A stretch of DNA of 64,000 nucleotides from Malacoraja senta (taxonomy: Eukaryota), in the NCBI GenBank assembly GCA_038087875.1, contig CM075992.1, forward strand, positions 5,272,001 to 5,336,000. The letters are read 5' to 3'. The position numbers and the translations under genes are program-made. This document shows, in pieces, positions 1 through 64,000 of the stretch. The notes beneath the pieces are model-generated. The model had not been told where the DNA came from. It did no database searches and saw only the letters and a program-made list of their open reading frames with translations. How positions within the stretch are numbered: position 1 is the first letter of the stretch; every line of letters begins with the position of its first letter.

Positions 1-114
1 CCATTTCTTTCACACGCATTCCTTCTCCCCTGAGATGCTGCCTGTCCCGCTGAGTTACTCCAGCTTTTTGTGTCCATCTTCGGTGTAAACCAGCATCTGC
101 AGTTCCTTCCTACA
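1..114 (+). mobile_element. Penelope-like element 3' end fragment
   Basis: Matches the recurrent PLE end gatgctgcctgtcccgctgagttactccagc...ccagcatctgcagttccttcctacac. Confidence 0.7.
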
Positions 115-297
115 CATCGCTTCCACAATTCCGTCCGCTAGTCTGACCCAACCCTTCCCTTTGAACTGTGACCAACAACTATGCTCTCGCTGTAGGACAC
201 AAGAATTTCACCTCGTCACAGTCGCATTGTTTACATTCTGGTGTGTACCAGCACTGACTTATTAAGGAGTATTTAGAGGCGTGTAGCGCGGAAACAG

Positions 298-442
298 ACA
301 GAGGTGTCCAGACAGAAATGTCCGAGAGTGGGCTCAACTGGGGAGACCTCGAAAAAACTGCCAACAACCGAGTGAGGTGGAGGACATTTGTCAATGGCCA
401 ATGCTCCCTAGAGGAGCAAAGGGCTTAAGAAGAAGAAGAAGA
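298..442 (+). mobile_element. RTE-clade LINE 3' end, 5'-truncated, (GAA)n tail
   Basis: Translates RGVQTEMSESGLNWGDLEKTANNRVRWRTFVNGQCS (RTE ORF C-terminus-like). 13-bp TSD agcgcggaaacag at 285-297 and 443-455. Confidence 0.8.
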
Positions 443-1212
443 AGCGCGGAAACAGGCCATTTGGCCCAACACATCCATACTATGCCCCATCTAAGCTATT
501 TCGATTTGCGTTTGGCCCATAGTTACATAGTTGAGTTTGGCCCATAAGTTACATAGAAGATAGAAGAGTACAGGTCAGCAACTGGCCCTTCGGCCCACAA
601 TCTTCATGCTGAACATGAAGCCAAGTTAGACTAATCTCCTCTGCCTGCACGTGATCCATATCCCACAATTCCTTGCATACCCATGTGCCTATCCAAAAGC
701 CTCAAATGCCAATATCACATCTGCCTCCACCACCATCCCTAGCTGAGCCGACCAGTCACCCACCATTCTGTATGAAAAAATACACCTGGAACACTGAGCA
801 CAGTTTGCTTATAACACGGTCGGGACCTCCATCTTAAACAATGGGTACCAGGGTACAAGTGGAGGAGGGGATTGCCCATCAACTTGCATTGCCTGGCCTC
901 TTGTTGCATAGCAACAAAGGGCAGGTGGCCAGGGTGAAACCTGCTCAGTAAAGAATGCTGCCTATTCTTCATTCACTGGAGAGGTTGAAAGCAGCTGATC
1001 CCATATCCCCCGCACATACTGCTAACTCTAAAACCACAGGCTCATTATCGTTTTTTCCTCACCTGCCTGATGTTGTAAAGCTTGTTGATGCTAATTAGTG
1101 GTTTCCTCTTTAAATATAATATGCAGTTCCTGCCTTAGACAGACGTGTGAACGAGTGAAGCGGGAGAAATATTTATCCAACCTCTACACAGACGGCTCTC
1201 CACAACGTCTCT

Positions 1213-1500
1213 GGACGGCACAGGGGCGGTATTGCTGCCTTACAGCGCCAGTGACCCGGGTTCAATCCTGACTATGGGTGTTGTCCGTACGGAGTTTGTA
1301 CATCGTCCCCTTGACCCCGTGGATTTTCTCCGGTTTCCTCCCACACTCCAAAGTCGTACAGGTTTGATAGACTAATTGGCATGGTAAAATTGTAAATTGT
1401 CCCTAATGCGTAGGATAGTGTCAACGTGCGATTATCGCTGGTCGGCACGGACTCAGTGGGCCGAAGGGCCTGTTTCCACGCTGTATCTCTAGAATCTAAA
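1213..1500 (+). mobile_element. HE1-type tRNA-derived V-SINE
   Basis: B box GGTTCAATCC, V-domain ggagtttgtac...ggtttcctcccacactccaaag, and CR1-shared tail gggccgaagggcctgtttcc. Confidence 0.85.
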
Positions 1501-2037
1501 GTCTTCCTTTGTCTGAAATCATTCTTTGTACATTGTCCTTGGTGTGTAGGATAGTGTTAATGGTCAGGAATCGCTGGTCGGCACGGACTCGGTGGGCCGA
1601 AGGAGCTGTTTCCATGCTGTATCACTAAACTAAACTAAGACAGCACCCAAGGTCAGGATTGAACCTGGGATGTGGAACTGTGAGCCATGCCTGGGTGAGC
1701 ATGTCACATGACAATCATTGGCCCTCTGAAGCCATGATTGAGGCATCTTCCTGTCTTTTTTTGGAAATCATTGATCATGGCATAAAAACAGGTGGGACAA
1801 GGCGTAATGAGGATACAAACTGTTTTACATTTTGATGGAGCATTTCTTTTAAAAATAATTGACCCCAATGAGCAACTTGGAACTGCCTCAAAAAGGCAGC
1901 CAGCATGATCAGAGACCCATGCCACCCCGACCACGCTCTCATTTCCCTCCTTCCATTGGCAAGTAGAGGAGCCCGAAAACTGTAACGTCCAGGTTCAGGA
2001 ACAGCTTCTTCCCTACAACCACCAGGCTATTAAACAC

Positions 2038-2168
2038 GTGTTTAAGAAGGAACTGCAGATGCTGGAAAATCGAAGGTGGACAAAAGTGCTGGAGAAACTC
2101 AGCGGGTGCAGCAGCATCTATGGAGCGAAGGAAATAGGCAACGTTTCGGGCCGAAACCCTTCTTCAGA
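2038..2168 (-). mobile_element. Short Penelope-like insertion with hammerhead motif
   Basis: 15-bp TSD caggctattaaacac at 2023-2037 and 2169-2183. The element begins at the CTGAAGA core. Confidence 0.8.
2140..2167 (-). ncRNA. Minimal hammerhead ribozyme motif (PLE subfamily with UUCG loop)
   Basis: Minus strand reads CUGAAGA-A-GGGU-UUCG-GCCC-GAAAC-GUU. Confidence 0.6.
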
Positions 2169-2586
2169 CAGGCTATTAAACACTACAACCTCCAAATAGG
2201 CTCCAAACTACATAGACATGGGGACATTATTTTTGCAATGCTATTATCTTGTTATATGTCTGTTTGTTTATATATATTTAGTGGTAAAATGGAGAGAATA
2301 ACGTTGGCTTAGATTAGTGTAAATGTGTGGTTCATGGCTAGTGTGGACTTGACCTTGAGTTAGAGATACAGCATGATGAACATTTGGAATTCACTACCCA
2401 AAATGTAGGGACTCAATGCTCAAATATGTTTGAAACAGAGAGCAATAAGATTTCTGGGTGTTAAAGGAATCAAAGAAGATAGGGTTAGTGCAGCAAAATG
2501 CATCTGAGCTAAGTGATGTTCTTGATTGACACAGCAGACTCGAAGCATCAAAGATGAGCAGAAGTAGACCGTTCAACTTGTCATGT

Positions 2587-3001
2587 GTAGGAAGGAACTG
2601 CAGATGCTGGTTTAAATCAAAGATAGACACAAAATGCTGGACTAACTCAGCGGGACAGGCAGCATCTCTGGAGAGAAGGAATGGGTGACGTTTCGGGTCG
2701 AGACCCTTCTTCAGACTGATGTCAGGGGAGTGGGCGGGACAGAGATAGAATGTGGTCGGAGACAGTAAGACTGGTTGGAGAACTGGGAAGGGGGAGGGGA
2801 TGGAGAGAGGGGGAAAGCAAGGGCTACTTGAAGTTAGAGAAGTCAATGTTCATACCGCCCAAGCTGTTCCTCCAATTTGCATTGGGCCTCACTCTGACAA
2901 TGGAGGAGGCCCAGGGCAGTGTGGGAATGGGAGGGGGAGTTAAAGTGTTGAGCAACCGGGAGATCAAGTAGGTTTAGGCGGACTGAATGGACTGAGCGGA
3001 G
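2587..3001 (-). mobile_element. Penelope-like element, 5'-truncated: GIY-YIG C-terminus plus 3' UTR/pLTR
   Basis: Minus frames give DLPVAQHFNSPSHSHT..LGLLHCQSEAQCKLEEQ and MNIDFSNFK*. 16-bp TSD gttcaacttgtcatgt at 2571-2586 and 3002-3017. Confidence 0.85.
2687..2714 (-). ncRNA. Minimal hammerhead ribozyme motif
   Basis: CUGAAGA-A-GGGU-CUCG-ACCC-GAAAC-GUC. Confidence 0.65.
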
Positions 3002-3504
3002 GTTCAACTTGTCATGTCTGCTTTGCCATTCAATATGATCATGCCTGATTCTTTGTCTCCATCCCATATTCATGTTCTCTCCCCATATACCCATTGATGT
3101 CTAGAGATCCATCTGTATCTCCCTTGAACATATTCAGGAACTTGGTCCCCTCAGCTTCTCGCTCTCAGTGAAAGGAAGCATCATACTCTATGTCCTGAAA
3201 CTGATGCCCTCCTTCCATACCCTATGGGCAGTGGAAGACATCCTCCCCACAGCAATCTGTTTCTGAAGTCTGTACCTGCCTCAAAGCCTCGCCTGTCCAT
3301 TGCCTCCACAGATGCTGCCCGAGTTTCTTCAGCACTTTGTGTTTTGCTCAAGGTTCCAGCATCAGCAGTTGCTTGTCTCGCCCTTTCAGAAATGTCTGCG
3401 AATGACCAGATACCTTACAGCACCTAATTCTTATGCTTTTTACCTAGAAAGTGCGTATGAAAACTCGGTCTCCAGTTTCAACGAAGTACCAGCTTCAAAG
3501 TCGC

Positions 3505-3780
3505 CTTGTTGAGTCTCATTGTCTGTAACCCGTTTTCACCTAGCCCACGGCTAACCATGGCCCATTTCCTTCATTACTTTTTTGCATATTTCATTCATTT
3601 GTTCTATATCAACATCTATATCTCTTGTTTCCCTTTCCCCTGACTCTGTCTGAAGAAGGATCTCGACCCGAAACGTCACCTATTCCTTTTCTCCAAAGAT
3701 GCCGCCTGTCCCGCTGAGTTACTCCAGCTTTTTGTGTCTATCTTAGCTTTAAACCAGCATCTGCAGTTCCTTCCTGCACA
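3505..3780 (+). mobile_element. Penelope-like 3' region with hammerhead motif (3650-3677)
   Basis: ctgaagaaggatctcgacccgaaacgtc followed by the standard PLE end. Confidence 0.7.
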
Positions 3781-4889
3781 TTAAATCAATCTACGCTCAG
3801 TCTCCCACTTTTATTCCTCAGGAAGGGCCTCTACATTGGTTCATTGGTACTATAATGTCATATGTACCTAGATACAGTGAAATTCTGTTTTGTAAGAAAT
3901 ATCCAAACACAAAAGGGTTGGCTGGTAGGCAAAGCGCAGATGTATCATGCCCATTGCCCAGTTACCTTGTTCAGCTGGCACATGGTATGATGTCAGTATC
4001 TAGTTTGCATTCCACATCAGTGAAATAATCTATGCCCCCACCCTACCCTCATCCCCTCATCCTCACCGTCTCCTCCCTCCAGCCCCCGCAACGCAAACGT
4101 GTCCAGTATATTCTCCCTCTCACCTTCTACATCCACTGGCTCCACTCCCCCTCCCACACACCCACTGAGACACTAAACGCAAAGCCAGCAAGCGTGTTCA
4201 GAATCTACCCTGCCCCAATCCCTTGGATCAGCCCTGCCCAGCCTTCATTAAGCCTGATACGTGCCAGTTCTTGCAGGGCAGTTCCACATTGTCTAAACCA
4301 CATTAGAGACCCGTAGAGAAAGGCAGACTGTTGTAAAGTAGATCAGGCCCATTCATAGCCTACACCCAGTGCGTACCCTCTTGCAAGCCACCTACCGATG
4401 CTATCTGTTCAATAATACTTTGATTCCTGCAATTTGACAAAGGATTGCTGTTTCGATGCCCTGGCAAATGTGTTGGTTACAGATCCGTAATAGTTTTCAA
4501 CCCAGCCTGTGAAAGCTAACAAAGAGGACAGTGTCTCTTTAAGCACCTTGCTGCACATTGCACTGGGCTCCCAGCCCCCAATCGCCAGTTCCTATGGCGA
4601 CGCAGCAGCGTATTTGTTCTCTGGGCTGTGGCTGCCGTTCACCAGGATCTCTCGAAAACAAAGTGGCCGATCACTTTGGGGACCTTCACTCCCCCCGGTG
4701 TTTCTCCCCCACCATGACTTCACCAAACCTGCCCCCCCCCCCCCATTTCCAACCTCACTCCGCTGGGCAGATGAAGGGAAGAGAGCTTGGAAGGTGTGGG
4801 GTGTAGACGGGCGAGACATTTTCCGTCCTAAGTGTTGATCAGAGGGTGGGACAACCTCCGCCTAAGGTGGACACAACATGCTTGAGTAA

Positions 4890-5424
4890 AGGGCCTGTCC
4901 CACGAGCATGCGACTGCATGCGGCTAGCGTGACATAATGTGGTCGCGCTAGCCGTGCGGCCTCGCGGGGCCGGTCCCACTTCGATCGCCGGAGCCGTATA
5001 GCCGTATGGAGTTGTGCGGAGCTGGTCCCGACATCGCGCGGGGCTCCGAAAAACTGACACTGTTCGAAAATTCCGCGCGGCAAAGACCTGCCGGTCCGCT
5101 GCAGCATGGAGGCCGCACGCAGCGTCTTGACGGCGTATGCAGCATCTTGACGCCGTACGCCTAGTGCGTAGCATTGCGCGGTGACGTCACCGCCCGGCGT
5201 GCCGTTGCGTGATGTCGTAACCGCCCGACGCCGTGCGACATCCAAATTCAGTCGGCCCGCCTCCTGCCCAGCTGATTGGTGAGTATGATGTCGGGACCAG
5301 CCCCGCACAACTCCAGACGGCTCCGCGGTTGGAAGTGGGACCGGCCCCGTGAGGCCGTACGCCTCAAGCCACCCCGTTTGGTCGCGCTAGACGCATGCAA
5401 CCGCATGCTGGTGGGACAGGCCCT
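4890..5424. mobile_element. PIF/Harbinger-type MITE, 535 bp, inserted in a PLE end
   Basis: Termini AGGGCCTGTCCCAC / GTGGGACAGGCCCT, about 140-bp imperfect inverted arms, TAA TSD (4887-4889, 5425-5427). Removal restores gagTAActcagcggg. Confidence 0.9.
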
Positions 5425-5623
5425 TAACTCAGCGGGTCAGGCTGCATCTCTAAAGAACATGAACAGGCAACATTTCAGCTTGACACCTTTCATCAATCTG
5501 AACAAGGGTCCAGACCCGAAATGACACCAATCCGTGCTCTCCAGAGATGCTGCCTGACCCGCTGAGTTACTCCAGCATTTTGTGTCTATCTCTGGTACAA
5601 ACCAGGATCTGTAGTTCTTTGTT

Positions 5624-5904
5624 TAAGAAGGAACTGCAGATGCTGGAAAATCGAAGGTAGACAAAAATGCTGGAGAAACTCAGTGGGTGCGGCAGCATCT
5701 ATGGAGCGAAGGGAATAGGCAACGTTTTGGGCCGAAACCCTTCTTCAGACTGATGTAAGGGTGGGGGGGGGGGGGCGGGAAGAAGAAAGGAAGAGGAGGA
5801 GCCAGAGGGCTAGAGGGAGAGCTGAGAAGGGGAGGAGACGGTAAGGACTACCTGAAATTAGAGAAGTCAATGTTCATACCGCTGGGGTACAAACTGCCCA
5901 AGCA
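5624..5904 (-). mobile_element. Penelope-like element 3' portion
   Basis: Ends its ORF with MNIDFSNFR*. 17-bp TSD atctgtagttctttgtt at 5607-5623 and 5905-5921. Confidence 0.8.
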
Positions 5905-6055
5905 ATCTGTAGTTCTTTGTTATAAACAACCTTTCCCTATTAGAATCAACCCTGGAATCTCCGATTGATGTCCTCCCGAACAAGCGAGATGTCTTCCCTC
6001 ACTTAACTCAACATCACAGGGTATCTGAAGCATGATAGAAGCGTAAGTAATACAA

Positions 6056-6333
6056 GAATAAGGAGTAAGCCATTTAGAACGGAGATGAGGAAACACTTTT
6101 TCTCACAGAGAGTGGTGAGTGTGTGGAATTCTCTGCCTCAGAGGGTGGTGGAGGTCGGTTCTCTGGATACTTTCAAGAGAGAGCTAGATAGGGCTCTTAA
6201 AAATAGCGGAGTCAGGGGATATGGGGAAAAGGCAGGAACGGGGTACTGATTGGGGATGATCAGCCATGATCACATTGAATGGAGGTGCTGGCTCGAAGGG
6301 CCGAATGGCCTACTCCTGCACCTATTGTCTATT
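6056..6333 (+). mobile_element. CR1 (HER1-like) LINE 3' fragment
   Basis: FRTEMRKHFFSQRVVSVWNSLP motif and CR1 3' UTR gctcgaagggccgaatggcctactcctgc. Confidence 0.85.
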
Positions 6334-6792
6334 GGCATAAGAAAGTACGATTCAGTTTCTCATAGGCCTACAGCACAGAAACAGGCCGTTTAGCCCACTG
6401 AATCCATGCTGACCATCAAGCACCCATCTACATCAATCGTAGACTCATCCCAATTATTTTCCCCATATTCCCATCTAATCTTCCAGATTCTACCCAAGTT
6501 TACAGTGGCCAGCCAACCTGCACAACTTTGGGATATGGGATGATATTATAGCACCCAGGCGATGCTGTCCTAGTTTTCAGGTTTTCAGACCCAAAATGTC
6601 GACCATCCCTTTCCCTCCTCAGATGCTGCCTGACCTGCTGAGTTCCTTCAACAGCTAGTTTTGTTTTTGGCTCCACTAGTCACCGCCTGTCAACCTGAAA
6701 AACAACTCATTCATTCAGACTCTTGGCTTTCTGTCCAATAATCAGTTTTCAATTGGTGTTAGTAGACTCCCTCAATTCCATGTGCACTAACC

Positions 6793-7090
6793 GGGCACAG
6801 CTGGTAGTGCCACCACCGCACAGCACTGGAGAGCCAGTTCGATTCAACCTCGGGTGCTGACTGTGTGGAGTTTGCACGTTCTCCCTGTGACTGCGTGGGT
6901 TCCCTCCGGGTGCTCTGGTCTCCTCCCACATTCCAAAGACGTGCAGGTTTGTAGGTGAACTGGCCTCTGGTGTGTCAGCAGTGGATGAGAACGTGGGATA
7001 ACATAGAGCTAGTGCGAATGGTGATGGATGGTCAGCGTGGACTTGGTGGGCCGAAGGGCCTGTTTCCACATTGTATCTTTCAATTAATCA
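6793..7090 (+). mobile_element. Older HE1-type V-SINE
   Basis: V-domain gtgtggagtttgcacgttctccc and CR1-like tail. Confidence 0.75.
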
Positions 7091-7377
7091 AACTTGCTGA
7101 CCAACATCATGTGTGGGAGTTTTTAAAAGCTTGCAAAGGTCCGATTATCCGGTCCGATTACACCACATTCACCGCTTCTCCTTATCTCCTCCATAAGTCT
7201 CAAAGAACACCAGTAGATCACAAGGTGACTTTCCCATCATAAATCCACACAGACTCTGATCAATCCTATTGTTCTTCCCAAGGCGTTTTGTTGGTACGTT
7301 ATTCATTTTTGATTGCAGAATTCCCCCTGTTACTGACGTTAGGCTCAGCAGTTAGCAGTTCCCTGTTTTTTCTCTCC

Positions 7378-7808
7378 TAGTCGTAGTAGGCCCCCTCGGT
7401 TATGACTGACCATGGGTGATACATCCTAGTTTGCAGGTGATGTGTGGTCGGATGCAAGCCTGGGTGATCGATGTCATATGGAGGACAGGCTGTTGCCCAT
7501 GCAGCACGTCCCCCCTCTCCACGTCGCTGATCGATCCAAAGGAACAGCGGGGCCGTTACAGTTTGGCACCAGCGCCGTCGCAGGAGCTGCCAGAGCGAGG
7601 TTGTAGACAACGAGGAACTGCCTTAGGGGCTCCGGCTCCGGATTTTCTTGAGGTTTACTCCTGGAGACTTTTCCATGACTGGATATGACCACAAGGCAGT
7701 GGAGGTTTGAAATCAGGGTTTTCCCTCTCCTAGATGGACTGCCTTCCCAGGCTGACGAGCCCCATCTGCCCGAGACTCGTGGGGGCGGGAGCGTCTACCC
7801 TCACGTGC
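7378..7808 (-). mobile_element. Non-autonomous RTE-derived element (RTE 5'UTR-like region fused to RTE-like 3' tail)
   Basis: Minus strand gggctcgtcagcctgggaaggcagtccatctaggagagggaaaaccctgatttcaaacctcc... resembles vertebrate RTE 5' UTRs and ends ccatggtcagtcataaccgagggggcctactacgacta. No ORF between. Family recognised from memory. Confidence 0.55.
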
Positions 7809-8628
7809 AAGTCTATATGTCTATATAGGCTTGAGCACATTGTTATAATCTTTGTTCTATAATGATGGTGTTTCCAGAGTACTATGTTAACATATCTATC
7901 AAGCTGCTGCAAGTTATAATTTCATTGTTGCGTTTAGGAACATATGACAATAAATCACGCTTGACTCTTGATCACAAATCCTATCCTTCACTTCCCAGGA
8001 ACAATTCCAGAATGTAGAGAATTTCAGAAAACAATAAGCATGCCATCAACTTACTGCACCTGTAAGAGGTTACACAATGTGGTCGCCTGTATTTGAAAGA
8101 ACGTTGAAAACACCACTGACAGCTTTTTGGGCACGTTCAATTGTGTGATAATAATGATCTGAAAATCAGCCAACATCAGCTTAGATTTGTGGAGAGCCTT
8201 CAAAGAAGTAAATTCCCACAAGATGAGACAAGAAATAATGAGCAGCACAGAAAACTTTGGAAAAGAATAATAAATGTAAAGAACTTTTTTTCTCATATAT
8301 ATTCACTCTCAGAATGTGGGGAGATAGCATCAAATGTCTCCCAGCCATTTCATAAGGCAATTAAGATTCAAACGTATTAACAGGTCTCAAATTATATTGC
8401 CTGATGAAGCAGATCCTCAAGGAACCAGATGGGCTTTTATGACAATCTGTCAGTTTTAGGGCCATCGTTACTGAGACAGCTTTCAAATCCAGATTCACTT
8501 CAATTACCTGCTATGGTAAAGGATTTAATCTCACGTTCCTGCGTCAATAGAAACAGTGGTCCCAGTAACTTAACCATCGTGCTGCCATCCTCATTTAAAA
8601 TGATGGGGGGTGGAGTAGAGAAGCAGTG

Positions 8629-8750
8629 ATTCAAGATTCAAGAGAGTTTATTGTCATGTGTCCCAGATAGGACAATGAAATTCTTGCTTTGCTTCAGCAC
8701 ACAGAACATAGTAGGCATGAATACAGAACAGATCAGTGTGTCCGTATACC

Positions 8751-8826
<76 letters not shown>

Positions 8827-9068
8827 AATAAGCAGATAAAGTGCAATAGACTATTAAAGTTCAGATTTTTGTTTGAGTTGAGTTTAATAGTCTGATGGCT
8901 GTGGGGAAGTAGCTATTCCTGAACCTGGACTTTGCAGTCTTCAGGCTCCTGTACCTTCTACCTGAAGATAGTGGGAGATGAGTGTGTGGCCAGGATGGTG
9001 TGGGTCCTTGATGATGCTGCCAGCCTTTTTGAGGTGGCGACTGCGATAGATCCCCTCGATGGTAGGGA
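8629..9068 (-). mobile_element. Rex1/Babar LINE 3' fragment
   Basis: SGRRYRSLKTAKSRFRNSYFPTAIRLLNS in the minus ORF. Tail gacaataaa plus (CTTGAAT)n. Confidence 0.85.
8756..8818. repeat. (TA)n microsatellite
   Basis: Direct. Confidence 0.95.
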
Positions 9069-10044
9069 TCTAGGAAATGTTTGAAGAAATTCCTCCTCAT
9101 CTTTATTCTAGTACATCCTTTTATTCTTAGGCTGTGCCCTCTGGCCCTAGACTTTTCCATTACTGGAAACATCCTTTCTATGACCAGTGGGCATCCATCT
9201 CCATTAGACCACAGGTCCCCAGCAGAGGATGGCACATCCAACTTGACTTACTTATCACAACACAATTCGGCCATTGTCCATTCAGGTTCCTCAAGGATAA
9301 ATCGCACTAGGCCCGTTACCTCTCTTGTTTCCCTGAAGGCTTGTACCTCATTCTCTCCGATACATCCCCATCAACTCCCTTCCGTCTCGTGTGCCACTCG
9401 TCCAATGTGGCCAATTAACCCAGCAGCACGTTAGGAGGAAACCAAAGCTCAGAAAGATCACGGGGAGAATGCTCAAGGTGGACGTGGATAGCACCTGAGG
9501 GGCATTAACACTAACTAGCCCCCACCCCCCCCCCCCCCCCCAAATTAAACAGAGTATGAGCTGGAGAATTGTGGTACAGATACCACAGAACCAGACAAGA
9601 TTATGGAACAGGATAGGGAGAAGCCATGAAAAACATCTGGAACCAAGCACTAAATCGGCCTTCAACGGCTGCCGATTGCACATCTGGAAACACTTGGCTT
9701 GGACCTCTGCCTTCAATCAGACAGGGACAGAGTAGCACAGAGACATTCCTTCATTTCCGCATCAGTACGGGGGCAGTAAGTGGTTTATTTTTGTACTCCT
9801 ACGAGATGCACATTAGTCCCAAAAAGTACACATCTCTGCAAATCTCAAAATATAATTTTAACTCTTGGAGCACGGCAATGAGATTCCTGCTAGGAGGTGC
9901 CCAGTTTCATCTCCTGCGGGATTGAATTAACCTTGCAGTGGTCTCAATCACCTTCCATATTCAAGATTACACTCCCAATCACCTGACACTGACATTAATA
10001 ATGTCGCTAAATCTAATTTCTAGGCAATTGTTTCTTCATTCTAT

Positions 10045-10345
10045 AAACTTTAGAGATACAGTGTAGATACAGGCCCTTCGGCCCATTGAGTCCATGCCGA
10101 CCCGCAATCACCCCGTACACTAGCACTGCCCTACACACCAGGGAGAATTTTGCAACTTACCGAAGTCAATTAAACTACAAACTTAAACGTCTTTGGAGTG
10201 TGGGAGGAAACCAGAGCACCCAGAGAAATCTCACAAGATCACGGGGAGTACGTACAAACTCCATGGCAGACAGTACCCGTAGTCAGGATCGAACCTGGGT
10301 CTCTGGCACTATTAAGGCAACAAATCGACGGCTGTGCTGTTGTGC
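10045..10345 (-). mobile_element. HE1-type V-SINE
   Basis: Reverse complement of the SINE consensus, including the B box (ggatcgaacc). Confidence 0.8.
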
Positions 10346-10861
10346 TGTCCCTAAATTCTGGGAAGGGACTGAGGGGGAGTCTGGAGACCAGGGGGACCAT
10401 GAAGGTCTGAGAGCAGACATAACATGCCAGAGGTTCTCAGGTTCACAAGCAGAGTCGCCAAAAGAGAATGAGAAGTTATAATGCAGGTGGATTTTATAAA
10501 AGGCATTTGATAAAATAAAGTACTGCACATAAAAACAATTGGGAGGTATTGTTAAAATGGATAGAGGAATAATTAAAGGACAGAATATGAGGCAATTAAT
10601 ATTCATTAATGGTTTGTTAATTAAATTGATCAGCCGAAACAATGTATCACAGAATGATACTGTACCTGACACGACACAGGTGGAACTTCCCTGTAATGTT
10701 TCCAATAAAGACCATTCAGTCCTTCAATCCCATACTGGCTCTGATGGACTGAACAACTATTGAGCTAGTATGGTCAATAACAATCTACCACTCTGGAGAC
10801 TCTCAGATTATCTTTAATTGGACTTTATCTTGCACTAAACGCTATTGTGTTTATCTGTATG

Positions 10862-11061
10862 NNNNNNNNNNNNNNNNNNNNNNNNNNNNNNNNNNNNNNN
10901 NNNNNNNNNNNNNNNNNNNNNNNNNNNNNNNNNNNNNNNNNNNNNNNNNNNNNNNNNNNNNNNNNNNNNNNNNNNNNNNNNNNNNNNNNNNNNNNNNNNN
11001 NNNNNNNNNNNNNNNNNNNNNNNNNNNNNNNNNNNNNNNNNNNNNNNNNNNNNNNNNNNNN
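10862..11061. other. Assembly gap (200 N)
   Basis: Run of N. Confidence 1.
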
Positions 11062-11390
11062 CAGTTTTGTTTCAGCCAACGTTAAACTCTAGTCACCAGA
11101 GTGGAAAAAGCATTACGTGACATTTCATTTCAACTGCGTGCTATTTTCTATCCCATGGAGTTATCTGTAGGGAAAGATTTTCCTTCTGGTTGAAACGGCT
11201 GAATGTGAGAGAGTGAGGCCTCAGGGACATGGTTTTGCTGATTATGGCCTCCTGCACAGTGGGAAGTGGTGGGAAATTTCAGCAGCCTGTAATTTACTCC
11301 AGCTGCACAGTTCTTCATCTGACCCCATCCTCCGCCTGAAGCCTCTCGAGATATTTTTTTTTAATGACAGCTCCGATAGACGTGGGACAG

Positions 11391-11812
11391 CCCCACGCTG
11401 CCAGGCCCCTCACTGCTCCACACTGCCAGGCTCCTCACTGCTCCACGCTGCCAGGCCCCACTGCTCCATGCTGCCAGGCCCCTCACTGCTCCATGCTGCC
11501 AGGCCCCTCACTGCTCCATGCTGCCAGGCCCCACTGCTCCACACTGCTAGGCCCCACTGCTCCACGCTGCCATGCCCCTCACTGCTCCACGCTGCCAGGC
11601 CCCACACTGCTCCACGCTGCCAGACCCCACACTGCTCCACGCTGCCAGGCCCCACTGCTCCACGCTGCCAGGCCCATCACTGCTCCACGCTGCCAGGCCC
11701 GTCACTGCTCCACGCTGCCAGGCCCCTCACTGCTCCACGCTGCCAGGCCCCTCACTGCTCCACGCTGCCAGGCCCCACTGCTCCACACTGCCAGGCCCCT
11801 CACTGCTCCACA
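11391..11812. repeat. GC-rich minisatellite, 23-25-bp unit CCCC(TC)ACTGCTCCACGCTGCCAGG, about 17-18 copies
   Basis: Directly abutting tandem units with no spacers. Confidence 0.95.
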
Positions 11813-11983
11813 CATACTCTAAGGACATCAGTAAGCTGGAAAGAGCGCAGAGAAGATTCACGAGGATGTTGCCAGGACTTGTTGGCCTGAGCTAAAGGCG
11901 GCACAGCAGTAGAGCTGCTGTCTCACAGCGCTGGAGACCCGGGTTCGATCCCGACTATGGGTGCTGTCTGTATGGAGTTTGCA

Positions 11984-13096
11984 GTATTGATGTGGATAGA
12001 GAACTGGCTGGCAGACAGGAAGCAAAGTGTAGGAGTAAACGGGTTATTTTCAGAATGGCAGGCAGTGACTAGTGGGGTACCGCAAGGCTCAGTGCTGGGA
12101 CCCCAACTATTTACAATATATATTAATGATTTGGACGAGGGAATTGAATGCAACATCTCCAAGTTTGCGGATGACACGAAGCTGGGGGGCAGCGTTAGCT
12201 GTGAGGAGGATGCTAGGAGGCTGCAACGTGACTTGGATAGGCTGGGTGAGTGGGCAAATGCATGGCAGATGCAGTATAATGTGGATAAATGTGAGGTTAT
12301 CCACTTTGGTGGCAAAAACAGGAAAGTGGACTATTATCTAAATGGTGGCCGATTAGGAAAAGGGGAGATGCAACGAGACCTGGGTGTCATGGTACACCAG
12401 TCATTGAAAGTAGGCATGCAGGTGCAGCAGGCAGTGAAGAAAGCGAATGGTATGTAGCATTCATAGCAAAAGAATTTGAGTATAGGAGCAGGGAGGTTCT
12501 ACTGCAGTTGTACAGGGTCTTGGTGAGGCCACACCTGGAGTATTGTGTACAGTTTTGGTCTCCAAATCTGAGGAAAGACATTCTTGCCATGGAGGGAGTA
12601 CAGAGAAGGTTCACCAGACTGATTCCTGAGATGGCAGGACTTTCATATGAAGAAAGACTGGATAGACTCGGCTTGTACTCGCTAGAATTTAGATGATTGA
12701 GGGGGGATCCTATAGAAACTTACAAAATTCTTAAGGGGTTGGACAGGCTAGATGCAGGAAGATTATTCCCGATGTTGGGGAAGTCCAGGACAAGGGGTCA
12801 CAGTTTAAGGATAAAGGGGAAATCCTTTAGGACCGAGATGAGAAAAACATTTTTCACACAGAGAGTGGTGAATCTCTGGAATTCTCTGCCACAGAAGGTA
12901 GTTGAGGCCAGTTCATTGGCTATATTTAAGAGGGAGTTAGATGTGGCCCTTGTGGCTAAAGGGATCAGGGGGTATGGAGAGAAGGCAGGTACAGGATACT
13001 GAGTTGGATGATCAGCCATGATCATATTGAATGGCGGTGCAGGCTCGAAGGGCCGAATGGCCTACTCCTGCGCCTATTTTCTATGTTTCTATGTTT
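11984..13096 (+). mobile_element. CR1 (HER1-like) LINE, 5'-truncated, RT C-terminal half with frameshift and stop
   Basis: SGVPQGSVLGP, KFADDTKL, VRPHLEYCVQFWSP and LWNSLP motifs, (TTTCTATG)n tail. Abuts a SINE head at 11896-11983. Confidence 0.95.
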
Positions 13097-14539
13097 GTCC
13101 CACCGACCCTTTGTTGCTGGTCGTGGTGGGACTAGAACTCACTGTATGCCTGCCTCATGCTAACACGGTCTTTGTGTACTAAGTATTCTGGGCATCAGAT
13201 GTTGGGCATCTCTCAATGCCATTAGCGAAATTTTCACGCACACTCACCATTGTCAACACAAAGCCTAACGTGTGGACATGCTGAATCACAAAACAAGACT
13301 CCTAATGCAGCCATATACTGTATACAGAAACATTAAACCTTCAAAATAAATACAGACGCATATACACACATGCACAAGAGTGCAGGACCACCCGGGAAAA
13401 TGTTCAATCGCTCGACTACCCTCTCAAGCATTCACAAAAGGATCTTGATAAAAATCCAACCCTTCATTCAGAATGATCTGATCTCCGCCCCTGGTTTCTG
13501 GAGGGCGAGGTCAGTCCAAGTTTCTGCTATGACTCAAGCCCACAGTGTGAGACAGGCTCCTTGATAGCTCGGAGTGGGAGGATATGCCATGCTAGATTGT
13601 TTTTGTAATAAGGTGGAGCAAGTTAGTGAAGCATATGCACAGTGCCAATGTGTTTGTTCAAATCGAAGATAGACAAAATGCTGGGGTAACTCAGTGGGAC
13701 AGGCAGCATCTCTGGAGAAAAGGAATGGGTGACATTTCGGGTCGAGATCTCTTCCTCTTGCCAGAAAGGTGAATTTTTGTAATCTGACCTTCATGAGGTA
13801 AAACATTTAAAACCACCTTAAATTTTCTTCATGATCACAGTGATACAAAAGGTAGTACTTATACTGGAGAACATGCAGTTTGACAATTGAGACTGTTCAT
13901 TGTAATTTAGTTTGAGATGCAGCATGGAAACAAGCCTTTCCACGCACAGAATCCACGCTGATCGGCGATCACCTATTCACGCTAGTTATAGGTAATTTCA
14001 CTTTCTCATTCACTCCCTACAGACTCAGGACATTCCAGCCTATATTATTTGCACAAAAAATGGTTCTAGAACCATTTTATTTCTGTAATTTCCTGAAAGC
14101 AATTTTACTTTGTCAGAATTTTGAACTTTATGTTTCGTTCAGTTTTGAAATTGTTTCGTGATACAGCGTGGAAACAGGCCTTTCGGCCCAATTGAGTCCA
14201 CACTGACCATTGATCACCCATGCCACGCAAGTTCTATGTTGTCCCACTTTTGCATCCACTCACTGGACGATGGAGCTACAAACCGGCACGTCTTTGGACG
14301 TGTGAGGAAACCAGAGCAGGGTGTACGTGCAAACTCCATGCAGACAGCACCCGAGGTGAAGAATGGGCTTGGGTCTCGAGTGTTGTGGGGCAGCAGTTTA
14401 ACCAGCTGCGTCACTATGTCTAATGCAAGCCTTCAGCCTGCCCAATATTGGTACCTGCCCAATAAAAATGTGGTGATCTTCATCTCCAACAACCTAGGTT
14501 CAATTCTGACCTCTGAGAGCTAGCATAGATTTGATGGAC

Positions 14540-14845
14540 TGCACGGTGACGCAGCGGTAGAGTTGCTGCCTTACATCGTTTGCAGCGCCAGAGACCCAGG
14601 ATCGATCCCGACCATGGATACTGTCTGTACGGAGTTTGTCCGTTCTCCCTGTGGTTTTTCTACAAGATCTTCGGTTTCCTCCCACACTCCAAAGACGTAC
14701 ATGTTTGTAGGTTAATTGTCTCGGTATAAGTGTAAACTGTCCGTATTGTGTAGGATAGTGTTAGTGTGCGGGGATCGCTGGTCGGTGCGGACTCGGTGGG
14801 CCGAAGGGCCTGTTCCCGCGCTGTATCTCTAAAACTAAACTAGAC
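14540..14845 (+). mobile_element. HE1-type V-SINE (variant with extra bases after TTACA)
   Basis: Full head, V-domain and tail with (CTAAA)n end. Confidence 0.85.
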
Positions 14846-15404
14846 TGAATGGCCTCCTTTAAATAAGGAGTTACGCTTGTGAAAATGTACATCGTTTCCC
14901 CAACAAGCAACTCAATTCCATGGCAATTTCTGATGAGCAATTAACTTCAGCCTAGCCAGCAGCCACCCAACCCTGTGAATCAGTTTCAACAAAAGCAATG
15001 CTTTGGTCTGTTTTTCTTAATATGTCTAGCATTTCATTATAAATTCTGTCTGTTGAGTGTCGAGTGTTATACAGAGGAAGTGGAACTGTAATTGTCCAGC
15101 CAACAATCCCAGTGCAATCAACTCCCCCGCAGGGTGAAGGAGATGAACACTGACAAATGGAGAGAGGCTCCGTTGTTTCAGACACATTTTTGAACTTCAC
15201 ACAAGTACAGTGGAATGTGCCTGCCTGCCTTTTGGGAAAGTCTAGAGTTGCAAAAGGTGAAGTGCCAGTACTCCCAAGGGCTGCCAAGAAAGTAGATAAT
15301 ACATTCTTGATGGTAGACAAAAATGCTGGAGAAACTCAGCGGGCGAGGCAGCATCTATGGAGCAAAGAAAATAGGCAACGTTTCGTCTGTATTCTAAAAC
15401 AAAT

Positions 15405-15738
15405 AGGAAACATGTTCCCGATGTTGGGGGAGTCCAGAACCAGGGGCCACAGTTTTAGAATAAGGAGTAAGCCATTTAGAACGGAGACGAGGAAACACTT
15501 TTTCTCGCAGAGGATGGTGAGTCTGTGGAATTCTCTGCCTCAGAGGGCGGTGGAGGCAGGTTCTCTGGATGCTTTCAAGAGAGAGCTAGATAGGGCTCTT
15601 AAAAATAGCGGAGTCAGGGGATAAGGGGAGAAGGCAGGAACGGGGTACTGATTGGGGATGATCAGCCATGATCACATTGAATGGCGGTGCTGGCTCGAAG
15701 GGCTGAATGGCCTGCTCCTGCAGCTATTGTCTATTGTG
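15405..15738 (+). mobile_element. CR1 LINE 3' fragment
   Basis: MFPMLGESRTRGHS...LWNSLPQRAVEA. Confidence 0.9.
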
Positions 15739-15984
15739 TAAATAATGCAGTCTCACTTCAATGAAATATAAACGCTAGAGTCCTCACGATGCAGTTGGAG
15801 TGAGTTGGGCTTACATGGCATTAGGGGGTTACCAACACTGGGCGAATTCCTCCAGGTTGCATCACGACCTCTCACCTATAACTGAAGATGGGAGGTCAGG
15901 AATATGACGAAGGCAGGTCAGCATCTCGACTTTCTAACGAGTTGAAAGAGAATTAGCATGTCACCGAATACACCAACAAAGCTT

Positions 15985-16790
15985 CACAGATATACTGTAG
16001 GAGGTGTCCTGAATAGTTGCATCACAGCTGGTACGGCAATTCTAATGTAAGAGGTGGTGAATTCCGCAAAGACCATCGCAGGCACAGTCCCTCTCACCAT
16101 TGAAGATATCTACAGGAGACGCTGCTTCAAGGTGGTGGCATCTATCGTCAAAGACTCCAACCATCCGCCACAAGCCCTCTGCTCGTCGGGCAGGAGGTAT
16201 AGAAGCATGAAGTCCCACATCACATGGTTCAGGAACAGCTGCTTTTCTACAACCATTGGGCTCCTCAACCAACCTGCACAACCAGTAACATGGTGACGCA
16301 GGGGTAGAGTTGCTGCCTTACAGCGCCAGAGATCCTGCCTGGTGCTATCCTGACTACGGGCGCTGTCTGTACGGAGTTTGTACGTTCTCCATGTGACCGT
16401 GTGGGTTTTCCCCGGGTGCTCCGGTTTCTTCCCACATTCCAAAGACGTACAGGTTTGTCCAATTTGGCTTTGGTTAAAAATGTAAATTGGTCCTAGTGTG
16501 TAGGATAGTGTTAATGTACAGGGATTGCTGGTCAGCACGGACTTGGTGGGCCGAAGGGCCTGATTTCCGGGCTGTATCTCTGCACTAAACTAAACTAACC
16601 CTAATCCTACCTTAGCAATGAAACACTATGGACCACCTCTTGCTACCATAAACTTGTTTTTAAACTGTGTTGCGCTGTTTTTATGCAGTGTCATAGTCCA
16701 TGTGCCTTTGATGCTGCTGCAAGCATGATTTTCAGTGCACCTGTATCTCACCAGACTTGCACAGATGACAATAAACTTGACTTGACTTGA
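15985..16790 (+). mobile_element. Rex1/Babar fragment interrupted by a SINE (16290-16597)
   Basis: SIVKDSNHP...SGRRYRSMKSHITWFRNSCFSTTIGLLNQ. Tail gacaataaa(CTTGA)3. Confidence 0.8.
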
Positions 16791-16954
16791 AATTCTCCGC
16801 CCCCAGTATTGATTCATCCTTCTGACAAACTGCCTTCAAGGCTAATGAGTAAAGCAACAAACTAGGCCACCTTAACGTTAACCCACACTGCCATGTAACT
16901 GTAGGACACAGGATTAAAAAGGAAACGAAAATAAGGTAAAAAAGAGCCTTTTTA

Positions 16955-17238
16955 GTTCAGTTTAGGGATACAGCGCGGAAACAGGCCCTTCGGCCCGAGT
17001 CCTCACCTATCAGCGAACTCCGCACACTAACACTATCCTACACACACTAGGGACAATTTACAATTATTACCAATACAAACATGTAGGTCTTTGGAGTGTG
17101 GGAGGAAACTGGACGAAACCCACACAGGTCACGGGTATAACGTACTGACTCCATACAGACAGCCCCCGTAGTCAGGATCGGACCCGGATCCTTGGTGCTG
17201 CAAGGCAGCGACTGTCCTGCTGCGCCACTGTGCCGCCC
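16955..17238 (-). mobile_element. HE1-type V-SINE
   Basis: Reverse-complement SINE consensus. Confidence 0.8.
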
Positions 17239-18225
17239 CAAACTTAGTACCCAATGTCAACATATTCAAATCAACCCCTTACAAGGCAATAGGAAGCTTG
17301 AGTAAATACAGGCTGCTATGGAGCAAGTTCCTAATTGCTGGGAGATAATTCGGGGACGTACAAGCCAAGTCTCTTTCCTTTGGAGGCCAGAGGTGGAACA
17401 GGTCTTCCCTCAGCCACTGAGGCCTCCCCCAACAACCACTGGCCCTTCCCCAAACCCTTGTCTGCCCCATGCATCGACTCCAATCAGAATTTGCCTCTAT
17501 ACTCAAGTTTGACTGATTGCATTTATGTATAGTATTTCTGATCTGTTTGGATAGCATGCAAAACAAAGCTCTTTTTGTTGTTTAAGAAGGAACTGCACAT
17601 GCTGGAAAATCGAAGGTACACAAAAATGCTGTAGAAACTCAGCGGGTGCAGCAGCATCTATGGAGCGAAGGAAATAGGCAACGTTTGACAGTCAAAACCT
17701 TTTTCCAGGGTGGAAATGTCAACGGCTAGAGGGCATAGCTTTACAGTGAGGCTTTACAGTAAAGTTCAAAGGAGATGTACGAGGCAGGAATTTGTCCCCC
17801 AAGAGTGGTGGGTGCCTGGAACGCACTGTCAGGGACAGCAGTGGAGGCAGATACGACAGTGGCAGTGAAGAGGCTTTTAGACAAATCAATGCACAGGGAA
17901 AGGAGGAGCATGGATCACGAGTAGACAGATTAGATTAGTTTAATATGACATTAGGTTCGGCACAGACATTGTGGGCTGAGGGCCTGCTCCCGTGTTGTAG
18001 GACTCGAGATCCTTTGAGGGATCTGGGGTTCCTTGGACCAAGACGAGTACAATTAAGAGAGGAGGAAGAAAGCTCAGCAACCAGGAGATATTTCGGCAAC
18101 TGGCAGAAACTTTAGACAGGATTGAGGAGATTATTTTTCGCCTAAATTGCAGTGGGGGGGTGGGGGGGTCTGGAACACAGATTAGAGGGCAGTGGGGGGC
18201 AGAAACCTTGGGCACATCTGAGAAG

Positions 18226-18606
18226 CAAAGATCCTATAGCGGAGCTAGATAGACCACTCCTGCTACATGGGCTGACGTGTAGTACGCAACGGAACGTGGG
18301 CCTTTTTTTCATCCATTTCCGTAACCAGACCCGACCCGACTCGCAGTGTAATCAACGTTGCGGGGGAACAGTTTGTGTTAATAAATTTAAATTCTGAAAA
18401 TGAGAAGATTTTTACCTAACAACTTTTATTTTTACGAAGATGTTTCCGTAACCGGCTTCCGTCCCGCACTAGTACCCTATGGGATCTTTGGTGCGGAGAC
18501 GGAAGCCAGTTACAGAAATGGGGCCTAAAATGACCCATGAATCTGCCCATGACCGTACTACGTCTTTTTCGTCGAGTGGACTATCTTGCTCGCTATAGGA
18601 TCTTTG
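18226..18606. mobile_element. Non-autonomous DNA transposon with 8-bp TSD (P-element-like; hAT not excluded)
   Basis: About 33-bp TIRs CAAAGATCCTATAGCG.../...CGCTATAGGATCTTTG and perfect TSD CTGAGAAG at 18218-18225 and 18607-18614. Confidence 0.85.
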
Positions 18607-19269
18607 CTGAGAAGTATCTAGATGAACACTCAAATTGCCGCTAATCTACCAAACTGTGGAAAGAGAGGTTAAACCAACTTGGATATAAGAGACCAAATAG
18701 ACTCCTTTTGTAATGTAAATTTCTATGATCCATCATTCCTACCCTGCCAACTAAAACCCTACCAGTCTGATGCCACCTTAATTGGCCTCTAAATTGCTTC
18801 TATTTTGCAGGGAGTCAATGCGAATGTGTGTTAAAACAGCAGCGTGAATGGATGATCAATGATCGGAGAGGACTTGATGGACCTATTTCCATACCGTTGC
18901 ATCAAAATGTTCTCATATTAAAAGAATCGGAGACTCAAATACATCAAGCACACATTTCAATGCTTTACATAACTGGTGGACATTGGTAGAATCAATTAGC
19001 AGTTACGTAATTAATTATCAGTTCTGTTTCAAATCTCTTTCGGAGCTTAGATATTCCTGTGCCATCGATTTTGGCCGTTCCCTCAAAAATAACAACTTCA
19101 AGGGCTGGGAATTGTTATTAGTCAGGCACTGCAACCTCACGCTGCACACCCATCCTCCTGACCATGATAACACCAGCGGTCAAGATAAGGTGAATACCAA
19201 TAGCATCGAGAGAGAGAAAGCAGGCCAGGGACTGAGATCTTTGGGCGTGGGCAACTAGACCTTCTTGTG

Positions 19270-19555
19270 TTCAAGTTCAAGTTGAAGTTTACATTTATTG
19301 TCACATGCACCAATTGGTACAGTGAGATTTGGGTTACCCTACAGCCATACGAATAATAAGAGACACAACACACGATAGAATTTAACATAAACATCCCCAC
19401 ACAGCGGAATCAACGTTTCCCACTGTGAGGGAAAGGCAATAAAGTTCAGTCATCCTCCTCTTTGTTGTTCACCCGTGGTCGGGGCCTCCCGAGCCCTCCG
19501 CAGTCGCCGCTACGGCAGCCCGATCTTCAGGCCCACTCGCCGGGATGATGGCCCA
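19270..19555 (-). mobile_element. Non-autonomous retroelement with Rex1-like tail and GC-rich body
   Basis: Minus-strand tail tgacaataaa plus (AACTTG)n, internal hairpin 19394-19432, CpG-rich 5' part. Confidence 0.55.
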
Positions 19556-20243
19556 GCACACCAACCCCACCTCCCAGCCATCAATTCCTGCCTTCACATC
19601 TGCTTTAGGTCAACGGGGATTCAAAATAACATCAGAGGCGACAGAGAAAAACACAGCAAGAGGAGAGAAAGTGAAAGTGAGAGAGAAAATACAGGAAGTT
19701 TGGGAGAGAATGAGGGAAAGAAGAAGGAAGTCAAATGTGCATCCTGTAGCGTCTTTCACAAACGCAGAACAACCAGAACGCAAATAGGGTCACGATGAAT
19801 TTCTTCAGAATCAGAGGCTTGTAAATCGTTGGAATTCCCTATGAGCAACAAGTGTTTAATTGTGTTATGTACTGACAATGTACGGAAGCATGAAATTCTC
19901 ACTTGTGGCAGCATAACAGTCCTAATAAATGGAACACATGCAGATAATATACAAGAAATAAATTCAATAAAATAATAGACAGGATACTAGTGTGAAAAAA
20001 ACGCCTAAAATCTTAGTCCAACCAAAGACCGTCCACGGAAGGTCATAGTTTAGGTCAGGGTTGTAAACTGGAAGACAGTGAATGTTTTGTCACCAATACA
20101 GTATATTCAAGAGTGAGATTTCTCAAGCTTAGAAAAGACTTGAACGTCTTGAGGAACAAAATCGCCATAATTGAATGGTGGAGCAAGTTTGAAGGGCTGA
20201 ATGATTGACTCCTGCCTCTTTATTTTTTTCTTTGCTCGATCTA

Positions 20244-20589
20244 TTTTCTACAACCATTGGGTTCTTGAACCAACCTGTGACATGGTGACGCAGGGGTAGA
20301 GATCCTTACAGCGCCAGAGATCCTGCCCATTTCCATCCTGACTACGGGCGCTGTCCGTACGGAGTTTGTACGTTCTCCCTGTGACCACGTGGGTTTCCCC
20401 GGGTGTTCTGGTTTCTTCCCACATTCCAAAGACGTACAGGTTTGTACAATTTGGCTTTGGTAAAAAATGTAAATTGGTCCTAGTGTGTAGGATAGAGTTA
20501 ATGTACAGGGATTGCTGGTCAGCCCGGACTTGGTGGGCCGAAGGGCCTGATTTCCGGGCTGTCCTCTCTGCATTAAACTAAACTAACCC
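20244..20589 (+). repeat. Duplicated Rex1-flank plus SINE segment (copy of 16243-16600)
   Basis: Shares the non-SINE flank ttttctacaaccattggg and private SINE variants with the 16.3-kb copy. Confidence 0.8.
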
Positions 20590-20841
20590 AATGTTTAAGA
20601 AGAAACTGCAGATGCTTGAAAAATCGAAGGTAGACAAAAATGCTGGAGGAACTCAGTGGGTGAGGCACAAGACAATTTTACCCATCAAAATTCTCCTCAG
20701 CTAAATGGTCACTTTAATAATGTGACATTTCGTGAGGGAAATATTTACATTTCCAAATATCCCTCTCTCCTTCCTCCTGTAGTACAGGCGACAATAGTAA
20801 ACCTAAACCGTTAGCACACTAATGGAAAATCTGCCATTATT

Positions 20842-21995
20842 ATTATTTTTTTTTTTTTTTTTAATTTTTATTTATTAGAAGTACATTACATTACAACCAC
20901 ATACATTAATACTCATCATTTATATCTTCTTACAATTAATGTACTCCCTTTATTTATTTTTTTACACTAGAGAAAGAAAAGATTGAAAGAGAGAAGAAAG
21001 TGAAGGAAAAAGTGCAAGTGTAGAAAAGTGTAGAAAATGTAACAACAAAAAAGGACGAAGACCCTATAAGAGCGAAATTAAAAACAAAAAGAAAAAGAGT
21101 TAAGAAATAGGCCCTAAGAAAAGAAAAGAGAAAGAGAAAAAAAAAGAAGAAAAAAAAAAAAAAAAAAAAAAAAATTAAAAAAAAAAATTTAAAAAAAATA
21201 AAAAAAAGTTTTTTTTTTGAGCATCAGGTAAATAGGACATACCAACTCTTCAACTATCATCCCCCCTTACCCGACCTCAATTTTTTATTTTTTTAAAGTA
21301 CTTTTGCACCCTATGTTTGTAATAATTCTATAAATGCAGACCACGTCAGGTGGAAGTGATCTGGTTTACCTGCTAGGAGGAGTCTTATCTCTTCAAGGTG
21401 TAATGTTTCAAACATATTTGAAATCCACATATTTATAGTTGGTATTGGAGCCTTCTTCCAAAATTTTAGAATTAGCTTTTTTCCAGTTATTAACCCATAA
21501 TCCATTAATTTCTTTTGAAACACGTTTAGTTCTGGATCATCTTCCGTTATTCCGAAGATAATCCATTCTGCTTTGGGTATCAGTCTTGTTTTAAATAACT
21601 TTGTAAAGATTTCAAAAATTTCATTCCAAAATTTTTGAATTTTTGTACAGAAGACAAATGAGTGCGCTATAGTTGCTTCTTGGGATTGACATTTATCACA
21701 AATAGATGATACGTTTGGGAAAATTTTATGAATTTTAGTTTTCGAATAATATAATCTATGTAAAATTTTAAATTGTATTAAAGTGTGTCTTACATTAATC
21801 GAGCATTTATGCACTTTTAATAAGTATTCATTCCAACTTTCCTTTGAAATTTTAATAGCTAACTCTTGTTCCCAGTCTCTTCTGATACCCTCCGTAGATG
21901 GTATTTGTGCATTTAAGATAATATTGTACAAATATGATATTAAGTTTGCTGATTCCGCTTTTATCTGCATTGCCTCGTCCAGTACATCTGCTGGG
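20842..21995 (-). mobile_element. L1-clade LINE, 5'-truncated: ORF2 C-terminal Cys-rich domain, 3' UTR and polyA
   Basis: Open frame 21995-21311 (QFKILHRLY...CDKC...HSFVFC...FW), AATAAA plus polyA at ~20850, TSD gccattatt at 20833-20841 and 21996-22004. Confidence 0.9.
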
Positions 21996-22020
21996 GCCAT
22001 TATTTTTTCATTTGCAGTTA

Positions 22021-22436
22021 AAGTAAACCCTCGCAATAACGGACCTCGGAGGGGGACGAGGTGGGGAGGGTGGTGCCCGACATTGCCGTCTGTCCATTAT
22101 AACCGAGCAAGGGGGGTAAATATTAACTAAATTAACTCAAGGTCGAGAGGAAAGGAACACGGCTTTGCGGGGGGGTGGGGGGGGGAATAAACTAGGGGGA
22201 ATTCATAGGCCAGGGAGCCACAGAACCCCCGGCCTCACACGCAGTGCACCGGGGGATGGGCCCGGTTCTCACACCCCCTTCATGCTGCTCCCTCTCTCCT
22301 CTCCAGTGACCAGAAGCCCCCGCCACGTGGTGGCAGCTCGGCGGAAGCAGGGCGGGGGGGGGGGAGGGGCAACGGAGTCTCTGTCCGCTATAACCAAATC
22401 TGCTGTAGAGGGGTCCTTTATCGCGAGGGTTTACTG
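22021..22436. mobile_element. Tc1/mariner (Tigger/pogo-like) MITE
   Basis: TIRs AAGTAAACCCTCGCAATAACGGACC / GGTCCTTTATCGCGAGGGTTTACTG with TA on both sides. Confidence 0.8.
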
Positions 22437-24529
22437 TATTTATCTCTAAGCTTTATGCAAACCGGGGGGGGGGGGGCGGGGAGTCAGGGATCACAGCGCT
22501 CGCAAAGTATGGGGTCAGTCATTCAATGAGAAGATAATAAATATTCTCTCTCTCTCTCTTTCTAAGAGGATTGTAAAGGCTCAATAATTAAATGTATTCA
22601 AGGCAGAGATTAATAACTTTTAAGGGAATTAGGGGGTGGGTGATTAGCACCAGAAAGTGTTGCTGAGGTAAATGAAGAGCCATGATATTATTGAGCGGAG
22701 GAGCAGGCATGAGGGGCTGAATGGCCTTTTCCTCCTTCTATTTCATGTTACATTCTTCTGTGACTAAAGGAGATGCGATATAGCCAAGCATCCTCCCCTA
22801 ATCGCGGCATCTGTGCACCACGACTGATAAAACAATTGGCCATTTATCCCGGTCGGGTTTACAACCTTCAGATGAAGTCGTTGAGCTCCTGTTTTTGTAA
22901 AAGGCCTGGAGGCCAGTCAGAAGAGAGAGCGCTTTCTTCGCTTCCCTTTGCAACTAAAGATGGAAGTAACACGAGTAAAAGCCTTTTAAAACGTCCCCAC
23001 AAAGTCGATCATTGTGAGCCAAACGTGGACAAAGACACCGACTATTTGCAGTCTTTTTGACTCGAGCCGCGGTCTGAAGTTCTGCGGAGAGACAAATAAC
23101 CTCTTCAAACGCAGGTGGCTGCTCCAACCACATCGCAAAGCTGCACTCCTCATACACAATCCACCACAGAGAGGTTCCCCCCAACAAAGAAAGAACTGCA
23201 TTTCCATAGCGCCTTTTGCACACCTGTTGACATCCCAAAGCTGGTGCAATGAAAACAAATGTCTTCACCCAAACAGTGAATATTTGGGGGGGGGGGAAAA
23301 GGACACAAAGTGCTGGAGTCACTCAGCGGGTCAGGCAGCATCTTTGGTGAGTGCGGATAGATGATCTTTTAGGAATGGGAGTTAGATTTAGCTCTTAGGG
23401 CTAAAGGAATCAAGGGATATGGGGAAAAAAGCAGGAACGGGGTACTGATTTTAGTTGATCAGCCATGTTCATATTGAATGTTGGCATGGCTCGAAGGGCC
23501 GAATGGCCTACTCCTGCACCTATTTTTCCACGTTTACCATGTTTTCCATGGTTTATGGACACACTAATCTGTTCTGTTTTCATGCCGTCTATATTCTGTT
23601 GTGCTGAAGCAAAGCAAGAATTTCATTGTCCTATCTGCGACACATGACAATAAACTCTCTTGAATCTTGAATCTTCAGTTTTTTCTATGGATGAGACCTA
23701 ATTGGGTGACCACAAACAGACCAGACGCAACAGAGAAGGCTCTCCAGATAGTCAAACAGCACTCAGCTCAGTGGACTGGATCTGACAATAGATGTTCCCA
23801 TAACATAGTTCTGCTGACATGTGATAATGCACAATAATATTGTGCAGCATCTCGTGTCTTAGTGCAACACTGATTCTCCTTACTCAACTTTTGCATAAAC
23901 ATCCACAATATGTTGATAGATGATGAGCCGAGATCCCCTTTTCTTTTTACACGCAAGGCTTACGCAACATCAAAACATGATCTAATCATGAGTCAAAAAG
24001 GCAGCCAACTTAACTGTTCAAATACCGTTTCTCGTGAGTTTGAAGTGACAATGAAAAGGATTGGGGTTTGAATTGTTTGAGAAGGAACTGCAGATGCTGG
24101 AAAAATCGAAGGTAGACAAAAATGTTGGAGAAACTCAGCGGGTGAGGCAGCATCTATGGAGCGAAGGAAAGGGTGATGTTTCGGGTCGAGACCCTTCTTC
24201 AGACTTGTCAGATTCGCACAGCACTTCAAAGCCAATTAATCATTGACGAAAATATTTAAGCAACTCAACAGGTCGGACAGTATCTGTGGAGGGAATGGAC
24301 AGATGACGGTTTGGGTTGGGACCCTTCTTCAGATACTTGTGCCTCCAATGTCATAACGTCGAAAATTTCTGCAGCCAATCTGTGTACAGCGAGCTCCCAC
24401 AATCATTGTGCTTAAGACCAAGTAATCTGTTTTGTTGATGTTGCCCAAGGGATATTTGTTGGGCTTGAAGAATAACTCGCTGCTTTAAAAAAAAAAGATT
24501 GCCTCAGGGATCTTTTAACCATTGTAGGC

Positions 24530-25403
24530 TTTAGATTTTAGAAATACAGCGCGGAAACATGCCCTTTGGCCCACAGAATCCGTGCCGACCCTATACACTA
24601 ACCTACCCACACACACAATTTTACAACTTACCGAAGCCAATTAACGTACAAACTTGTATGTCTTTGGAGTATGGTACGGAGCACCCAGAGTAAACCTACG
24701 TGGTCACAGGGAGAACGTACAGACAGCACCCATAGTCAGGATTGAACCTAGGTCTCTGGCGCTGTACAAAGGGGCTATCCCACTGCGGCGACCTAATCCA
24801 CGAGTTCTGGCGAGTTTGCCCTCGACTCATACTCGCAGCATGGTCGACACGAGGTCCTAGGAGGTCTTTGTAACTCTCCTTCATGCTCGAGAGTAGTCTC
24901 GAGGCCTCAGTTAGGTCGCAGCGTATTTTTCAACATGCTGAAAAATGCCCGCGAGTAAAAGAAGGTCGCCGCAGTGGGATAGCCCCTTTATACAGCGCCA
25001 GAGACCTAGGTTCAATCCTGACTATGGGTGCTGTCTGTACATTCTCCCTGTGACCACGTAGGTTTACTCTGGGTGAATAAAAAACCCTTTTTTTACTCGT
25101 AGGTTTAGTCGATGTAGGTCGTAGTAGGTCGGCATGTTATTCGTAGGAATCGAGGGTAGTCGAAGGTAATCGAAGATAGTCATAGTCTTCATCATAGTCG
25201 AATGGAGGTCAAAGGAGATCGTCTTCACTCTCCACTATTCGGTGTCCAATTTTCCCGAAGCTAGTCGAGGCTAGTCTTCAACATTGTCGAAGGAGGTCTT
25301 CAACATGACATTTTTTCAAACTCTTCTAAACTCGCCAATTAGGTCGCCCAAGTGGGACAGCCCCTTAAGGTAGCAACTCTACCGTTGCGCCACCATGTCG
25401 CCC
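24530..25403 (-). mobile_element. HE1-type SINE split by a Harbinger MITE
   Basis: SINE body 24530-24769 and SINE head 25369-25403 flank the MITE. Confidence 0.85.
24770..25365. mobile_element. PIF/Harbinger-type MITE carrying an internal 113-bp inverted duplication
   Basis: Termini AGGGGCTATCCCAC / GTGGGACAGCCCCT, right TSD TAA 25366-25368, left CAA (TAA in the duplicated copy). Confidence 0.85.
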
Positions 25404-26539
25404 GAATTTGTGCATGGCTTGAATATACTCATGTGTGGTATGAATTAACTGCAAAGCATGTCAACATATTCCACTGTTTCTCAGTACATGTCACAATACT
25501 AAACAGATCCCAATATTAAATACAAGAAGGAACTCTGTGTCCCTGCATTCTCTTCATGCACTGCAGATACTGCACTGGGTACTGCAGCATATTTCAACGG
25601 TGTTCCTGTACATCTCAATATTCACTGGCTCCTGTTATGCAATAGTACAGCATAGCTCAATATTCACCCCAAAGTTATGGGACTACCTTAATACACATGG
25701 TCTCAGCACAAATATAAAATACTACAGGTCTCAATCCCCTCTTCCATTACGAGTACCTATGCGACCTTATCTTCCACTCCAAGGTCTTCTACCATCCTGT
25801 TTCACAATGCTCCGTGCCATGGTGTAATACAATGAGGCTAAGTGTTTATTTCCTGTTACATTAAAGTTAAGAGATTTATGTAGACATAAGGAACTGCAGA
25901 TGTTGGTTTACAAAACAAAAGGCACGGTGCTGAATCAACACAGCGGGTCCGGCAGCATCTCTGAAGAACATGGATAGGCGATGCTTCAGTGGAGAAACAA
26001 GGAACCGCAGATGCTGGTTTACACAAAAAAGTCATAAAGTGCTGGAGTAACTCAGTGGAGCAGGCAGCATCTCTGGAGAACATGGATAGTTTCCAGTCAG
26101 GGCCATTCTTCAGACTGGTTTCAAAGGTTTATGCACCCTTCTGCTTCAGGAGAAGGCTTGTAAAGCCTTTTAAATGTAGATTGATGAATGGCATTATAAA
26201 TGAGATCACCTCATTTGTTGTTTTTTTTAAAGCTAAGGCGTGCTGATTCCCTCTGGCGCTTGCTTTCATTAATCCTCGCCGGGTTACGCAAAGGGTTTCT
26301 TTCATCAAATGGGCGGGTCATTCTGCCTTGTTGATCAGTCAGCGAGCAGCATTCACTCAGGTAACATGGAGACCAGTTAGTCCAGTTATAGACCACCAAG
26401 CACCCAGCCCCCAGCTCCTCCCACACCACACCCTGGGGCCCAGGACCCCCTGCTCACAACAACAGCATTCTGCCTCTTCAAAGCAGCTTTGCTATAGGAG
26501 TACGGTGCATTAAAGAAATAAGAGAAGTTATTTACAATG

Positions 26540-27075
26540 AAGGTCTGGAGAAGGTTCTCAATCCAAAATGTCACCTATCCATGTTCTCCAGAGAAGCTGC
26601 CTGATCCGCTGAGTTACTCCAGCACTTTGTGTCTTCTTTTTTAAAACTAGCACCTGCAGTTCTTTATGTGCAGGAAGGAACTGCAGATGCTGGTTTAAAC
26701 CGAAGATTGACACAAAATGCTGGAGTAACTTCAGGCTGGGCTTCAGACCCTTCCGAAGGGTCCCAACCCAAAACATCACCCATTCCTTCTCTCCAGAGAT
26801 GCTGCCTGTCCCGCTGAGTTACTCCAACATTTTGTGTGTATCTACAGTTCCTTATCTCTCTCAACACTTGCCAGGCTTTGTCCCACCCCCACCTCTGCTT
26901 TCCAGCTTTCTTCCCACTACTGCATGCGGAGATATTAAGATGGTCTGAAGAAGGGTCTCGACCCGAAACGTCACCCATTCCTTCTCTCCAGAGACGCTGC
27001 CTGTCCCGCTGAGTTGCTCCGCCATTTGGTGTCTATCTTCGGTTTAAAAAAGCATCTGCAGTTCCTTCCTACACA
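26540..27075. mobile_element. Cluster of PLE ends in both orientations
   Basis: Three plus-strand and one minus-strand PLE termini, with an intact hammerhead core at 26945-26972. Confidence 0.75.
26945..26972 (+). ncRNA. Minimal hammerhead ribozyme motif
   Basis: ggt-CUGAAGA-A-GGGU-CUCG-ACCC-GAAAC-GUC-acc, with a 3-bp stem I possible. Confidence 0.65.
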
Positions 27076-27487
27076 CACTGAATATTGCAGAGAGTTCTCA
27101 ACCTTCGGCCTATGAGCAATATGGGATCACAAAGATGAAAACAAAATCGGGTCACGATAAGGATTAATTTATTTTTTAGATTACTTCAGTGTAACACTCA
27201 GAGAGATGCAAAAATGTAGCACTGTAGTGTGGTGGTGAAGCTACTCGACAAGCAATCTTTGATTAAGAGACACATTTAAAATGGGGAATTTAAGTCATTA
27301 TATAACCTGGAATTGAAACACTTAAGTTACCCTGACTAACGGAAGCCGTGAGGTTGCTGCAAATAAACTGCTGTTTCACTGCTAATTTTCAGGGAAGGAA
27401 CTGTCTAGTTCTGACTTGGTGTGGACCAGATGTGACTTCAGATAATGGGGTTGACTTTAAAATGCCTCCTTATTCAGGGATTGGTTA

Positions 27488-27980
27488 AGTTGCTGTCCCA
27501 CTGTACGAGGTAATTCAAGAGCTCTCCCGAGTTAAAAAAAAATAATCAAACTCGTGGTAAGCACGTAGAATGTACGGAGCGGGTACGTCAGAGCTCGGAC
27601 GTCTCTTAGCGGCTCGTAACGCTAACGGCAGGTTCTCGGGGAAACGCGATAAGCTCGTGAAGATTTTTCAACATGTTGAAAAATGTCCACGAGAGCCCCC
27701 GAGTACCTACGAGCGGCTATCACCGTAATTCTCAGAGTTCGAATCAGGGGAAACTCGGGAGAACTCTTGAATTAGACTTAGACTTAGACTTAAGATTCCT
27801 TTATTGTCATTCAGACCTTTCGGTCTGAACGAAATTTCGTTGCCTGCAGTCATACATATAATAAATAACAAAACACACAAATTAACATCCACCACAGTGA
27901 GTTCACCAGGCACCTCCTCACTGTGATGGAGGCAAAAGTCTTAAAGTCTCTGTCTCTGCTCGTACAGAGGGACAGCCCCA
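27488..27980. mobile_element. Harbinger-type MITE (family of 31278-31609, opposite orientation) with a retroelement in its right TIR
   Basis: gctgtcccactgtacgag...aagagctctcccgag at left. The right TIR is split by 27775-27957 and ends gggacagcccca|taa. Confidence 0.75.
27775..27957 (-). mobile_element. Retroelement 3' fragment with gacaataaa plus (CTAAGT)n tail
   Basis: Terminal hairpin tcagacc-tttc-ggtctga. A related end occurs at ~48630-48690. Confidence 0.65.
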
Positions 27981-28625
27981 TAACAAATGCCGATACCTCT
28001 CCACTGGTGAGCAATGCACATCCCGTGAATTAATGTGTTAAAGGGTAACTGATTTTCTTTCAGAATAACAGTGTTGATCAATGAAGTTTTTAGATGATTT
28101 ATATTTATGCGATAAAGTCAATAATCAGATATTGTAATGCATTCTGCGCACCATTTTAAGATGACAAGAAATCTTAGTTAAAAAGCTTGAGGATTACTTG
28201 AGATAGGGTGGAAGAAGGTTTATGTGCAGCATGAACCATGGCAAGGTACAAATAGCTTGTTCCTATGCTGAAAATTCAATGCAAGTCTGTTCCACTATCC
28301 AGTGCAGGCCTTTGCATAGACCGACTCAACAGGTTGCTTCACGTACACAGAGATCACAGACTTGTTGTGTTCCCAAGCTTTACTCATGAGCTTAATACCA
28401 ACCACCTGCCCGAAAAAATTCCAGCACAGATGGAATTTCACCTGCTCCACATACCTGTCAAGTTATCTGAATGCAAGATTCAAAACACACTCAGGTTCAA
28501 GGCTTCTAATCAGAGGGAAAAATCTCAAGCCCACTACATCTCTCCATAACACACATCTGCAGTGCCAAACTTTCTGTGTTTGATCTTACCAACAGGTATT
28601 GTACTGCAACTTGCATTTCTCCTTA

Positions 28626-29198
28626 TTAGACTTTTAGAGATAGTGTGGAAACAGGACCGTCCGGCCATAGAGTCCGCACCGACCAGTAATCACCCCGTAC
28701 AATAGTTCTATCCTACACATTACGGACGATTTACAATTTTACAGAAACTATTTACCATTAGGTACAATTTACCGTTAGGCACTAGGGACAATTTACCATT
28801 TTACCAAAGCCAATTATCCTACGACTTGTACGTCTTTGGAGTGTGGGAGGAAACCCGAGCACCCGGAGAAAACCTACGCAGGTCATGGGAAGAACATACA
28901 AACTCTGTAGAGACAGCACCCGTAGTCAGGATCGAAACCAGATCCTGACCACGGGTGCTGTCGATATGCAGTTTGTACATTTTCCCTGTGACCTGCGTGG
29001 GTTTTCTACGGGTGTCCCAGTTTCCTCCCACACTCCAAAGGCGTACAGGTTATGGTAAATTGTAAAGCCAGCTGGTACAAATGTGTAAATTGTCCCTAGT
29101 GTGTGTAGGATAGTGTTAGTGTGCGGGGATCGCTAGTCGGCACGGTCTCGGCGACCCGAAGGGTCTGTTTTCGCGCTGTATCTCTAAACTAAATTAAA
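28626..29198. repeat. Head-to-head pair of headless HE1 SINEs forming a ~570-bp inverted repeat
   Basis: Junction cagcacccgtagtcaggatc-gaaacca-gatcctgaccacgggtgctg. Confidence 0.85.
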
Positions 29199-31249
29199 AT
29201 TTTCAATGCACTGAATATTGGCACTTATTCCCAAAGTACTGACTGCCTCCAGATTACCTCCATTTCACACATTCCCAGAACGCAGCTGTCTTGGATTTGG
29301 ACTGTCATGTGGCATTGAATATAGAGGATTGCCTGTGGCATGTCAAAGAATTTGCACACACAATGAAGCTGACCCCCCCTCTCCCTACCCCTTCCTAATA
29401 TCCTTAACCAACAACCTTTTAACGTTGTGAATCACAAAATTCCACAAATCAGATCTCATAGCTAGGCCCAGTTGGCCCCATTCTTGGTCACGTGTGTGAC
29501 CCCCAAAGATGAAAAATCGTGCAACACGTCTCTTCTAATTGTGAAAGCATTACAGGCATATTGTTTAGTACTGCACATATATGACCCATATTTTTTTTTT
29601 CCGGTTGATAAAGTGAAATTTTTATACGTTATGCTGACAATGTTCGTTTCGGGTAAGAGGTCAAACAAGATTGGCCACGTGTGTGACACCACACAGAAGC
29701 GTTTTGCAAAGTCTGCGGATTTAAAAAAAAAGCTTGAATGTTCATATCTTTAGCAGACGTGCATTATAGTTCTGGCAGGCAGGAAAATAGCAATGAATAA
29801 GATTCATCTCTTACAAGAATTTTTTAATGTATGGCACCATTACACCACAAAATAACAACCAGTTCATTTGAGCAGCTTACAACAAGCTTGTTGATCATTA
29901 AATTCTCCAATCTTTGGTAACTCCCCCCCCCCCCCAACCTCCACATTTTACTCTCTCCCTTCCTCTAGCCCCACCTGGATGCAAACCTTTTCCCCACTAC
30001 CCAGCCCCCTTTTCCTCTTTATTCCTTCTAGCTTCACGATTCACGCATTCTCTCCTTATATTACAGCCTTTTTTTATTCTTCTCATCTCTGGTTTTTGTC
30101 TATCCATCTGCCAATAACATCCCCTCCCCCGCCCCACCTTCATTTATATCCACCTATCACTCGCCAGCCCTTGTTCTGCCCCCACTCGTATCTCAGCTTT
30201 CTCCCCCCCACCACCATAAATAGTCTTCAAGAAGGCATCTGAACCAAATCGTCGCCTATCCATGTCTTCCAGAGATGCTGCCTAAGAGATAGCGTGGAAA
30301 CAGGGGCTTCAGCCCAACAAGTCCACGCCGACCAGCGATCACCCCATACACTAGCACTATCCTAGTCACTCGGGACAATTTTCATTTTTTTTAACCAAAG
30401 CTAATTACCTACAAACCTGTACTATCATTCAATGTAGGCATTTGGTTCCTCGTGTCGGACTAGTTATTCCATCATCGATACTGATCAAAGACTTCTTTAA
30501 AATCTCCAATTGCCCAAGACAAGACAAAAGCATCAACTAATTCCTATCTCTGCCCAGACAAGAACAAGCTGTTTGTTAAAATATGTGCTTTGCTCCTGAA
30601 ATCAGTGACAGCTCGGTGACCTAAACTTTGTTGACTTAGCAGCATTCCATTGCCTCATGTTAAGTCACTAGACTGGAGATAAAGACGCTGATGACAGTCA
30701 GGAATAATCTCCATATGCATCTTACTGTGGTAAACAGCCAAAAGGCTTGCATTGCAAATGTGCTTTCCAGAACGTTTCAAAATCCTCACATCAACTTGCA
30801 TTCGTGTGCTTTTGTTTTGATGTGTCCTAATGTCGTTCAGCATGTATACTGACAGGTCCTTCAACTCAAGTCTCCACCCATTTATACCAATCATGCATAA
30901 ATCCCATTATACTCCGCCCACATTCCCTTCAACTACTCCCACCCCTCCACTCAATCATATTCTACCAGTCAGCTGAACACTGAGAGCCATTTCCAGCGGC
31001 CGATTAACCTACCAACCCGAACGTCTTTGGGAGGTGAGAGGACACCGGAGCACCAGTGTAAATGGCAGAACATGCAAACTCCACACGGAACCAGGACTGC
31101 AGGTGCTGTGTGGCAGCAGCTCTATTAGATGCACCACTCTAGCATATTGAAACAGCAAGCATAATCATTGCACCCATCCAAAGTCCATCCAGCAAAGTGA
31201 AAAACATGCTTATTCTTGGAACTCCTAACCTCTGCTGTTCATCTCTGGG

Positions 31250-31775
31250 GTGGCACGGCGGTAGAGCTGCTGCCTTAAAGCCCTGTCCAACGGTACGAGT
31301 TCATTCCAAGAGCTCTCCCGAGTTTGCCCTGATTCGAACTCGGAGATTAACGGTAATGGCCACTCGTCGGTACTCGGGGCTCTCGTGGACATTTTTCAAC
31401 ATGTTTAAAAATCTTTTAAGAGTCTTCCCGTGCTTACCTGCCGTTAGCGAGTCTTCCCGAGTACCTGCCGTTAGTGGTACGAGCCGCCAAGAGACGTCCC
31501 CGAGCTCCGACGTACCCGCTACGTTCATTCTCCGTGCTTACCACGAGTTTGATTTTTTTTTAGACTCGGGAGAGCTCTTGGAATGAACTCGTACAGTGGG
31601 ACAGGGCTTTTACAGTGCTAGCGACCCGGGTTCTAACCTGACTATGGGTGCTGTCTGGACGGAGTTTGTATGTTCTCCCTGTGTCCTGTGTGGGTTTTCT
31701 CCAGGCGCTCCGGTTTCCTCCCACACTCCAAAGACGCACTGGTTTGTAAGTTAATAGGCATCGTTAAAAATTGCA
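31250..31775 (+). mobile_element. HE1-type SINE split by a Harbinger MITE
   Basis: ggtagagctgctgccTTA [MITE] TTAcagtgctagcgacccggg. Confidence 0.85.
31278..31609. mobile_element. PIF/Harbinger-type MITE, 332 bp
   Basis: About 45-bp TIRs AAGCCCTGTCCAACGGTACGAGTTCATTCCAAGAGCTCTCCCGAG, TTA TSD 31275-31277 and 31610-31612. Confidence 0.9.
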
Positions 31776-31943
31776 AAACCAGCCGCCCCCGGTTTTCCGC
31801 GAGTAAAATTCTATTTGCCATGCTGCGGAACATCGTGGGGAAGTACTTGCGGGCAGTCGGGACACAATACAACACACACCGATGAAATGCATATACAGGC
31901 ATCCAAACACGTCTAATGGTCTCCAATCAAAAGGGCAACTTAC

Positions 31944-32025
31944 AGACACGACGCATCCCCGTGTAGGCTCCTGATACACTGCCCGCTGTTTTCACATGGA
32001 CGGTGATTATCCTGGCACTGCAGAG
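31944..32025 (-). CDS. notch3: Notch receptor exon 2, N-terminal part of EGF-like repeat 1: (A)LQCQDNHRPCENSGQCIRSLHGDASC(L)
   Basis: Polypyrimidine acceptor cttcccttgctctttcctccacag| and perfect donor |GTAAGT. 82 nt, phase 1 in and phase 2 out, with four EGF-spaced Cys. Aligns by eye with human NOTCH2 [28 protein letters not shown] and NOTCH3 exon 2. No O-fucose S/T before Cys3, as in Notch EGF1. Paralogue uncertain. Confidence 0.85.
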
Positions 32026-33429
32026 CTGTGGAGGAAAGAGCAAGGGAAGTCACTGTGTGAGTGTGAGCTTCAATATAACCAGCAAAACAACAAATCAACC
32101 GGCAAATAAACAGTGGCAACCCGAGTTTCCGCAACGTTCGAAGTATTATTCCTGCAGGAACACAGGAGGCTTCGGCAAAGTATACATAGAAACATAGAAA
32201 ATAGGTGCTGGGGTAGGCCATTTTGCCCTTCGATCCATTCAATATGATCATGGCCAATCATCCAAAATCAATACCCCTTTCCAGCTTTCTTCCCATATCC
32301 CTTGATTCCATTAGCCCTCAGAGCTATATCTAACTCCCTCTTGACACAGCAAGATCCCACAAACATATGATTGTGACCAGATAATCTTACTTGTTTTATT
32401 TGCAGTTATTTGCAGTAAAAAGATGCAATTTGAGTTTATGGTTAAACCATTGGCTTGGAAACTGCACATAACTCACTTGCTCTTCATCCAACAGTGCTGT
32501 GGGAATCAGCAAGACAGAAGTGGAATGGAGTGAGATGGAGGGGGCGGGGGGAGGGGGGAGAAGGGGAAAAGAGGAAAAGAAAGGGAGAGTGTGAGGGAAG
32601 AGAAAAAGAGAAACAAGACAGAAAAAAGTACACAATTGATTGAACTGACAATCCTAACCATGATAATGTTAAATTAACATTTCACTTTAAATATACAAGC
32701 TTTCCAGTTGTGATCTGTGACAGAAAGAGCTTCATCAGTAAATCTGTAGAAGGGTTTCGGCCCGAAATGTCGCCTATTTCCTTCGCTCCATAGATGGTGC
32801 CTCACCCGCTGAGTTTCTCCAGCATTTTTATCTACCTCAGTAAATCTGATTACTTTCACTTAAAAACCATGGGGAATGCATCTTGCTCTTGAGAAAACGT
32901 TGTAATCCACACATGGAATCATTGAATTTTACAATGCAGAAAGACGTCAATCACCGTGATGTGCTTGCACTGGCTCAGAACAGTGGGGTCAAATTCGGTC
33001 CCACGCTCCGGCATCTCCCTCATAACCCTGCAATTTATATGTACCCAAATGCTCTCTAAACATTCTTACAGAGTCTGCTTCCACTTTTTGGGTAGTGTGT
33101 TCCAGATGTCTGTGTGTGAAAAACAATTCCCTTCATTTCCTGTCTATTATTAAAGCTACTGGAAGATGTTGTGAAACACGCACCCAGCTAGAAATGATGC
33201 AGGATAGAGGTCGCGCGCAAATCGCGCGTCATCATGCGTCAGCACAGCCGTCTGGTACGCGTGACGTCATTAAAATACCCTGCTTCCCTATTCTGCTTCA
33301 TGACCATCATGGAAGAACTACAGATTGTATTGTGTCCAGAACTGATTCATAATGTATCAAAAACACTAGAGGTCTTAATAATAACTTCTGGACACACCAT
33401 TATAGCCATCAAATCACGCTAATATACAT

Positions 33430-33582
<153 letters not shown>

Positions 33583-34944
33583 ATCTATCTATCAATCTAT
33601 CTATATCTATAATATAAAATTACTAGCATGATTTGATGGATATTATATATATACGTATATAATATCAAAGATAGCATGGTTTTACAAAGGAATTTTTTTT
33701 TTACTGACGATTTATTTCTATTGAAGAAATGGAGATGGCTGAGAAGGGAAATGCAGTTGATATTGTGTGCATGGAGTTTCAATAGGTGTTTGGCAAAGAA
33801 CCATGCACAGGATTAGCAGAAAAGGCAGCCACAGTATTGAAGAGAAAGCAGGGACTTTGGTGGTGATGCCATTCTGATGTCTTGAGGCTATTGTATAGTC
33901 TTTCCACTTTCTGGTTAGCACGCAGCAAAAAGCCCTTCACTGTACCTCGGTACACGTGACAATAAACTAAACTAAACTGCACCTCAAGAAACATGAATAG
34001 GTCTTACAGCAGGTTCAAAATGAGTAACATGGTTTCTGGAAAGAGAGCTTTCAGCCACAAGGTTGACAAGAAGTAGATCAGAGTTGTTCTCCTTGGAACA
34101 AACCAGGCTGAGTTGAAACTCAAGAGAATGCAGATGCTGGAACCTTGAATAAAGCACAAAGTGCTGGAGTAACAGCGGTTTCGGCAGCATCTGTGAAGAG
34201 AACAGATAGGTGATGTTTTTGAAGAAGGGTCCCAATCCGAAACATGCCTTTCCATTCCCTCCACAGATGAAGGCTGAGAGGAGATGCGGCAGAGTTGTGC
34301 AAGATCAAACTGAGTGCCGATCGGGAAAACAGTGTGAGTCTGCTCCATCAGTGAACCGTTCATAGACCTTAGCGTATAGATTTAAAGTTTGGGGCAAAAG
34401 ATGTGGTGGCAGATGGATGAGTGGGACGGAGGAAAACCTTTCTTCTGGACAGTGCAGGTATGTTCGTGTCTGAAGATCGCTGGAAACCAAGACAATTAGA
34501 ACTCATAAGATTAGTCATGATTTGGAGGAAGAGCAGAACTTGAGGGTGATTGGATTGCACTGCTAAGTGTCAGAAAACTGATGACCAGTTTCCTATTCTT
34601 TTAGATTCTCCCAGAATAACCCAGGATGCCTCCCACACAAACCAGCCAATTTGGCGACTTTGTGCATGTTGCCAACCTTATACACCCATCCTCTTTACTT
34701 TGTGCATATTCAATGTTACTAAAGCCTCCTCATTCTCAGTGACGTTGCCAGCATCTAATTTCCTATCTAATGCCTGAAACTTCTCCTCCAGAATAAGTAA
34801 TTTTGATCCCATCCTTAAAATGGCTGTCCTTTCACTTGTAACTCCCCTTCTTGTTAGCAACTAATTCTTTGCCTACTCTCTCTAATTGACATTTCTTGTA
34901 CCCTGCATTTAGCTTGCTTGTCTTGTATACAGGTCGTATAGATT

Positions 34945-35240
34945 TCATATAGAGGACATAGGTTTAAGGGGAAGGGGAAAAGATTTAATAGGAATCCGAG
35001 GGGTAACTTTTTCACATAAAGGGCGGAGGGTGTATGGATCGAGCCGCCAGATGTGGTGGTTGAGGCAGGGACTATCGCAATGTTTAAGAAACAATTAGAC
35101 AGGTACATGGATAGGACAGGTTTAGAGGGATATGGACCAAATGCAGGCAGGTGCGACTAGTGTAGCTGGGACATGTTGGCCGGTGTGGGCAAGATGAGCC
35201 AAAGGGTCTGTTTCCATGCTGTATGACTCTATAACTCTAA
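34945..35240 (+). mobile_element. CR1 LINE 3' fragment with the SINE-shared tail type
   Basis: RGHRFKGKGKRFNRNPRGNFFT motif and tail gccaaagggtctgtttccatgctgtatgactcta. Confidence 0.8.
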
Positions 35241-35865
35241 GGCAGTTTGTAATGTCCACATCACTTTACAATCACTCACACTTACATCTGAAACAAGCTG
35301 GCAATGGTGGCGGAGCTAACCCAGAAGGGTTAGAGGGAAGGGTTAGAAAATACCCTACTGGCAAGTCGGAATGAAAGCAGTGCTTACCCGGTAGACCGCA
35401 CGCTGCAGAAAGTGCTCTATATGCAGCCGGGCACCACTGAGACAGTTAATTCAGCAAGTTATTTTAGGCAGGGGATGAGGATTCAGACTTGCATACAATC
35501 TGACATATAAGCGTTCATGGAACTCAACCCTTACATAAGTCAAGGAATGCCTGTATAGCCTTTCATACCTTCATCATACGAAAATATATCAGCCTCACTG
35601 AAATGTCAATATATGCTGCTAAGCTGTTCCATATATATCAAATCTCACTGATGGACATAACACATATGACACAAAAAGCTGGAGTAACTCAGTGGGATAG
35701 GCAGCATCTCTGGAGAGAAGGAATGGGTGATGTTTCGAGTTGAGACCCTTCTTTTGAAACGTCACCCATTCCTTCTATCCAGAGATGCTATTTGTTCCGC
35801 TGAGTTATTCCAGCTTTTTGTGTCTATCTTCAGTTTAAACCAGCATCTGCAGTTCCTTCCTACAC

Positions 35866-36120
35866 AAAACTTTTTCACCCAGAGAGTTGTGAATTTGTGT
35901 AATTCCCTGACACAGAGGGCAGTGGAGGCCAAATCACTGGATGGATTTAAGAGAGAGTTAGATAGAGCTCTAGGGGCTAGTGGAATCAAGGGATATGGGG
36001 AGAAGGCAGGCACGGGTTATTGATTGGGGACGATCAGCCATGATCGCAATGAATGGCGGTGCTGGCTCAAAGGACCGAATGGCCTCCTCCTGCACCTATT
36101 TTCTATGTTTCTATGTTTTT
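35866..36120 (+). mobile_element. CR1 LINE 3' fragment
   Basis: NFFTQRVVNL...FKRELDRAL, (TTTCTATG)n tail. Confidence 0.85.
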
Positions 36121-37032
36121 ATATAGCAGCAACTCACACAATACATCAGCCATTAACTCACTGCTGTACAACATATCTCCCAGTAAGGTGGATACAAAAT
36201 GCTGGAGTAACCCAGCGGGTCAGGCAGCATCTCTGGAGAGAAGGAATGCAGTTCTTTCCTGCACATATCTCCCAGTAATATCACTGATACTCGTCAATAT
36301 ATGTACCAGTAATCACACTGATGGACACATTTTAGCACACCTACCAGTAATCTCAATGATACTCATGTCAACATATCTGCCAGTAATATCACCAATGGAT
36401 ACTAATAAATCAAGAGAATCAGGAATGTTTTATCGTGATATCTCCTGAAGTACAACAATGTGATTCTAACTCGGACCAGCACAACAGGTTTGTAAACACA
36501 ATACTCAATAGATAACACAACAAAGACGTTCAATACATAAAAAGCCCAATGTTGTATAGTGCAAAAACAAAGCCCAAAGTCCCTTGTGCAAAGAAGGCGG
36601 GTTGTGGTTTAGTTGGAGTTCAGTGTTCAATAGCCTGATGGTTATTTGGAAAGAAGCTGTTCCTACCCTACTTAACTTTGCACCTTGGTGATTGCCAGTC
36701 ATGCCCCCCCCCCCCCACTTCTTCCCCCCAGTGACTGATCTCCCCCCCCCCCCCCCTGAAAATTGCACAACTGCTACTGTATATACATATATATATTTAC
36801 TGTTCCATTATTCTGTGTTCACTCTTCTGGGTGAGATGCTAACTGCGTTTCGTTGTCTCTGTACGTGTACACTGCACAATGACAATAAAGTTGAATCTGA
36901 ACCTGGACAATACAGTTTGCAGACTCCGATACATTCTCTCTCTCCGATGGCAAGAGTGAAATAAAATATATACCAGTAATCTCACTGACACACAACCTAT
37001 TAACCATCAATTTACTGATATACACACTCTAA

Positions 37033-37271
37033 AGGGCCTGACCCACTTTAGGGTGATTTTTTTGGCGACTGCTGGCGTCATTGACTGACGTGTCAGGGTC
37101 GACGATAGATTTTGAACATTTCAAAATCCAGCGGCGACAAACGCAAATGTTGCGACACTCGAGGAAACACCGCGCGTCAATACGTCATCACGCCGCGGCT
37201 TTTTCCGTGACCTGATACGTCAGTCAATGATGCTGGCAGTCGCCGAAAAAACACCAAGTGGGACAGGCCCT
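37033..37271. mobile_element. PIF/Harbinger-type MITE, 239 bp
   Basis: AGGGCCTGACCCACTT / AAGTGGGACAGGCCCT, about 65-bp imperfect arms, TAA TSD 37030-37032 and 37272-37274. Confidence 0.9.
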
Positions 37272-38455
37272 TAACATATCTATCAGTAGTTTCACTGGAT
37301 GTATGATATTTTATTATCACGTGACAGGTCACAGTGAAATAACTGCCAGCAAAATCAGTCTGAAGAAGGGTCTCAACCCTTCGTCACCCATTCCTTCTCT
37401 CCAGAGATGCTGCCTGTCCCGCTGAGTAACTCCAGCATATTGTGTCTATCTTCGAGCAATCCATGATACATACATCAAAATATCCATGTATAAATTCACA
37501 GATATACATGGCCACATATCGAGCATGGTATAAATTTGTTGATATGTACACAGCATCAGAAGGTTTAGAATACTAATAACAAGGGAAATAAGAGAAGAAT
37601 AACCTCTGCTGCCCCAAACGCAAGAAGAGAAGAGGTAAATTCAGTGAATTTAAAAGCATCTGTCCCAAGTTGATGCAAATCAAACAGTGGTAGAAAGAAT
37701 AGCAACTGAGCAATGGTAGTATTACAACAGGGAATAAATAATACACACTGGTGCAAGACATTTCAAATAGAGAAAAGGGAAAGTACAGCTCCCTGGATGA
37801 CCAAAGATACAGAGGCACTGAGAAAGTTGGTGAACAAAATGTCAGAGTGAGTTATTACAATCTATAATGCACCGCTTGGAAGCAGGTTTAAGAGTAATTT
37901 ACAAAGGGTTACTCAAAAATGAAAACATTGCTTTTTATAGATGACTTATTCAGTAATATGACTGCAGCTTTACTGAATGTTTACTGGTAGATGTACATGC
38001 GAGTTTAATACCATGTTTGCTGGTGTGTATATTGTTGAGGTCACTGGTAACTTTGGTGTTTGATGGGTTTACCTGTGGGCAGGGCTGAACCACCATGGAG
38101 TTACAGAGCACGGAAACAGACCCTTTGGCCCAATTTGCCCATGCTGACCAAGGTCTACACTAGTCCCACCTGCCTGCATTTAGCCCATATTCCTCTAAAC
38201 TTTTCCTATCTATGTCCCTGTCCAAATGCCTTGTAACCAACCTTTTCACCAGAGGGGACGTATATCGAAGGAAGGACCAGAGAGGAGAGAAGGAACGGGG
38301 TTGGTATTACCTGGATAATCCTTTCAAGGAGCCTACACAGACACAAACAATCAGCCTTGGAATCTCTAGTGCGCCATTCTACAATGATTCCTTAAAACAC
38401 CAGGAACAAACTCATTGATAAAAGTGGTAGTAACTCACCACATAGGGACTAGGAC

Positions 38456-38721
38456 AAACTGTGGAATAGCATCGCGCTCCTCATCAGAACTGCCCCCACC
38501 ATCGACTCCTTTAAGTCACGACTCAAAACCTATTTCTACTCCCTAGCGTTTTTGAGGCCCATCTGAGGGGGCGCTGTAAACAGTTTATGTATGTATTGTT
38601 AGGTCTGTCTACCGTTGTATGTATCAAATTAGTAGCTGCACTGATGTGAAGCACTTTGGTCAAAGTGAGTTGTTTTTAAACATGCTATACAAATAAATAT
38701 ATTATTATTATTATTATTATT
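38456..38721 (+). mobile_element. L2 LINE 3' end
   Basis: KLWNSIALLIRTAPTIDSFKSRLKTYFYSLAF, 3' stem-loop, aataaa plus (ATT)n tail. Confidence 0.8.
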
Positions 38722-40789
38722 TAGCAGTATATTTTAGAATATGTGGAGATTGCTATAAATCTACTGGAGCACCAACCAATTGTCAAGACAGCACGACAGC
38801 GACAACACTGGTGTTGGGGGATATGAGGATCAAAGAGCAGCTCTCTTGGTGAAAGCAGAGCACTGGCTAAGTACTAAAGAGAATTGTCTTAAAAAGTGAG
38901 CACGTCATAATAAAATGGTATATATCAGGAAACCGGATCAGTTTAAATTCCATTTGGAATATTTTGGAGGACCAAGAAACCAAGAACAGATAGAAAGGAA
39001 GTGTGTGAAAGGTTCAGCGTACGTCAGCATGTCTGGATGGGATGCATCCTTGTCTCCACAAGATGATAAGTATGATGACACTGTTCATTTATCAGTTGTG
39101 TGGGGCCCATATCATAGAACTGAAGAAGTGTTTTGGCCCGAAGCGTTGCCTATTCCTTCGCTCCATAGATGCTGCCTCACCCGCTGAGTTTCTCCAGCAT
39201 TTCTGTCTATCATTGAACTGGAGACTTGCAAATGATGCGTCCTTGTTTGGGAAGCAAAGTGCTGGATGAACTCATCAGGTCAGACAGGCATCTGTTGCGG
39301 AGGGAATGGATAGACAATTTTGCGGGTTTGGACTGGCAATACAATCAGTCTGAAGAAGATTCGTCTGGCCATTCGCTACACAGATATTGCCTGATCTGCC
39401 GACTTCCTCCAGCACTTTGTATTTTGCTCAAGATTGCAGCATCTGTAGTTGTAATAGTAATAGTAATAGTAACTTTATTGTCAATTCAAATAATGCAACA
39501 AGTAGTTACACAGAGGATTGAAATTGCGTTTCCCCAGTTAATTGTGTCACTAACCCTAATCAATGGTGGAGAAATGTGTGAAGAGAATTGCTTCTCAAAA
39601 GCAGCTGTCATTTTGAAAAATATATCAAAGAAGCAGGGTCATTTATCAATCCAGATTTGTATTAACATTAACATATTAGTTTATAACTTGGCCTCATGTT
39701 TGGCACAAACATTGTGGGCCAGAGACAATTCCTGTTCTGTATTGTTCTATGTTTTGACACTCAATAAAAGAGCTACTGGAAAACTCATTGATTCACGCAC
39801 CAGGTCATGTCTATTCCATCTAGCCTTCTCCAATATATATTCAGATATTTAAAAATCTTAATTATTATTAAGATGTTGGTTTAATATTCTTCTGAAATTT
39901 CCCCCAACAATATTGCTGTCCACAATATATAACCAGTGCTTTACCAAATGCACGAGCCCCCAAGGTTCAAGACTGTGAAAGTACTTTTGATGAATACTGG
40001 TACTATTATAGAATTAATAATACTTATTACTAATAATACAATTTCTACTTTTTCCACTTCACTATTGCTGTGAAGAAACAGCAGGCAGTTAAGCTGAAAT
40101 TCTGTCATGCTAGCTCTTGTGTGAACAAGATTTCTAACCTCTAACCTTCTAACATCACCTCAAGATCTTGCGGCAACTTACACCTTCAACTCAGAAACCT
40201 CATTGATCAAGCTGTCGTTTACAATCTATGCAAGGCTTTGTCCTGCCACTCCTCTCTTCTAACTTTCACAACTCGCCACCCTCCCCCCAACCCCACAACC
40301 CATCCTTCTCTCACAATCAGTCTGAAGAAGGGTCCCAACTGGAAACGTCATCTATCCATGTTCTCTAGATGCTGCATGACGCTGAGTTGCTCCAGCATTT
40401 TGTGTCTTTTTTTGTAGATCAGCATCTGCAGTTCTTGTATTCCAATTATCATTTACATACAAGGATTCTAATCTCAATTTACCTCAGTGACCACTGCTCT
40501 CCTGTCTAATCCATCCTGATTCTGGATTAGCCTTTACTTTAACGGAGTTCCTCCATCCCAACCCATGTTGTCTCTGCCATCTCCAACATTGGTATCCACA
40601 ATACATGACCAGTAAGTTACCAAATAGATGAATCCTGAAGGTTTATGGCTGCAAGGTCACTCCTCCAGGATCCGTTCTCTCTGGTAGTTTAGCCCTGTCC
40701 CACAGGTAAATACAGACATGCAACAAAGGCTTTTCCCTGTACCATGGTACAGGTGATAATAAACAAAAAACTAAACAAAAACACATTTG

Positions 40790-41064
40790 GTAGGTCATTT
40801 AGGACTGAGATGAGGAAAAACTTTTTCACCCAGAGAGTTGCGAATCTGTGGAATTCTCTGCCACAGAAGGCAGTGGAGGCCAATTCACTGGATGTTTTCA
40901 AGAGGGAATTAGATTTAGCTCTTAGGACTAAAGGAACCAAGGGATATGGGGGAAAAACAGAAACAGGATACTGATTTTAGATGATCAGCCATGATCATAT
41001 TGAATGGCAGTGCTGGCTCGAAGGGCCGAATGGCCTACTCCTGCACCTATTTTTCTATGTTTCT
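40790..41064 (+). mobile_element. CR1 LINE 3' fragment
   Basis: FRTEMRKNFFTQRVANLWNSLP. Confidence 0.9.
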
Positions 41065-42191
41065 ACATCACCAAAGTCACTGTTAAACTGAACAATGTAC
41101 ACACCAGCAAATGTATAGTGAAACTCAAGATAGACACAAAATGCCGGAGTAACTCAGGACAGGCAACATCTCTGAATAGAATGAATGGGTGATGTTTTGG
41201 GTCGAGACCCTTCTTCAGACTGAGAGTCATAGGACAGGGAGACAAATAGATGTAATAATTAAACTCGCTGGTACACATGGCCTTCACACCTACCAGAAAA
41301 GCAACTATAAACACTCAAAAAAACTGCAGTAATGTTACTGAATCCATAAAAGGCAAACTCAAACTACAACTGTGGTAAATTAGGAATTTTAATTCAGTTG
41401 AAAGAATCTCAAAACTCATTTTTGGTGAAATGTTACATTATTATTCAATTGGAGAATGGCTTCTGCCATCCATGCCAGGTCAAACGTATAGAGACTACAA
41501 TCTCACCAGCACCAGCACCAAATCATATTCAGTACATATCAAAGGCAATGGATTTTGCAGCATTGATAGGGCAACAGAGGTTTTGGGGACCTTGCCAGTA
41601 ATGTCCACATCCTGAAAAAGAATGCTTGAAGACAGCGCTGAATCTGCCAGACATCTCACTGAAACACTGTTGGCTGTACATTATCCAAATATTTTGATCA
41701 GCTTGTTGTTGGTGTTTTAGATTGCGTTATGTAGATGGAAGCTCAGTAACAGGCCCTTCAGGCCACAATGCGTGTGCCAAACATGATGCCAAGATAAAAT
41801 AATCTCCTCTGCCTGCAAGTGATCCATACCCCTCCATTCCCTGCATAACTTGTGCCTATCCAACTAAAAACTCTTAAATGCCACTATTGCATCTACCCCC
41901 ACCACCACCACCTGTGGCAATGGCCAGGCATCCACCACCCTGTCCAAAAGTCCTGCCCTGCCCACCTGCTTAAAACTTTGCCCCTCTTACCTTAAAGCGA
42001 TGCCCTCTAGTCTTTAACACTTCCATCTTGGGGAAAAAAAGCTTCCGACCGCCTCCCCTAATGTGCCGCTCTTAATGTTATATACAAGTCTCCCCTCAGC
42101 CTCCGACAATCAAGAGAAAACAAATCCAAATTTGTCAACTCTCGCCTTGTAACTAATATTATTTATCCATTCAACATTCTGGTAAACCAGT

Positions 42192-42219
42192 CTGAAGAAG
42201 GGTCTCGACCCGAAACGTC
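42192..42219 (+). ncRNA. Minimal hammerhead ribozyme motif in PLE end (42187-42320)
   Basis: CUGAAGA-A-GGGUCUCGACCC-GAAAC-GUC. Confidence 0.6.
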
Positions 42220-42413
42220 ATCTGTTCCTTCTCTCCATAGATGCTGCCTCACCCGCTGAGTTTTTCCAGCATTTTTTGTCTACGTTCGATTGTTCCAGCA
42301 TCTGCAGTTCTTTCTTAAACATTCCGGTAAACCTCTTTGGTGCTATATACTGTAAACACTACACCTTGTATATTATTCCCCATTCCACGATTTTAAAAAA
42401 AATGAATAGCTTA

Positions 42414-42697
42414 AGGGCCTGTCCCACGGTGCGAGTTCACCCAAGAGCTCTCCCGAGTTTTAAAAAAATCAAACGTGGTAAGTACATAGAATGTATGTAG
42501 CGGGAATGTCGGATCTCGTGGATGTCTCGTAATGCTAACGGCAGGTACTCGGGAAACGCGGAAACTCGTGAGGTTTTTTCAACAGTGTGAAAAATTTCCA
42601 CGAGTAAAAAAATACTCGCGATGAGGTACCACGAGTTTGATTTTTTTTTTAAACTCGGGAGAGCTCTTGGGTGAACTCGTATCGTGGGACAGGCACT
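42414..42697. mobile_element. PIF/Harbinger-type MITE, 284 bp (family of 52304-52588)
   Basis: About 45-bp TIRs AGGGCCTGTCCCACGGTGCGAGTTCACCCAAGAGCTCTCCCGAG. Flanks are TTA / TAA (imperfect TSD). Confidence 0.85.
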
Positions 42698-42894
42698 TAA
42701 CTCTACCAAAGCAGGCGCATGTTTTTTACTGTGTTAACTATCCTCACTCTAGAAACTAATACTTCATTGGTGCCAGAGCCACATCCACTGGGAGGTTGCA
42801 GCAGACAGCATTGAACTAGTTGGACTTGGGCAATGCTGGGCTGAGCTGCAACACATAGAGGGAACTGTCCAAGAATAATACTCCAGACGTACGA

Positions 42895-43745
42895 CGGCAT
42901 AATGGTGCAGCGGTAGAGTTGCTGCCTTACAGCGCAAGAGACCCCAGTCCAAACCTGACTACGGGTGCTGTCTGTACGGAGTTTGTACATTCGTCCAGAG
43001 TCCTGCATGGAGTTCCTCCGGGTGCTCCGGTTTCCTCCCACACTCCAAAGACGTGCAGGTCCAATTCTACACGGCCATCGTAGAGTCTGTTCTCACCTTC
43101 TCCATCATGGTCTGGTTTGGCTCAGCCACCAAGCACGACACCTGGAGGCTGCAGTGAATCGTCCGATCAGCGGAGAAGATTATTGGCTGCAACCTTCCCT
43201 CCATTGATGAACTGTACACTGCAAAGGCCAGGAAGTGAGTGGGCAAGATCATCTCTGACCCCTCTCACCCTGACCACAAACTCTTTGAATCACTTCCCTC
43301 TGGAAGGCGACTCCGGATTGTCAAAGCTGCCACAGCCAGACATAAAAACAGTTTTTAATCCACGAGTAGTTGCTCTACTCAACAGCCAAAAATCTGTAGC
43401 CTCCCTTTGATCTGGTATTTTGTTGGTTCACATGCTTGATCAATGGTGTTTTATCATTAATGTTTTATTATTATTAATGTTTAGTGTTTTCTGAGTCATT
43501 CGTAACTGTCACTGTATGTCATGTTGTTACTTGTGGGCGGAGCACCAAGGCAAATTCCTTGTATGTGAATGCTTGGCCAATAAACATACTTACTTATGTT
43601 ACTTATGTTTCGGTAAAAATTTGCTTCCGTAAAAATTGTAATTTGTCCCTAGTATGGAGGATAGTGGTAGTGTTCGGGGATCGCTGGTCGGCGCGGACTC
43701 GGTAGACCAAAGGGCCCGTTTCCATGCTGCATCTCGAAACTAAAC
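42895..43745 (+). mobile_element. HE1 SINE split by a Rex1/Babar fragment (43061-43610)
   Basis: Insert translates FYTAIVESVLTFSIMVWFG...DPSHPDHKLFESLPSGRRLR with stops. SINE halves lie on both sides. Confidence 0.85.
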
Positions 43746-46184
43746 AAGTTGGTACAAGATCCTGAGTTATCGGTTACAAAACTGGCAGGTGGTCACCTGG
43801 ACATTTCTTTCATCAAGTTACAATTTGGGATGGGGGCAAGGAAAAAGTAAGAAGGTAGGGGAGGTGGGCCAAGGGGATGGGTAATGGAAAAATACTGGAC
43901 AACACAGGGAAGCAACACCAACTAACTAGAATGATGGATGGATATCCTTGGCTTCCTTTTGTACTGGAAGTCAGTCCTATTCTTTTGCTGGACCGGCCAA
44001 GGTTAATAGCTGTGGACAAAGCAAGGTTAAATCCTTCTGCAATCACCACTGCTAATTAAATAGTCTTGCAATCTTCATTGCCAAGTGCCCAAGTCTGGAT
44101 TGGCATCCTCTGTGCCTCTAGCCTCTCCACGCTAATTAAATCCCAAAATCTTGGTCCCAGTCCAATGATACATTTCTCTTCCAATTTCTGCAAAATAGCC
44201 ATTGCTCTTAAAGTGCGATGCCCAAAACCGAACACCAGACACATGGTGCCCAAACAAAGACTTATAAAGAAGACACAAGGAACTGTAGCTGCTTGAATCT
44301 TGAACAAAAACAAAGCGCTCAGCAGGTTATGCAATATTTGTGGAGGAATGGACAAGTGACATTCGGGTCGGGACCCTTCTTCAGACTGGTGTATATCGAG
44401 GTTCAATTTATAATGTTTCAGCATTACATCTGCCTCCTTTTTAAAAAACCTTAAAAAAAAAAATTGTTTTTTCTTATCCAGTGATAGACACAAAATGCTG
44501 GCGTAACTCAGCGGGTCAGGTGGCGTCTCTGGTGAAAAGGAATGTGATGTTTCAGGTCAAAACCCTTTTTCAGACTCTTATCCAGTCATCTTTAAAGACG
44601 TGTGTGTCCACACACTATCTGGTCTCTTCAAAATTGTACTTTTCAGTTCATATTTCTTCCCATTTGTCCTGCCCAAAGTCTTTTGCTTCACAGTTCTATC
44701 ATTCCATGTGTGTTGTTAATGAACCGCAGAGTGAGTTTCTCAGTGGATGCAAAGGGAGGAGGAGAGTGAGCCCAGAGCATTTGACCACAGATTTCTTCCA
44801 GTTTAGATGACACAAAGTGCTGGAGTAACTCAATGTGTCAGGCAACGTCTTAGAAAAATGCAGATACCAATGCAAATGATGTTTCAGGTCGCGGCCCTTC
44901 TTCAGACTGCATTGTATTTCTTCCAGTTTACATACAGTTAAAACTCCAAGCGAATTGTGAAAGATGTCCTTGGCAAAAGGGAGCACAACTCCGACAATCT
45001 GGCACCTTTGGTGGAGCAGGATTAGCAGAGTTTCCGGACTTTTGGACGTGACTTGGTATTGAGACCCCAACCAACACATTATTATTTCGCTTTGTTTGTT
45101 TAAACATGTTACAAAGATGATATAATAATGTTTCCAGTGAATTTAAAAGGAGCAGGAAATAGGCAACGCTGCTCCAGACCCCCCATTCCATCTACAAACT
45201 AACCGACGTCCCTGACCCCTGGTGTTCCACACCCCCAGCTATACACCTAGACTATAGTCCAGACCACAGCTCCGGCCACAGATCCCGCTTGCTCTCCGGA
45301 CCCTGCCTCACAATGTTGTAGACCATCTACAGTTCAAATGAATCCTCAATCACTGTCGTTTCCCTTGATAACCCGTGTAGAGCAAACCATTACAGAGAGT
45401 TAAACAGAAGATGTGGCGCATCATGTTCCACACAGCAAAGGGGAGAGGAAGAGTGAACTCATTCACTCCGTTGACGCTAATACCACAAGATTACCACAAA
45501 GCAGGAAGGAGCAGTAGACAAGAGCTGTTTGCTTTTTGATAACGACTTATGTTTATGTAGCATCTCGAATGTAGTTAAGTATTTTCAGTTCATAAGTTTT
45601 AGGAGCAGAATTAGGCCATTCAGCCCATCAAGCCTACTCCGCCATTCAATCATGGCTGAGCGATCTTTCCCTCTCAACCCCATTCTCCTGCCTTCTCCCC
45701 ATAACCCCATACACCCGTATTAATCAAGAATCTATCGATCTCTGCCTTAAAAATATCCATTGACTTGGCCTCCACAGCCTTCTGTGACAATGGATTCCAC
45801 CAGTTGAGTTAACAAACTGCTGTAGCCAAACAAAATCTGAGCCCAAAGACGTACGAGTATACAAGTTAATCAGCCCCTGTAAATTATCCCTGGTGTGTGG
45901 TAGAATGGGAGGATCTGGGGGAGTTAACGGGAATGTGGGGAGAATTACATTTGATGAGATGAGCGTGAATGCATGGTTGATTGTTGGTGGTGGAGTCGAT
46001 GGGCTGAAGGGCCTGTTCCGGTGCTGTATCTCTCTTTCCTGACTCTGTGAATGAATCTGCTTCCACTGTCCTTTCAGCCAGGGAACTCTGGCCTGGGAGT
46101 ATTTGCAGTGTGATAAAAGTGTTGCTCTCATCACTCCTGAGCTCTTTAGCTAATCACTGAATCTGTGTAAAGCACCAGGGACGG

Positions 46185-46460
46185 CAGCCTGCGTGGACGG
46201 AATACATAGGCAACTTTTTTGGGGTCAGAATCCTTCTTCAGACTGATTGTAGTAGGGGGGGAAGAAAGCTGGAAAACTGGAAAAGAGGTGGGGATGGGAC
46301 AAAGCTTAACAAGTGAGATACAGGTGAGAAGGGCCGATTGGCCGATCCTTAGAGTAAGTGACAAAGGCTGGAGATAAAAAGGTGTCAAAAGATTGTCAGA
46401 TAAGGAGAAGAGTGAAACATAAAGCCAGAGGGAGGAATGTCAATGGAAGTGGATAAAGAA
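46185..46460 (-). mobile_element. Degenerate Penelope-like 3' region
   Basis: ccttcttcagactgattgtagt followed by a purine-rich PLE UTR. Confidence 0.6.
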
Positions 46461-46613
46461 GCTGGGGGGGGGGGGGGGGGTGGACTATGGAACAGTGGAA
46501 CAAATGATGAACACAGGAAAGGAGGAGTTGTGGGACAGAAAAGAGAGATTTTAGGTTTAGGCTCATTATTGTTACATGTACCGAGGTTCAATAAAAAGCT
46601 TTGTTTTGCATGT

Positions 46614-46775
46614 TACATAGAAACATAGACAATAGGTGCCGGAGGAGGCCATTCGGCTCTTCGAGCCAGCACCGCCATTCATTGTGATCATGGCTGATCG
46701 TCCCCAATCAATAACCTGTTCCTGCCTTCTCCCCATATCCCTTGACTCCACTAGCCCCTAGAGCTTTATCTAACT
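46614..46775 (-). mobile_element. CR1 LINE 3' end
   Basis: catagaaacatag tail and reverse-complement CR1 3' UTR. Confidence 0.8.
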
Positions 46776-48723
46776 CCGATCAGATCAGGTAACAATATAC
46801 ATAATTACAATCAAGTCAAATTCAAGTGGAATAGGTAGAGCAAAGGGGAAGATACAGAGTGCATAGTTCTCATCACTGTAACATACCAGATCGATGTCCA
46901 CAATGGGGTAGTGGTGAATCAGATGGTATCCCAAGCCCTTGAAGGTGAAGGGTCTGTTACTTAAAATTGGAAAATTCAATGGTCACACACAAGGTGCTGT
47001 TGTGTTGGAAGGAACTGCAGATGCTGATTTCCATCGAAGATAGACACAAAATGCTGGAGTAACTCAGCGGGTTAGGACTCTTCCCGAAACGTCACCAAAT
47101 CCTTTTCTCCAGCGATGGTGCCTGACCCACTGAGTTACCCCAGTATTTGGTGTCTAGCTACCAGGTGCTGTTCTTCACTCTGGCGATGGAGGCCCAGGAC
47201 AAAAATGCCGGTATGAGAATGGGAAGGCAAATAAAAATGGTGAGCTTCTATGGCTCCAACCTCAACAGCTTGTGTTTAGAACGAAGGCGACACGGTGGGC
47301 CAGGACAGAGGCCCGGAGACGGGGAGGGGAGAGAAGACCATTGAATGTACACCCTGTCTCTGTTTGTCTCCTTCCCAGCGGATGTCGGGAAGGTGAAATG
47401 TCATTTCTCAAGAGCTCCTCCAGCATTCAGCAACTGGCTGCTGCAGAGGGCTGACAGATACTGGACCAGTTTTTAATTTCGTTGTACATGTTTACATGTT
47501 ATAATGACAATAAAGTATTCATTCATTCAATGGGTGCACACACAAAGCGTCATGTTAATTTGGAGAGGGGCAGCGAGGAAAAAAAGGAGTTGGGGGGGGG
47601 GGGGGTTGGTGGAGGGACCTTGGGCACCAAGTTCAGAAGTCAGATTCCAACTAAAATAAGAAAAGTTAGCATCACCCCTTCCAAACAGAAATAAATTGTT
47701 ACGCTGCAGATATTGCCTCACGGCAAGGGATAGAGGAAAAAAGGGGAAAAAAGAATTTTGAGGGGGAAAAAAAGGGATCCTTGCAGGAGTGAGTTGGAAG
47801 GAACTGTAAATGCTGGGTTGCACAGAAGATAGACACAAAATGCTGGAGTAACTCAGCGGGTCAGGCAGCATCTCTGGAGAGAAGGGAGATGCTGCCTATC
47901 CCGCTGAGTTACTCCAGCGTTTTGTGTCTATCTTGCAGGAACGAGCTGTATTGGCAGCCTGTGCCTCAGACAATGGAGCGAGTCAGTGGGCCTGAATATT
48001 TCACTGACTAACGAGGATCTCGTCTTGTCGAGGCTAAACTACAATGCAAGTCACTCTAGCATTTTGTGTCTACCTTCCATGCCAAAGTAGAACTGTGGAC
48101 ATGGCCACACCCTGGTCACATTATCACCGGGCTTGTGGTGGATTGTCCCAGCCCCTACAATAGACCTGGGCGCTCTCTTCGCCATTCCATTCTGTCTGCC
48201 TTCAAGTCGTGGGTTCCCAAGGAGACTGAGTTGTGAAGGATTACCCGGCCGTAAACCAAATCTCCACAACCCACCCTCCCTCCCTCCCTCCTCTACCCCC
48301 CGACCCTATAACCTCCTTCCATCGCGAGTAATCGACTTATTGGAAAGGGAGGGCTGTGCCTGAATTCACTGCCAGAATTCACTGAACTCCCTGACCAACT
48401 TGGATGAAGGGCATGTGAAAAAAAAAAACTTAAAAGTGGGATCAAGCATTTTGGATTCTTTCTTTAGCCTTGTGTTGCTGCGGTTGTGTTAGCATCATCA
48501 TATGACGGGCAGCTGCTGTAATCTGCATCTTTTGGAGTTCAAAGCCAAATTCAACAACAAAACTCATCCCGCGAATGGGATGATTTGCAACTTTTCCCAA
48601 CACACAGGAGAGGTTCCAGAATGGGATTCATCAAGTATCAAGTATCCTTTATTGTCATTCAGACGTTTCAGTCTGAACGACATTTCGTGCCTCTTTTTCA
48701 ATGTTTGATGCAAGTTGACATTA

Positions 48724-48725
<2 letters not shown>

Positions 48726-48772
<47 letters not shown>
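48726..48772. repeat. (GT)n microsatellite in proximal intron 1
   Basis: Direct. Confidence 0.95.
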
Positions 48773-48776
<4 letters not shown>

Positions 48777-49166
48777 ACCCGGCGCCGCAAATGCAAAGGG
48801 ATTTGGGGGGGCAATATTGCGGTAAATCTGCGGGCTTTTGTCTTTCAATGGCCCCATTAAACTGCAGAACAAATGACCGACTGTACGGCTGAAAGCCGGT
48901 GCATTTGGTGAGCGACGCTCAGCAAACACTGGGGCTTTTCTGTCCACTTTGAAATCCGTCTCCTTATAAAAAAAAACCACACGAGATAAAAATCTGCTGT
49001 TTTCGACACAGCCGTTTGCAACAGTCAGAAATATAAAGTTTCCCAGATCTTGCAGCTGGGAGCACAAATTAATTTCGTTGAGTTCAAACACAAAGGGTTC
49101 TTGGAGAGTGAAGACTCGTCCCGCAGTTAGCTGTGAAATGCAGTGATTTGCAACCAACTAAAACCA

Positions 49167-49174
49167 TTCCCACG
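49167..49174 (-). promoter_or_regulatory. Candidate RBPJ/CSL site CGTGGGAA about 140 bp into intron 1
   Basis: Plus-strand TTCCCACG is the high-affinity CSL consensus, in unique CpG-rich DNA. Motif match only. Confidence 0.35.
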
Positions 49175-49315
49175 ATCGTTCAGCAACACATTATTTTACA
49201 TACACATGCCACCTGATACTATGCAGAAAACCCATCGCAAATCCTGATTCCCCCCCCCCCCCTGTCCTGTACAGATACTTCTTGCAAATAAAGTTTTCCT
49301 TAAATCAAACCGTAC

Positions 49316-49376
49316 CTTCACAAAGCGCCGTCAGACAGACTCCCCAAAGTAAATTCCAGAGTTTTAAATCCCCCAT
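49316..49376 (-). CDS. notch3: Notch receptor, coding part of exon 1 (signal peptide MGDLKLWNLLWGVCLTALCE plus phase-1 G)
   Basis: ATG in strong context (GCAATGG). 61 nt encode a hydrophobic signal-peptide-like stretch ending at donor GAAG|GTACGG, inside a CpG-rich non-repetitive region. Splices in frame to the exon at 32025-31944 (G+CT=Ala). The Notch family call is strong; notch3 over notch2 is my inference from resemblance to teleost Notch3 N-termini (MGNYSLW...) and human NOTCH3 EGF1 (EAACL). Confidence 0.8.
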
Positions 49377-49794
49377 TGCTCGCAGTTTTAAAGTTCCGAG
49401 ATTTTCTCCGATTGCACGTTTAACTTATACATCCGTCCAAACGTGGAGCCCAGGGTTTCTTTGTGATCATGGAGAAAGGCGGGGGAATTTATACACTTTT
49501 TTTGTTTTTAAATAGACAAAGCGTCGGGAGAACCCTCGGCTCGAACCCCCGATCCCGCGCCTCCAAACTTCAGAGCAAACTTTTTGAAAAGTTCATCACC
49601 GCTGGCAGCCTGGAGTAGCGCAGCGGACTGTATCCCTCCGCGCCGCACGGGGGGTTGTGCCAATTGACTGGGTCCAGTGCTCACCCGGGTCGCTGCTGCT
49701 CGGAAACTCCCAGGCAACAGCCCCCCGAGTGTGTCCCGTCCCCTTAAGCACTCCTCTTGCTTCAACTGGAGAGGGAGAGGGGAAACACAATCGG
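49377..49794 (-). promoter_or_regulatory. CpG-rich 5' UTR / proximal promoter region of the Notch gene (runs into an assembly gap)
   Basis: Repeat-free, CpG-dense sequence directly upstream of the ATG, with a CCAAT (~49660), a GC-box-like GGCGGGGG (~49478) and a minus-strand TATAAA (~49493). The TSS cannot be determined. Confidence 0.6.
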
Positions 49795-49994
49795 NNNNNN
49801 NNNNNNNNNNNNNNNNNNNNNNNNNNNNNNNNNNNNNNNNNNNNNNNNNNNNNNNNNNNNNNNNNNNNNNNNNNNNNNNNNNNNNNNNNNNNNNNNNNNN
49901 NNNNNNNNNNNNNNNNNNNNNNNNNNNNNNNNNNNNNNNNNNNNNNNNNNNNNNNNNNNNNNNNNNNNNNNNNNNNNNNNNNNNNNNNNNNNNN
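49795..49994. other. Assembly gap (200 N) in the Notch promoter region
   Basis: Run of N. Confidence 1.
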
Positions 49995-52269
49995 CCTCCC
50001 TTGACTTGGTTTTGGGGAGCAACGCCAAAAAGGAGAGCCCCTTTTAATTCAATGATTCATATGTGTCATGTCTTGCGATGCTTGCTGTGGATCGTTCCAT
50101 ATCAGAGGTTCATAGAAGGGTACAATTTACCAATAAACCATCATAAGACACTTCCAAAACACAAAGTACTGGAGTAACTCACTTTGAGTAACTCCAGCAC
50201 TTGGTGTTTTGCTCAAGATTTCAGCACCTGTAGTTCCTTGTGTCTCCATATTGTCCTTGCACTTCACAGTCTGTCACAGTAACCAATTTCCCTCCTGGGA
50301 AAAATAAAGCTATCGTATGGTAAAATGTCAATAGGTAGCTCAGACCAGGTAACTTAGTTGTGGAGAAATGTAATCCTCTTTATCCCATTTTCTTTGCAGG
50401 CGTCGGTCCGTCCAACCCGAATATTGCTGTCTGAGTCTCTTTGCTCTCTGCGTCAATACATGATTCACATTTACCTTCTGCCATTTGTCTTCCTGATGTT
50501 TGCAACATCTGGCTGTGTGAAGACCTGGCTGTGTGAAGACCTCCCTGATTTGCAGAAGTACTTTTTCAGGATACTAATGTTAGGAGAAGCAATAAATAAA
50601 TAGTTAGTGCTATGCGGTACAAAGCACATCAGAACCATTATATCCTGGCATTATGTTAAACAAAGATATTAAATGATAAGCGACTGAGCCAGATGAATGG
50701 AATTGGGTTAAATATCAAACACAATTTAATTGATTCTGAAATGTATGAAGCCATATGGTGTCTTGTTTATTTAGTATATTGTCTTGTGGTTATTTCTCAT
50801 TTTGTATCTGTGGTCTATTCCATAATTACTAGTCTTGTTATGATTCGGAATGAGGCCGTTCAGCCAATCAGGTACATGCTAGCTCACAGCTGATCAATTC
50901 CAGATGAATAAGGCCATTCCCCACCTTTTTTTTCTGTGGTCCAGAAAACTATTCTCTCACACACACCTATCAATTCTCCTTTGATTCTCTTTCCAGGGTA
51001 AACTAAGGGTGGGTTACAAGAGCCAATACATTTACCAGACACATAGTGCTGGAGTAACTCAGCATCTCTGGAGAACATAGATAGGTTAAAGTTTTGGATC
51101 AGGATCTTTCTTCAGATTGAAGAAGAGTCTCAACTGTCTCAATAGAAACTAATTACTAGTCAGAGGGTGGTGAATCTGTGCAATTAATTGCCACAGAAGG
51201 CTGCGGAGGTCGTCAATGGATATTTCTAAGGTGAAGATTGATAGATTCTTGATTAGTAAGGGTGTCGGGTTATGCGGAGAAGGCATGAGAATTGGGTTGA
51301 GAAGGAAAGATAGATCAGCCCTGATTGAATGATGGAGTAGACTTGATGGGCCAAATGGCCTAATTCTGCTCCGATAACTTATGAACCTATAGGGTCATAG
51401 TGATACAGTGTGGAAACAAGCCCTTCGGCCCAACTTGCCCACAGCGGCCAACATGTCCCAGCTACAGGTAGACAAAAATGCTGGAGAAACTCAGCGGGTG
51501 AGGCAGCATCTATGGAGCTAAGGAAATAGGCAACATTTCGGGCCCAAACCCTTCTTCAGACTACACTAGTCCCACCTGCCCGTTGAGTTACTCCAGCGCT
51601 TTGTGACCTTTTGTGTATGTTTGGCATGTGGGAGGAAACTAAGCATCCTGTGGAAACCATCTTGCTCATGGGAAGAATATGCAAATTCTACATAGAGAGT
51701 ACCTGAGCTTCGGATAAAGTCTGATTTTGGACCTACGAGGCTGTGGCACGAACATCCCCACCACCATGAGGTTTAGCCCTTTACTGAAACATGGGGATCC
51801 CAATAGATGAGTCATTTCCTGGCTCCGGAATAGACAGCCCATATGGATCCATGCAGGTTTTGTCAATTAACACACAATTAAGCTATTGCATTTAATATCA
51901 TCACGCTTTTGTAAATGGGGTGGGGTATGAACATATAAAATCTATCGGCATTCCCATTCCCGATTGTCATTGGCAACGACTGTCTGGCACCTGCTGCCTC
52001 CAGGAATACAAACCTCACTCTGGCAACTTATCCGCAAAATCCTCATTGGCACCTAGGGAGTATTGCTGTTTAACTGGGCACCTACATTTCCTCTTAACTA
52101 GAGTTAAAAGATCCCATGGTACTATTTCGGAAAAGTTCTCAGTGAAGTGCTGTACAATATTAAACTGCCAACATTCACATGTGACTTAATGCTGCATGTG
52201 TAAGCACCAGATGTATTCCACTGACTGTAAGATGCACCCTCTTAGAGAAAGCAGCAAGTCATTTAGAAT

Positions 52270-52870
52270 GGCATGGTGGTGCAGCGGTAGAGTTGCTGCC
52301 TTAAAGGCCTGTCCCACGATGCGAGTTCACCCAAGAGCTCTCCCGAGTTTAAAAATAAATAAAACTCATCACGAATATTTTTTTACTCTCGGAAATTTTT
52401 CACACTGTTGAAAAAACATCACGAGTTTCCGCGTTTCCCGAGTGCCTGCCGTCAGCATTACGAGCCGCTACGAGACATCCACGAGCTCCGACGTACCCCC
52501 TATGTAAATTCTACCTACTTACCACGAGTTTGACTTTTTTAAAACTCGGGAGAGCTCTTGGGTGAACTCGCATCGTGGGACAGGCCCTTTACAGCATCAG
52601 AGACCCGGGTTCAATCCTGACTACGGGTGCTGTCTGGACCGAGTTTGTATGTTCTCCCCGTGACCTGCGTGGGTTTTCTCTGGGTGCACCGGTTTCCTCC
52701 CACACTCCAAAGACTTATAGGTTTGTAGGCTAATTGGGTTCGGTAAAATTGTAAATTGTCCCTCGTATGTGTAGGATAGTGTAAGTGTGTGGGGATCGCT
52801 GGTCGGCGCAGACTCAATGGGCCGAAGGGCCTGTTTTCTCGCTGCATCGCTAAACTGAACTAAAACTAAA
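52270..52870 (+). mobile_element. HE1-type SINE split by a Harbinger MITE
   Basis: gcagcggtagagttgctgccTTA [MITE] TTAcagcatcagagacccgggttcaatcc. Confidence 0.9.
52304..52588. mobile_element. PIF/Harbinger-type MITE, 285 bp
   Basis: Near-perfect ~47-bp TIRs, TTA TSD 52301-52303 and 52589-52591. Confidence 0.9.
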
Positions 52871-54819
52871 TGGAAATGAGATAATATCTCTTAATACAAG
52901 AGGGCGGTGAATGTTAGGAGTTATGGAACAGTACAGCATAGGAACAGGCCCTTCAGCCCACAATGTTGCGCCGAACATCATGTTAGTTAAAACAAATCTC
53001 CTCTGCCTGCACGTGATCCATACCCCCTCATATTCATGTGCCTATCCAAATTATTTTAAGCACCACTATCGTATCTGGCTCCACCACCACCCCTGGCAAC
53101 GTGTTCCAGGTGCCCATAACTCTCTACGTAAAGAACATGCCCTGCACATTAAACCTATTAAATCTTTCCCCTCTCACCTTAAAGCTATGGCCTCATGCCT
53201 GGATACATGAAAGGCACGATATAAAAGCAGATACGAGAGACTGCAGATAGACACAAACTGCTGGAGTAACTCAGCGGGACAGGCAGCATCCTTGGCGTAA
53301 TCCAGCATCTGCAGTTCCTTCCTACACATTTCGAAAGAACAAAGTGCTGGAGGAACTCAGCGGGTCAGGCAGCATCCGTGGAGGGAAATTGACAAGACGA
53401 CGTTTCGGGTTGGGGCCATTCTTTGGGTGGTAGAGGGAGATCAAGAAAGCGACTGTCGACAACTGAATGAATGCTGGAAAGTTTATGCATTGTAGGGATC
53501 AGCGCTCTGCACACATTGGGAATTGAGAGCACTGCAAATCTGTGAAGGCACCTTTGGTTAAAACCTATCTCTCTGGCGTGGGTTAGTGGATGCATTTCCC
53601 GGGACCCCCCCCCCCCCCCCCCCAGACCAATCCCTGCGCATTCCACAGCTCCCCACTTGGATAAAGGGAAAAAGGTCCACTGGGGCACCATCTCCATTAA
53701 GAGGTTTCTGCGGTATCTTAGCAACCTTATTGTTGACCTATGCATTAGTAACGCACTGAGAATGCAGCTAAAATAAGGGAGACGTAGAATGCCCCATCGG
53801 AGTGAAGGCCCTCATTGTTTCACCATCCCCCCTATACATGGGTATGGAGATGGGGCGGGGGGTTGGGGGGGGAGGGCATTCACACTGTGCAAACATTTCA
53901 AGCACAAGTTATCTAAGCATGTAGCAATGCGACAATCATGGTTACAGCACAAACAGGACAGAGATATAAATGGATCATCTTTTTGTGGTGCTGTATCAAA
54001 ACAAAATCCAGCCTCACCTTTAGTCCTCCTACCTACCCTTCCGTGAATGACAGTAATGCAGGTCTCTATAAGACAGACCAGCAAATGAAAGTGCTAGTGG
54101 GCTATACCACAGGGATCAAGAGAATAAATAAATAATGAGTGATGGCCAATTTGTTTTTCTAGCATTAGTTTAGAGATAGAATTTTACAGGCCCTTCGGCC
54201 CACTCAGTCCATGCCAACCATCCTTCACCCACTCACATGAGTTCTACAGTAGGTTATCCCGCTTTCTCATCCACTCCCTGCACATTGGGAGCAATTTTTA
54301 GAGGCTGATTGGCGTACAAACCTACATGTCTTTGAGATGTGGGAGGAAACCGAAGCACCTGGAGGGAAGCCCACGGAGTCAGAGGGAGAAAGTGCAAACT
54401 CCACACAGACAGGACCCGGGGTCAGATTCGAGCTGCTCTGGTGCTGTGTGAAGCAGCAATTGTTTGTCCTTACCGTCAGATTTCCTCTAGATACAGTGAG
54501 AACCTGGGAAGATCCTTTCAGCTCTCCTCACTTGTGGCTCTCTGTATAATATATCACCTTCACTCATCCACAGAAGTACTCATCACTCCACATCCAACAC
54601 TTGTTTGCAAAAACTACATACAGTAGAGTCAAGAGTCAAGATGATAGTGGAGTCTGTGGGCCAAAGGGGCTGTTTCTGCACTGTATGTCTAAAGTCTAAA
54701 GTCTACAATGAGGTACAAGTGAAAAGAAAATCTTGCTTGCAGCAACGTCACAGGCACATGGACTCAGACAAATGCACAAAAACACAAATTATACATAAAT
54801 TATACATAAATTTGACAGT

Positions 54820-55695
54820 CACGGTGGCGCAGCGGTAGAGTTGCTGCCTTACAGTGAATGCAGAGCCGGATACCCAGGTTCGATCCCGAATATGGGTGCT
54901 GTCTGTAAGGAGTTTGTACGTTCTCCCCGTGACCTGCGTGAGTTTTCTCCGTGATCTTCAGTTTCCTCCCACATTGCGTACAGTTTTGGTCTCCAAATCT
55001 GAGGAAGGACATTATTGCCATAGAGGGAGTGCAGAGAAGGTTCACCAGACTGATTCCTGGGATGTCAGGACTGTCTAATGAAGAAAGACTGGATAGACTT
55101 GATTTATACTCTCTAGAATTTAGGAGATTGAGAGGGGATCTTATAGAAACTTACAAAATTCTTAAGGGGTTGGACAGGCTAGATGCAGGAAGATTGCTCC
55201 CGATGTTGGGGAAGTCCAGGACAAGGGGTCACAGCTTAAGGATAAGGGGGAAATCCTTTAAAACCGAGATAAGAACTTTTTTCACACAGAGAGTGGTGAA
55301 TCTCTGGAACGCTCTGCCACAGAGGGTAGTCGAGGCCAGTTCATTGGCTATATTTAAGAGGGAGTTAGATGTGGCCCTTGTGGCTAAAGGGATCAGAGGG
55401 TATGGAGAGAAGGCAGGTACGAGCTACTGAGTTGGATGATCAGCCATGATCATATTGAATGGCGGTGCAGGCTCGAAGGGCCGAATGGCCTACTCCCCTG
55501 CACCTAATTTCTATGTTTCTATGTTTCTATTCCAAAGACGTACAGGGTTGTAGGTTAATTGGCTTGATAAATGTAAAAATTGTCCCTAGTGGGTGTAGGA
55601 TAGTGTTAATGTGCGGGGATCGTAGGTCGGCGCGGACCCGGTGGGCTGAAGAGCTGTTTCCGTGCTGTATCTCTAAACTAAATTCCTCAAAATAA
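54820..55695 (+). mobile_element. HE1 SINE split by a CR1 fragment (54973-55530)
   Basis: SINE ...ttcctcccaca | CR1 (CVQFWSPNLRKD...tail) | tccaaagacgtac... Confidence 0.9.
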
Positions 55696-57124
55696 AAATG
55701 TATGTAAAACAAGTCATTAATCTCTCTTTTTTGTTCTATATAAGAGTCTATGATGTGAAAATGTAACTGTTTTTTTCTCCACTGATGTTGCCTGTCTTGT
55801 TGAATGTTTCCAATAATTCCAATCTAATCTACACTGTCAGATTTCTGATCCAGTGGCCATTTTGAGGTGCATGTCTCATGTGAATAAGGTTTGACCTGCC
55901 ATAGACATCCTTCAGGCTAGAGATTTAAATCCAGCACACAGAGAGTGTTTACATCTCAACCAGACTGGCGCGGAACTAACCCCCCATTCCAAGAAACAAA
56001 AGGCCATCTTAGGAAGACACCGTATAAAGCAGTCTAAATTGTTTTCCTTCTTGTGTTAGAGCTCCATAAAACGTGTGAATAACTTGCCAAAGAAATTTCA
56101 CCGGTTTTGGGATTTCTATAAACTGCAGTCAGAAAAAATTTACACAGCTCTTTCATTCATTCCAAACACAAACAGAAACAGCTGAACAAAAGCAGACCTT
56201 GCAGAGAACGAATGTCGTGCTGTGCTCCACCCCAACAAGAAGCAGATTTTGCTTTCAAAAACGCTCATGTAATGTAAGCAGAGGATTGGAGAATATTTGA
56301 GGCAGCAATCTGAAGTTCACTGCATGGAGAATTTATGGGACATGGCTTCAGGCACCGGGATTAAATGCTTGGATTAAGTACATTTGATGTGGAGTAGGCT
56401 GTAATGTATCCACTAAATTCTCTTGAGTAAGTGAGATGTGGAGTTTTTTTTCTCATTCACAACCTTTGATATTTAGGCAACCGTACAAAATATTTTGCTG
56501 AGCTTTGTTAAGATTTAATCCTTGCCTGTTTTAAATTTCCTGATTAATTGGCTATGAGAATGGGGTGTGGGTGGGTGCGGAGTTGCATAACCCATCTCAA
56601 TGATTAGTGGTGTTGTTCCAAGTGTTGGGAGAAAAGTAATTGGAAAGGAGTCAGATTAACGGCACAACTTTGTCATGTTTCTTGATATGATGGACATAAA
56701 ATGCTGGAGTAACTCAGCAGGTCAGGCAGAGTCTGATGAAGGGTCTCGACCCGAATCCTTTTCTCCAGAGATGCTGCCTGACCCGCTGAGTTACTCCAGT
56801 TACTCCAGCATTTTGTGTCTATCTTTGGTGTAAACCAGCATCTGCAGTTCCTTCTTACACATTTTTTGATATGATAATCGGTCATCACCGTTCTAGACAC
56901 AGGAGTACAAGTGAAGGAAAATTGGTGCCTTCAAGATTGCGAAAGGACGTCATGGGATGACATAAAACTGGAGGTAGGGAGAGAAGGAAGAGAGTTGGTA
57001 ACTGTTTTGGCTGACCCAACTGCATCTAAATTCATTTAGTAGAAGAGAATTTCCTGATTAGTGTGACTTGACCTGGAAGGGGTCTCAAAATGCAATTTAC
57101 TTAAGTTGATTTTCAATCACACAG

Positions 57125-57460
57125 TGCTGGTACTCATCTTCTCCCTACTACCTTCAGGTAGAAGGTACAGGAGCCAGAAGACTGCAACGACCAGGTTCAG
57201 GAATAGCTACTTCCCCACAGCCATCAGGCTATTAAACTTGGCTCGGACAAAACTCTGAACTTTAATAGCCCATTAACTGTTATTTGCACTTTATCAGTTT
57301 ATTTATTCATGTGTGTATATATTTATAGAATGGTATATGGACACACTGATCTGTTTTGTAGTCAATGCCTACTATGTTCTGTTGTGCTGAAGCAAAGCAA
57401 GAATTTCATTGTCCTATCAGGGACACATGACAATAAACTCACTTGACTTGACTTGACTTG
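57125..57460 (+). mobile_element. Rex1/Babar 3' fragment
   Basis: LPSGRRYRSQKTATTRFRNSYFPTAIRLLN, (CTTGA)n tail. Confidence 0.85.
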
Positions 57461-57822
57461 GTAAAGGCAATCCAATCTCAAAACATCTGTGACCCACATT
57501 TAAGCCTTGTTCATTCTTCTTTTCTCAAACGGCACACAACGTGCAGTGGTTCCCAAAGTCGAAAGATTTATTTCTGAATTCCACATTAAAATCCAATCAT
57601 CTCCCATCTGCCTACAAAGATGGCGGTCTCAAAGTTATAAAAGGCCTGAGAGAACATGTAAAAATGGTACTGGTCTTTTTTGAATTAAATTGCAAGCATG
57701 AAAACAGGCCCTTCAGTTCATCGTGTCCACACTGACCATCGATCATTCCTTTGCACTAGTACTATGTTATCCCACTTTTGCATCCGCTCCCTACACACTT
57801 TGTGCAATTTACAGAGGCCGAT

Positions 57823-58151
57823 TTAATAATAATAATAATAATACATTTTATTTATGGGCGCCTTATACCAAAGTCTCAAGGATACCTTACAGAGTTTAAC
57901 AAGTAAGAAACATATAATCGGAGTAAAATAAATTATAAAGACATCACCAATACACAAATTAAAGACAGAATTCGATCCAAAGACACAAAAAAAAAAAAAA
58001 TCAGAAACACAATGTGAAGAGAGAGCAACGGCAGCTAAACCGCGCCAGCGTCCACTCTCCCTTCCGACCGCCATCTTGGACACAGAATAAAATAGACACT
58101 ACATACAAAAATCATCCCCCCACAATGGTTACCACTGTGGGGGAAGGCACA
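57823..58151 (-). mobile_element. Non-autonomous element with L2-like tail, nested in an old SINE
   Basis: Minus strand: hairpin, CAAGATGGCGG motif, L2-type stem-loop, aataaa plus (ATT)n. Confidence 0.55.
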
Positions 58152-58619
58152 ATTTACCTACAAACCCGCATGTCTCTGGGTTGTGGGAGGAATCCGGTGA
58201 ACTTGGAGGAAACCCACGTGGTCACAAGGAGAATGTGCAAACTCCACACAGGCAGCTCCAGTGATCCTGATTGCCGGTGCTGGATGCATGGAGCATGCCA
58301 CATTCCCTTCCCACCAAGTCCATTCACTCATCACACCTGAGCTCATCATGTCCATTTGAAACTCTCAATACCATGACTCACCCTCCCCATCTCTGAATCT
58401 CCTCCAGCTCCCAAAGCTATTTGCATCCCTTCTATACAGGTTCTATCATTTCCAGTTTTGGCTGCTTCACCTTCACAAGCTCACAAGTTATAGGATTAGA
58501 ATTAGGGCATTAGGCCCATCGAGTCCACTCCGTCATTCAATCATGGCTGATCTCTGCCTCCTCATCCCATTTTCCTGCCTTCTCCCCGTAACCCTTGACA
58601 CCCGTTCTAATCAACAATT

Positions 58620-59270
58620 TGTTAGCTTTCATAGCAAAAGGATTTGAGTATAGGAGCAGGGAGGTTCTGCTGCAGTTGTACAGGGTCTTGGTGAGACCAC
58701 ACCTGGAGTATTGCGTACAGTTTTGGTCTCCAAATCTGAGGAAGGACATTATAGCCATAGAGGGAGTGCAGAGAAGGTTCACCAGACTGATTCCTGGGAT
58801 GTCAGGACTTTCATATGAAGAAAGACTGGATAGACTTGGCTTATACTCGCTAGAATTTAGGAGATTGAGAGGGGATCTTATAGAAACGTACAAAATTCTT
58901 ATGGGGTTGGACAGGCTAGATGCAAGAAGATTGTTCCCGATGTTGGGGAAGTCCAGGACAAGGGGTCACAGCTTAAGGATAAGGGGGAAATCCTTTAAGA
59001 CCGAGATGAGGAAAAACTTTTTCATACAGAGTGGTGAATCTCTGGAACTCTCTGCCACAGAGGGTAGTTGAGGCCAGTTCATTGGCTATATTTAAGAGGG
59101 AGTTAGATGTGGCCCTTGTGGCTAAGGGGATCAGGGGGTATGGAGAGAAGGCAGGTACGGGATACTGAGTTGGATGATCAGCCATGATCATATTGAATGG
59201 CGGTGCAGGCTCGAAGGGCCGAATGGCCTACTCCTGCACCTATTTTCTATGTATCTATGTATCTATGTCT
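58620..59270 (+). mobile_element. CR1 LINE, 5'-truncated
   Basis: LAFIAKGFEYRSREVLLQLYRVLVRPHLEYCVQFWSP. Near-identical to the 12.4-13.1 kb and 55 kb copies. Confidence 0.95.
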
Positions 59271-61631
59271 ATCTGTGCCTTGATAGTTGCTGACATGCTA
59301 TGTTCTGTGAAACCATTCCTAATCCTCTCAGCCTCTCTACTTATCTTTCCTCTTTTAAAACATATCGCATCGATTAAGCTTATAGACATCTCTCCAACAC
59401 TAAGCAGCATAACACTGTGGATGACTTGATTGATACTGAGGATCCGCCTATTCAAGAAGTGCTGCAAGTCCACTCTATCATTCATCCCCAAGTTAGTGTC
59501 AATGTCCGTGTTCAGCTGATTTGCGAGCGGGGTCATTTGGTTGCTGATGGGCTGGTTGGCTGCCGTGGGCTGGCGGTTCCCAGCCAGGACGATGGATGCT
59601 GTCGTCTCCTCTGGGTTGCCTCTGCTTTGCCGGTCAGGGAAGGCATGGCTCAGTTGTGTTGTCAACTGGTGCAGCTTGTGGCTCATTGTATTGTCTTTCC
59701 GCCGACTGGTTAGCACACATCAAAAGCTTTTCACTGTACCTCGGTGCACGTGACAATAAACTCAACTAACAGCAGCATAGGAAGGGATTAGTCACAAATT
59801 CACATTTAAATTCAAGTAGCTTAATAAATCTGGAAGAAAAAGCTAAGATCATCAATGGTAACTTGAATCTGCGGCATTGTCATTAAATCCAGTTGGTTCA
59901 CTGATATCCTAGACTTAGAGGGAGGGAAATTGGCCATTCTTACTCATTTGGTTTATGTGTATCTCCAAACCCATTGTGCTTAATCTCGACCCGAAACGTC
60001 ATCCTTTTCTCCAGAGATGCTGTCTGACCCGCTGAGTTACTCCAGCTTTTTGTGTATATCCATTGTCCTTTGGGATGAGTTTTAACTGCCCTCTGAAATG
60101 GCTTGAGGGCATCTTTGGATGTAAGCATTCCCTGTGATATTCACAATGGTTAATAAGTAAACAGGCATCTCCTGTCGTGGCTCAGTGACAAATTGTATTT
60201 GCTAAAACTCCAGTGAAATGCCGAGCGACATTTTACGATCACTGCAAGGAATTAAATTATGCCCCGGAGCTCATAGCTGTTGCATATTTTTTAACTTGAA
60301 TAAACTGTTCTTGCCAAATGGAAGGCCTTGGAGAATATAAAGCTGGGATGAAAGATTCCTCTCCCACACTGAGTAAACACAATCCAATAATGAAACTCCA
60401 GATTGGATGGAAAGGCAGGAAATTCATTCCCATTGCTTTCTATCTTAGTGCTTGAGGCTGTTACGGAACCCCAGGGAAATGGTCAAGAGAAGTGAGAGCC
60501 ACAATGTATCTCTTCAAGAAGGAACACGACCAAATAACCATCCAACAACTTGGACTTATATGGTGCCTTAAAGTTTCCACAGCTGCTTTATAGGAGCGTT
60601 ATCAAAATCTGACAGCAACTCACTGGAGGAGATATTAGGATGGAGGATGGTATGTCTGAAAGAACCCTTTAATGGAAGAAATAGAGACATGGAGATGCAG
60701 TGAAGTTTTGGAGAGAGAGTTCTGGACCTTGGGTACAGATAATGGTGCGATTAAAATCAGGGATGAGCAATGTGATGTATTTGTAATGTACTATCATTGA
60801 ATGTATCAGAATGGAATTTGTGATGTATATGTAATGTAATATGTAATGTAAATGCCAGTGCCCCTTGAGGCCAAAAGCAGAAGCTGGCAAATGTACCTGT
60901 GCCGCGTGACTGAGGTCAAGTCAAGTCAAGTGAGTTTATTGTCATGTGTAAAATAGGACCCTGTGGTCTACAGTGCTCCAAAGGGACACATAATGAGACA
61001 AAAATTGATGGCAGCGTGGCTTCTAGTGCATAATCGAATGTGGCAAGACTACACACTGAGGGAAGCAATGAAGCTTAGTGGCTGTGGAAGTGTGATGAGG
61101 GCTTAATGGGGAAAGCACATTGTTTCAGGTCGTGCTGCTACAAGACCCTGAGGTCTCTGTGTGAGAACCTCTCGAACTTAGTGCCGCTGAAACATCTGGA
61201 AGTGAAAAATTGATGCCATATTAATTTGATATAAATATTGGAGGCAAACATAAAGTAGTGCTGGGTCCAGTTAATGACAATTGCAAATTTTATGAAGAAA
61301 GCATATTTTTGGAGAGAAAAAAAAATTGGACTGATTAGCCAACTTTAAATTAAACAGTCTGAAGAAGGGACCATTATGGCAACGACAACTTGGAGACACA
61401 AGAATCTGAAGAAGGATCCCAACCCGAAACGTTGTCTGTCTATTCCCTCCACAGATGCTGCCTGACCTGCTGAGTTACTCCAGCAATTTGTGTCCTTTAA
61501 TGAAACAATTATTATCTACATCTCACATGTAGAAGAACCATCTCGATGACGATTGCTCACTTGTCTGCTCTATTCGTTCATCCGGTGGTAAATGTGCTTT
61601 TAATTGGATGGACACAGCAGCAACAGCTAAT

Positions 61632-62068
61632 CTCAAGATTCAAGATTCAAGAGAGTTTATTGTCATGTGTCCCTGATAGGACAATGAAATTCTTGCTTTG
61701 CTTCAGCACACAGAACATAGTAGGCATTTACTACAAAACAGATCAGTGTGACCATATACCATAATATAAATATATACACACATGAATAAACTGATAAAGT
61801 GCAGATAACAGATAATGGGTTATTAATAATCAGAGTTTTGTCCGAGCCAGGTTTAATAGCCTGATGGCTGTGGGGAAGTAGCTATTCCTGAACCTGGTTG
61901 TTGCAGTCTTCAGGCTCCTGTGCCTTCTACCTGAAGGTAGCAGGGAGATGAGTGTGTGGCCAGGATGGTGTGGGTCTTTGATGATACTGCCAGCCTTTTT
62001 GAGGCAGCGACTGCGATAAATCCCCTCGATGGAAGGAAGGTCAGAGCCGATGATGGACTGAGCAGTGG
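61632..62068 (-). mobile_element. Rex1/Babar 3' fragment
   Basis: Same family as 8629-9068 and 57125-57460. Confidence 0.85.
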
Positions 62069-63323
62069 CCTTCTGGCAGTTTCAGTGATTGCAGATTAAA
62101 CTTTTGCTACAAGATGTTGGACGTGTATTCATTGTGCTAGTCACAACAAGGTCTTAAGGAAGACATTACAAGCAAGAAGCCAGAATGGGTGAAGCATAGT
62201 ACTTTTGACGAATGTTGCAGATACATCAAGGGGGCAGGAGATAATGGGAAGGATTTGTTGCCTGGGAACTCAACCAGGAAATGTATCTACAGTTACCGTG
62301 CTGCCAAGGAAGGTGGAAGGATAGTCACTGGTTAATAAAATGTATGAACATACAGCAATAATTCCATTGAAATTTGAAAATATTACACCATGGTTATGTG
62401 ATCATAGAAAACAGAAAATAGGTGCAGGAGGAGGCCATTCGGCCCTTTCAAGCCAGCACTGCATCATTAAGAATGTCCATCCCTGTCCACATACCTCCCT
62501 TGGGAAGGCATTGAACATCCGAGTGAATGATGAGTCTTGAAAGCCCAGATGTAGTTTGCCAAGTGGTTTTACACATCAAATTCTGGGGAGGGCCGCTACC
62601 TGGTACAGGTCTGCCCCCCAAGCAGGTTTCAAGGAGCGACCAGATGGTGATCAGAATCTAAAGGTGCTTAAAACCAATTGTGAAGATGAAAAAGAATGTG
62701 CTGGTTTGATTTGTATTCATTGATAGGTTGATACCATCACACGTTTATTGTCCTTTCACCCAGCTGGTTTGTCAGACCAGTACTTTGCTGTAGTCCAGGT
62801 GAATGAGCAAAATTGAATTTAAATATGAACTCCGTTCTCTGTATTTATTAGGCCTCTCTGGATTATTAATCCAGTTATTTGAACCACTGAAGATAAACAC
62901 ATAATGCAGGAGTAACTCAGGCCAGCATTTCTGGAGAAAACAAATAGGTAACGTTCTGGGTCGGGTTGAAGAAGGGTCTCATCCCAAAATGTCACCTATT
63001 CCTTCTCTCCAGAGATGCTGCCTGTCCCGCTGAGTTACTCCAGCATTTTGTGTCTACCTTTGGTGTAAACCAGCATCTGCAGTTCCTCCCTCCACATTTG
63101 AACCACTATGTGATTATACCTTAAAACTGTTTAAGAAACAATTGTTTCAGTCTGAAGAAGGGTCTTGACCCGAAAAGTCACCCATTCCTACGCTCAATAG
63201 ATGCTGCCTCACCTGCTGCGTTTCTCCAGCATTTTTGTCTACCTTCATACTTTAAAATTGGGTCAGGTAGGACTTCAGCCCAAGGACAGGCCTTGGATAT
63301 AAGACTCAAGATAAGAATATATG

Positions 63324-63628
63324 GTAGACAAAAGTGCTGGAGAAACTCAGCGGGTGCGGCAACATCTATGGGGCGAAGGAAATAGGCAACGTTTCGGGCC
63401 GAAACCCTTCTTCAGACTGATGTAGGATGGGGGGGGGGGGGAGAAGAAGAAATTTAGAGGAGGAGCCAGAGGGCTGAGGGAGAGCTGAGAAGGGGAGGAG
63501 ACAGTGAGGGCTACCTGAAATTGGAGAAGTCAATGTTCATGCCGCTGGGGTAAAAACTGCCGAAGCGAAATATGAGGTGCTGCTCCTCCAATTTCCGGTG
63601 GTCCTCACTCTGGCCATGGAGGAGGCCC
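63324..63628 (-). mobile_element. Penelope-like element with GIY-YIG C-terminus and hammerhead motif (63388-63415)
   Basis: GLLHGQSEDHRKLEEQHLIFRFGSFYPSGMNIDFSNFR*. 13-bp TSD ataagaatatatg at 63311-63323 and 63629-63641. Confidence 0.85.
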
Positions 63629-64000
63629 ATAAGAATATATGATGCGATTATATAATTGAACACAGCTTTGTTTGCAAATGACAGCAAGTTATTTTTATTA
63701 CAAATATTTGAAATATATGGAATATTTTACTGGCATCCTTACACCTCCGAGCAGTGTAACCCTGAAAGTAGTCAACCTGCATAACAATATCCTTTGTCAA
63801 ACCCGATAGCATCAGCAAACCTTGCCTACAATTGACAGTGTGGGAAAATTCCACCCAATTCCGGAGCAATTGCCACCCGCATCAAACAATTGTGTTTCTA
63901 GATTGTTCAAAGGAAAAGAAATGGGTGTTTCTTTTCGGGCAAAAAAACCCAGCATGCAAAGCCAACGTCCATTGAAGCAGTGACAGAACGAGGAAGTGTT

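Follow-up and report, generated by a model that had tools for sequence, protein, structure and literature searches.

A PIF/Harbinger MITE family with a SINE-head insertion hotspot and frequently unequal flanking triplets in Malacoraja senta

The MITEs found in the heads of a putatively tRNA-derived SINE of Malacoraja senta belong to an ordinary PIF/Harbinger family with its own flank preference. They insert at TWA, and the TTA of the SINE head appears to be a hotspot through its fit to that preference and its copy number alone, a reading to which a probability of about 0.8 is assigned. In addition, the two triplets flanking an element differ at the middle base in 15–29% of duplications. For this we lean towards insertion in the style of piggyBac, in which donor overhangs are carried along, so that one or both flanking triplets often derive from the previous site and the duplication reproduces the target only in part.

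MITEs and host SINE copies in the window

The window is a stretch of 64,000 nucleotides (GCA_038087875.1, contig CM075992.1, positions 5,272,001 to 5,336,000 of the forward strand). It holds seven MITEs whose ends are of the A(A/G)GNNCTGTCCCAC type, the number given in the preliminary description, at 4890-5424, 24770-25365, 27488-27980, 31278-31609, 37033-37271, 42414-42697 and 52304-52588. Three of them (24770-25365, 31278-31609 and 52304-52588) occupy the identical TTA in the heads of three separate SINE copies, and the lengths given for them (596, 332 and 285 bp) are right. The host SINE is presumably HE1. It has an A-box-like and a B-box-like motif on either side of the MITE site, also as described earlier. 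ARAGORN reported no tRNA genes in the window, and one SINE copy searched against Rfam gave no matches.

At the first locus, on the minus strand, the SINE head (25366-25392) carries the target TTA (25366-25368) and the A-box-like motif (25382-25392), and the SINE body (24682-24766) carries the B-box-like motif (24739-24748). Within the MITE between them, one of its ends and part of the SINE body recur in inverted form, as a 113-bp copy (24963-25075, plus strand; 98% identity) of 24682-24794, and at its outer junction the MITE lacks a clean duplication of TTA. The other two loci lie on the plus strand and show TTA/TTA duplications. In one, the head (31251-31277) with its A-box-like motif and left TTA (31275-31277) is followed by the MITE and then by the right TTA and body (31610-31736; B-box-like motif 31629-31638); in the other, the head (52269-52303; left TTA 52301-52303) is followed by the MITE, the right TTA and the body (52589-52722; B-box-like motif 52608-52617). 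An empty copy at 42896-43060 on the plus strand, with its unfilled TTA at 42927-42929, served as the reference. The MITE at 4890-5424 occupies a site in a second repeat, as had been noted. The remaining three are at non-SINE sites, one with TAA/TAA (37033-37271) and two with discordant TTA/TAA duplications (27488-27980 and 42414-42697).

The initial observation at the SINE site was confirmed in part, with the seven MITEs and the three insertions at one TTA standing. The GCTG-CAGC mini-hairpin proposed for the site does not appear in the structure predicted for the SINE head, whose fold is no better than those of shuffled sequences (z 0.26). Recognition of a hairpin was rejected, as this fold is not significant and the target is double-stranded DNA. 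The three inserts had also been said to differ internally; those at 31278 and 52304 prove to be relatives, with identity at 116 of 138 aligned bases, although the window contains, outside SINEs, a still closer relative of each.

Family identity and target duplication

The proposed Harbinger identity is borne out by the transposase and the TWA duplication. Full-length copies of 4.7–5.9 kb encode a DDE_Tnp_4 transposase, with 150 scored matches in the genome; in copy L161, a 478-aa frame matches PF13359 (DDE_Tnp_4) with an E-value of 2.7e-34. On the opposite strand of L161, a frame at 1867-2355 matches MADF_DNA_bdg weakly (E 0.0032, 18.2 bits against a cut-off of 22, profile positions 1-35 of 84) and is probably split by an intron. 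The CTGTCCCAC TIR is present at the ends of L174, L104, L109 and L113, and the ends of the MITE at 4890-5424 match L109 and L113, which bear the transposase. The suggested autonomous partner with related ends was found among the full-length copies; a direct autonomous counterpart for any of the three MITE types at the SINE site did not turn up, a shared 14-bp end aside.

The empty SINE-head site (S1) has one TTA and the filled site two, with TTA/TTA in 41 of 56 S1 loci. Among 111 pairs collected blind to the flanks, 89 were TWA/TWA, 63 of these identical; the other 22, with a non-TWA triplet on one side, were left out of the count. A TTAA duplication of the Kolobok/piggyBac kind was rejected, as the empty SINE site reads TTA followed by C and three bases are duplicated.

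Occupancy and independence of SINE-site insertions

A genome-wide count gave no fewer than 53,288 exact TWA+TIR ends (41,623 + 11,665) for the family. Occupancy of S1 was compared with that of a TTA in the body of the same SINE (S4) and of a site in an unrelated repeat (S2, the hotspot hit at 4890-5424). S1 was filled in 457 of 50,961 SINE heads (0.90%), S4 in 111 of 26,559 (0.42%) and S2 in 162 of 33,445 (0.48%, with a denominator inflated by tandem arrays), corresponding to 20, 9.5 and 11 times the mean TWA, for which the baseline density was taken from 1.0 Mb. The expectation that S1 is occupied beyond plain TWA abundance therefore held, and its occupancy exceeds that of S4 and S2 by a factor of 1.9–2.2 (Fisher P about 1e-12 to 1e-14). 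SINE heads with TCA in place of TTA are avoided, TCA being present in 22 of 77 empty heads and 5 of 100 filled ones. S1 holds about 3–9% of family copies; in an unbiased sample it accounted for six of 80 elements, plus one known locus outside the retrieved sequences. The window overstates the effect, since three of its seven TTA-bearing SINE heads are filled compared with about 1–2% genome-wide. Three of seven MITEs at S1 also exceeds the genome-wide share (binomial P 0.001–0.017 for shares of 3.1–8.6%), and such clustering within a single window is a matter of local chance. A third hotspot, which is LINE-like, was scored by the preference matrix alone.

That the insertions are independent, as first supposed, was upheld by the 56 filled S1 loci, which comprise 27 MITE groups in both orientations and three SINE variants. 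The closest host neighbour carried the same MITE group at a single locus of the 56, and hosts of the same group were no closer to each other (median distance 0.295 vs 0.267). A few identical pairs (L024/L025 and L028/L029) could point to SINE+MITE composites amplified by retroposition; yet these pairs have common flanks beyond the SINE head and so look like segmental duplicates. Given this, the diversity of groups, orientations and SINE variants, and the lack of any large all-filled SINE clade among the 56 loci, composite amplification was rejected for the loci sampled and retains a negligible probability.

Flank preference or SINE targeting

A preference matrix was trained on 243 insertion half-sites outside repeats, with positions assumed independent. 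Base composition differs from background at -1 to -4 and at -6 (P below 1e-5), with C/G preferred at -1 and -3, A at -4, and G disfavoured at -2 and C at -6. A target preference beyond the duplication, examined as a mark of PIF/Harbinger membership, is thus present in this family, and the available text of PMC2836001 describes an extended preference of 9–15 bp as a trait of the superfamily. For S1 the matrix predicts 11-fold enrichment with 3 bp on each side, 6.5–9-fold with 4–5 bp and 23-fold [10–45] with 7 bp.

These predictions bear on how S1 becomes a hotspot. The idea put forward at the outset, that the family is directed to the SINE as a safe haven in the manner of Dada, could draw on 837 exact junctions at the S1 flank genome-wide, on a full-length element (L177) that is also at S1, and on an inferred match of position between S1 and the anticodon region used by some Dada families in the part of PMC8869645 available. 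More than 90% of copies nevertheless lie elsewhere, two control repeat sites show roughly half the occupancy of S1, and the preference learned from half-sites outside repeats suffices for most, if not all, of its enrichment, so neither SINE targeting nor a safe haven is supported. The 3-bp TWA duplication and Harbinger transposase also contrast with the 6–7 bp of Dada. Dedicated targeting is largely refuted already by the share of copies and is considered very improbable. In the literature search, which covered few subscription sources or Repbase Reports and is weak on this point, no precedent for SINE-directed Harbinger or MITE insertion was found. A milder form of attraction, in which SINE heads, beyond the sequence preference, would draw about twofold more insertion at S1 through Pol III factors or an open chromatin state, has somewhat more in its favour and is still unlikely. 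It would account for the excess of S1 over S4 and S2, and the 4-, 5- and 7-bp matrices place S4 at or above S1, the 7-bp matrix ranking them opposite to the observed order. On the other hand, the 3-bp matrix gives an S1:S4 ratio of about 1.7 (11.2 vs a mix of 10.9 and 2.0), near the observed 2.2, the bootstrap ranges of the predictions are wide, and many MITE groups as well as the young full-length family use S1 at a similar few percent. The preferred reading of a hotspot by flank preference and copy number has its own difficulty, as the matrices with 4–5 bp of flank fall short of the 20-fold enrichment seen. Here the MITEs would be mobilised in trans by the transposase and a Myb/MADF-like partner of the full-length copies, and the SINE TTA, which suits the ordinary preference and numbers well above 50,000 copies, would become a hotspot. 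The earlier interpretation is supported in Harbinger identity, partner, independence and 20-fold excess over TWA, and unsupported in SINE targeting and the safe haven; taken literally, neither of the outcomes that it had named as refuting was observed.

Unequal flanking triplets

At loci not selected by flank, the middle base differs in 26 of 89 TWA/TWA duplications; this count replaces an earlier 32 of 118, which was dropped because it included internal sub-terminal repeats and flank-selected loci. Among the first 100 filled sites of each kind, TAA was found on the 5' side 14 times at S1, 13 at S2 and 23 at S4, compared with 1 of 77, 1 of 165 and 2 of 60 empty sites. Among young, near-identical full-length copies, the triplets differ somewhere in 10 of 24. 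A search for more such copies found right ends 5–6 kb from left ends in none of 20 windows, so the test of discordance at birth rests on 24 elements; most of the 1,740 ends in the young family probably belong to shorter derivatives. Among the young discordant copies, empty alleles were found for L177 and, once, for L186.

The likeliest cause is carry-over from the donor. An excised element would keep the 3-nt overhangs of its old site, these would pair with the cut target, and a mismatch at the middle base would sometimes be left, or be repaired toward the donor, giving unequal triplets. Alternatively, the inequality may have arisen after insertion, by point mutation, by correction of one inverted end from the other with a hairpin as template, or by inter-copy recombination across loci, which is possible and viewed as the less probable course. 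In favour of such a later origin, pairs discordant for A and T are perfect inverted repeats, and one SINE-site copy (L097) has a foreign left flank. Against it, TAA/TCA, TTA/TCA and TAA/TAC pairs, which are not inverted repeats, occur in copies over 99% identical, and SINE sequence borders the element on either side at eight A/T-discordant loci among the 56 at S1. The TIR core, moreover, shows three A-T changes in 1,998 bases (in a scan allowing at most one mismatch per end), and discordant elements show neither extension of palindromy into the flanks nor a link with TIR-pair identity. Some counts are less kind to donor carry-over: when grouped by best-hit identity, low-identity MITEs are more discordant (14 of 32 vs 9 of 47; P 0.024), all eight of the more diverged full-length copies are concordant, and unusual ends or lengths mark three of the ten young discordant copies. 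Contiguous empty alleles, found for 6 of 26 discordant and 24 of 63 concordant elements (P 0.22), point slightly towards a post-insertion origin.

Comparison with known systems

Excised piggyBac carries overhangs made of the old duplication, according to the available portion of PMC7351741. It uses a fixed TTAA by way of a hairpin, so that mismatches arise only at non-canonical sites, reportedly the subject of a study by Li in 2013; the degenerate TWA of the present family would give them routinely. The family also differs from piggyBac in its transposase and in a 3-bp rather than 4-bp duplication. The available parts of PMC4561436 and PMC11254759 describe excision of mPing by staggered TWA cuts with 3-nt overhangs, and uptake of donor TTA/TAA bases into Cas9-cut sites, which may be the same mechanism as in this family. 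Those data come from engineered assays, and in the text covered neither study checks naturally occurring free insertions for donor bases on both flanks; here the trace would be in the natural copies of a family from an animal. According to the available text of PMC11254759, the duplication is intact at free mPing insertions, unlike the 15–29% unequal ones reported here. For natural unequal duplications, the literature search, covering few subscription sources, yielded an Arabidopsis MITE paper besides the work on mPing in engineered assays.

The family resembles PIF/Harbinger elements and Tourist-like MITEs (rice mPing/Ping/Pong and zebrafish Harbinger3_DR) in its DDE_Tnp_4 transposase, short TIRs and TWA duplication, and, as far as the accessible text of PMC2836001 goes, in target preference beyond the duplication and many MITE derivatives; its particular flank preference and its number of ends set it apart. 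Like Dada, it inserts into a putatively tRNA-like head between motifs resembling promoter boxes. Dada, as presented in the accessible sections of PMC8869645, is strictly target-specific and sometimes replaces flanking target sequence on one side; the present family has less than 10% of its copies at the SINE site.

Implications

In a single window, a hotspot formed by a favourable site in a high-copy repeat looks like targeting, and the S2 and S4 controls show a way to distinguish them. Disruption of the SINE promoter by insertion at S1, if true, would affect only about 1–2% of SINE heads. The hotspot is an ordinary claim, and the unequal triplets matter more. Should natural free transposition bring donor bases along, Harbinger insertion would be mildly mutagenic at its flanks, each such insertion writing a point mutation, and tens of thousands of copies would record the strand-transfer and repair chemistry of PIF/Harbinger. 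Annotation pipelines that require identical duplications would then overlook roughly one copy in four, and the mPing overhang model could be tested cheaply genome-wide in any species with recent PIF/Harbinger copies.

Insertions at the SINE head

The TTA in the SINE head (S1) is a real hotspot, likely with an ordinary cause (probability about 0.8). All seven MITEs whose ends were given in the preliminary description were recovered in the window (C16:5272001-5336000), and three of them occupy this same TTA in three SINE heads, with an A-box-like motif on one side and a B-box-like motif on the other. The MITEs at 31278 and 52304 each show a clean TTA/TTA duplication. The outer junction of the MITE at 24770 is not clean, and inside this MITE its own end, with adjoining SINE body, recurs as a 113-bp inverted duplication (24682-24794 and 24963-25075, 98%), perhaps produced by a template switch between the inverted ends. 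A comparable inverted duplication of SINE sequence is present near 28823-29050. The GCTG-CAGC mini-hairpin proposed for the site does not appear in the predicted fold. The site could be identified in ten SINE heads of the window; it reads TTA in seven, and three of these are filled. Under genome-wide shares the binomial P for three of seven MITEs at the site is 0.001-0.017; this is a local excess, absent genome-wide.

The 1.94-Gb genome holds 53,288 exact TWA+TIR ends (41,623 + 11,665), corresponding to at least some 26,600 elements. The TIR with the adjoining 9-base SINE flank matched 837 times, equal to some 3% of elements; on reading, 3 of the first 30 listed matches proved to be non-SINE. 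When elements were sampled without regard to flanks over the initial 5.4 Mb of contig C1, 6 of 80 lay at S1, besides one known locus not included in the 80, and so did 5-6 of the first 100 left ends listed for a related young family (counted by eye). Taken together, these counts indicate that the site is used by 3-9% of copies and that more than 90% lie elsewhere. The young family has 1,740 left ends in the C1 listing, and most of its copies appear shorter than full length. Among its first 100 left ends, the triplet reads TAA 64 times and TTA 28 times (P 2e-4), a bias that fits donor carry-over or oriented insertion.

Independence had been proposed from the inserts of the window. Those at 31278 and 52304 are related, but each is nearer to a copy in the window outside the SINE site. 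Independence is borne out by the host SINE comparison, which took in 80 of 102 empty copies. Where SINE sequence flanks a filled S1 on both sides (56 loci), the inserts fall into 27 MITE groups, occur in either orientation and lie in three SINE variants. Carrying the same MITE group does not make hosts closer to each other (distance 0.295 vs 0.267), and the nearest host neighbour was an empty SINE in 32 cases, a host of another MITE group in 23 and one of the same group in 1. All-filled host clades are small and of mixed MITE groups.

Occupancy and target preference

Occupancy (filled/total) was determined with matched 11-base flanks for S1 (457/50,961), for a TTA within that SINE's body (S4, 111/26,559) and for the repeat site of the 4890 MITE (S2, 162/33,445), the rate of the last being lowered because many S2 copies are in tandem arrays. 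The repeat carrying S2 forms dispersed 66-bp tandem arrays across several hundred kb (C1, 2.70-3.28 Mb). Two of the first 100 SINE heads listed were filled, indicating a true S1 occupancy of about 1-2%. Relative to the average TWA half-site (4.2e-4; TWA density 0.0328, from 1.0 Mb of genome DNA), S1 is enriched 20-fold, S4 9.5-fold and S2 11-fold. The site is thus used well beyond plain TWA abundance, as had been suggested; the dedicated, Dada-like targeting of the SINE proposed with it is very improbable, given the enrichment of both controls and the large majority of copies away from the site.

A preference matrix was built from 343 insertion half-sites minus 100 repeat-like ones (243). C/G is favoured at -1 and -3 and A at -4, while G is disfavoured at -2 and C at -6. 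S1 ranks among the best 0.4-3% of TWA sites, with predicted enrichments of 11x (3 bases per side), 6.5x (4), 9x (5) and 23x (7; 10-45). The observed 20x falls within the widest estimate and exceeds the narrowest two- to threefold. The accessible text of PMC2836001 gives the PIF/Harbinger superfamily a target preference of 9-15 bp. The TCA variant of the SINE occurs in 22/77 empty heads vs 5/100 filled ones (P 3e-5), as expected if recognition is of the triplet rather than of the SINE. The twofold residual of S1 over S2 and S4 is significant and may reflect a chromatin effect; weak tethering at SINE heads is considered unlikely, and an ordinary sequence preference is favoured.

Further hotspots were seen in a LINE-like repeat with two neighbouring TTA sites (L087, L096, L097 and L074), and MITEs lie within other MITEs beside the TIR or just inside it (L180, L348). 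In locus L209, a SINE head carries a full-length element (1837-8504) at a mutated TTA 8 bp upstream of the usual one, which is unfilled.

Unequal flanking triplets

Among paired MITEs of flank-unselected loci, 89/111 have TWA on both sides, and the middle base differs in 26 of these (16 TAA/TTA, 10 TTA/TAA). Two window MITEs, 27488-27980 and 42414-42697, are discordant TTA/TAA. Where the target is TTA, TAA stands on the 5' side in 14 (S1), 13 (S2) and 23 (S4) of the first 100 filled loci each (by eye), compared with 1/77, 1/165 and 2/60 empty sites; for the 3' side of S1 the count is 8/100. Since 8/56 S1 loci with SINE on both flanks are A/T-discordant, inter-locus recombination is not the whole cause. 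Another 3/56, as well as L316 and L328, have TAA on both sides though the empty allele is nearly always TTA, and both triplets may be donor-derived. Of the 24 full-length copies that share at least 97% identity with L161, 14 are concordant, 5 A/T-discordant and 5 TWA with near-TWA, three of these ten having odd ends or lengths; more diverged full-length copies are concordant (8/8). Palindromy stops short of the flanks. Discordance is commoner in low-identity MITEs (14/32 vs 9/47), which counts against a pure at-birth origin.

Carry-over of donor overhangs is somewhat favoured as the cause, by analogy with known transposons. In the portions of these sources available, mPing excision was proposed to proceed by staggered cuts in the duplication that leave 5' overhangs (PMC4561436), donor TTA/TAA moves with mPing into Cas9 cuts (PMC11254759) and piggyBac brings TTAA overhangs to its target (PMC7351741). 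A donor overhang would pair with the cut TWA of the target; where the middle bases differ, repair would put back the target base in some insertions, while in others the donor base would be fixed on one or both sides through replication or repair. Free mPing insertions, however, keep the duplication intact according to the same part of PMC11254759, in contrast to the discordance in the skate family. No report of natural unequal target duplications, or of SINE-directed Harbingers, was found in a literature search of partial coverage.

Full-length partners and classification

Candidate autonomous partners with related ends, as anticipated for the MITEs, were found. A PF13359 search of the genome gave 150 scored matches among 534 candidates, and full-length copies, mostly 4.7-5.9 kb, encode a 478-aa transposase (E 2.7e-34), with a weak MADF match in an opposite-strand frame. 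Four copies (L174, L104, L109 and L113) terminate in the TIR CTGTCCCAC, as do the MITEs; the end of L109 matches the 4890 MITE well past the TIR, and L177 is a full-length copy inserted at S1. The common 14-bp end suggests that the three SINE-site MITE types are mobilised by proteins of the full-length copies. Many full-length Harbingers among L161-L220 are near-identical (>99%), with an intact 478-aa frame and tandem sub-terminal arrays, and the family could be very recent or still active. There is also what looks like another transposase group, at about 74% identity.

Dada elements, as characterised in the accessible part of PMC8869645, make 6-7 bp duplications with strict specificity, neither of which is seen here. 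The family shows the tested PIF/Harbinger features apart from the second gene, for which the frame with the weak MADF match is a candidate, and it adds a member to PIF/Harbinger.
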